A stretch of DNA of 64,000 nucleotides from Tubulanus polymorphus (taxonomy: Eukaryota; Animalia; Nemertea). Of the stretch, positions 1 to 64,000 are shown piece after piece. The stretch spans positions 1,116,001 through 1,180,000 of the forward strand of contig NC_134035.1 of NCBI RefSeq assembly GCF_964204645.1. Direction: 5' to 3'. Position 1 is the stretch's first letter. Each line of letters begins with the position of its first letter. The position numbers and the translations under genes were made by a program. Below the pieces are notes generated by a model. That model was not told the DNA's origin and ran no database searches. It worked only from the letters and a program-made list of their open reading frames with translations.

Positions 1-924
1 ATGCAAAATTCAGAACGTATTCATAGTATCATATTTAATCAGAATTAGGCGCCACACTGGTCTGTATTGTACGTAATAAGGAAATTTAAATTCCGGCGAT
101 AAATATGCACTACTATTTTAGTTCACAGAAATTCCGCTATCGTAATTCATAGGGGCAGCACTGAACGGTAGATATCTAACTCAGCCTCGCCATCTTACTG
201 TGGCATGCGAGTAATACAGATATTTTTCTTAGCCGAATTTCGTTCAATGTTTAATATGAGTCCATTGTATATGAATAATTCTACTATTGTTTTAGGTCTT
301 TCGAAGGGGATCATCTTTTTAAAACGAATTTCAAACTATTTTTGATAGAACTCTTTTGTCTGCGGAATGTACTAGTATCCGGTAAAGCGGTAGGCTCACA
401 TGCCAAAGGAAGAATTTCAAGCAAATTAAATATTATTCTCTAAAATAGTGCATTCAACTACTACTAATTCACTTTAACCAGAAAAAAATGCTCTGAAACT
501 ATTAAAGAAACAATTTTCTATGAAAGAATAAAGCTTAAGAGTAATTTGAATCGGGGATATTCCTAGCATCGTCTGGGAGAGAACGACGGGTTCTAGATGC
601 CAAGAGCATTTTTTTCAGTTGCCCCGTTTTTACTTCAAACACAGCCAATCGGTAGTGTCACATATTTAGTCCTCGTGGACATAAAGTTCACTATAAGTGA
701 AGTTAAGTTCTCCCAATATGTGTTCGTTTGTTTGTTTATCCTCTCGGTGACTTCTAAAGCTGCCCACACATATTTATCCAGTTCATCTGATGTAGGTCCT
801 GATCAACAAACAAAAACGTCAATATATAGTTCCTAATGATGACAAACTCCTAAAAAAATATACACGAAACTTTATAGATTTGAGGCCACCAGTCAAACAT
901 ACAGAGTTAGAGTTAAGTCTAATT

Positions 925-1650
925 ACCGGTGTATCAGAGAAATGGCAATCTGAGGTAGGCTACTCAACAAAATGAGTGTCAGGGGTCGAATATCTTTTGT
1001 CTCCGATTTCGATGAAATTCAGTATAGACATGTATTATGGGGTGCTGATCACAAATCTGAAAGAATTTTTCGGGTCCGAGGCCCAGAAAATGAGAAATTC
1101 GAATTTTTGGGGGACCCCCTAAATTTTCAAAAGGCCTTGGACCCCAGAGTTTTCGAGATATTCGAAATCTGATTGCAGATTTTGAATCAGCACCCCTGAA
1201 AATATAGAGGACTAAAATTTTAAACAAATCGAAGAGATTCGATTTTTTGGCTAAAAATGGCAAAAATCTAAGGTGTTAGTCCAGGAGTTTTTTTTCGGCG
1301 AAAAATTTTTTTTCTCTGATTCCTTCGAAAATTAGTAGGAATATGTATTCTGAGGTGTAGATTCCGGATCCGTAATCAGATTTTGAATCGGAATTCATCT
1401 TCATGAGCAAATAAGGGTTTTAATGCCCAAAATATGCACCCCAAAAATGGGGTACAAAGTCAAAATTTTTTTTTGGCCCAATTTTAATGAAATTTTGTGC
1501 AGACATGTTTCTTGGGGTGCTGATTACAAATATGAGGTTAGATTTTGGATCTGAAGCTCGTAAAATGAAATATTCAGGATTTCGTGTTTCGACCCCCTTA
1601 ATTTCGTCACAAATTTTGATGAAATTCGGTCCAAAAACGATTTTTATTCA
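925..1650. mobile_element. Non-autonomous DNA-transposon-like segment with repeated GGGGTGCTGAT/ATCAGCACCCC motifs (copies at ~3983, ~17945, ~40526, ~44488)
   Basis: Starts TA-CCGGTGTATCAG. Multiple direct and inverted GGGGTGCTGAT...AAATCTG and TTTTGATGAAATT motifs, as seen in subterminal arrays. No transposase ORF; superfamily not assignable. Confidence 0.5.
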
Positions 1651-1810
1651 ATGATGTCAAATATTCAATTAATTTTTAAGGTAGAAATTGATGCTCTTAC
1701 TAAAAACCCTGAATTATAATTCCTGCAACACAATTACAGGCTGCTTCAAATAACCACATTGACAATTCTTATGAAATGTAGTAAACAGAGTGAGTATCAA
1801 TCCACTTATA

Positions 1811-1912
1811 GTCCGGTTAGTTGACTAAATAGTCCAGTTAGTTCACATATAGTCTGGTTAGTTCACTAGTAGTCCAGTTAGTTCACTAGTAGTCCAGTTA
1901 GTTCACTAGTAG
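1811..1912. repeat. 20-bp minisatellite GTCCAGTTAGTTCACTAGTA (5 copies here, 4 in the other units)
   Basis: Directly visible; also at ~4869, ~9996, ~15456, ~18830, ~23689, ~41573, ~45377. Confidence 0.9.
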
Positions 1913-2562
1913 TGCGGAAGAAGTTGGCTGAAGAAGTAAAACTGTGATAAATTTCAGTTGAAGTCCACCACATCCAGTATTCGTGATGAAGTTTACGCCA
2001 CAGCCCGACAGAGGAAAACCTGAAATACTAAAATTGAAATCGCATTAACAGGGAGACTGACTGAGAGGTCGGGGGAGGATGGGATGAGAGGTTGGGGACA
2101 ATGGGGTGATGAGGTTGGGTGAGATTGAGGTTAGAGGTCGAGGGAGGATGGGGTGAGAGGTCGAGGGAGGATGGGTGAAAAGGGAAGCAAAACAGTACAA
2201 TTACTCTGACATAGTAAAGGCTTAAACAAAAGTTTTCAGCAGTTTTCAGTCACACTGGATTAACAGATTCTCGTTTTAAACAAGAGCCTAGCCTGTGGCA
2301 GTGGGAGAAAGCTGGTGTAACTAAACTGGTCGAGTCAGGGCCTGGCCGGCCTCACTGTTGTGTCGTGACGTGTCCGCGTGCGAAGTCAACTGGAGTGAGG
2401 TCCCCCCCCTGTGCGTCCCTGAGGACATGAAATATCATGAATGCTTATCTTTTTACCCAATATCAAATTCGTACATTTAAAATCATCGTGACTTTAAAGT
2501 CTTCATCAATTGAGGGAATAGTTCACTGTAAATAAAGAATTAGCGATTGAATTGAGCCCGCT

Positions 2563-3261
2563 CCACAGTGAAAATAGCGCGATCAATTCAATCTCGACCG
2601 TCTAGTGCTGCCCCTATGTATAACGATAGCGTGGAAAACGTGAACTAACATCATACTCGCTTGCCAGAGTCTTCGAACGGTAGTAGTGGACGAACTAATT
2701 ACCGATTTGCGGGCCGGATTCCGAGGAAAATTCTCAAACTCTGAAAACTGCTCTGAAACGTTTGAACCAAACAAATTTTCTATAAAAGAATAAGCCTTAA
2801 AAGAGTGAATTTGAATCGGGGTATTTCTAGTATGGTCTGGGAGAGAGCGACAGGTGTTTGTATGTTCCCTGATTATTTGCGCCCAATTAGAATACATCGA
2901 AGAAAAAATATGGACATTTTGTCAATTCAGATGATAAATTATCATTCAAAAATGTAAATGAATAAGTTATTCTGTATATAAATATTATATTAATTGATAA
3001 GTAAGTGAATTTTAGCTAAAAAGAATTAAATATGTTACCTAAAAAATAAGGAAATATCATGCAAAATTCAGAACGTATTCATAGTATCATATTTAATCAG
3101 AATTAGGCGCCACACTGGTCTGTATTGTACGTAATAAGGAAATTTAAATTCCGGCGGTAAATATGCACTACTATTTTAGTTCACAGAAATTCCGCTATCG
3201 TAATTCATAGGGGCAGCACTGAACGGTAGATATCTAACTCAGCCTAGCAATCTTACTGTGG
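2563..3261. repeat. Diverged ~85-bp inverted repeat pair (2563-2648 / 3176-3261) spanning each unit junction
   Basis: Perfect 15-bp core AGTGCTGCCCCTATG (2604-2618) / CATAGGGGCAGCACT (3206-3220). Flanking matches CGATAGCG/CGCTATCG, GTGAACTAA/TTAGTTCAC, CCACAGT/ACTGTGG. Confidence 0.8.
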
Positions 3262-6200
3262 CATGCGAGTAATACAGATATTTTTCTTAGCCGAATTTCG
3301 TTCAATGTTTAATATGAGTCCATTGTATATGAATAATTCTACTATTGTTTTAGGTCTTTCGAAGGGGATCATCTTTTTAAAACGAATTTCAAACTATTTT
3401 TGATAGAACTCTTTTGTCTGCGGAATGTACTAGTATCCGGTAAAGCGGTAGGCTCACATGCCAAAGGAAGAATTTCAAGCAAATTAAATATTATTCTCTA
3501 AAATAGTGCATTCAACTACTACTAATTCACTTTAACCAGAAAAAAATGCTCTGAAACTATTAAAGAAACAATTTTCTATGAAAGAATAAAGCTTAAGAGT
3601 AATTTGAATCGGGGATATTCCTAGCATCGTCTGGGAGAGAACGACGGGTTCTAGATGCCAAGAGCATTTTTTTCAGTTGCCCCGTTTTTACTTCAAACAC
3701 AGCCAATCGGTAGTGTCACATATTTAGTCCTCGTGGACATAAAGTTCCCTATAAGTGAAGTTAAGTTCTCCCAATATGTGTTCGTTTGTTTGTTTATCCT
3801 CTCGGTGACTTCTAAAGCTGCCCACACATATTTATCCAGTTCATCTGATGTAGGTCCTGATCAACAAACAAAAACGTCAATATATAGTTCCTAATGATGA
3901 CAAACTCCTAAAAAAATATACACGAAACTTTATAGATTTGAGGCCACCAGTCAAACATACAGAGTTAGAGTTAAGTCTAATTACCGGTGTATCAGAGAAA
4001 TGGCAATCTGAGGTAGGCTACTCAACAAAATGAGTGTCAGGGGTCGAATATCTTTTGTCTCCGATTTCGATGAAATTCAGTATAGACATGTATTATGGGG
4101 TGCTGATCACAAATCTGAAAGAATTTTACGGGTCCGAGGCCCAGAAAATGAGAAATTCGAATTTTTGGGGGACCCCCTAAATTTTCAAAAGGCCTTGGAC
4201 CCCAGAGTTTTCGAGATATTCGAAATCTGATTGCAGATTTTGAATCAGCACCCCTGAAAATATAGAGGACTAAAATTTTAAACAAATCGAAGAGATTCGA
4301 TTTTTTGGCTAAAAATGGCAAAAATCTAAGGTGTTAGTCCAGGAGTTTTTTTTCGGCGAAAAATTTTTTTTCTCTGATTCCTTCGAAAATTAGTAGGAAT
4401 ATGTATTCTGAGGTGTAGATTCCGGATCCGTAATCAGATTTTGAATCGGAATTCATCTTCATGAGCAAATAAGGGTTTTAATGCCCAAAATATGCACCCC
4501 AAAAATGGGGTACAAAGTCAAAATTTTTTTTTGGCCCAATTTTAATGAAATTTTGTGCAGACATGTTTCTTGGGGTGCTGATTACAAATATGAGGTTAGA
4601 TTTTGGATCTGAAGCTCGTAAAATGAAATATTCAGGATTTCGTGTTTCGACCCCCTTAATTTCGTCACAAATTTTGATGAAATTCGGTCCAAAAACGATT
4701 TTTATTCAATGATGTCAAATATTCAATTAATTTTTAAGGTAGAAATTGATTCTCTTACTAAAACCCTGGATTATAATTCCTGCAACACAATTACAGGCTG
4801 CTTCAAATAACCACATTGACAATTCTTATGAAATGTAGTAAACAGAATGAGTATCAATCCACTTATAGTCCGGTTAGTTGACTAAATAGTCCAGTTAGTT
4901 CACATATAGTCTGGTTAGTTCACTAGTAGTCCAGTTAGTTCACTAGTAGTGCGGAAGAAGTTGGCTGAAGAAGTAAAACTGTGATAAATTTCAGTTGAAG
5001 TCCACCACATCCAGTATTCGTGATGAAGTTTACGCCACAGCCCGACAGAGGAAAACCTGAAATACTAAAATTTAAATCACATTAACAGGGAGACTGACTG
5101 AGAGGTCGGGGAGGATGGGATGAGAGGTTGGGGACAATGGGGTGATGAGGTTGGGTGAGATTGAGGGAGGATGGAGTTAGAGGTCGAGGGAGGATGGGTG
5201 AGAGGTCGAGGGAGGATGGGTGAAAAGGGAAGCAAAACAGTACAATTACTCTGACATAGTTAAGGCTTAAGCAAAAGTTTTCAGCAATTTTCAGTCACAC
5301 TGGATTAACAGATTCTCGTTTTACACAAGAGCCCAGCCTGTGGCAGTGGGAGAAAGGCGTTGTAACTAACTGGTCGAGTCAGGGCCTGGCCGGCCTCACT
5401 GTTGTGTCGTGACGTGTCTGCGTGCGAAGTCAACTGGAGTGAGGTCCCCCTGTGCGTCCCTGAGGACATGAAATATCATGAATGCTTATCTTTTTACCCA
5501 ATATCAAATTCGTACATTTAAAATCATCGTGACTTTAAAGTCTTCATCAATTGAGGGAATAGTTCACTGTAAATAAAGAATTAGCAATTGAATTGAGCCC
5601 GCTCCACAGTAAAACTAGCGCGATCAATTCAATCTCGACCGTCTAGTGCTGCCCCTATGTATAACGATAGCGTGGAAAACGTGAACTAACATTATACTCG
5701 CTCGCCAGAGTCTTCGAACGGCAGTAGTGGACGAACTAATTACCGATTTGCGGGCCGGATTTCGAGGAAAATTCTCAAACTCTGAAAACTGCTCTGAAAC
5801 GTTTGAACCAAACAAATTTTCTATAAAAGAATACGCCTTGAAAGAGTAAATTTGAATCGGGGTATTTCTAGTATGGTCTGGGAGAGAGCTACAGGTGTTT
5901 GTATGTTCCCTGATTATTTGCGCGCAATTAGAATACATCGAAGAAAAAATATGGACATTTTGTCAATTCAGATGATAAATTATCATTCAAAAATGTAAAT
6001 GAATAAGTTATTCTGTATATAAATATTATATTAATTGATAAGTAAGTGAATTTTAGCTAAAAAGAATTAAATATGTTACCTAAAAAATAAGGAAATATCA
6101 TACAAAATTCAGAACGTATTCATAGTATCATATTTAATCAGAATTAGGCGCCACACTGGTCTGTATTGTACGTAATAAGGAAATTTAAATTCCGGCGGTA

Positions 6201-6606
6201 AATATGCACTACTATTTTAGTTCACAGAAATTCCGCTATCGTAATTCATAGGGGCAGCACTGAACGGTAGATATCTAACTCAGCCTCGCAATCTTACTGT
6301 GGCATGCGAGTAATACATATATTTTCCTTAGCCGAATTTCGTTCAATGTTTAATATGAGTCCATTGTATATGAATAATTCTACTATTGTTTTAGGTTTTT
6401 CGAAGGGGATCATCTTTTTTAAAACGAATTTCAAACTATTTTTGATAGAACTCTTTTCTCTGCGGAATGTACTAGTATCCGGTAAAGCGGTAGGCTCACA
6501 TGCCAAAGGACGAATTTCAAGCAAATTAAATTTTATTCTCTAAAATAGTGCATTCAACTACCACTAACACTGTAACCAGAACAGAAGCCCTGAAACTATT
6601 ACAATT

Positions 6607-6987
6607 GATGTCCACGCCTGACAATATTCGTTAGCCATTTTTGCCGTGTTTTACTCCGTCATACTTGGAACGATAATGGCGACATATGCACAAAAGTGTA
6701 CAGACTCGTATCTGGAAGCAGGTCTGGTTCGGGTAGAGCTGATCCCACCGAATTGATTTTAGCACGTGCGTGGGAGTTTGGTGATGAATCTGTGTAATTT
6801 ATTTTGCTGGCTACCGTTAATCATCGTTCAGTTTTGCGTCGTATTCGGGGTTCAAATACCGAATCAGGTGGCGGCTTGGCTGGCCGTTCCTTTCTTACTG
6901 ATTAACTCGTCCAATCCCCTTCTTTACACCATACTGACTATCGATATGAAATCCATTCGAGCAAAAACTAAACGCTTTCGACATTAA
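6607..6987 (+). pseudogene. GRL101/LGR-like rhodopsin-class GPCR fragment (TM5-TM7), disrupted copy
   Basis: Translates QYSLAIFAVFYSVILG..YAQ, then CNLFCWLPLIIVQ..G.QIPNQVAAWLAV..INSSNPLLYT. Premature TGA, frameshifts, 5'-truncated at the repeat junction. Confidence 0.8.
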
Positions 6988-8361
6988 ACAATTTGAACTT
7001 GAACATACGGAAGCGATGAGGCTCCGAATCTTCCCAAAAACGAAAGTGAAATTGTACAACTTAACTATTTTTCTCTCACAAGCCCGCCACACCTGGCAAA
7101 CCCCAAAACCTGCCGAACTGAGTGAGTCTGAGGAGATGAAAGAACTATTTAACACAACGAACGACAAAAAACCCTCAGAGATTATTTCTATTGTCCGCTT
7201 ACCACGTCAGATAAGAAACGATCGAGCCCTGGCAAGCGAGGAAAAGGTCCCGTTTTGCTATGGCAAACGAGACCAATTTTTACACACATGTCTAATACAT
7301 ATCGATACAAGAAAAGAACGAAAATGAATTCCAACTTACCCCTCAGTTTGATGACACGAATCACTAAAATTAATCAATGTTCTATTTGGTTGAAGATGGT
7401 GACGCTTAGAACTCAGGGCCGTACTTAGCGGGGGAGTTTAGTCCTATCTTATTACCATATGGAAAATCCCACGTATATTCATCTTGGTCAGTCAATATCA
7501 TCCTGAATCTCTGCTAATTTAAACTGCACACGGTCCACACACGGTAGATATTCTCCCAAATCCTTCCGTGTCGTAAGGCAGTATATAAGTTTAAGTTTAA
7601 GTGTATATGTATTTATCCGAGTGATTCGTGTATAGAATGTATATAGGTTAATCGCGTCTGTCCCGGTCACGGTTCCATTGAGTCGAACGTGATGGAACAT
7701 TGTTCAAATATGAAACTTCAACCTCCAAACGACGTTGATAAACATAAAATTAATGTTGAATCATAATTGCATTGAAGTATTCACCATGTCTAGACAATTC
7801 CTTGAAGGGTTTCAACTAGCAGATTTCCACCAGCACCACAGTGGTCAAGATGGCGAAAAGGGAATAAAATCAGGGCTTTCCCAGGTTCGAATCCAATCTA
7901 GAACTCATGCGGATTCAGGGCCGGATATCCCATGTTCGAAGACCCTAATCACTCCGCTTATGCTTAACTGTAACAGCTATCTTTTGTCCAAAATTGAAAA
8001 CAAAAATCCAAAACCAAATCTAAGATTTATAATATACTGTTTTTTATTTAGTATCAAAATTAAGAAAGATTTTTGGTCGATTTTCTTCAGTTGTCAACCG
8101 TAAAATATGTGTCTTTTTTAACACTTGTTTACTTTAAAAATAGATGCTCAATATTCAAAGAATTAAATTCTTCCTTTAACTAACCACATCTTTTTTTCTT
8201 GAGACTCAACATTAATGCAGATATCGATTCATAGCAGCCCGGAGCCTGCCTCCCTCGGCCCGGGTTTTGCAGCCCCTCAGACACTCAATACATTGCCGAT
8301 ATCCTTCTTCTAATGTTTGATCGTAAAGAATTCTCTCGAATAATTAGTTTGTAATCAAATA

Positions 8362-8496
8362 CAGTAGACGTCACTCAAGATCAACTCGATGTTGGTTGAA
8401 ATATTTTTTGTAACACTATTCATGAAATCAGATCGGATCACTCAAGTCGGGCACATTTTTGCAGCCCCAAATGTTCGACTTGACCCGAGTCTACTG
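8362..8496. mobile_element. Tc1/mariner (pogo/Tigger-like) MITE; copies at 13822-13956 and 22321-22452, decayed at ~48950
   Basis: TA|CAGTAGAC ... GTCTACTG|TA termini with TA target duplication. Confidence 0.75.
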
Positions 8497-9323
8497 TACT
8501 TGTTTCGAGGATGATGAGATATCACCTTGCCTCATTAGACATTAGTCATCTATCAACACGCTTTAAAATCATCCAGACTTCACAGTTTTATGTTCAACGA
8601 GAACACTCCAGGTCTTGCACACTCCAGGACTGGGTGTAAGTAAGACAGTGAAAAGGGCCAAAAGAGGGCGCTGATTCCAGGCTGCAGATCGATAGCTACA
8701 TAAGACGAATTCACACGCACAAAATGCTTACAAAGTTAGTTTATAATTTGCAAATGGTTTTCAGAGACAAAAATATATAAATATATACACATTAATAATT
8801 GTGGTCGATATAGGTATTGGTAAAATGAACGAATCGAACATTTAAACATTAAAACAGTCACCATATCTGTACATTACTAACATCAAAATAGAAACAAAAC
8901 ATTTGATAAAAATCCCAAGGAGGAGGGTGGTTCAGAGGGGTAGCCATCTTGAGCTACCAGCTTGTTTCGGTGAAACAGATAATGTCTATATATTCCAAAA
9001 TTATATGGTTAGAAACATCATCCCACCAGCCCACACCACAGTAGCCGGGAAAACTGAAATATCTACCTACGCAGAACGCCTAATTAGATGAATTAATTTT
9101 TACGATTTCCGAGGAATTCTTCACAAAAACGTAACACATTTTTAAAACATGAAACACTATACAATACTCTCGTATAAACGTAATCAAAAACACCGAAAGA
9201 AACCCGCATTACATCAACCAAACAGCGTGTAACAAAACAATACATCTTCAGGGCCGAGACAAACCTGTTGATTTCAGGTAAAGTTTGTTACATGTTTCTA
9301 GATGAAAGTCGAGCGCAAATTAA

Positions 9324-9411
9324 CTAAATCTTGAGTTGATAGAATTTTCCTATTGACACGCATGCCAACTGGAGGGGTGGCATCCACTGGGTACCCGACT
9401 GAAACCCATCC
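9324..9411 (-). pseudogene. Duplicated last coding exon of the Q/N-rich gene, with its 3' UTR continuing to ~8700 (also 14784-14871, 23283-23370)
   Basis: Near-identical to 49822-49909; lacks the native splice acceptor. Confidence 0.8.
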
Positions 9412-9530
9412 GAAGCAAAAAACTGCCGAACCGTGGCTCGTGTAGCGTTTAATAAAAAGAAAAAAATCTGAATACCACAAGAGAATTATTGTACATACTA
9501 TTATCTATAGTACTCACGCAGTGTAGTGGT

Positions 9531-9836
9531 CATACTAGTAGTACGGTGTGAGTGTGCGTGCTAGCGTGTGCGCGCATACTAGTAGTACGGTGTGAGTGTG
9601 CGTGCTAGCGTGTGCGCGCATACTAGTAGTACGGTGTGAGTGTGCGTGCTAGCGTGTGCGCGCATACTAGTAGTACGGTGTGAGTGTGCGTGCTAGCGTG
9701 TGCGCGCATACTAGTAGTACGGTGTGAGTGTGCGTGCTAGCGTGTGCGCGCATACTAGTAATACGGTGTGAGTGTGCGTGCTAGCGTGTGCGCGCATACT
9801 AGTAGTACGGTGTGTGTGCGTGCTAGCATGTGCGCG
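9531..9836. repeat. 44-bp minisatellite CATACTAGTAGTACGGTGTGAGTGTGCGTGCTAGCGTGTGCGCG x7 (also 14991-15296; single copy at ~23488)
   Basis: Unit starts at 9531, 9575, 9619, 9663, 9707, 9751, 9795. Confidence 0.95.
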
Positions 9837-12066
9837 CATGTATTAAATATGGGAGATCGACGGTGTTCCGTGCGTTCGAGCACACGCTTTTGAATATTAA
9901 TTAAGAAAAATGGTAATTCCACAAATCCACATACAGAGTTCCACACCTCCTGGAGTCCACCAATGACTGTTTTTTATGAGTATCAATCTACTTTAGTCCG
10001 GTTAGTTGACTATATAGTCCAGTTAGTTCACATATAGTCTGGTTAGTTCACTAGAAGTCCAGTTAGTTTCACTAGTAGTCCGGAAGAAGTTGACTGAAGA
10101 GAAGTGATAAATTTCAGATGAAGTCCACCACGTCCAGTATTCATGATGAAGTTTACACCACAGCCCGACAGAGGAAAACCTGAAATACTAAAATTGAAAT
10201 CACATTAACAGGGAGACTGACTGAGAGGTTGAGGGAGGATGGGATGAGAGGTTGGGGGAGGATGGGGTGATGAGGTTGGGGAGGATGGGGTGAGAGGTTG
10301 GGGGAGGATGGGTGAGAGGTTGAGGGAGGATGAAGTGAGAGGTTGGGGTGAGGTTTAGGGAGGATGGGGTGAGAGGTTTGGGGTGAGGTTGAGGGAGGAT
10401 GGGGTGAGAGGTTGAGGGAGGATGGGTGAAAAGTGATGCAAAACAGTACAATTACTCTGACATAGTAAAGGCTTAAGCAAAAGTTTTCAGCAGTTTTCAG
10501 TCACGCTGGATTAACAGATTCTCGTTTTACACAAGAGCCCAGCCTGTGGCAGTGGGAGAAAGCTGGTGTAACTAACTGGTCGAGTCAGCTGGTGTTAACC
10601 TGCTGAACAAGATGTGGTAGAAAAGAGGGACGAGGAAGTAACAGGAAATTGTAAGAACAGTTCATCAACAAGATTTGTGAAACTATCGCCTGCACCATGT
10701 GCAATGCAACCGGCTAGGGTAGTGCGGCCCGTGTAGGCTAGAAAGTGGTTTTTGACACCGAGTGAGGTCCCTGTTAGTCTAATACCTAGCCGTCGTTACC
10801 CAAACAACCCGAAGCCCGTAGTAACAACGACTGACTGATTCAGAATAAATTTAGTAGGTCCCTCACCTGCTCACTGTGTCGTGACGTGTCTGCGCCGAAG
10901 TCAACTGGAGTGAGGTCCCCGAGGACCTGAAATATCACAAATTCTTGTCTTTTTACCCAATATCAAAATTCGTACATTTAAAATCATCGTGGCTTTAAAG
11001 TCTTTATCAATTGAGGGAATAGTTCACTGTAAATAAAGAATTAGCGATTGAATTGAGCCCGCTCCACAGTAAAAATAGCGCGATCAATTCAATCTCGACC
11101 GTCTAGTGCTGCCGCTATGTATAACGATAGCGTGGAAAGCGTGAACTAACATCATACTCGCTCGCCAGAGTCTTCGAACGGCAGTAGTGGACGAACTAAT
11201 TACCGATTCGCGGGCCGGATTCCGAGGAAAATTCTCAAACTCTGAAAACTGCACTGAAACGTTTGAACCAAACAAATTTTCTATAAAAGAATAAGCCTTA
11301 AAAGAGTAAATTTGAATCGGGGTATTTCTAGTATGGTCTGGGAGAGAGCTACAGGTGTTTGTATGTTCCCTGATTATTTGCGCGCAATTAGAATACATCG
11401 AAGAAAAAATATGGACATTTTGTCAATTCAGATGATAAATTATCATTCAAAAATGTAAATGAATAAGTTATTCTGTATATAAATATTATATTAATTGATA
11501 AGTAAGTGAATTTTAGCTAAAAAGAATTAAATATGTTACCTAAAAAATAAGGAAATATCATACAAAATTCAGAACGTATTCATAGTATCATATTTAATCA
11601 GAATTAGGCGCCACACTGGTCTGTATTGTACGTAATAAGGAAATTTAAATTCCGGCGGTAAATATGCACTACTATTTTAGTTCACAGAAATTCCGCTATC
11701 GTAATTCATAGGGGCAGCACTGAACGGTAGATATCTAACTCAGCCTCGCAATCTTACTGTGGCATGCGAGTAATACATATATTTTCCTTAGCCGAATTTC
11801 GTTCAATGTTTAATATGAGTCCATTGTATATGAATAATTCTACTATTGTTTTAGGTTTTTCGAAGGGGATCATCTTTTTTAAAACGAATTTCAAACTATT
11901 TTTGATAGAACTCTTTTCTCTGCGGAATGTACTAGTATCCGGTAAAGCGGTAGGCTCACATGCCAAAGGACGAATTTCAAGCAAATTAAATTTTATTCTC
12001 TAAAATAGTGCATTCAACTACCACTAACACTGTAACCAGAACAGAAGCCCTGAAACTATTACAATT

Positions 12067-12447
12067 GATGTCCACGCCTGACAATATTCGTTAGCCATTT
12101 TTGCCGTGTTTTACTCCGTCATACTTGGAACGATAATGGCGACATATGCACAAAAGTGTACAGACTCGTATCTGGAAGCAGGTCTGGTTCGGGTAGAGCT
12201 GATCCCACCGAATTGATTTTAGCACGTGCGTGGGAGTTTGGTGATGAATCTGTGTAATTTATTTTGCTGGCTACCGTTAATCATCGTTCAGTTTTGCGTC
12301 GTATTCGGGGTTCAAATACCGAATCAGGTGGCGGCTTGGCTGGCCGTTCCTTTCTTACTGATTAACTCGTCCAATCCCCTTCTTTACACCATACTGACTA
12401 TCGATATGAAATCCATTCGAGCAAAAACTAAACGCTTTCGACATTAA
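12067..12447 (+). pseudogene. GRL101/LGR-like GPCR fragment, same as 6607-6987
   Basis: Same sequence at +5460 offset. Confidence 0.8.
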
Positions 12448-15400
12448 ACAATTTGAACTTGAACATACGGAAGCGATGAGGCTCCGAATCTTCCCAAAAA
12501 CGAAAGTGAAATTGTACAACTTAACTATTTTTCTCTCACAAGCCCGCCACACCTGGCAAACCCCAAAACCTGCCGAACTGAGTGAGTCTGAGGAGATGAA
12601 AGAACTATTTAACACAACGAACGACAAAAAACCCTCAGAGATTATTTCTATTGTCCGCTTACCACGTCAGATAAGAAACGATCGAGCCCTGGCAAGCGAG
12701 GAAAAGGTCCCGTTTTGCTATGGCAAACGAGACCAATTTTTACACACATGTCTAATACATATCGATACAAGAAAAGAACGAAAATGAATTCCAACTTACC
12801 CCTCAGTTTGATGACACGAATCACTAAAATTAATCAATGTTCTATTTGGTTGAAGATGGTGACGCTTAGAACTCAGGGCCGTACTTAGCGGGGGAGTTTA
12901 GTCCTATCTTATTACCATATGGAAAATCCCACGTATATTCATCTTGGTCAGTCAATATCATCCTGAATCTCTGCTAATTTAAACTGCACACGGTCCACAC
13001 ACGGTAGATATTCTCCCAAATCCTTCCGTGTCGTAAGGCAGTATATAAGTTTAAGTTTAAGTGTATATGTATTTATCCGAGTGATTCGTGTATAGAATGT
13101 ATATAGGTTAATCGCGTCTGTCCCGGTCACGGTTCCATTGAGTCGAACGTGATGGAACATTGTTCAAATATGAAACTTCAACCTCCAAACGACGTTGATA
13201 AACATAAAATTAATGTTGAATCATAATTGCATTGAAGTATTCACCATGTCTAGACAATTCCTTGAAGGGTTTCAACTAGCAGATTTCCACCAGCACCACA
13301 GTGGTCAAGATGGCGAAAAGGGAATAAAATCAGGGCTTTCCCAGGTTCGAATCCAATCTAGAACTCATGCGGATTCAGGGCCGGATATCCCATGTTCGAA
13401 GACCCTAATCACTCCGCTTATGCTTAACTGTAACAGCTATCTTTTGTCCAAAATTGAAAACAAAAATCCAAAACCAAATCTAAGATTTATAATATACTGT
13501 TTTTTATTTAGTATCAAAATTAAGAAAGATTTTTGGTCGATTTTCTTCAGTTGTCAACCGTAAAATATGTGTCTTTTTTAACACTTGTTTACTTTAAAAA
13601 TAGATGCTCAATATTCAAAGAATTAAATTCTTCCTTTAACTAACCACATCTTTTTTTCTTGAGACTCAACATTAATGCAGATATCGATTCATAGCAGCCC
13701 GGAGCCTGCCTCCCTCGGCCCGGGTTTTGCAGCCCCTCAGACACTCAATACATTGCCGATATCCTTCTTCTAATGTTTGATCGTAAAGAATTCTCTCGAA
13801 TAATTAGTTTGTAATCAAATACAGTAGACGTCACTCAAGATCAACTCGATGTTGGTTGAAATATTTTTTGTAACACTATTCATGAAATCAGATCGGATCA
13901 CTCAAGTCGGGCACATTTTTGCAGCCCCAAATGTTCGACTTGACCCGAGTCTACTGTACTTGTTTCGAGGATGATGAGATATCACCTTGCCTCATTAGAC
14001 ATTAGTCATCTATCAACACGCTTTAAAATCATCCAGACTTCACAGTTTTATGTTCAACGAGAACACTCCAGGTCTTGCACACTCCAGGACTGGGTGTAAG
14101 TAAGACAGTGAAAAGGGCCAAAAGAGGGCGCTGATTCCAGGCTGCAGATCGATAGCTACATAAGACGAATTCACACGCACAAAATGCTTACAAAGTTAGT
14201 TTATAATTTGCAAATGGTTTTCAGAGACAAAAATATATAAATATATACACATTAATAATTGTGGTCGATATAGGTATTGGTAAAATGAACGAATCGAACA
14301 TTTAAACATTAAAACAGTCACCATATCTGTACATTACTAACATCAAAATAGAAACAAAACATTTGATAAAAATCCCAAGGAGGAGGGTGGTTCAGAGGGG
14401 TAGCCATCTTGAGCTACCAGCTTGTTTCGGTGAAACAGATAATGTCTATATATTCCAAAATTATATGGTTAGAAACATCATCCCACCAGCCCACACCACA
14501 GTAGCCGGGAAAACTGAAATATCTACCTACGCAGAACGCCTAATTAGATGAATTAATTTTTACGATTTCCGAGGAATTCTTCACAAAAACGTAACACATT
14601 TTTAAAACATGAAACACTATACAATACTCTCGTATAAACGTAATCAAAAACACCGAAAGAAACCCGCATTACATCAACCAAACAGCGTGTAACAAAACAA
14701 TACATCTTCAGGGCCGAGACAAACCTGTTGATTTCAGGTAAAGTTTGTTACATGTTTCTAGATGAAAGTCGAGCGCAAATTAACTAAATCTTGAGTTGAT
14801 AGAATTTTCCTATTGACACGCATGCCAACTGGAGGGGTGGCATCCACTGGGTACCCGACTGAAACCCATCCGAAGCAAAAAACTGCCGAACCGTGGCTCG
14901 TGTAGCGTTTAATAAAAAGAAAAAAATCTGAATACCACAAGAGAATTATTGTACATACTATTATCTATAGTACTCACGCAGTGTAGTGGTCATACTAGTA
15001 GTACGGTGTGAGTGTGCGTGCTAGCGTGTGCGCGCATACTAGTAGTACGGTGTGAGTGTGCGTGCTAGCGTGTGCGCGCATACTAGTAGTACGGTGTGAG
15101 TGTGCGTGCTAGCGTGTGCGCGCATACTAGTAGTACGGTGTGAGTGTGCGTGCTAGCGTGTGCGCGCATACTAGTAGTACGGTGTGAGTGTGCGTGCTAG
15201 CGTGTGCGCGCATACTAGTAATACGGTGTGAGTGTGCGTGCTAGCGTGTGCGCGCATACTAGTAGTACGGTGTGTGTGCGTGCTAGCATGTGCGCGCATG
15301 TATTAAATATGGGAGATCGACGGTGTTCCGTGCGTTCGAGCACACGCTTTTGAATATTAATTAAGAAAAATGGTAATTCCACAAATCCACATACAGAGTT

Positions 15401-18400
15401 CCACACCTCCTGGAGTCCACCAATGACTGTTTTTTATGAGTATCAATCTACTTTAGTCCGGTTAGTTGACTATATAGTCCAGTTAGTTCACATATAGTCT
15501 GGTTAGTTCACTAGAAGTCCAGTTAGTTTCACTAGTAGTCCGGAAGAAGTTGACTGAAGAGAAGTGATAAATTTCAGATGAAGTCCACCACGTCCAGTAT
15601 TCATGATGAAGTTTACACCACAGCCCGACAGAGGAAAACCTGAAATACTAAAATTGAAATCACATTAACAGGGAGACTGACTGAGAGGTTGAGGGAGGAT
15701 GGGATGAGAGGTTGGGGGAGGATGGGGTGATGAGGTTGGGGAGGATGGGGTGAGAGGTTGGGGGAGGATGGGTGAGAGGTTGAGGGAGGATGAAGTGAGA
15801 GGTTGGGGTGAGGTTTAGGGAGGATGGGGTGAGAGGTTTGGGGTGAGGTTGAGGGAGGATGGGGTGAGAGGTTGAGGGAGGATGGGTGAAAAGTGATGCA
15901 AAACAGTACAATTACTCTGACATAGTAAAGGCTTAAGCAAAAGTTTTCAGCAGTTTTCAGTCACGCTGGATTAACAGATTCTCGTTTTACACAAGAGCCC
16001 AGCCTGTGGCAGTGGGAGAAAGCTGGTGTAACTAACTGGTCGAGTCAGCTGGTGTTAACCTGCTGAACAAGATGTGGTAGAAAAGAGGGACGAGGAAGTA
16101 ACAGGAAATTGTAAGAACAGTTCATCAACAAGATTTGTGAAACTATCGCCTGCACCATGTGCAATGCAACCGGCTAGGGTAGTGCGGCCCGTGTAGGCTA
16201 GAAAGTGGTTTTTGACACCGAGTGAGGTCCCTGTTAGTCTAATACCTAGCCGTCGTTACCCAAACAACCCGAAGCCCGTAGTAACAACGACTGACTGATT
16301 CAGAATAAATTTAGTAGGTCCCTCACCTGCTCACTGTGTCGTGACGTGTCTGCGCCGAAGTCAACTGGAGTGAGGTCCCCGAGGACCTGAAATATCACAA
16401 ATTCTTGTCTTTTTACCCAATATCAAAATTCGTACATTTAAAATCATCGTGGCTTTAAAGTCTTTATCAATTGAGGGAATAGTTCACTGTAAATAAAGAA
16501 TTAGCGATTGAATTGAGCCCGCTCCACAGTAAAAATAGCGCGATCAATTCAATCTCGACCGTCTAGTGCTGCCGCTATGTATAACGATAGCGTGGAAAGC
16601 GTGAACTAACATCATACTCGCTCGCCAGAGTCTTCGAACGGCAGTAGTGGACGAACTAATTACCGATTCGCGGGCCGGATTCCGAGGAAAATTCTCAAAC
16701 TCTGAAAACTGCACTGAAACGTTTGAACCAAACAAATTTTCTATAAAAGAATAAGCCTTAAAAGAGTAAATTTGAATCGGGGTATTTCTAGTATGGTCTG
16801 GGAGAGAGCGACAGGTGTTTGTATGTTCCCTGATTATTTGCGCCCAATTAGAATACATCGAAGAAAAAATATGGACATTTTGTCAATTCAGATGATAAAT
16901 TATCATTCAAAAATGTAAATGAATAAGTTATTCTGTATATAAATATTATATTAATTGATAAGTAAGTGAATTTTAGCTAAAAAGAATTCAATATGTTACC
17001 TAAAAAATAAGGAAATATCATGCAAAATTCAGAACGTATTCATAGTATCATATTTAATCAGAATTAGGCGCCACACTGGTCTGTATTGTACGTAATAAGG
17101 AAATTTAAATTCCGGCGGTAAATATGCACCACTATTTTAGTTCACAGAAATTCCGCTATCGTAATTCATAGGGGCAGCACTGTACGGTAGATATCTAACT
17201 CAGCCTCGCCATCTTACTGTGGCATGCGAGTAATACAGATATTTTTCTTAGCCGAATTTCGTTCAATGTTTAATATGAGTCCATTGTATATAAATAATTC
17301 TACTATTGTTTTAGGTTTTTCGAAGGGGATCATCTTTTTAAAACGAATTTCAAACTATTTTTGATAGAACTCTTTTGTCTGCGGAATGTACTAGTATCCG
17401 GTAAAGCGGTAGGCTCACCTGCCAAAGGAAGAATTTCAAGCAAATTAAATATTATTCTCTAAATAGTGCATTCAACTACCACTAATTCACTGTAACCAGA
17501 AAAGAATGTTCTGAAACTATTAAAGAAACAATTTTCTATGAAAAAATAAAGCTTAAGAGTAAATTTGAATCGGGGATATTCCTAGTTTCGTCTGGGAGAG
17601 AACGACAGGTTCTAGATGCCAGGAGCATTTTTTTTCAGTTGCCCCGTTTTTAGTTCAAACACAACCAATCGGTAGTGTCACATATTTAGTCCTCGTGGAC
17701 ATAAAGTTCCCTATAAGTGAAGTCAAGTTCTCCCAATATGTGTTCGTTTGTTTGTTTATCCTCTCGGTGAGTTCTAACGCTGCCCACACATATTTATCCA
17801 GTTCATCTGATGTAGGTCCTGATCAACAAACAAAAAAGTCAATATATAGTTCCTAATGATGACAAACTCCTAAAAAAATATACACGAAACTTTATAGATT
17901 TGAGGCCACCAGTCAAACATACAGAGTTAGAGTTAAGTCTAATTACCGGTGTATCAGAGAAATGGCAATCTGAGGTAGGCTACTCAACAAAATGAGTGTC
18001 AGGGGTCGAATATTTTTTGTCTCCGATTTCGATGAAATTCAGTATAGACATGTATTATGGGGTGCTGATCACAAATCTGAACGAATTTTTCGGGTCCGAG
18101 GCCCAGAAAATGAGAAATTCGAATTTTTGGGGGACCCCCTAAATTTTCAAAAGGCCTTGGACCCAAGAGTTTTTGAGATATTCGAAATCTGATTTCAGAT
18201 TTGGAATCAGCACCCCTGAAAATATAGAGGACTTAAATTTTAAACAAATCGAAGAGATTCGATTTTTTGGCTAAAAATGGCAAAAATCTAAGGTGTTAGT
18301 CCAGGAGTTTTTTTTCGGCGAAAAATTTTTTTTCTCTAATTCCTTCGAAAATTAGTAGGAATATGTATTCTGAGGTGTAGAATCCGGATCCGTAATCAGA

Positions 18401-20569
18401 TTTTGAATCGGAATTCATCTTCATGAGCAAATAAGGGTTTTAATGGCCAAAATATGCACCCCAAAAATGGGGTACAAAGTCAAAATTTTTTTTTGGCCCA
18501 ATTTTAATGAAATTTTGTGCAGACATGTTTCTTGGGGTGCTGATTACAAATATGAGGTTAGATTTTGGATCTGAAGCTCGTAAAATGAAATATTCAGGAT
18601 TTCGTGTTTCGACCCCCTTAATTTCGTCACAAATTTTGATGAAATTCGGCCCAAAAACGATTTTTATTCAATGAAGTCAAATATGCAATTAATTTTTAAG
18701 GTAGAAATTGATTCTCTTACTAAAACCCTGGATTATAATTCCTGCAACACAATTACAGGCTGCTTCAAATAACCACATTGACAATTCTTATGAAATGTAG
18801 TAAACAGAGTGAGTATCAATCCACTTATAGTCCGGTTAGTTGACTAAATAGTCCAGTTAGTTCACATATAGTCTGGTTAGTTCACTAGTAGTCCAGTTAG
18901 TTCACTAGTAGTGCGGAAGTAGTTGGCTGAAGAAGTAAAACTGTGATAAATTTCACTTGAAGTCCACCACATCCAGTATTTGTGATGAAGTTTACACCAC
19001 AGCCCGACAGAGGAAAACCTGAAATACTAAAATTGAAATCACATTAACAGGGAGACTGACTGAGAGGTCGGGGAGGATGGGATGAGAGGTTGGGGATAAT
19101 GAGGTGATGAGGTTGGGTGAGATTGAGAAAGGATGGGGTTAGAGGTCGAGGGAGGATGGGGTGAGAGGTCGAGGGAGGATGGGTGAAAAGGGAAGCAAAA
19201 CAGTACAATTACTCTGACATAGTTAAGGCTTAAGCAAAAGTTTTCAGCAGTTTTCAGGCACACTGGATTAACAGATTCTCGGTTTACACAAGAGCCCAGC
19301 CTGTGGCAGTGGGAGAAAGGCGTTGTTACTAACTGGTCGAGTCAGGGCCGGGCCGGCTTCACTGTTGTGTCGTGACGTGTCTGCGTGCGAAGTCAACTGG
19401 AGTGAGGTCCCCCTGTGCGTCCCTGAGGACATGAAATATCATGAATGCTTATCTTTTTACCTAATATCAAATTCGTACATTTAAAATCATCGTGACTTTA
19501 AAGTCTTCATCAATTGAGGGAATAGTTCACTGTAAATAAAGAATTAGCGATTGAATTGAGCCCGCTCCACAGTAAAACTAGCGCGATCAATTCAATCTCG
19601 ACCGTCTAGTGCTGCCCCTATGTATAACGATAGCGTCGAAAACGTGAACTAACATTATACTCGCTTGCCAGAGTCTTCGAACGGCAGTAGTGGACGAACT
19701 AATTACCGATTTGCGGGCCGGATTTCGAGGAAAATTCTCAAACTCTGAAAACTGCTCTGAAACGTTTGAACCAAACAAATTTTCTATAAAAGAATACGCC
19801 TTGAAAGAGTAAATTTGAATCGGGGTATTTCTAGTATGGTCTGGGAGAGAGCTACAGGTGTTTGTATGTTCCCTGATTATTTGCGCGCAATTAGAATACA
19901 TCGAAGAAAAAATATGGACATTTTGTCAATTCAGATGATAAATTATCATTCAAAAATGTAAATGAATAAGTTATTCTGTATATAAATATTATATTAATTG
20001 ATAAGTAAGTGAATTTTAGCTAAAAAGAATTAAATATGTTACCTAAAAAATAAGGAAATATCATACAAAATTCAGAACGTATTCATAGTATCATATTTAA
20101 TCAGAATTAGGCGCCACACCGGTCTGTATTGTACGTAATAAGGAAATTTAAATTCCGGCGGTAAATATGCACTACTATTTTAGTTCACAGAATTTCCGCT
20201 ATCGTAATTCATAGGGGCAGCACTGAACGGTAGATATCTAACTCAGCCTCGCAATCTTACTGTGGCATGCGAGTAATACAGATATTTTCCTTAGCCGAAT
20301 TTCGTTCAATGTTTAATATGAGTCCATTGTATATGAATAATTCTACGATTGTTTTAGGTTTTTCGAAGGGGATCATCTTTTTTAAAACGAATTTCAAACT
20401 ATTTTTGATAGAACTCTTTTGTCTGCGGAATGTACTAGTATCCGGTAAAGCGGTAGGCTCACATGCCAAAGGATGAATTTCAAGCAAATTAAATTTTATT
20501 TTCTAAAATAGTGCATTCAACTACCACTAACACTGTAACCAGAACAGAAGCCCTGAAACTATTACAATT

Positions 20570-20951
20570 GATGTCCACGCCTGGCAATATTCGTTAGCCA
20601 TTTTTGCCGTGTTTTACTCCGTCATACTTGGAACGATAATGGCGACATATGCATAAAAGTGTACAGACTCGTATCTGGAAGCAGGTCTGGTTCGGGTAGA
20701 GCTGATCCCACCGAATTGATTTTAGCACGTACGTGGGAGTTTGGTGATAAATCTGTGTAATTTATTTTGCTGGCTACCGTTAATCATCGTTCAGTTTTGC
20801 GTCGTATTCGGGGTTCAAATACCGAATCAGGTGGCGGCTTGGCTGGCCGTTCTTTTCTTACTGATTAACTCGTCCCTCAATCCCCTTCTTTACACCATAC
20901 TGACTCGATATGAAATCCATTCGAGCAAAAACTAAACGCTTTCGACATTAA
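20570..20951 (+). pseudogene. GRL101/LGR-like GPCR fragment, third copy
   Basis: CWLP and NSSLNPLLY motifs; extra frameshift after TILT. Confidence 0.8.
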
Positions 20952-23900
20952 ACAATTTGAACTTGAACATACGGAAGCGCTGAGGCTCCGAATCTTCCCA
21001 AAAACGAAAGTGAAATTGTACAACTTAACTATTTTTCTCTCACAAGCCCGCCACACCTGGCAAACCCCAAAACCTGCCGAACTGAGTGAGTCTGAGGAGA
21101 TGAAAGAACTATTTAACACAACGAACGACAAAAAACCCTCAGAGATTATTTCTATTGTCCGCTTACCACGTCAGATAAGAAACGATCGAGCCCTGGCAAG
21201 CGAGGAAAAGGTCCCGTTTTGCTATGGCAAACGAGACCAATTTTTACACACATGTCTAATATATATCGATACAAGAAAAGAACGAAAATGAATTCCAACT
21301 TACCCCTCAGTTTGATGACACGAATCACTAAAATTTATCAATGTTTTATTTGGTTGAAGATGGTGACGCTTAGAACTCAGGGCCGTACTTAGCGGGGGAG
21401 TTTAGTCCGATCTCATTCCCATATGGAAAATCCCACATATATTCATCTTGGTCAGTCAATATCATCCTGAATCTCTGCTAATTTAAACTGCACACGGTCC
21501 ACACACGGTAGATATTCTCCCAAATCCTTCCGTGTCGTAAGGCAGCATATAAGTTTAAGTTAAGTGAATATGTATTTATCCGAGTGATTCGTGTATAGAA
21601 TGTATTATAGGTTAATCGCGACTGTCCCGGTCACGGTTCCATTGAGTCGAACGTGATGGAACATTGTGCATGTATGAAACTTCAACCTCCAAACGACGTT
21701 GATAAACATAAAATTAATGTTGAATCATAATTGCATTGAAGTATTCACCATGTCAAGACAATTCCTTGAAGGGTTTCAACTAGCAGATTTCCACCAGCAC
21801 CACAGTGGTCAAGATGGCGAAAAGGGAATAAAATCAGGGCTTTCCCAGGTTCGAATCCAATCTAGAACTCATGCGGATTCAGGGCCGGATATCCCATGTT
21901 CGAAGACCCTAATCACTCCGCTTATGCTTAACTGTAACAGCTATCTTTTGTCCAAAATGGAAAATAAAAAACCAAAACCTAAGATTTATAATATACTGTT
22001 TTTTATTTAGTATCAAAATTAAGAAAGATTTTTGGTCGATTTTCTTCAGTTGTCAACCGTAAAATATGTGTCTTTTTTAACACTTGTTTACTTTAAAAAT
22101 AGATGCTCAATATTCAAAGAATTAAATTCTTCCTTTAACTAACCACATCTTTTTTTCTTGAGACTCAACATTAATGCAGATATCGATTCATAGCAGCCCA
22201 GAGCCTGCCTCCCTTGGCCCGGGTTTTGCAGCCCCTCAGACACTCAATACATTGCCGATATCTTTCTTCAAATTTTTGATCTTAAAGAATTCTCTCGAAT
22301 AATTAGTTTGTAATCAAATACAGTAGACGTCACTCAAGATCAACTCGATGTTGGTTGAAATATTTTTTGTAACACTATTCATGAAATCAGATATCACTCA
22401 AGTCGGGCACATTTTTGCAGCCCCAAATGTTCGACTTGACCCGAGTCTACTGTACTTGTTTCGAGGATGATGAGATATCACCTTGCCTCATTAGACATTA
22501 GTCATCTATCAACACGCTTTAAAATCATCCAGACTTCACAGTTTTATGTTCAACGAGAACTTTAGTATCTGTCTTGCACACTACAGGACTGGGTGTAAGT
22601 AAAACAGTGAAAGGGGCCTGAAGAGGGCGCCGATTCCAGGCTGCAGATCGATAGCTACATAAGACGAATTCACATGCACAAAATGCTTACAAAGTTAGTT
22701 TATAATTTGAAAATGGTTTTCAGAGACAAAAATATATAAATATATACACATTAATAATTGCGGTCGATAAAGGTATTGGTAAAATGAACGAATCGAACAT
22801 TTAAACATTAAAACAGTCACCATATCTGTACATTACTAACATCAAAATAGAAACAAAACATATGATAAAAATCCCAAGGACGAGGGTGGTTCAGAGGGGT
22901 AGCCATCTTGAGCTACCGGCTCGTTTCGGTGAAACAAATAATGTCTATATATTCGAAAATTACATGGTTAGAAACATCATCCCACCGGCCCACACCACAG
23001 TAGCAGGGAAAACTGAAATATCTACCTACGCAGAACGCCTAATTAGATGAATTAATTTTTACGATTTCCGAGGAATTCTTCACAAAAACGTAACACATTT
23101 TTAAAACATGAAACACTATACAATATTCTCGTATAAACGTAATCAAAAACACCGAAAGAAACCCGCATTACATCAACCAAACAGCGTGTAACAAAACAAT
23201 ACATCTTCAGGGCCGAGACAAACCAGTTGATTTAAGGTAAAGTTTGTTACATGTTTCTAGATGAAAGTAGAGCGCAAATTAACTAAATCTTGAGTTGATA
23301 GAATTTTCCTATTGACACGCACGCCAACTGGAAGGGTGGCATCCACTGGGTACCCGACTGAAACCCATCCGAAGCAAAAAACTGCCGAACCGTGGCTCGC
23401 GTATCGTTTAATAAAAAGAAAAATCTGAATACCACAAGAGAATTATTGTACATACTATTATCTATAGTACTCACGCAGTGTAGTGGTCATACTAGTAGTA
23501 CGGTGTGTGTGCGTGCTAGCGTGTGCACGTATGTATTAAATATGGGAGATCGACGGTGTTCCGTGCGATCGCGCACACGCTTTTGAATATTAATTTAGAA
23601 AAATGGTAATTCCACAAATCCACATACAGAGTTCCACACCTCCTGGAGTCCACCACTGACTGTTTTTTATGAGTATCAATCCACTTTAGTCCGGTTAGTT
23701 GACTAAATAGTCCAGTTAGTTCACATATAGTCTGGTTAGTTCACTAGAAGTCCAGTTAGTTCACTAGTAGTCCGGAAGAAGTTGACTGAAGAAGTAAAAC
23801 TGTGATAAATTTCAGTTGAAGTCCACCACGTCCAGTATTCGTGATGAAGTTTACACGACAGCCCGACAGAGGAAAACCTGAAATACTAAAATTGAAATCA

Positions 23901-25329
23901 CATTAACAGGGAGACTGACTGAGAGGTTGAGGGAGGATGGGATGAGAGGTTGGGGAGGATGGGGTGATGAGGTTGGGGAGGATGGGGTGATGAGGTTGGG
24001 GAGGATGGGGTGAGAGGTTGGGGGAGGATGGGTAAGAGGTTGAGGGAGGATGAAGTGAGAGGTTGGGGTGAGGTTGAGGGAGGATGGGGTGAGAGGTTGA
24101 GGGACAATGGGATGAGAGGTTGGGGGAGGATGGAGTGAGAGGTTGAGGGAGGATGGGGGGAGAGGTTGGGGGAGGATGGGGTGAGAGGTTGGGGGAGGAT
24201 GGGGTGAGAGGTTGGGGGAGGATGGGGTGAGAGGTTGAGGGTGGAAAATCATGAATTCTTATCGTTTTACCCAATATCAAATTCGTACATTTAGAATCAT
24301 CGCGGCTTTAAAGTCTTTATCAATTGAGGGAATAGTTCACTGTAAATAAAGATTTAGCGATTGAATTAAGCCCGCTCCACAATAGAATAGCGCGATCAAT
24401 TCAATCTCGATCGTCTAGTGCTGCCCCTATGTATAACGATAGCGTGGGAAATGTGAACTAACATAATACTCGCTTGCCAGAGTGTTCGAACTGCAGTAGT
24501 GGACGAACTAATTACCGATTTGCGGCCGGATTCCGAAAAAATTCCCAATATCTGAAAACTGCTCTGAAACGTTTGAACCAAACATTTGTTCTATTAAAGA
24601 ATAAGCCTTGAAAGAGTAAATTCAAATCGGGGTATTTCTAGTATGGTCTGGGAGAGAGCGACAGAAAAAATATGGACATTTTGTCAATTCAGATATCATT
24701 CAAAAATGTAAATGAATACTTTATTCTGTATATAAATACTATATTAATTGATAAGTAAGTGAATTTTAGCTAGAAATAATTAAATATGTTACCTAAAAAA
24801 TGAGGAAATATCATGCAAAATTCAGAACGTATTCATAGTATCATATTTAATCAGAATTAGACGACACACCGGTCGACACATAGATGATGCATGCCAGACA
24901 CCAAATGCACCTAATGTTGCCTTTGTGGACATCAAAGTGCCCTTTTGGGATGTGACAAGTTCTTCAAAATTGCTGTCCATGTTTCATTTTAGTGGTATAA
25001 GATGTTAGAATACAGGATATTGACACATTCAAGTTCTGAATTTTATCGATTGATGGCGCTATAGTCAGAACCGTGAATAAGAACCTAAATCCGCCATGTT
25101 TTAGTTCATTTGCGATAAAAAATCACTCGCTTCAAGGTTTTAGCGAGCGTTATTTTGCTTACAGTGCGTCATCACGCGTTATCCTTTCAGTACGACATCC
25201 TCACAATCGGTCGGATGCGATAAAACCTCACTTCAAAGGTTAGAAATCACTATAAATGTCTTAAATTTACCGAAAAAAGCAAATTCAGCGACAACACTGA
25301 CTAGCGTATGACGTCACAGCATCGTCCGC

Positions 25330-30553
<5,224 letters not shown>

Positions 30554-31889
30554 TTTGTCGGGACTTCGACGATAGGAATCTGCGTAGATATCATTTGTGT
30601 AACGAAAGTTACAAAATTTTTTTCTACTGGGTTATTTTCATTTATTCTATACATTGATTAGTAAGACTGGTAGACTATTAATCTTAGTATTTATAGTTAA
30701 CTAGTAAAAACCCACAGTTGATGATATTAAATTGTCTGACGGTTTCGCAGTTTGTCTAAACTCCCAACATCAAAGAAACCAAAATGATTCAATGATACAA
30801 GTTTGTCGTATCACTTTGGTTTTTCTGATGATGGTTTAATGATGAGCGCTTCGATATCAACTGATGAGTTTTTACTCGTCAAATTTTACTCACTGAATAT
30901 TTGTATAGTAACTATTTCACCGGCACGAAAACTGCCCTGAATGAGTAACTTCGATCCCCGACGTTAATAGATAGATATCAGACAGTCGGTATTACAATTT
31001 TTCTATTAGGCGGTAAAACTTGTTTTGTTATTATGAAAACTCGATAACGTTCAATAGCGAAAATATAAAGAAATCTGGGTCGAAAGTCGTTAAAGAGTGA
31101 AAGTAAATTATTCCGACCATTAAAAGAAAAAAGAGATGAATTATGATCGTATTTCTGAAAGGTTTTATAAAGAGAAATCATCGACCCGATGTCAGGTAGT
31201 ACGTGTGTCAAATTCCTCGCTCTGTCTACTCGATTATTTCTATGATGAAAAGAAAGACGTTCCCGGAACGGATGAATTGCAAAGCAGTTCCAAAGAAACC
31301 TATTGAAATTCTGCGCCTAATTTTGTATTTGTGTATATGTATAGACCAGGGCGGATTTAGGGAAGGGGGATTTAGGGGGGCACCGGGACGCGTGTCAGTT
31401 TTCAATGTTGGATGAACAGAGATTGATTTAGGCTCTTTTTCTCTGTTGGTGCTAATGTAAATGTTGCTTCAAAAAAAATCCGGTTCTAGATCTTAAAAAT
31501 TGATCTTTGTGTTGATCCATAACGCAGAAATGGTTTTTGTCAGAATTTTACCGACAAGTTCTGCCTCAGTGAATATAACATTGGCGGTGAATTTGTGAAC
31601 TAACTTATAATTGGGATGTCGCGGAAGCGATTTTGACCGTCAGTGCTACCTCCGAATATAACATTGACGGCTAAATAGTTTATTTTTATACATACGTTAT
31701 TTTTCATTCGCTAGCCTTGCAATATCTGATCGCCCACTTGCCGCCCTTACTTCCCGTAAATCGTGAATTCGAATAACAAGCTTTAAATCACTTCTGCTTT
31801 TCTCAAGAAATAACCGTAATTTGAAATAAAAAGAATTAGGAAGGCTATTATTATTACTTGCTTTTAATTCTATTCGTTTATCGACGAAT

Positions 31890-34800
31890 TCAACATTTTG
31901 CACAAGATTTTACACAATTCGCGCTCATATACTGTTCATATTCTCCGACACAGTGACCTTCATCGGCCCAGATTTGACAGTTATCGTTAAGATCGAGACA
32001 AGCGACAGTTGTTGTAGGTTTCGGGGTAGTCGTGGTGGTAGTTGGGGAACATATCCCGCAAGAGTCGCTACAATGGTCCCTCATATAACCTTCGTATTCT
32101 CCAACACAGAAACCATCATCGGCCCAAGTTTTACAATTGCCGTTATTATCAACACAAGTAACGGTCGTGGTTGTGGGTTTCGGGGTAGTCGTGGTCGTTG
32201 TTGGTCTCGGGGTAGTCGTGGTCGTAGGGTTTGTGCATGTATTGCAAGAAATCTTACAATTCACGCTCATATATGATTCGAACTCTCCCAAACAGTAACC
32301 ATCCCCTGCCCAGGTGGCGCAGTTGACATTATTGTCGGCACAAGGGACAATTTGGGTAGTTGTTGGTTCAGGTGTCGTCGTGGTTGTAGTCGTAGAAAAC
32401 GTTGAGCAAAGATCGCAAGACTTCTTACAGTAAAATTCCATGTAGGTTTTATAATGTGTCTCGCAGTAGCCTATACTCATCCAATGGGGGCATTTTCTAT
32501 CAAAGTCCAAACACGGCATCGGTCCGGTAGTCGTGGGCTGAGTGGGCGAACTGGAGGACGTTAATGAACAAATACCGCACGACACTTGACAATTCTGGAG
32601 CATGTAGCCGGGGTCCGTATTGCAGGCGCCGCCTCGAGCAAGTTCCTGGCAAAAATTCTTTTTATCATAGCATGGTACGGCGGTCGTTGGGCCGGCTTCC
32701 ACTATTTCAGTGCCGGTTAGCGGATCAGTCTCTCGGCCATCTGAAAATCGAAATTATATGTCCAGATAGTTCGAGCATGAAATCCCTTTTCTCATATATT
32801 GTATAAGTTATAAATTTCCCCAAAATACAGCTTCGCTTTTGTAATGTGCACTGCAACAGTATATTCTATTGACATTATACATACAGAACATAAGCTTTGA
32901 AAGCTGTTTCTAAACTTACACGCGAATTCGCATCTGCAGTTCTTATTCAAGAACGAGTCGGGCTGCGGGCATTTGTTCTTCACCGTTTCGGGACAATGTG
33001 CTGAAAAATTCGTACAAGACAATTGATTTTATGTTGTGAAAATTGTGTAGACGCAGAACAGTGTATAACAAACTTACAGCTACATTCGTAATGCGAGTTG
33101 ATAACTTTGACGTCAGAAAACGAGAAAGACGCTTTGTCCCAGGTATCCTGGATAAGATGACCTTTCGTGATGTCCTTCGCTTGGATGGTTTGTTTACCAT
33201 TTGCCGAGAAGGCCTGGCATTATGAATTGAAAGACATTGTAATACATCATAAAACGAGAATTCGTTAGTTTGGAGTAAGTAATCATAATCTTTAGGTAGT
33301 AAAGATACTTACGGTGATCCCGTAGTGCATGATACTGCGGTAGTCATACGGTACCTCGTACTGTAAAACCAGATTAGATTCTATTCTCTTGAACCAAATG
33401 GCCCAGTCCGGTTCGACATTTTCGTACAGAATATTCAAATACTCGTCGCGATCGGGCAGTTGATGCTCGTGAACAAGTCCTAAAGCGTGTCCGAATTCGT
33501 GTAAGATCGTAGGTTTCTGTAGAATAACGAACTGATATCATGATAAAAGCTAATATATCATATTACGGGGCATAGTAATTTCAATCTACTCACGACTCGA
33601 CAATGTGGATGTAAATTGATCGCTTGCTCGCCACCAGTCATACCCAGGTGCGAATTGCATCTAGAAATATAAAGCCTTATTAATATCACACAAGAAAACA
33701 AACTTAGAAGACTTATACCGGCGCCTCGAAAAAATAACATATGTAAATCGCCTATAGTATTATCGACAATTAATGATAATACAGTTATAATTCTATAATG
33801 TTACATTGAGGTTCAATAACTTTTTTTGGAATTTGAATGCACCGAAAATCGGCAACCAGTCTAACTAGGCTAACCCCTAAATTGATAATGTAGGGTACGT
33901 CCTCTCAAAATTCAAAAAGACATTTAAAGAAATTGAAATTAACGGCCATGACTGTGATGAAATATATCTAATTATAAAATGAACGCTGGAAATTCGCAAT
34001 ATTGTAATTATTGTTATGAAACGCAAATATTGATGACGTAGTGCACATCGACTCACACAGAACCCCTAATATAACACATACTGTGTATCGATGTATATAA
34101 ACATTATTGTAACGGTTTTTACGGCGTCAGAATATATAAGAAGTTATATAATCTAAATATTTGAGACAAGGGTTCATTAATACTTTAACAACCTAACTAG
34201 AAGCTAGATATACGTGAATTACTTTAATCTATCTTCAATTCCCCTTTGGGAATAAAGCTTGATAGAACAAGTGAAAGAACATCTTTCGATTTCAGCCACA
34301 TCTACGAATCTGGTGTTTGAATCTTTTTGAATAATTTTCTCTTACCCGGTGCCGTTTTGTATGCGTATTTTATTTGTATGTTCATCAGTAGCCGCTACAA
34401 ACTTCAAGCACGTTGTCTTTTCAATTTCATCAATCGCTTTCTGAATTTCTCCTTTTTGTGCCTCGGCTACAAAAGAGACATAATCTAGATAATGGAATCC
34501 TCTCCCGGTTTCTATGTTTTCGGAAATACGAATATGATTTAGTTTACTGAACACGTCTGTGGTTTTAATGAAATACGGAATCGTATTTCCGGTCCATCGT
34601 TTGAAAAGTTCCCAATGCGCTTTCCTTTTCTGTCGGTTAGTCGCGTTCACCGGATTGTTATACAGAGTGTCGTACTGTAACTCCGTCAGACTCATGTCCA
34701 GTTCTGCGAGCCGACCTCCGTCACTGGTCATCAGGCGACCTTTGAAAGCTGTGGAAGGACAGAGAAAAACTGTTGAAGGTCCTAACGTTAAGGAGGGGAT

Positions 34801-35470
34801 TAATAAAACTTAGACACCGACCTTCCTTGCCGCCACCTGCCTCAATGATGATCTGGTCGATGCTGGGAGGTTCAGGGGGTTCGATAAAGTTTGGTAGCAT
34901 TGGTTGATTCGGTCCGGGTCCTATCGGTTGGGTGCCGAATACCGTGCCCTGAAATCAAAGAAAACTGTCACTCCCTTTGCTACACATGAACACTCAGCAA
35001 AGCTTATTTAAAAATTAGAAATATTTTGGGTGGTTGCTGCCACCCTTCTTCAATTTAAAATGACTTGCAAATAAATACACAGTATATGTATATAAATCAT
35101 CGAATCTTATCACGGATATTGACTATATTATCTGATTCACTCGGCAAAGCGTTGGAAATCCGAAAAAAACAACCTCCTCAGATTTCCTAAATAGATTCTA
35201 TTCATTTTCAAGGCAGATTTGTTTCTTTTTTTTCCAGAAAATGATTCGTTTTGATTTGGTTTCCCTTACGAACCCGGCAGAACCTGTCGGAAGTGAAACG
35301 GGCAGATTTCAACTGATATCCGCCGACTCGGTGCCTCCAGACGACTTCAAACTTCATAAGTCGCGATGACAAAAAAAAGATCGCGAGAAGTCGGCATATT
35401 TGAAATAACCGATTCTAGGCGATGAACTTACCGCAAACGTCCAAACAAATATCAACGTGATGAAAGTCAT
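31890..35470 (-). CDS. Secreted astacin (M12A) zinc metalloprotease with EGF-like Cys module and five C-terminal ShKT domains, 9 exons, ~608 aa
   Basis: Exons 35470-35432, 34948-34822, 34748-34548, 34466-34346, 33660-33594, 33516-33313, 33213-33078, 33000-32920, 32740-31890; phase-consistent. Signal peptide MTFITLIFVWTFAGTVFG, pro-domain ELDM, RQKR furin site, HEFGHALGLVHE zinc motif, SIMHY Met-turn, five 6-Cys ShKT repeats with Thr/Pro linkers. Confidence 0.93.
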
Positions 35471-35513
35471 GATGGTTCAGCAGATCTACCAACATCGCTG
35501 GTGACGATACCGT

Positions 35514-35519
35514 TTATAT
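35514..35519 (-). promoter_or_regulatory. Candidate TATA box of the astacin gene
   Basis: TATAAA on the minus strand about 45 nt upstream of the ATG at 35470. Confidence 0.45.
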
Positions 35520-36367
35520 GCCAGAGATTGCATCTACCTAGGATTATACACCGATTAAAGGTAAAATCTTTTACAAATCGGGGTATTGTTCAAACGTGAA
35601 AAGGATTTATCCCCAGGAAACGCAATTTCCTGTTCCATCGATTTTTCGATCATCTATTTGAAATTCACACCGGATATGACGTGTTTTCATATTGAAACAA
35701 TGAATAATGTTATAAAAAATTTATCTGAGCTGCTCGTGGCTGATAAGGGCCGCATGCATATGATCAGCAAAACCCAGCTCTCGTTTAACAACCAACGAAT
35801 GGTTTTGGCCGTTGATTATAGAGATATTGGAAGATAATTGATCATTCATTAACTATAAATGTAATTGATTTTTGGGAGCAAGGTTGGTAGACCTGGGCGT
35901 TTGCTCAAGGGTGAAATGTTGAGATTCAATCATAAGCTATACACTAACGTGCACTGAGTGCTAACGTGTTTTTAAATAGCCATTAAAACCCAAGTTTCGA
36001 ACCAATACAAGAAAAAAGAAATTAGTATATGCAGCAATCTGTTAATGACCATGGATCCAGCAGATATTTTCACCAAGAACCTAATTAGTCATAAGTGTCT
36101 GAATTTTACTGTTCGCTGCATAAAATTGTTGTATCCCGGATTGCTCTTTGTCTCAGCTTTAACGGTTCCTGTAAATGTCAATATTACTCAAATCCGGGTT
36201 GTTTATCATTATTTGGCAGTTAGCGAAAATCATTGTATCTCACAATCAATGATTCAGATTGAACTTGATCCACGATTTATTGAAAATCAAAATGATCTCA
36301 TCTGAAACTGTACATTCCAACAAAATACGATCATTTATAATGATAGAGAATAGCTTTAACGCTCTGT

Positions 36368-36825
36368 TTAAAAGTGCTTGTTAATCATATTCAATTTTAT
36401 AATCACGAAAACTGGTGGTAAATTCTGTAACAATTCCTCCTCGATATTTAAAGTTTCTTCAGTCTGTTCTTCCTCGGAGAAAGAGACCTCATCCGTATCA
36501 ACATGTGTGACGTCACGGGTATAGTTAGTCCGCGTATCGAATATCGTAGGCAGTCTACATCGATATTGGATCCGTGGGCGTCATAATCAGTGTTTGTATC
36601 GACAGTTGGTAGACTGTCTACATCTAAATCAAACTCAGGAAATTCTATGTTTTGTACTGGTGGTAAACTGTCGTAGCCAAAATCATCGTGAATGATAGGA
36701 CCACCAGCCTTATATCGTTTGGTCAGAAATGAATTTCTGTTTTGTTTAGTCAGTCGCTGCTGGCGCTCCTCCGTCCCGGGCGTGAGGCGTAGAGCAATCC
36801 GGATTTCGTGTTCGTGTTTGAATTA
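36368..36825 (-). pseudogene. Frameshifted coding-like remnant of an unidentified acidic protein
   Basis: Stop-free stretch FKHEHEIRIALRLTPGTEERQQRL...DFGYDSLPPVQNIEFPEFDLDVDSLP, continuing after a frameshift as DTDEVSFSEEEQTEETLNIEEELLQNLPP. No recognisable domain. Confidence 0.3.
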
Positions 36826-37103
36826 CATTTGAATTATATTTATCGTCTAGATTTTAAGCGTGTTAAATAGTTGAATAAATGAGTATGATGTTTTTTTTTT
36901 TCAAAGAAAGCATTGTATGAATTCCTAGAAATCTAATGATGTGTACCCCAGTGGTACCGTAGCTGCGAAATTCAAGTTTGGTCAGAAACGGATGATTTCA
37001 TTCAGAGTCGACATCGTCACGGCGTTGACCATTGTGACATCGCGGTTGTTTGTCCGAATATGAATGGCCGTCGAATATGTTCGAATGTTTTCCTGTCACA
37101 ATC

Positions 37104-37390
37104 GGGCGGACCGGATGGCGAAGTCGGTCGGCGACTTGCGTGTCACCGCTGTGGCCCAGGTTCGAGTCTCGGAGGAGGCGGGTCAGGATGTGGCAAATGA
37201 TCTCCGGTAAGCGGGCGAGTCGAGAGTACTGTCCTCCCTGGAATGAGGTTGCTAATGCGTGAGTCCTACAGAATAACTGGTGTGGGGTAAATTATGTTTA
37301 ATTCAGTCGTTTCTGGCTGAATTATTTATTTATCCCACAATACCGGTCCAGGTTGCGGAGTAATTCCCCCAGGGACCTTCGACTTTTTTA
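37104..37390 (+). mobile_element. tRNA-derived SINE (3' boundary approximate)
   Basis: A-box TGGCGAAGTCGG (37116-37127), B-box GGTTCGAGTCT (37159-37169) in a TCACCGCTGTGGCCCAGGTTCGA head; no full cloverleaf. Confidence 0.6.
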
Positions 37391-38460
37391 CAATATTAGT
37401 TTGTTATTTTAAGTTGAGTGGTGAGGGTTTGGAAAATTTGTTTATATTTATTCAATTCCTCGAACTGAAGAAATCCAAGCGACTATTCGGTGCAAGCAGC
37501 GCGCGGTGATCAATCACAGTTCTTTCTCAACTGATGATAAAACTTCCATAATTTTTTAACTTCACCAGATTTCAGTTAAAGAGGATGTGTACGCGGCGAT
37601 GTCTGATGAACTTGTGTATAAATTCGGATTGAAAACGACTCTATCCAATAGAGAATCACTCACTGGAGACCTGCCATACGCTCTGCTACACAATAGTGCC
37701 GCGTCACTGCACAAACCCTTAAGGCAACTTCAATATCCTAAAGTAAAACTCGAAAATAGTAAAATTGAGCCGGTATTATAGTTCAAAACCAGACGTAAAT
37801 AGAAGGGAAATCTACACTTAAGTTTGTTGGATAGTTTAGATAAAATTTCAGCATATAATTTTAGGCTAAAATCGTAGCAATCGATATTTCTATCTTTAAC
37901 AATATGTGTCTCTATGAATAGTCGAATTAAACTCGATGACCTGTAGGCCCCATTGAAAATGTTTGGCACGAATTGAATGCTTCTTGCGGATTAGCGTCAC
38001 GGACTCGGGTCTGTCACAGGAATGCGCGATCGAGCCTTCTGATTGATCCATTCCGGTCGCATCGATGATGCACCGTCGCTGATTGGTTGACGTAGGTATT
38101 AGAAGCGCGGTTCGAGCCGCCCGATGCCAGTCCGAGAACTGATGTCCAGTGATGAAGAGCTCTGCAACAAGGCGTGAAGAACGTGTGGCTTCAAGCGAAC
38201 AACCTGCTAATAAGCGGCTGATGATGTTAGGAATGACTGGAACGTGAAGGAATTTGTGACGCCTAGCAATTAAGAAAGCAAGAAACTGGCGGCTGTTGGT
38301 GCTGATGATTGCGGAGGAGATGACGGCTAATTTGCTGTTGTTGCTGATTTTCGATGTTCTATTTCACGAACATTTATAAATTATGATGAATATTGTGTCT
38401 TTTTAGGGTTAAACCGAAACCAGTTCGATACTACTCATTTGTCGCAACGTCCTGAACTAG

Positions 38461-38461
<1 letters not shown>

Positions 38462-38559
<98 letters not shown>
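38462..38559. repeat. Pure (CTG)32 trinucleotide microsatellite
   Basis: 98 uninterrupted nt. Confidence 0.97.
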
Positions 38560-38721
38560 ACATTGGGAACCGCATCAACTCGCATTTTGCTGTTTCGGTA
38601 TCATTACATTAAGATAAGGTAATTATATTAAACTATACCCATCCGTACATTTTGCATATTCAATGTTCTTCATTAGCTTGACGATTATCCGATTTGTTTT
38701 TCAGCCGGCAATATTTGAGTT

Positions 38722-39266
38722 ACAGCAACATCTTCAAACCTTGAGACGCAGACTCTACTCCGACCACAGAACCGTCTTCAAACCTCGAGACGCAGACTCT
38801 ACTCCGACTACAGAACCATCTTCAGACCTCGAGACGCAGACTCTACTCCGACTACAGCACCATCTTCAAACCTCGAGACGCAGACTCTACTCCGACCACA
38901 GAACCATCTTCAAACCTCCTACTCCGACTACAGCACCATCTTCAAACCTCGAGACGCAGACTCTACTCCGACTACAGAACCATCTTCAAACCTCGAGACG
39001 CAGACTCTACTCCGACTACAGAACCATCTTCAAACCTCGAGACGCAGACTCTACTCCGACTACAGCACCATCTTCAAACCTCGAGACGCAGACTCTACTC
39101 CGACCACAGAACCATCTTCAAACCTCGAGACGCAGACTCTACTCCGACTACAGAACCATCTCCAAACCTCGAGACGCAGACTCTACTCCGACTACAGAAC
39201 CATCTTCAAAACCACTCTACTCCGACTTCAGAACCATCTTCAAACCTCGAGACGCAGACTCTACTC
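38722..39266. repeat. 44-bp minisatellite CAGAACCATCTTCAAACCTCGAGACGCAGACTCTACTCCGACTA, ~13 copies, two internally deleted
   Basis: Directly visible; explains the 217-aa repetitive ORF, which cycles through frames. Confidence 0.93.
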
Positions 39267-39601
39267 GTCATTATTTCGTTTTGCCGCATGTTGTAAAAAG
39301 TAACGTAAATAAATAAAATATAAATAATATATAAAATGCTCTCTTTAATAAACTTTGCCCCCTCTTCCCTCTCACAACTTCCCTTGCCCCGGAAAGGACT
39401 CTTCTTACAACTTCTCACGTTCAAAGAAAGGACAAAGTCAAAAAGGAAAGGACAAACGCAAAGTACAAATCAAAGGATTTATTCCAAATTCAAAGTAGGA
39501 ATTTGTTACAGCTTGTTTGCAAAAGCAAAATTCAACATTTTATTGAAACGAACAAAATCAAAATTCAACATTTTATTCAATCAACAACCAATAAAAATTA
39601 T

Positions 39602-39673
39602 ATACAATACGGGATTTGAACCACCAACCACTGGTCTAGCAGTCCAGCACCCTACCCACTACGCTATAGGGAC
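39602..39673 (-). pseudogene. tRNA-like sequence (tRNA pseudogene or SINE head, GCT in anticodon position)
   Basis: Minus strand GTCCCTATAGCGTAGTGGGTAGGGTGCTGGACTGCTAGACCAGTGGTTGGTGGTTCAAATCCCG: A and B boxes present, acceptor and T stems do not pair. Confidence 0.55.
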
Positions 39674-39794
39674 GTACTGACAGCCTGCAGGGGAACTCAT
39701 ATTTATCCATTGCTTAAGCAAATTTTATTAAAAAAATAATGCCATCTACCGGGCGAGACAGGAACTAGTTCCTATCACAACCCGGTAGATGGTG

Positions 39795-40137
39795 GAGAAT
39801 GAGACCAGAAGAAGGAGATGAGAGGAGAGAATGAGAGATGCATATGAGATGAGAATTAAAGAATGAGATGAGAGATGAGTATGAGATGAGAATGAGAGAT
39901 GAGTATGAGAGATGAGTATGAGATGAGAATGAGAGATGAGTATGAGAGATGAGGATGAAAGAGTGAGATGAGAGATGAGTATGAGATGAGAATGAGAGAT
40001 GAGTATGAGAGATGAGGATGAAAGAGTGAGATGAGAGATGAGTATGAGATGAGAATGAGAGATGAGTATGAGAGATGAGGATGAAAGAGTGAGATGAGTA
40101 TGAGTGAGTGAGGTGAGAAAGAGAGAGACAGAGAGGG
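39795..40137. repeat. GA-rich compound microsatellite (GAGAT/GAGTAT units with a ~61-bp higher-order repeat)
   Basis: Directly visible. Confidence 0.92.
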
Positions 40138-41224
40138 GATTGTATATCACCTGAACTTCTATGTTCCTCGTTGTTTTCTATCCGGCAGATTCTAGATGCC
40201 GTCAGTAGTTTTAGTTTTACAGTTTTTAGTTCAAACAGATATTTATCCCATCAGCAGCAAAGTCATCACATAGTTAGTCCTATAAAGTTCACTATAACTG
40301 AAGTCAAGTTCTCCCAATATGTGTTCGTTTGTTTGTTTATCCTCCCGGTGAGTTCTAACACTGCCAACACATATTTTATCCAGTTCATCTGATGTAGTCC
40401 TGATCATCAAACGCAAACTTCAATAATTCCATCCTAATGACGACAAACACCCTAAAAGATATAAATGAAACTTAATAGATTTGAGGCAACCAATCAGTTA
40501 TACACAGTTTGAGTTAAGTCTAGTTACCGGTGTATCAGAGAAATGGCAATCTAAGATAGGGGGCCAAGGGTCAAATATTTTTTGTCTCCGATTTCGATGA
40601 AATTCGGTATAGACATGTATTATGGGGTGCTGATCACAAATCTGAACGAATTTTTCGGATTTCGTGGCCCAGAAATCCAGAAATTCGAATTTTTGGGGGA
40701 CCCCCTTAATTTTCAAAAGGCCTTGGACCCCAGAGTTTTCGAAATATTCGAAATCTGATTGCAGATTTGGAATCAGCACCCCTGAAAATATACAGAACTA
40801 AAATTTCAAGCAAATCGAAGAGATTCGATTTTTTGGCCAAAAATGGCAAAAATCTAAGGTGTAAGTCCAGGAGTTTTTTTTCGGCGAAAAATTTTTTTTC
40901 TCTGATTCCTTCGAAATTTGGTAGGAATATGTATTCTGAGGTGTAGATTCCGGATCCGCAATCAGATTTTGAATCGGAATTCATCTTCATGGGCAAATAA
41001 GGGTTTTAATGCCCAAAATATGCACCCCAAAAATGGGGTACAAAGTCAAAATTTTTTTTTGGCCCAATTTTAATGAAATTTTGTGCAGACATGTTTCTTG
41101 GGGTGCTGATTACAAATATGAGGTTAGATTTTGGATCCGAGGCTCCTAAAATGAGATATTCAGGATTTCGTGTTTTGACCCCCATAATTTCGTCACAAAT
41201 TTTGATGAAATTCGCCCGCAAAAT

Positions 41225-43100
41225 TCGGTCCAAAAACGATTTTTATTCAATGATGCCAAATATTCAATTAATTTTTAAGGTAGAAATTGATGCTCTTACT
41301 AAAAACCCTGAATTATAATTCCTGCAACACAATTACAGGCTGCTTCAAATAGCCACATTGAAAATTCTTATGAAATGCAGTGTAAAGAGTGTTTACAGAT
41401 AAACAGCTTTCTCATAATTGTTTGGGAAACATTTAAGAAATTCTACTCACACTCACCAGCCCTTGTCTAGCAGTAATGGTAGTCCACCGAGTTCCACAAA
41501 TCCACATACAGAGATCCACACCTCCTGGAGTCCACCACTGACTGTTTTTTTATGAGTATCAATCCACTTATTGTCCAGTTAGTTGACTAAATAGTCCAGT
41601 TAGTTCACATATAGTCTGGTTAGTTCACTAGTAGTCCAGTTAGTTCACTAGTAGCGTGGAAGAAGTTGACTGAAGAAGTAAAACTGTGATAAATTTCAGT
41701 TGAAGTCCACCACGTCCAGTATTCGTGATGAAGTTTACACCACAGCCCGACAGAGGAAAACCTGAAATACTAAAATTGAAATCACATTAACAGGGAGACT
41801 GACTGAGAGGTTGAGGGAGGATGGGATAAGAGGTTGGGGAGGATGGGGTGATGAGGTTGGGGAGGATGGGGTGAGAGGTTGGGGGAGGATGGGTAAGAGG
41901 TTGAGGGAGGATGAAGTGAGAGGTTGGGGTGAGGTTGAGGGAGGATGGGGTGATGAGGTTGGGGAGGATGGGGTGATGAGGTTGGGGAAGGATGGGGTGA
42001 GAGGTTGGGGTGAGGTTGAGGGAGGATGGGGTGAGAGGTTGGGGGTGGGATGAGAGGTTGGGGGAGGATGGGGTGATGAGGTTGGGGAGGATGGGGTGAT
42101 GAGGTTGGGGAAGGATGGGGTGAGAGGTTGGGGTGAGGTTGAGGGAGGATGGGGTGATGAGGTTGGGGGAGGATGGGGTGAGAGGTTGAGGGAGGATGAG
42201 GTGAGAGGTGGGGGGAATGGGGTGAGAGGTTGAGGGAGGATGGGGTGAGAGGTTGGGGAGGGTGGTATGAGAGGTTGAGGGAGGGTCGGGTGAGAGGTTG
42301 AGGGAGGATGGGGTGAGAGGTTGAGGGAGGATGGGGTGAGAGGTTGAGGGAGGATGGGGTGAGAGGTTGGGGGAGGATGGGGTGAGAGGTTGGGGAGGGT
42401 GGTATGAGAGGTTGAGGGAGGGTCGGGTGAGAGGTTGAGGGAGGATGGGGTGAGAGGTTGAGGGAGGATGGGGTGAGAGGTTGGAGGAGGATGGGGTGAG
42501 AGGTTGGGGAGGGTGGTATGAGAGGTTGAGGGAGGGTCGGGTGAGAGGTTGAGGGAGGATGGGGTGAGAGGTTGGGGTGAGGTTGAGGCAGGATGGGGTG
42601 AGAGGTTGAGGGAGGATGGGTGAAAAGTGAAACAAAACAGCACAATTACTCTGACATAGTAAAGGCTTAAGCAAAAGTTTTCAGCAGTTTTCAGTCACAC
42701 TGGATTAACAGATTCTCGTTTTACACAAGAGCCCAGCCTGTGGCAGTGGGAGAAAGCTGGTGTAACTAACTGGTCGAGTCAGCTGGTCTTAACCTGCTGA
42801 ACAAGATGTGGTACCGGAGGAAGTTGAAGAACAGTTCATCAAGATTTGTGAAACTATCGCCTGCACCATGTGCAATGCAAGCAGCTAGGGTAGTGCGGCC
42901 CGTGTGTAGGCTAGAAAGTGGTTTTTGACACCGAGTGAGGTCCCTGTTAGCCTAGCACCTAGCCGTCGTTACCCAAACAACCCGGAACCCGTAGTAACAA
43001 CGACTGACTGATTCAGAATAAATTTAGTAGGTCCCTCACCTGCACACTGTGTCGTGACGTGTCGTGTCTGCGCCGAAGTCAACTGGAGTGAGGTCCCCCT
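41225..43100 (-). ncRNA. Predicted spliced, polyadenylated non-coding transcription unit inside the repeat (most complete copy)
   Basis: Donor GCAG|GTGAGG at 43040; possible exon 42860-42794; strong acceptor TTTTAGTATTTCAG|G at 41761; donor CTG|GTGAGT at 41457; acceptor TGTGTTGCAG|G at 41321; AATAAA at 41247-41242. The 305-nt exon has stops in all three frames. No expression evidence. Confidence 0.45.
41805..42622. repeat. G-rich VNTR (GAGAGGTTG[A/G]GGGAGGATGGGGT, ~23-bp units)
   Basis: ~820 nt here versus ~115-125 nt in short units, ~205 nt at 10224 and 15684, ~320 nt at 23921. Confidence 0.95.
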
Positions 43101-46100
43101 GTGCGTCCCCGAGGACATGAAATATCACGAATTCTTGTCTTTTTACCCAATATCAAATTCGTACATTTAAAATCATCGTGACTTTAAAGTCTTTATCAAT
43201 TGAGGGAAATGTTCACTGTAAATAAAGAATTAGCGATTGAATTGAGCCCGCTCCACAGTAAAAATAACGCGATCAATTCAATCTCGACCGTCTAGTGCTG
43301 CCCCTAGAAATAACGATAGCGTGGAAAACGTGAACTAACATCATACTCGCTTGCCAGAGTCTTCGAACGGCAGTAGTGGACGAACTAATTACCGATTTGC
43401 GGGCCGGATTCCGAGGAAAATTCTCAAACTCTGAAAACTGCTCTGAAACGTTTGAACCAAACAAATTTTCTATAAAAGAATAAGCCTTAAAAGAGTAAAT
43501 TTGAATCGGGGTATTTCTAGTATGGTCTGGGAGAGAGCTACAGGTGTTTGTATGTTCCCTGATTATTTGCGCCCAATTAGAATACATCGAAGAAAAAATA
43601 TGGACATTTTGTCAATTCAGATGATAAATTATCATTCAAAAATGTAAATGAATAAGTTATTCTGTATATAAATATTATATTAATTGACAAGTAAGTGAAT
43701 TTTAGCTAAAAAGAATTAAATATGTTACCTAAAAAATAAGGAAATATCATACAAAATTCAGAACGTATTCAAAGTATCATATTTAATCAGAATTAGGCGC
43801 CACACCGGTCTGTATTGTACGTAATAAGGAAATTTAAATTCCGGCGGTAAATATGCACTACTATTTTAGTTCACAGAAATTACGCTATCGTAATTCATAG
43901 GGGCAGCACTGAAGGGTAGATATCTAACTCAGCCTCGCAATCTTACTGTGGCATGCGAGTAATACAGATATTTTTCTTAGCCGAATTTCGTTCAATGTTT
44001 AATATGAGTCCATTGTATGTGAATAATTCTACTATTGTTTTAAGTTTTTTGAAGGGGATCATCTTTTTAAAACGAATTTCAAACTATTTTTGATAGAACT
44101 CTTTTGTCTGCGGAATGTACTAGTATCCGGTAAAGCGGTAGGCTCACCTGCCAAAGGAAGAATTTCAAGGAAATTAAATTTTATTCTCTAAAATAGTGCA
44201 TTCAACTACCACTAACACTGTAACCAGAAATAATGCTCGGAAACTATTAAAGAAGAGTAAATTTGAAGTCAAGTTCTCCCAATATTTGTTCGTTTGTTTG
44301 TTTATCCTCCCGGTGAGTTCTAATACTGCCAACACATATTTATCCAGTTCATCTGATCCTGATCATCAAACTCAAAAATTCAATAATTCCATCCTAATTA
44401 TGACAAACATCCTAAAAGATATAAATGAAACTTAATAGATTTGAGGCCACCAATCAGTTATACACAGTGTAAGAGTTAAGTCTAGTTACCGGTATATCAG
44501 AGAAATGGCAATCTAAGGTCATAGGCTACTCCCCAAAATGAGTGTCAGGGGTCAAATATTTTTTGTCTCCGATTTTGATGAAGTTCCGGTAAGACATGTA
44601 TTCTGGGGTGCTGATCACAAATCTGAACGAATTTTTCGGATCCAAGGCCCAGAAAATGTGAAATTCGAATTTTTGGGGGGACCCCCTAAATTTTCAAAAG
44701 GCCTTGGACCCCAGAGTTTTTGAGATATTCGAAATCTGATTTCAGATTTGGAATCAGCACCCCTGAAAATATAGAGGACTAAAATTTTAAACAAATCGAA
44801 GAGATTCGATTTTTTGGCTAAAAATGGCAAAAATCTAAGGTGTTAGTCCAGGAGTTTTTTTTCGGCGAAAAATTTTTTTTCTCTGATTCCTTCGAAAATT
44901 AGTAGGAATATGTATTCTGAAGTGTAGATTCCGGATCCGTAATCAGATTTTGAATCGGAATTCATCTTCATGAGCAAATAAGGGTTTTAATGCCCAAAAT
45001 ATGCACCCCAAAAATGGGGTACAAAGTCAAAATTTTTTTTTGGCCCAATTTTAATGAAATTTTGTGCAGACATGTTTCTTGGGGTGCTGATTACAAATAT
45101 GAGGTTAGATTTTGGATCTGAAGCTCGTAAAATGAAATATTCAGGATTTCGTGTTTCGACCCCCTTAATTTCGTCACAAATTTTGATGAAATTCGGTCCA
45201 AAAACGATTTTTATTCAATGAAGTCAAATATGCAATTAATTTTTAAGGTAGAAATTGATTCTCTTACTAAAACCCTGGATTATAATTCCTGCAACACAAT
45301 TACAGGCTGCTTCAAATAACCACATTGACAATTCTTATGAAATGTAGTAAACAGAGTGAGTATCAATCCACTTATAGTCCGGTTAGTTGACTAAATAGTC
45401 CAGTTAGTTCACATATAGCCTGGTTAGTTCACATATAGTCTGGTTAGTTCACTAGTAGTGCGGAAGAAGTTGGCTGAAGAAGTAAAACTGTGATAAATTT
45501 CAGTTGAAGTCCACCACATCTAGTATTTGTGATGAAGTTTACACCACAGCCCGACAGAGGAAAACCTGAAATACTAAAATTGAAATCACATTAACAGGGA
45601 GACTGACTGAGAGGTCGGGGAGGATGGGATGAGAGGTTGGGGACAATGGGGTGATGAGGTTGGGTGAGATTGAGGGAGGATGGGGTTAGAGGTCGAGGGA
45701 GGATGGGGTGAGAGGTCGAGGGAGGATGGGTGAAAAGGGAAGCAAAACAGTACAATTACTCTGACATAGTTCAGGCTTAAGCAAAAGTTTTCAGCAGTTT
45801 TCAGTCACACTGGATTAACAGATTCTCGTTTAACAGAAGAGCCCAGCCTGTGGCAGTGGAAGAAAGGCATTGTAACTAACATGTCGAGTCAGGGCCCGGG
45901 GCCGGCTTCACTGTTGTGTCGTGACGTGTCTGCGTGCGAAGTCAACTGGAGTGAGGTCCCCCTGTGCGTCCCTGAGGACATGAAATATCATGAATGCTTA
46001 TCTTTTTACCCAATATCAAATTCGTACATTTAAAATCATCGTGACTTTAAAGTCTTCATCAATTGAGGGAATAGTTCACTGTAAATAAAGAATTAGCGAT

Positions 46101-47119
46101 TGAATTGAGCCCGCTCCACAGTAAAAATAGCGCGATCAATTCAATCTCGACCATCTAGTGCTGCCCCTATGTATAACGATAGCGTGGAAAACGTGAACTA
46201 ACATCATACTCGCTTGCCAGAGTCTTCGAACGGCAGTAGTGGACGAACTAATTACCGATTTGCGGGCCGGATTCCGAGGAAAATTCTCAAACTCTGAAAA
46301 CTGCTCTGAAACGTTTGAAACAAACAAATTTTCTATAAAAGAATAAGCCTTAAAAGAGTAAATTTGAATCGGGATATTTCTAGTATGGTCTGGGGGAGAG
46401 CGACAGGTGTTTGTATGTTCCCTGATTATTTGCGCCCAATTAGAATGCATCGAAGAAAAAATATGGACATTTTGTCAATTCAGTTGATAAATTATCATTC
46501 AAAAATGTAAATGAATAAGTTATTCTGTATATAAATATTATATTAATTGATAAGTAAGTGAATTTTAGCTAAAAAGAATTAAATATGTTACCTAAAAAAT
46601 AAGGAAATATCATACAAAATTCAGAACGTATTCATAGTATCATATTTAATCAGAATTAGGCGCCACACCGGTCTGTATTGTACGTAATAAGGAAATTTAA
46701 ATTCCGGCGGTAAATATGCACTACTATTTTAGTTCATAGAAATTCCGCTATCGTAATTCATAGGGGCAGCACTGAACGGTAGATATCTAACTCAGCCTCG
46801 CAATCTTACTGTGGCATGCGAGTAATACAGATATTTTTCTTAGCCGAATTTCGTTCAATGTTTAATATGAGTCCATTGTATATGAATAATTCTACTATTT
46901 TTTTAGGTTTTTCGAAGGGGATCATCCTTTTAAAACGAATTTCAAACTATTTTTGATAGAACTCTTTTGTCTGCGGAATGTACTAGTATTCTGTAAAGCG
47001 GTAGGCTCACATGCCAAAGGAAGAATTTCAAGCAAATTAAATATTATTCTCTAAAATAGTGCATTCAACTACCACTAATTCACTGAAACCAGAACAGAAG
47101 CTCAGAAACTATTACAATT

Positions 47120-47500
47120 GATGTCCACGCCTGGCAATATTCGTTAGCCATTTTTACCGTGTTTTACTCCGTCATACTTGGAATGATAATGGCGACATAT
47201 GCACAAAAGTGTACAGACTCGTATCTGGAAGCAGGTCTGGTTCCAGAGCTGATCCTCCCGAATTGATTTTAGCACGTACGTGGGAGTTTGGTGATAAATC
47301 TGTGTAATTTATTTTGCTGGCTACCGTTAATCATCGTTCAGTTTTGCGTCGTATTCGGGGTTCAAATACCGAATCAGGTGGCGGCTTGGCTGGCCGTTCT
47401 TTTCTTACCGATTAACTCGTCCCTCAATCCCCTTCTTTACACCATACTGACTATCGATATGAAATCCATTCGAGCAAAAACTAAACGCTTTCGACATTAA
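47120..47500 (+). pseudogene. GRL101/LGR-like GPCR fragment (TM5-TM7), least decayed copy
   Basis: AWQYSLAIFTVF..., FCWLP, WLAVLFLPINSSLNPLLYT. Matches the LGR/GRL101 TM7 pattern W.AVF.LP.NS..NP..Y. Still frameshifted and 5'-truncated. Confidence 0.82.
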
Positions 47501-49821
47501 ACAATTTGAACTTGAACATACGGAAGCGATGAGGCTCCGAATCTTCCCAAAAACGAAAGTGAAATTGAACAACTTAACTATTTTTCTCTCACAAGCCCGC
47601 CACACCTGGCAAACCCCAAAACCTGCCGAACTGAGTGAGTCTGAGGAGATGAAAGAACTATTTAACACAACGAACGACAAAAAACCCTCAGAGATTATTT
47701 CTATTGTCCGCTTACCACGTCAGATAAGAAACGATCGAACCCTGGCAAGCGAGGAAAAGGTCCCGTTTTGCTATGGCAAACGAGACCAATTTTTACACAC
47801 ATGTCTAATACATATCGATACAAGAAAAGAACGAAAATGAATTCCAACTTACCACTCAGTTTGATGACACGAATCACTAAAATTAATCAATGTTTTATTT
47901 GGTTGAAGATGGTGACGCTTAGAAATCAGGGCCGTACTTAGCGGGGGAGTTTAGTCCGATCTTATTACCATATGGAAAATCTCACATACATTCATCTTGG
48001 TCAGTCAATATCATCCTGAATCTCTGCTAATTTAAACTGCACACGGTCCACACACGGTACATATTCTCCCCAATCCCTTCGTGTCGTAAGGCAGCATATA
48101 AGTTTAAGTTTAAGTTTAAGTGTATTTATCCGAGTGATTCGTGTATAGAATGTATATAGGTTAATCGCGTCTGTCCCGGTCACGGTTCCATTGAGTCGAA
48201 CGTGATGGAACATTGTTCATGTATGAAACTTCAACCTCCAAACGACGTTGATAAACATAAAATCAATGTTGAATCATAATTGTATTGACCATGTTAAGAC
48301 AATTCCTTGAAGGCTTTCATCTAGCAGATATCCACCAGCACCACAGTATGGCGAAAAGGGAATAAAATCAGGGCTTTCCCAGGTTCGAATCCAATCTAGA
48401 ACTCATGCAGATTGAGGGCCGGATATCCCATGTTCGAAGACCCTAATCACTCCGCTTATGCTTAACTGTAACAGCTATCTTTTGTCCAAAATGGAAAACA
48501 AAAATCCAAAACCAAATCTAAGATTTATAATATACTGTTTTTTATTTAGTATCAAAATTAAGAAAGATTTTTGGTCGATTTTCTTCAGTTGTCAACCGTA
48601 AAATATGTGTCTTTTTTAACACTTGTTTACTTTAAAAATAGATGCTCACAATATTCGTCATCAAATGCATACATTGTAAAAACCTTATCATCATCATAAT
48701 AATAATGCGAGATAAAACAAATCCGACATCATAAACAGTACGAAGAATTAAATTCTTCCTTTAACTAACCACATCTTTTTTTCTTGAGACTCAACATTAA
48801 ATTGCAGATATCAATTCATAGCAGCCCGGAGCCTGCCTCCCTCGGCCCGGGTCTTGCAGCCCCTCAGACACTCAATACATTGCTGATATCCTTCTTCTAA
48901 TTTTTTATCGTCACGAATTCTCTCAAATAATTAGTTTGTTATCAAAATACAGTAGATATCAGTCAGATATCACTAAGTTAGGCACATTTTTACAACCCCA
49001 AAGGGTTCAACTTGAGTTGATATCACCTCGCCTCATTAGACATTAGTCATTTTATCAAGACACTAACAGATCATCCAGACTTAACAGTTTAATGTTCAAC
49101 GAGAACTTTAGTATCTGATGTCTCGCACACTCCAGGACTGGGTGTAAGTAAAACGGTGAAAGGGGCCTGAAGTGGGCGCTGATTCCAGGCTGCAGATCGA
49201 TAGCTACATAAGACGAATTCACATGCACAAAATGCTTACAAAGTTAGTTTATAATTTGAAAATGGTTTTCAGAGACAAAAATATATAAATATATACACAC
49301 TAATAATTGCGGTCGATAAAGGTATTGGTAAAATGAACGAATCGAACATTTAAACATTAAAACAGTCACCATATCTGTACATTACTAACATCAAAATAGA
49401 AACAAAACATATGATAAAAATCCCAAGGAGGAGGGTGGTTCAGAGGGGTAGCCATCTTGAGCTACCAGCTCTTTCGGTGAAACAGATAATGTCTATATAT
49501 TCGAAAATTATATGGTTAGAAACATCATCCCGCCGGCCCGCAAAACTGAAATATCAACGGACACCTACGCAGAATGCCTAATTAGACGAATTCATTTTTA
49601 CGATTTCCGAGGAATTCTTCACAAAAACGTAACACATTTTTAAAACATGAAACACTATACAATATTCTCGTAAAAACGTAATCAAAAACACCAAAAGAAA
49701 CCCGCATTACATCAACCAAACAGCGTGTAACAAAACGATAAACCTTCAGGGCCGAGACAAACCAGTTGATTTAACGTAAAGTTTGTTACATGTTTCTAGA
49801 TGAAAGTCGAGCGCAAATTAA

Positions 49822-52634
49822 CTAAATCTTGAGTTGATAGAATCGTCCTATTGACACGCATGCCAACTCGAGGGGTGGCATCCACTGGGTACCCGACTGA
49901 AACCCATCCATTCTGAATTTAACGTCTTGAGAGGCACATATATATATATATATATATATTTCGAGGCACGTGAGTTATGAATATATTGTTTCGATCGCTA
50001 ATAGATATCAGAGACGTACGTATCGGTTCCCGTACTCATAGCTTCCCAAGACGGCTCACAGAAACAGCTCACTTTACCCGAGTTCGGACTCACCGTACCG
50101 TGTCTGAAAAACAAATCAACGAAACGATTTAGAAACTGATGAATTCGAGTCGCAGTGATAGTAAACTAAGCCAACCGATGATCGAGATGATCATCCAGTA
50201 AAAGGACTTAAAGATAAATGAAGTATTCACTCAAAGTCTAATTTTCGACCAAAGAGTTCACAGTAGTAAGGCTGAGGCAAGCATCCTTTGAGTGTTAAAG
50301 TGAGAAGCCCTTTTAAACCACTTCTGTAAGGCAAAAGTGTCACTTATCTTATCATTCGAGACTACAGTTCTCGTCTGGATTATACTAGCAAGCATTAGGT
50401 CGTTACTAAATTTTTTCAGAAGCAAGCACTTTTCAGCACTTCGCAGAATGGCTATGAACCCTAGATTACTTTCTCTACATCTATGATATCGAAGACTTAT
50501 CATTGTAACAATAGTGAGCCAAGTGCACATTGTCGGTAAAGCTTGACTTGGGAATTGAGTTAGCGCATGTCTTGTCGCATTTCAACCACCTACTATGGAA
50601 GTGAGTCCTACTATATTTTGAAATCTATGGTCAGAGTTCAGGTTAACACAAGAGTTTATGTCATAGTGAAGTCATAAGAATCACAGGTCAGACAGCTTGC
50701 AAACTCTCGCAAGTTAATCGTTCAACATACCCGCAAAACTGTTGACAGAAATCATTGCGACAATGCTGATGTGCGTGAGCAGATTGTGACTCCATCGACG
50801 ACGAGCAGCTATCAACTTCATCCATACAAACAGATTCAGCAGCATCAGATACAGCAGCAGCAGCAGCAGTGTGTGAAGATGAGAAAGCAGCAGCAGCAGC
50901 AGCAGCAGTAGGGACTGTAGATTGTTTGTCAATCCGATGAGCATTCTGAAATTATTGACGCGTTAAATGAAAGATTTGACATTTGACTACTCTAAACTCT
51001 AAATCTACCAGTCCAGGTTAGGCGATAGAGTACGGTATAGCCTAGAAGAAACTTAAATTCATTTTCGTTTGCGTTTCATGTCGCTCGAATCGCATTCTGC
51101 AATTCATTTACGTTTAGTTGCGAACGCGTTTGACACTTGTCTGGGACGAACACGCGTTTCAGAATAACTCATCAAATCACCGGTATAAGGCAATCCACTG
51201 TACACGTATTGGTGCAAAAAACTATATAATACAATGTTACCACGCATATTTAGGCATTTTTGTATTCATCCAAATACCGAAAGTTGCACTCGTAAAGAAG
51301 GAAGCTGTTGTTAATACCTATGTGCCTTTGATGCCCAAAAAGTGTTGAACTAACAGCAGCAGCAACTAGTTTCTATTTCGTTCTATCAAAAATGCAGCAA
51401 TCTCCAACGTTACGAGTAAGGTTACTTCTATGCTGTACCGTACTTCGTTGAAACTAAGACAAATTGATTGTTGATTTTACCAGTTGTAAAACGTGTTGTT
51501 GTTGCATGAAGTTTTCTTGTTGTTGGTTCAAAAATCCCGGTTCATTATTGTTGTTATTATTGTTGTTGTTGTTATCGTCGTCGTAATAATGCATCTGCGT
51601 CGCCGATTGAGGAGGCATCGGTTGCGACTGGTACTGCATCTGCATCAAACGCTGTCGGCAATACATCTGAAATGTTGTAACGCCATTTTTTTAACAAATT
51701 CAACAGGTACTAACTACAGAACTAGATAATTTTTCCTAGTTGGGCACGTTCATTTCTACTGGTTTGGCAACTCAGCCATTCTAAGCTAAGGCCTAAACTT
51801 TTTCATAAAATCAGACCCTGAGTAATGAACCAGGTCCCGGCCCCTGTGCACCCCTGGGCAAGGTTTCTTAGACTCGGTATCAAAGTTATCCCTAGGGTTA
51901 AATCCTCAATCTGGTTGACAACCACCATAGTGGTTATAACTGACAAATTTCAAAATGTTCCCAGGGACTATTTTTCTTCCGCATCTATGAAACCCAGCCT
52001 TCTGTATGCTAAGACACGATAATTTCAAATACCTGATACATCATATTCTGTTCATGTTGTAGTTCAGTCATGTGATAGGGATTGATCGTGACCAGCTGCT
52101 GCTGCTGCTGCTGCTGTTGTGGATTATTCTGAATCTCTTGTAGCAAACAACGACGTTTATTTTCCGAAGACGTGACCTACGACGAAAACCAATCATCAAA
52201 CCATCATTTGTTATGTATATGAGATATAATGCCAGAAGGCCTATACTTTAAATTCAAAACAAAACAACTGGAATTTATAGATTTTTTGAGCTGTTAAAAC
52301 TATTACTATACTTTTTACATAGGCCTACATTGAAACCTAGTATACACCTAACCCTAAGCCTCACACTCTGGACCCTCTTCTCACCGGCTCTAGACACTAA
52401 AAATCCTGCTAGGCCTAATTTTCTGTTGAAAATGCTGCCATATTGTTTGACTGGCACTTTGAATAGGATCGAACATGATACCAGTACCGGGAACAGTAGA
52501 CATTTTGACTTTGACAATGAAGCACAATTTTTTACCATATCTTCGCCGGTTTCATTTTTTCGTTTAACAGATTGATGTTGAAGTTGTTGAGACCACTGAT
52601 TGTATTCAGGTTGCTGCAAAGTTCCAGGCATCAT
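49822..52634 (-). CDS. Uncharacterised Q/N-rich protein, 6 coding exons, ~272 aa
   Basis: Exons 52634-52536, 52176-52033, 51666-51481, 50945-50731, 50103-50020, 49912-49822; all GT-AG, phases 0,0,0,2,2 consistent; in-frame stop upstream of the ATG. PolyQ, polyN and polyA tracts, KRK..KRR, C-terminal Cys/His cluster. Confidence 0.78.
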
Positions 52635-52812
52635 CGGAGTTTTGTTGTTTGTTGCGATGTATCAAACTATAAAATGAATGATAAGAAAAGAATGTTCAAA
52701 AATAAGTAATTTGACTTCTTTTTTCGAACTCCTCTGAGTCCTAATCAACAATAACATCACATCCATTCCAAGCGGTTGGTTGACACGGCTACTACACTAT
52801 CACAAACTTTAA

Positions 52813-53046
52813 AGGACACCTGAACATTTTCACAAAAATATGATATTTTGTCATTTATATGTAGAAAAACATAGATCCATATTTTTCATATTCCTTGGTA
52901 GAAATAAAATACGTGGCGAAATTACCAAAGAAAATTAACTTTTGTGATCATTCCGATGTTTTGTTCACATTCGTATTTCGATTATGATATATTTTACAAA
53001 GATTTGATATCTAGAAAAATTCAAAAAAGTGTTCAGCAGGTGTCCT
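52813..53046. mobile_element. Kolobok-like MITE
   Basis: TTAA|AGGACACCTG ... CAGGTGTCCT|TTAT, with subterminal TGAACA/TGTTCA. Confidence 0.65.
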
Positions 53047-56000
53047 TTATACTTACAACGTCGTTGTACGGGACTGTTAACTGTTAAGTTAGGCGGGCCG
53101 GTATTCATAACACAAAGTTAAGTCCCCTGTGTGCTTTAATAAACCTTTGAACAATAAATACGGTGTACGTATCACTCACTAACCGTTTAAAGAGATGAGA
53201 GCTTTGAAAATCCTTTATTTATTTATTTCCGCCCAATTCAATTCAATCAAAAGCTTGACCTTTATCGCGTTATTTCGGAGGTCGTCGAGCTCCGGATTTA
53301 CTAGACTGGTTGCCGCTCAGATGGCGCACCTCAGGCAACCAGTCTTTCAGAGTTGCTCGCAGTGCGCACACTCTCCATTCAGTTTGTAAACACAATCCAC
53401 GTGTTATATGTGTAGGCCCACGTAGTACTCTCCGGGCTGTCAACCCACTAACAAAAAACCACGTCAAATACCCGCCCACCTTCAAGGATATTCAGCAGCA
53501 AACAAAAACAACCAAAGTGAAGAAACAACAAGATTAAACAATTATTCATAATAACACCTTTTATTAAGTTATACACATGGCTACATCCAAAGTACATTAT
53601 TTGTTGTATATAAGTTCATCAGGTTGAGATTCCATATAAATAAACATCAATTAATAGTATAAATAACTAACTAATTAAACAAATAATGCTTCAATCAGAT
53701 CAATTATCTAATCAGTTAGTTAATGTTGTTATGAAGTAATGACATTCTCCGGATTGAAGCGGACAAAACTGATTCTAGCTACAAAACCGTGGTTTTTGAG
53801 AATACTTCACAAACACATATACAAAGGAATAATAATTCTTATAACATGTTGAAGTTATTTTCTGAGATTCCATATAAATCCATCAAATTTATCAGAAAAA
53901 TCTGAACATCATGTACAATTCAGAAAAACAAGTTGCACCTAAAAGATGTTTTCTGCAAATACTTAACTCATTCGTATGGTATGTTCATGAATGAATGTAG
54001 CTCGCGATGAAGAAGGATGTTACCATTGAAAAAAAACCACTTCGCCAAACTTCACCACAACCCTTGAGCCGTCCATCACAGATTGTTTATTGTTGGGATC
54101 AATTCTTTCAAAATCCTTTATCACATAATTTTGAATATTGCATCGTGATATTGCAATGTTTTTTATACTATAAAACATTGCAATATTCTGAAAATAACGA
54201 TATTTCTTTTTTGGTTCTTCTTAAAGTGTAAGCTAAGATGTCATAGTTGGAACGATTATTATGTCCTGAACTGATCCAAATAATGACTTACATTTGGTGA
54301 ATTGATCTAGACTGAAATATGACGACTTAACGTGACTACTTATCTGATGATGCCCTAAACCGATAGATCGACTGCTCTCTCTCTCTCTTAAGTAAGTTTT
54401 ATGAGCAAAAATTGCTGAGAATTAGTATTGAGATAAAGATTCTGCACTCACTCGGTTGAGAGATGACAAGTTACTACAGAATAATCCCTTTAATTACAAA
54501 CATGGTCATATAGACAGCGAACAGAGTTGTCTTAAAAGTCAGGTGACAAATCATATCGATTTAATTTATCGACTAAACATTAACTACGTTTTATTCCTAT
54601 AAAACTAAGCAAAAGGCCGCTAAAGCGAATTCAGGAAAATATCTGAAGGGAAGAAGATGAATGTAATCAGAAACATAGTTTCCATAATGGACAGTAAATC
54701 CACTTGGAGCCACCCACTACTGAAAGGGCTATCCCTTTACCATGTCAAGCCACCCCTAAACTCGTTCATTTTGAAGACTGCGTAATTTACTTGTTTGGAA
54801 CAGAACTGATTCAAACCATCAACAACAAACTCGGTCTAGAGAATATTCACATTGATACAAACTGTCACCGAGTGACAATTCAAACAATCTTATAGTCACT
54901 TAAAACATGGCTGAATCAAAACAGATGCCCCCGACGATTACATAAGATAGACTCCACCTTCGACAAAAAGATATCAGAAGTTTTAGGTATATAAAGTCAG
55001 ATATGGAAGAAAGCGGTTTAAATAGAAATGCTACAACTAGAATTACATGGAATTTCAACCCTACACAAATATATTATCATATCATTCAAGTTATCATTAT
55101 ATCATAGAAATATAAACTAACTTTGAAAAAAATACAAAGCTATGAAGTGTTTCATAGGAAATATCATTAAATATATCGTAACTTCCGAGCGACGAGACAG
55201 CTTATTTTTGTCAGTTTTTTTTTCCATTTATCTTAAGTTTTCTTTTCGAGAATAAAAACTACTACGATATACGCACACGCACGTGCGCGCTACAACGGCT
55301 GTTTAGGATGAGGTGCAGGCGCTAAATATACCGACAACGATATCTCGAGTCAACCATGGCAGAGTTTATAACGACTTACATAAATAAAATAAAACGGCCG
55401 ATTCTGTGTCCGATAATCCTAACGCAGACCGATCCTAAGCGGAATCGTAAGAATAGAACAAGTACTCTTTCTGTCGTAGCCAATCAGCGATGAGCATTTC
55501 ATCACATGACTACCACTGTTCCTACGACGATTTAGTCGGGTCGTCAGTCAAACTCGGCTAATCTTAGTACAGCTATCAACACGCAGTATGGACCCTTCTG
55601 CCTTCACATGCGCTCAGGACTGAGACATTTCTAATCGAAAACAACAACTTATTGCATACTACGAACACCAAACATTAGCTATTTCTTCATACACTTTATA
55701 AACTGATCTCGACTCCACATTACAATATAGTGAACGTCTGAAGAGGTGGTTTCATGCTGCAGATCTGCATAGCTGCCACGTATAACACACCTATTATTTA
55801 GATTTATCCTGACAATTAGTGTTGTTGTGAATGTTCCTATTTTTGGTTGAAACGTTAGTTTTTTTGTTTCGGTTTCTCAACGAGGATGTAAACTCCGCCC
55901 TGGCGACCACGCGATGAAATTCCTGAGAATTTTTTGAAACCACTGAATGGTCTTGAGTTGTCGAAATTAAAGAGAAAATATCTTCTATTCTTTTTCGTTA

Positions 56001-56214
56001 AATATCAAAAGGAGGAATTTACAAAAAAAAATCATCACCAAAACGAACTGAGGACTTTTATAGAAAATCAAGCACCTTTTAAGCCGATGAATAATTTGTA
56101 CAACCCATCGATGTACCGATGTACAAGTATATGTACATACGAGTACATGAATATTACATAGCGAGCTGAACATGTATACTAACAAATGTACATGTGAATA
56201 GACGTAACTAAATG

Positions 56215-56470
56215 CACATGTGTACACAGACACATTCAATGTACATGTGTACACAGACACATCATATGTACATGTGTACACATACACATCATATGTACAT
56301 GTGTACACAGACACATATAATGTACATGTGTACACAGACACATCATATGTACATGTGTACACAGACACATTCAATGTACATATGTACACAGACACATTCA
56401 ATGTACATGTGTACACAGACACATGCAATGTGCATGTCTACACAGACACATCATATGTACATGTGCACGC
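56215..56470. repeat. 27-bp minisatellite ACATGTGTACACAGACACATCATATGT, ~9-10 copies
   Basis: Directly visible; generates the MYMCTQTH-type ORFs. Confidence 0.92.
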
Positions 56471-57147
56471 ATGTACATAATATGTTCGGGTGTATATGAA
56501 CACATGTGCACGTTCATTCGAATATAGACACATGTGCATGTGCATGTGCATGCTTGACTGGTAGACTGACGTGTACTCAGTAAGTTGCTAAATGAACCCA
56601 CGACTGACGATGTATACATATACATTTAGAGAACGTTCCGGACCGGACTACATTGGCGACCTAAGGGAAGCTAGTTGCCGATGTTGATAAGGCTCGTGCA
56701 AACAAAATCAGCAGGGATTTTAGGATCAAATTAGTCAAATCAACGAAGCCACCAACTAGTAAAACATGATACATTTTGATAAGTGTGTACGCTTTGTTCC
56801 AATAGCTACCTCTCTAGCTATGCATGCAGATCAAGTCACCCACGAGTCCGACTTGCGTACATAGTTTGCAAAACGTCCCTTATTGTTATTAACATTTCGA
56901 CGAAATTTCCAACTAAATCTCATCGACATCCGAGAAAAGGAAACGATTTCCATCAATCGTGGATTCATTTTCGCGTACAAGCATCCCGCACGAAAGCACA
57001 AATTCTGGAGTAATCTTCCGTTTTTTTTTCCATTCATTAATGAACCTGAAAGCGTTTCACAAATATACATCGAATAATAGAGCATTGTTTCGTTAATGTA
57101 CATCATTTTTCTTACAAATACAACAATGTTTATACATATATATATAT

Positions 57148-57178
<31 letters not shown>

Positions 57179-57515
57179 TATAGACTATGAGTTTAATTAT
57201 TATCATATATAAGTATATTTCAATAATCGATATATGTTGAATATAGTAAATAGTAATAATATTACATACGTTTAAAAGTCAACATTGAATCTGACACATG
57301 CAGCGTTGTAAGATCTCGTCGAGCCAAACTCAAACGACATCTCTTCCATCTCATTTTGTCTCAAAGTTCTCTGAATTTTATTTAATCGGAAAATTGTTTT
57401 TAGATTTCGTTGGCTTTTTCATGCGACCGCATTATGTCAGACAATTCATTGTAAATTCTCGAATTTTGTACGTTTCACAAAACAGAATGCCCCTAAATTA
57501 GCATCTCATGGTTAA

Positions 57516-57784
57516 CCCTTTCAGTGCGATGTATAAATCAGTGGACTTAGCCAATACACCGCATCATGGTGTATTGATGTCATTGGTCAATAGTTTTTAT
57601 CTCTACTGAAAGATGGCAGCACTTGTCAAACAATGTGAACTATTAGTAACTAACGATACACTGCGCCGCGGTGTATATACACTTAAGTGATGCTCCTGTT
57701 ATTCAACACACTGGGTTGGAATTTCGGAAAATTTTCAAATTATCTCCAGCACTTTTGGGTATTAATTAGTCAGCACTGAAAGGG
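57516..57784. mobile_element. piggyBac-type MITE
   Basis: TTAA|CCCTTTCAGTGC ... GCACTGAAAGGG|TTAA: 12-bp perfect TIR with TTAA duplication. A related decayed piece lies at ~61390-61500. Confidence 0.85.
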
Positions 57785-59397
57785 TTAACTCATGTAAACA
57801 GTATTATTAGTTGCCATGGAATCTCAACAAGCGACCGAAGAGTTTGCATCTTAAAAAGAAATCGCGCGATAAAAACCAAAAAATCAATCGAAATATATTC
57901 ATGATTTGTAAATAGGTTAAAACAATCATCGAATTAACTGTCTACATATATAATATATATCATACATCTATTATATATATATGCATGTGGCTTGAAAAAT
58001 CCACAAAGAGTTTCCCGGAGTTTTGCAAAAAAACAATTATTCATTTCGCCTAAAAATATATACAAAACATTTCATGTCTTTGTGTGTAAAATGTAAAATC
58101 GTTTGAATACTATCATGATTATGGCTGAATTCGAAGTTTAAAAATCCGATTGTAATAAAATTCGCATTTTTGAAAGAGAAAAAAAATACCGAGAAATATA
58201 ACATTCAGGTATCGCTCTGCACCCCGGCGCACCTTCCTTGAATACTCAATTACTATTCTCCTTCAGGCTGTCGCACACGTCATGTTCGAGACTTCGCCGA
58301 GGATTATTTGCAATTGGAAATGAAACCGGACGTTAGACGTTATATCAAATCACTTCATGAAATATGCGAAAGTCCGATGCGGGGTGCGTAGATTGTTACC
58401 CCCAAAAACGCGCTTAAACCAGAAGAATCCATTTATACGACGATGATGATGATGATGATGATGATAAATAGCTACACCGACTACAGCCTGTACTCACTAC
58501 ACTAGATCTTCAAATCGACGACTGAACATAGAACATGATTTGTCACCTGTTCAGAATATCGATATCAATATATATATTAGTAATATAAGTTATAATAATA
58601 TTATTACGGTAAATATTAAAAATATTCAGTGCATGTCTCGTCATCAATATACAACAACGTCCTTTAGGTATCAATGATAATAATATAAAAATCTCAACGA
58701 CCAAGTATAGTTTTCGGACCGGCGGTTTACGTAACCTCTCGATTTCTACACACGATTGCAAAGATAAAATCTCACCAGATTCTAAGTAGCAGGATAATTG
58801 TTTTCCTAGCATCCATCATTTCACCTCGACGACGGCTGCTAGGTAATAACTGAAATGTTGCGGCTTCAATAAAGCTTTGAATTTCTAAATTACAGTATGA
58901 GGACTTCGCATCATTTCATGAGTTACCATATCGTTTAACAAATTCAGCTTCGCGTACAGACCTCGCAGAAGTTTGATCGCTCGCCGAATAAATCGGATTT
59001 TATCTTCGCAACGATGCGCGGAAAAATCATAATGGCGACGAGTGCCGGGTTCATAAAGGACCTAATCGGCGTTTAGAATTGAACCGATGACGTTTTTGGC
59101 CCCAAAACGAACGCGTGTTGCTAAACAAAGACGAAACTTACGATAAAACACAGTTGACAATCGACGACGACGACCGAGATGCAGTAGTGAAGTAGACAAG
59201 CTAAACATACACAGTATGTATGCAGCAATACGACAATTTCAGATCTCTCAATAGTAATACATATAAAATATACACACAGACACACGCGTGAATGACAGAA
59301 TTTTACGAAACTTACTGGACAACAATTCACCGCAGTGCGAAATGCATTCAAACATGCAGCAGAGCAGACCTGACAGACCGGTTATTTCCAATTTGTA

Positions 59398-59645
59398 GCA
59401 GCTTTCACTAGAAATTTGAGTAATTCGACGTCAAGTCAAGAAGTTTCATTGAATCTAATTTTCAGTGTATTCTGATATTTTCAGGACGAACTGATCTCCT
59501 CAGACGACAATTAACCACAGGCAGTTTTCACCAGAAATGTAATTCGACACCATAAGTTTCAATGAAAATGAACTAAATTCTCTAATTGGTTTGAGAGTAT
59601 TTTGATATTTTCGGGACTGAGCTCTCAAGATGGGGAGTAACCACT
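59398..59645. repeat. Degenerate ~120-bp tandem duplication
   Basis: GCAG.TTTCAC.AGAAAT..GTAATTCGAC...AAGTTTCA.TGAA...TGATATTTTC.GGAC...TAACCAC occurs twice. Confidence 0.6.
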
Positions 59646-60103
59646 CGCAAATAGTAGCGGTAGTCAGGTCAGCGCGTGTTCAATAGGTTTTCACTAGGAA
59701 CCTCAGCATCGGCGTGTGTACCACCGTAGAATACACTAGCAATGTAGAGCACCTAGTGGATGCGATGTCACTTTCCAGGACTGTCGGTAAATCTTAAGTA
59801 GCCTGCGCGCACAATTTAAACAAAACATTTGAGAATACGCAGCTTTGATTGTTACATATACTCTGTATACAGTAATCATTTATACGCCAAGTTTTTTTTT
59901 CTAGGTTATTTATGCTCTATTATTACTCGATTTTCTAGTCGTATCATTAACTATATAACTCTACGAACGTTCCCTATACGAGCGACTACTAAAAAAAATA
60001 CCTAATGAATCAGATACAACAATAGCAGCGATTTATTCGGTTTATTCGTAAGACAACGCCGTGAAACTGATCAGATGGCACGGTTCTTACTGGTCCGGTA
60101 TCA

Positions 60104-60236
60104 GTTGCACAGTCTCATGGCTCAGATTTAAGACCGGTCTAAGATGACCAACTTAGTTCTATAGCCTATCTAACATCTAAGAACCAGTCTTAACATTTAA
60201 GACCCCTTTTGGATTTAAGTCATGACTGCGCAACCG
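60104..60236. mobile_element. Small palindromic MITE-like element
   Basis: CAGTTGCACAGTC ... GACTGCGCAACCG termini with internal TTAAGACC/GTCTTAA inverted motifs. Confidence 0.5.
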
Positions 60237-60758
60237 GGGCCAGGGTTACGACTTTACGTATTGAAATTCCCCGACGTTTTAGGAAAAATTTCCCAGTCTA
60301 GTAACAAACCCATGAGAAAGATAAGTTAGAAGTTCTGTAACGTCGAGGTTTACAGCTACAGTTCCTCTAAAATCAGGTCAAATGAATGAACTAAAATTCA
60401 TCAAATCTAAAATTCAACTCTTTCAACACCGAACAGAACAATCGAAGATTACACATAGAAAAAACATAAGGTGTAATGAAATATATAAACGCTTGCAGAC
60501 AATGAGTAGTACAGCAGCTACACGCTGTATATATCGGACACTTCCACATATCGCACATTTATTTATACATAAATATAAAAAACCCGCGGTTGGCAGAAAC
60601 AACAACACTTGAATCGTTAACGTTCGATGCGGAGAATCTTATTATCATCTTCTCAAAACGATAGAGATTTCGAATAATCGTCAAAACCAGCAGACGTCTT
60701 TATATAGCCCGTTACAAATAGATGGTCGTCATTTCAACGAAAACAGTTTTCAACATTC

Positions 60759-60791
<33 letters not shown>

Positions 60792-61294
60792 AAATAAGTA
60801 CGACGCGTGTGTGCGTAAGTGGTTAACGACTACGTGATAAATAATCATTCGTAATTAATTGAATAAAATAATAATCACAATAATAATAATAATAGTAATA
60901 ATACTTAATTAAATCTAATAATATTATCATCAAACGAAGATGTTTGCGTTTCGAAAAATATTTCCTACGATGTGATACACTGCTATTATAAGTCTCCACG
61001 TAATATGTACATATGTACCATAACTATGTGCGGCCACGTTGTTCTGAGTGTTAGAAAAAAAAATAATGACAATATTCTAAATGAATTCCTCCTAAATAGG
61101 TTTGAATTCCTCCTCGAATAGGTCTCGATAGATTCAGCATTCGCGGAAAATAGTGACGGTGAGTGCGGTTTTAGTTACACGCGGCGTTCGATTTTAATAA
61201 TGAATCTTATCCATCACAAACACACACACAGATGACCCGGCTACGAAGGACAGCGATGACCCCCGACATTCTCTCCTCTCTCTCTCTCTCGTCT

Positions 61295-63770
61295 CTACGC
61301 CTCAACGCCGATATTACGACACAAACAGATCGCGAACACGAAGCCGAAAAGCTGAAAGAGTAAATATGTATATGATGGCACTAGATCTATTCACCCCTCA
61401 CCAGTGCGTCTACACTGCAATGCGGTGTATCAATCATCAGCGGTGCAGTGTAGAAGATGGTGATGGACTTTTCTAGTACACCTCATTGCGGTGTATCACT
61501 GGGACCAGTTTTTTATAGATAAAATTCGATCAAATGCGTTGGTGTGTTGGGTAAGAGATTTTCCATCCCTCCTTGAAACCGGTGACAAGATGAATTCCTG
61601 CTTGAGTCGACCGTACTCACTCTCGGGGATTCAAACTTGATGGCATAAGACTCGGCTATAATACGAACCCTGCCCTAGCACTGCATGCACAAATTCCGAT
61701 TTCAGATAATCTCAACAATCGATCAATGTTTTTACCTCAATTCCAGCGACTCCACAAGCAACAGCAATTAGAATGATGCTGTGCTTTTGAAACCATTTAG
61801 ACATTTGCTCGAAACATCCCTAAAATAAAATCAACACAAACCAACTATATAATAGTATCGCAATGAACACTGAATTATAAATATAAAGATCAGTGAGTTG
61901 ATTTCAATGATCCACAATAATAGAAACAAAAACCTACAATCATTGGAACAAGAGATAAACAGTTTTAACATGTCCGCTAGAGTACTTCTGCCTATATTAA
62001 TTTACAGCATACATTCCAAATGAATACTCGCATGTGTGCTAGTATTCTACCAGACATGGTCTCCTTACGATTATAGGTTTTGTATCTACTAATACCGCCA
62101 CCAGCCTAGTACAATCTATTCGATGAATGCCGTTAAAAAGAACTAACTTTTTGATGTACATTGTTGGCGTCCATGTTCTTCTGACAAGCGTTCGCGTCTT
62201 TCGGTACGGGATTTTTCCAGTCGGTCGAAGTCGCTTTCAATACGCAGCAACTTTTCGGCAATTTAATGCCGTTAGTTTGCTGAAACAAACAATAAGTATT
62301 TCATAAATTTTACAGCAAGAGTTATGGCGCTGAATACGTATTCTTGATTTAAATTTGACTCTCATGAACTACGAGTACTAGTCATAAGATCTAAGACCAC
62401 TTTTTCATGACTGCTCACAGGGTGGCGCCAATTTCAACCCATTCACAAATCCCGCGAGTTTTCCCTGATTTTTCCATGTGATTAGATAATACAAAATTCC
62501 TCCTGAGTGAATCAGAAAAATTTCTAGGTTTAAATTGTTACAATTCATTCATTTTCAGTGGATCTCATACTAATAAAGAAACACCAGATCAATAGAATTA
62601 ACCAAATTCCAGTTTTCCAGGTTTTTGGTAAAATTTGTCAAATTCCCTGATATAAGTTCTTCTAGATTTTTCTGATCCCTCGAGTTCTCCAGGTTTTCCA
62701 GGTCAGAACTGGGTCCAGCATATCAAAATGGAGACAACATTTTTAACTTACATTATTCTGCCAAGCACTTTGATCGTAATCAGTAATGCCGACAGCTCCA
62801 CAGCATTTGAACTGCAATCGTAAACAAAAATACATAAGAAATTTTGAAGTTCTTTTTAATAATTTGGAGTACAAATACAAATTTCTTTAAAGAAAAAAAA
62901 ATGAAAGGGGCCGAAGGGAAAAATTTTAAATCTATTTCTATCAAAATAGGGAAGAGATAAAGAAAAATACAGTTGTAGGAAAATTGTAAAACGATGAACT
63001 AGGTTTTCCTAGCTGGACGGATGAACGCAACAATAAAACCCCTCTGCGTACAAGAAGGATAAACCTACGCATACCTCAATTTGTGCATAGTTCCAGGCAT
63101 TGAGTAGAGCATTCCCAGGGAAAATCTTCTCTTTCACTTGTTTTTCCATTTCTGTTTTCAGACCTTTCGTCACCTGCAATAATTTCGAGATTATTTTCAA
63201 GCATCGTTCGGGGGACACAAAAAAATCTGGAAGCACAGGACCAAATTGGCGCGGTGAATTAATACAAAAAAAGGGGTAATGTCTATTTCAACTTGTTTTG
63301 AGAGCATATCAGGTGGCCTAGCTCAGTCAGTTTTGGTGGTACATACCTGTTAAAGTTTCATTAGGATCAGGATGGACTGGCAGTTGACCTAAAACATCGT
63401 TTTTTGATTCATTCTTCACTGTATTGAAAGATTGCAAATAAGTCTGCATTGAAAGACGAGAGAAAGAGAATGAACCCCTTTCAATGCAGACTTTTTTGCA
63501 ATCCTACAAGAATGGATTAAAAAACGATGTTTTAGGTCAACTGCCAGTGCTTTCTGGTCCTAATAAGACTTCTATCAGGTATGTACAATCAAACCTGACC
63601 GAGCAAGACCAACTGATCTACTCTCAAGTCAAGTTGAAATAGACATTAGTATTTGAAGATACAGGTGGAGGGAGGAGGGGATTCAAATAACGTACCTTTG
63701 CCTTGTAGATTATGACCAGCGCACCGGCAGCGATTTCACCACCCATAACAATCACCAGGAAGAAAATATA
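61295..63770 (-). CDS. Tetraspanin, last six exons (TM3, large extracellular loop, TM4); 5' part outside the window
   Basis: Exons 63770-63696, 63173-63075, 62811-62752, 62279-62148, 61819-61736, 61351-61295, all phase 0. Motifs EIAAG, FKCCG...DY, PKSCC, GC, E.FG.VFAICLCR. Confidence 0.93.
63308..63617. mobile_element. 310-bp foldback (near-palindromic) element in a tetraspanin intron
   Basis: Arms pair over ~140 nt, including perfect ACTGGCAGTTGACCTAAAACATCGTTTTTT / AAAAAACGATGTTTTAGGTCAACTGCCAGT and AAGTCTGCATTGAAAG / CTTTCAATGCAGACTT. Confidence 0.85.
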
Positions 63771-64000
63771 CTGAAAGTCGATGGAATGAAGTGAAACATT
63801 AGTAAACGTTTGAGATAAAATGCAATCTGCAATAGGTGTTCGACGCATAATCAAGATATATATCATTCTGTGGAGAGGATCCAGGGGGACTTGTCAGACT
63901 TGTACAATCAAATTTAGGACTGGTGAAGATATTGATGAATTTAGGTCTCTGAATTCTGGCATCAACACTGAGAATTTTTTTACACAATCTAGCGTTACAT

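Follow-up and report, generated by a model that had tools for sequence, protein, structure and literature searches.

Tandem segmental duplication, together with non-allelic homologous recombination, underlies the copy-number variation of gene clusters, and macrosatellites and higher-order repeat duplicons are shared between particular chromosome regions. Canonical Helitrons have a 5′ TC and a 3′ CTRR terminus, carry a 16-20-nt palindrome ~11 bp from the 3′ end, and insert between A and T without a target-site duplication (PMC4067079); Helentron-associated elements such as DINE-1 are small, with 13-bp subterminal inverted repeats, a 3′ stem-loop, and TT targets (PMC4067079).

The window, by which we mean the whole 64,000-nucleotide stretch of Tubulanus polymorphus DNA analysed here (NC_134035.1, positions 1,116,001 to 1,180,000; contig C11 below), contains at positions 1-24874 a head-to-tail array of short (S, 3.06 kb) and long (L, 5.46 kb) units in the order S-S-L-L-S-L. 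Self-BLAST thus bears out the modular tandem array reported in a preliminary description of this DNA. We think it likely, with a probability of about 0.8, that homologous recombination within a cluster of tandem segmental duplications built the array. The features of the window are as follows.

1-3058, plus strand: short unit S1 (self-BLAST)
3059-6099, plus strand: short unit S2 (self-BLAST)
6100-11559, plus strand: long unit L1, with backbone 1-504, cargo 6602-9411, and X 9412-9916 (seven copies of a 44-bp VNTR)
11560-17019, plus strand: long unit L2, with cargo 12062-14871 and X 14872-15376
17020-20062, plus strand: short unit S3 (self-BLAST)
20063-24874, plus strand: long unit L3, with cargo 20565-23370 and X 23371-23609 (one 44-bp copy)
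24875-35811, minus strand: host-gene segment of the block, parts of which are found again, in part inverted, in blocks 1 and 2
~26.8-30.3 kb, minus strand: SLC3A2_N-type gene in the host-gene segment
31.9-34.7 kb, minus strand: gene for an astacin with five ShK domains in the host-gene segment
35812-40281, plus strand: conserved non-coding head, which precedes backbone arrays genome-wide
40282-44254, plus strand: older-type backbone unit S′, ~90-91% identical to the S units
44264-47114, plus strand: final backbone unit in block 4, truncated at unit position 504
47115-49909, plus strand: in-context cargo, matching the cargo of L1-L3
47117-47500: receptor pseudogene fragment, TM5 to stop, within the in-context cargo
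47611-48946: mid-part of the cargo, also present beside arrays on contig C9
49019-49909, minus strand: 3′ end of the Q/N-rich gene, within the in-context cargo
49910-52700, minus strand: single-copy remainder of the Q/N-rich gene, with open stretches at 50691-50951, 51457-51690, and 52012-52176

S1 is not the left edge of the array, there being one further unit at C11:1115372, to the left of the window. The common backbone proposed in the preliminary description is present in all units, each having the 20-bp repeats (unit positions ~1800-1915), a 23-bp G-rich VNTR, and a 70-nt imperfect inverted repeat with arms that are 71-73% complementary; Rfam and tRNA scans gave no matches. In the L units 2.81 kb stands in place of ~1.3 kb of the short unit, and the swap point, ...CTGAAACTATTA at unit position 504, is exact and the same in each of L1-L3 and at 47114/47115. 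The segment that occupies this place in the short units (T, unit ~510-1790) had been regarded as transposon-like and the units as swapping cargo, but this was a misreading: T is a standard part of the family's unit, and we reject it as an independent transposon, as all 40 scored matches (from 186 candidates) lie in array regions on C9, C11, and C12. To the right of X in L1 the backbone resumes at an older-type position just before unit position 1791, while the right part of L3 is a partial backbone unit cut at unit position 62, and L3 is the positional counterpart of the cargo copies at block ends. In S′ the G-rich VNTR has grown to ~34 copies, and there is a short 509/698 junction at the right end.

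By self-BLAST, L1 and L2 are 99.2% identical and their cargo is identical, S1 is 97.6% identical to S2 and 96.4% to S3, and the S2+L1 pair matches the S3+L3 pair at 97.6% over 7.2 kb; this nesting of similarities (99.2%, 97.6%, 96.4%) indicates that duplication was probably stepwise. The copy number of L1 and L2 depends on the assembly because of their near identity, and the order or number of such units could in principle have been misassembled, a reading to which a T segment 42.6 kb away, ~100% identical to that of S1, also lends something. However, most units are 1-4% apart and differ in VNTR length, the eight copies of the cargo agree in their junctions, and the haplotype mosaics described below are coherent, and we regard misassembly as very improbable.

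The window belongs to a series of four tandem blocks of ~35-53 kb each at C11:1.01-1.17 Mb, with host genes, a conserved 4.5-kb head, a backbone array, and cargo. The heads are at C11:1024532, 1065869, 1108068, and 1151500, with spacings of 41.3, 42.2, and 43.4 kb. Host-gene segments have been co-duplicated, their copies being 97-99% identical and, in blocks 1 and 2, partly inverted; because these two blocks are rearranged relative to that of the window, a description as four equal blocks is a simplification. The head contains a 44-bp repeat (38721-39266) and a 13-bp repeat (39818-40126), and has alternative left limits at 36566, 36973, and 37077.

The cargo of the long units is host DNA, and its donor arrangement is present in two neighbouring blocks upstream. 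An in-context copy had been noted beside a backbone copy, and we confirm it at 47115-49909, next to the rest of the Q/N-rich gene (49910-56000), which is single copy. The cargo begins with a receptor TM5-TM7 fragment (RXFP1 is the best solved relative, E 1.3e-11) that already has a frameshift and stops. This agrees with the G-protein-coupled receptor assignment made earlier. The last exon of the Q/N-rich gene, also assigned to the cargo, is putative; the gene was inspected as separate open stretches, and a short minus-strand open frame at the cargo end (49918-49799), following a likely splice acceptor of the gene, is a candidate for that exon. At C11:1048716 (L037) and C11:1084067 (L038) the cargo extends leftward into an open receptor frame of 626 codons with Ldl_recept_a, LRR_8, and complete 7tm_1 matches, and there is no backbone on the left side; at the breakpoint only ~11/13 bases are shared between these loci and the backbone. 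One version of a frameshifted third intracellular loop is present in L1-L3 and the in-context copy, and is absent from both full-length copies. There are eight copies of the full cargo, all at C11:1.03-1.17 Mb; partial copies include one at C11:2.74 Mb and the mid-part alone twice on C9, and a tblastn search with the L037 receptor found no receptor remnants beside the C9 arrays.

The junction between backbone position 504 and TM5 is identical in five L copies and the in-context copy, and the junction running from 49909 through X to backbone is present in 7/7 of the non-context cargo copies. X, the stretch between cargo and backbone, is absent from the preliminary description; it comprises ~240 bp and a 44-bp VNTR of 1-7 copies. 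In every L unit the cargo and X are flanked by backbone copies as direct repeats, and in L037 and L038 the coordinates place backbone within ~1.3-1.8 kb after X. X has only two further occurrences, one at C11:2739901, beside an incomplete copy of the cargo, and the other, at 89% identity, at C11:1010503, which is 14.0 kb to the left of head 1; the X-to-head spacing in the other blocks is 12.1-14.4 kb. Because the C11:1010503 copy lies at the distance from head 1 expected of a block edge, we have dropped the idea that X is untemplated filler or a template-switch insert. Judged by its coordinates, the 49909/X cargo end appears to be a block junction, and we infer that X marks the block edge.

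The recombination that we favor would have proceeded in three steps; we infer their order, as well as the size and mechanism of the deletion. In the first, a block of ~35-53 kb would have been tandemly duplicated to give four copies at C11:1.01-1.17 Mb. Besides X and a partial backbone unit, the block would have held the host genes, the head with a backbone array, the gene for an LDLa-LRR-7TM receptor, and, downstream of the latter, ~2.4 kb that extend into the Q/N-rich gene at its 3′ end. Of its two breakpoints, the distal one would be 49909, within the Q/N-rich gene, and the proximal one the left edge of X, so that all blocks except the last would end with 49909 joined to X. Subsequently, a microhomology-mediated deletion of ~7 kb in one block may have fused backbone position 504 to TM5 of the receptor, leaving a dead TM5-TM7 fragment. 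Cargo and X would then have lain between two direct backbone repeats, and unequal crossover (non-allelic homologous recombination) could have duplicated the 5.46-kb interval to form the L units, reshuffled both kinds of unit, and moved the L form into other blocks.

Recombinant haplotypes are found in both cargo and backbone. Over the leftmost 500 cargo columns, the L copies match the in-context copy at 98% and the full-receptor copies at 96%; starting at column 1550, the figures are 95-99.7% for the full-receptor copies and 90-95% for the in-context copy. The backbone that separates L1 from L2 has 37 informative sites, of which the 24 leftmost follow the L2>S3 backbone and the 13 rightmost follow S2>L1; the changeover is within homologous backbone, ~650 bp short of the cargo junction. 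Mosaic haplotypes that switch inside direct backbone repeats point to unequal crossover, one of two routes put forward in the preliminary description, and the block structure also supports it. We note that a partial copy of cargo, X, and backbone lies inverted 1.6 Mb away, and this counts against the recombination model.

The second route put forward was rolling-circle transduction. On this reading the backbone would be a non-autonomous Helitron- or Helentron-type element, and bypass of its 3′ terminator would have given rise to both the concatemers and the 2.8-kb flank transduction in the L units. The backbone is indeed a dispersed non-coding repeat in head-to-tail arrays, the genome does contain Rep-encoding Helitrons (58 matches to PF14214, some of them in long open frames), a CTAG at unit 593-596 is close to the ends of three independent arrays, and Helitron tandem arrays and gene capture are documented in other systems (PMC4067079, PMC12001565). 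However, none of the 58 Rep matches is on C9 or C11, neither backbone nor head has a long ORF or a Pfam match, and TC and CTRR ends were not found, in agreement with the earlier failure to find a Rep/helicase ORF or a CTRR hairpin end. The arrays end at ~589-616, off the CTAG, with one end variant lacking it, and a search for a 3′ palindrome found only 4-5-bp stems. The L boundaries (504, ~1790) differ from the array phase of the family (~617) and haplotypes switch inside the backbone; the cargo is also known with an open receptor frame and a backbone-free left side, and it stays local, all full copies being in the one cluster on C11. Arrays are furthermore copied as whole multi-unit blocks, not amplified site by site. 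We therefore consider rolling-circle transduction extremely unlikely. Two candidate termini were discarded separately: a TC start at unit 658, which alignment of array edges places within sequence homologous to the head end (the last ~50 bp of the head are homologous to the inter-unit spacer), and a hairpin with CTAG at 569-596 as a 3′ end, ruled out by the same kind of alignment and by folding (DNA fold z-scores of 0.41 for 445-508, -0.74 for 540-600, -1.49 for 560-620, and 0.42 for 46995-47114).

As the preliminary description had proposed, the backbone is not confined to this locus. We count no fewer than 77 heads and no fewer than 157 units of the family, which lie in both orientations and are 88-97% identical, and all of the copies listed are in the first ~5.6 Mb of five contigs, C8, C9, C11, C12, and C22 (~6% of the genome). 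This abundance in two orientations raises the possibility that the composite of head and array (at least 12-15 kb) is a large, regionally targeted, non-autonomous mobile element, spread by transposition and having a variable middle that is a preferred capture site, the L units still arising by recombination. It is consistent with such an element that arrays are dispersed as intact multi-unit blocks with units matching by position, and that two independent flanks (L011 versus L008/L018) part at one and the same base following ...GCGACAGGCGTTTTGA. Another, independent variant of the unit, V2 (L012, L009, and L005), moreover has the same part of the unit replaced as in L, its breakpoints being displaced by only 13 bp and ~85 bp relative to L (the L and V2 breakpoint sequences are ...CTATTA and ...ATGCC, respectively); this clustering hints at a preferred break region, which plain recombination does not predict. 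Set against this, the left boundaries tried as element termini (35812, 36566, and 36973) all run into further shared sequence or differ by class, no TIR, TSD, or coding capacity was found in the composite, neighbouring non-repeat DNA is duplicated along with it, and the regional restriction is more readily explained by ectopic exchange among particular chromosome regions than by transposition. The right flanks of dispersed copies are mostly unique. Transposition of the composite thus seems unlikely, and we view with somewhat greater doubt the more specific notion of an undescribed large non-coding mobile duplicon, a block of at least 12 kb moving between the proximal few Mb of certain chromosomes and having a mid-unit hotspot (~490-1800) at which host DNA would be joined in time and again. 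If it were true, the duplicon would seed direct repeats that drive birth and death among the receptor and protease genes nearby.

Recombination within the duplicated cluster, which we prefer, is an ordinary mechanism and leaves current understanding of mechanisms unchanged. The chimeric unit nonetheless mimics transposon gene capture, although one block duplication, one deletion, and unequal crossover can build it, and the steps are directly readable because the donor arrangement is still present in neighbouring blocks. One LDLa-LRR-7TM receptor, from a greatly expanded family, is destroyed in some blocks and open in others, and the distribution of this lineage-specific 3-kb repeat family may be a marker of regions between which sequence is exchanged.

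Helitron arrays with captured genes (PMC4067079; in Xenopus, PMC12001565) likewise consist of non-coding head-to-tail repeats with gene fragments in some units, but here there is no TC/CTRR, 16-20-nt 3′ palindrome, or nearby Rep, the cargo is not dispersed, and its donor arrangement sits in the same cluster. Elements of the DINE-1 type (PMC4067079) are similarly non-coding with internal tandem repeats (20-bp, 23-bp, and 44-bp here), although the present unit is 3 kb and the composite at least 12 kb, the only inverted repeat found is the imperfect 70-nt one inside each unit, and folding gave no significant stem-loop. With macrosatellites the family shares kb-scale units, short arrays, the copying of whole arrays between loci with units matching by position, and an occurrence limited to the proximal few Mb in a small number of contigs; it differs in the fixed non-repeated head and fixed phase of each array. 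As in duplications arising by non-allelic homologous recombination, direct repeats bound the amplified interval, a junction of single origin is present in all copies, the copies are clustered and co-oriented, mosaic haplotypes switch inside the repeats, and host genes are co-duplicated. What sets the present case apart is that a dispersed 3-kb tandem family supplies the flanking repeats, each of them being one of its units, and for this reason short and long units interleave in one array.

Self-comparison of the window bears out the layout given in the preliminary description: short (S, ~3.06 kb) and long (L, 5.46 kb) units that share a backbone lie head to tail in one array, and the L units carry a cargo of ~2.8 kb running from a receptor TM5–TM7 fragment to the 3′ end of a Q/N-rich gene. 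Bare coordinates are those of the window, C8, C9, C11 and the like are contigs, and "unit n" is a position within a unit.

Array units from self-comparison of the window, followed by the related unit pair and the in-context cargo
1-3058: S1
3059-6099: S2
6100-11559: L1
11560-17019: L2
17020-20062: S3
20063-24874: L3
40282-47114: related unit pair
47115-49909: in-context cargo

Similarities among these units are nested, with L1 matching L2 at 99.2%, the pairs S2+L1 and S3+L3 matching at 97.6% across 7.2 kb, and S1 matching S3 at 96.4%. The 23-bp G-rich VNTR of each unit ranges from ~5 to ~34 copies (41804-42623, 2050-2175, 10222-10426, 23920-24245). Long ORFs are scarce in the window, and tRNA and Rfam scans of it returned no match.

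The full cargo has eight copies in the 268 Mb genome searched, all at C11:1.03-1.17 Mb: five in L units, the in-context copy, and two with no backbone on the left. Its first 387 bp are a receptor TM5-to-stop fragment, which has RXFP1 as its best solved relative (E 1.3e-11) and shares 86–88% identity with dozens of paralogues located on C12, C8 and C5 (353 candidates); many of the 353 matches to these last 387 bp of receptor sequence show a regular ~7.6-kb tandem spacing in C12:4.76-4.94 Mb. At the two loci without left backbone (L037 and L038) the cargo runs leftwards into a 626-codon open frame, which reaches the edge of the sequence examined and has matches to Ldl_recept_a, LRR_8 and, in full, 7tm_1.

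Cargo copies without left backbone, and their LDLa-LRR-7TM (relaxin-receptor or GRL101-type) receptor frames, mutually 98% identical
C11:1048716: cargo copy, L037
C11:1084067: cargo copy, L038
C11:1047218-1049095 (L037:3-1880): receptor frame
C11:1082569-1084446 (L038:3-1880): receptor frame

A frameshifted third intracellular loop and two stops are common to the in-context and all L copies, and are absent from the full-length ones; this common loop argues that a single deletion, which would have removed ~5–7 kb, created the left cargo junction (504/TM5) in a single pseudogene lineage. The breakpoint has imperfect microhomology, the receptor reading TGAATCTAATTA before it and CAATTG after it, and the backbone TGAAACTATTA before it and AAG after it. 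In a second unit variant (loci L012, L009 and L005), ~520 bp of different DNA takes the place of the part of the unit that is also replaced in L, and its breakpoints lie 13 bp and ~85 bp away from the L breakpoints. Two C9 loci have the cargo mid-part (47611-48946) as well, ~420 bp past their array ends and with no receptor remnant found beside the arrays; the mid-part may have accompanied the family from early on, the receptor gene having come in between the two only later.

The deletion at the left junction would leave the cargo and X, the stretch between cargo and backbone in L units, flanked by direct backbone repeats at a distance of 5.46 kb. If these repeats crossed over unequally, exactly this 5.46-kb interval would be duplicated, and S and L units could interleave freely; an S+L pair would be duplicated first and L later, a stepwise order with which the nested unit identities appear to agree. 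Unequal crossover was one of two routes raised in the preliminary description, and it is supported by mosaicism in both cargo and backbone. The left part of the cargo in L copies is 98% identical to the in-context copy versus 96% to the full-receptor copies, and the right part is 95–99.7% identical to the full-receptor copies versus 90–95% to the in-context copy. At 37 informative sites in a 1.2-kb stretch between units, the L1-L2 backbone segment equals that of L2 to S3 at the left 24 sites and that of S2 to L1 at the right 13, which places a haplotype switch near unit 2830-2910, ~650 bp ahead of the cargo junction. Since the switch lies within the backbone, cassettes seem to have been exchanged by crossover in homologous backbone, and not at element ends.

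The right end of the cargo is plausibly the last exon of the Q/N-rich gene. Except for the in-context copy, every cargo copy (seven in all) stops at the position matching 49909 and passes into X, which comprises about 240 bp and a 44-bp VNTR; backbone follows, starting again about 60 bp short of unit 1791 in the older unit type. The 44-bp VNTR varies from 1 to 7 copies among otherwise near-identical L units. Beyond the cargo copies, X occurs only at C11:2.74 Mb (98%, beside a partial inverted cargo) and C11:1010503 (89%, alone). The Q/N-rich gene beyond 49909 is single-copy; a ~150-bp dispersed repeat in its region (51853-52000) has 830 candidate matches at 78–90% identity on many contigs.

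Heads, the conserved ~4.5 kb before backbone arrays
C11:1024532: head 1
C11:1065869: head 2
C11:1108068: head 3
C11:1151500: head 4

By match coordinates, the distances from X to the next head are 14.4, 12.9 and 12.1 kb, and the lone X-like copy at C11:1010503 lies 14.0 kb before head 1, with a host segment of the 24875 type 1.9 kb after it. The simplest reading is that a block of 35–53 kb, from X to 49909, was duplicated in tandem, the right cargo junction (49909/X) being the block junction; the single-copy Q/N-rich gene would then follow the last block only. Within the host segment are an SLC3A2_N-type gene and an astacin gene that has five ShK domains; in blocks 1 and 2 part of the segment is inverted.

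Astacin/ShK segments
31890-34731, minus: astacin metalloprotease exon, and an exon whose five ShK domains are separated by Thr/Pro-rich linkers
C11:1019306-1024534: duplicated and inverted, just left of head 1
C11:1062827-1065871: duplicated and inverted, just left of head 2

A ~190-bp dispersed repeat at 28436-28630 has thousands of candidate copies (5244 at first look) at 91–100% identity; they occur on almost every large contig, frequently as inverted pairs lying side by side, and the repeat is probably a MITE or SINE-like element of very recent origin. A 1.09-kb segment of the short unit, the T segment, is ~100% identical between 700-1790 and C11:1074117-1075207, in two blocks 42.6 kb apart, and the surrounding units differ by 1–4%; this near-identity suggests recent gene conversion.

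The backbone is dispersed in the genome, as had been proposed: a 1.1-kb probe gave 459 candidate matches genome-wide, and a conserved 22-mer (unit position 2686) at least 157 at up to two mismatches (reversed control, 0), on several contigs. It is always arrayed, with 2–4 or more head-to-tail copies in 18 of 18 loci examined, a spacing mostly of 2.8–3.8 kb and an about constant phase (start near unit 617-658, end near 589-616). The head (~35812-40281; 44-bp and 13-bp tandem repeats), which is non-coding and has at least 77 candidate copies, precedes every array whose left edge was captured; among the matches listed, all copies lie in the first ~5.6 Mb of C8, C9, C11, C12 and C22. A 217-codon open frame in the head (38663-39316) consists wholly of the 44-bp repeat and is most likely an accident of its period; neighbouring ORFs have no Pfam match. 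At C11:187065-201290, six 22-mer matches are spaced strictly 2841 bp apart, more uniformly than any array in the window.

A maximum-likelihood tree of 44 backbone segments groups units by array position across loci; one clade (99/97 support) unites the final units of three C9 arrays and excludes their own neighbours. This grouping argues that arrays were copied as whole blocks and not amplified at each site. One unit has an 814-bp insertion (L014:5490-6302) whose ends are mutual inverted copies, ~79% similar to 25008-25278; it looks like a small terminal-inverted-repeat transposon. The T segment (unit ~700-1790) had been called transposon-like, a view we reject, as all 40 scored matches (of 186 candidates) lie in array-holding regions of C9, C11 and C12. 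Two independent right flanks of the family diverge at the same base; its left end is not defined from the boundaries compared.

Helitrons are recognized by a 5′ TC, a 3′ CTRR, a 16–20-nt palindrome about 11 bp from the end, and insertion between A and T (PMC4067079). The TC at unit 658 was rejected as a 5′ end, the last ~50 bp of the head aligning with the inter-unit spacer, as was the CTAG at unit 593-596 as a 3′ end, independent array ends stopping elsewhere and one end variant lacking CTAG. Candidate 3′ regions fold no better than shuffles (z-scores 0.4, -0.7, -1.5, 0.4), Pfam gave no match for ORFs of the backbone or the head, and the Helitron Rep domain (PF14214) has 58 genome matches, none on C9 or C11. 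The TC end, CTAG ends and 3′ folds speak against the rolling-circle Helitron route of the preliminary description; the family itself may be either a large mobile element or a duplicon that passes between particular chromosome regions.
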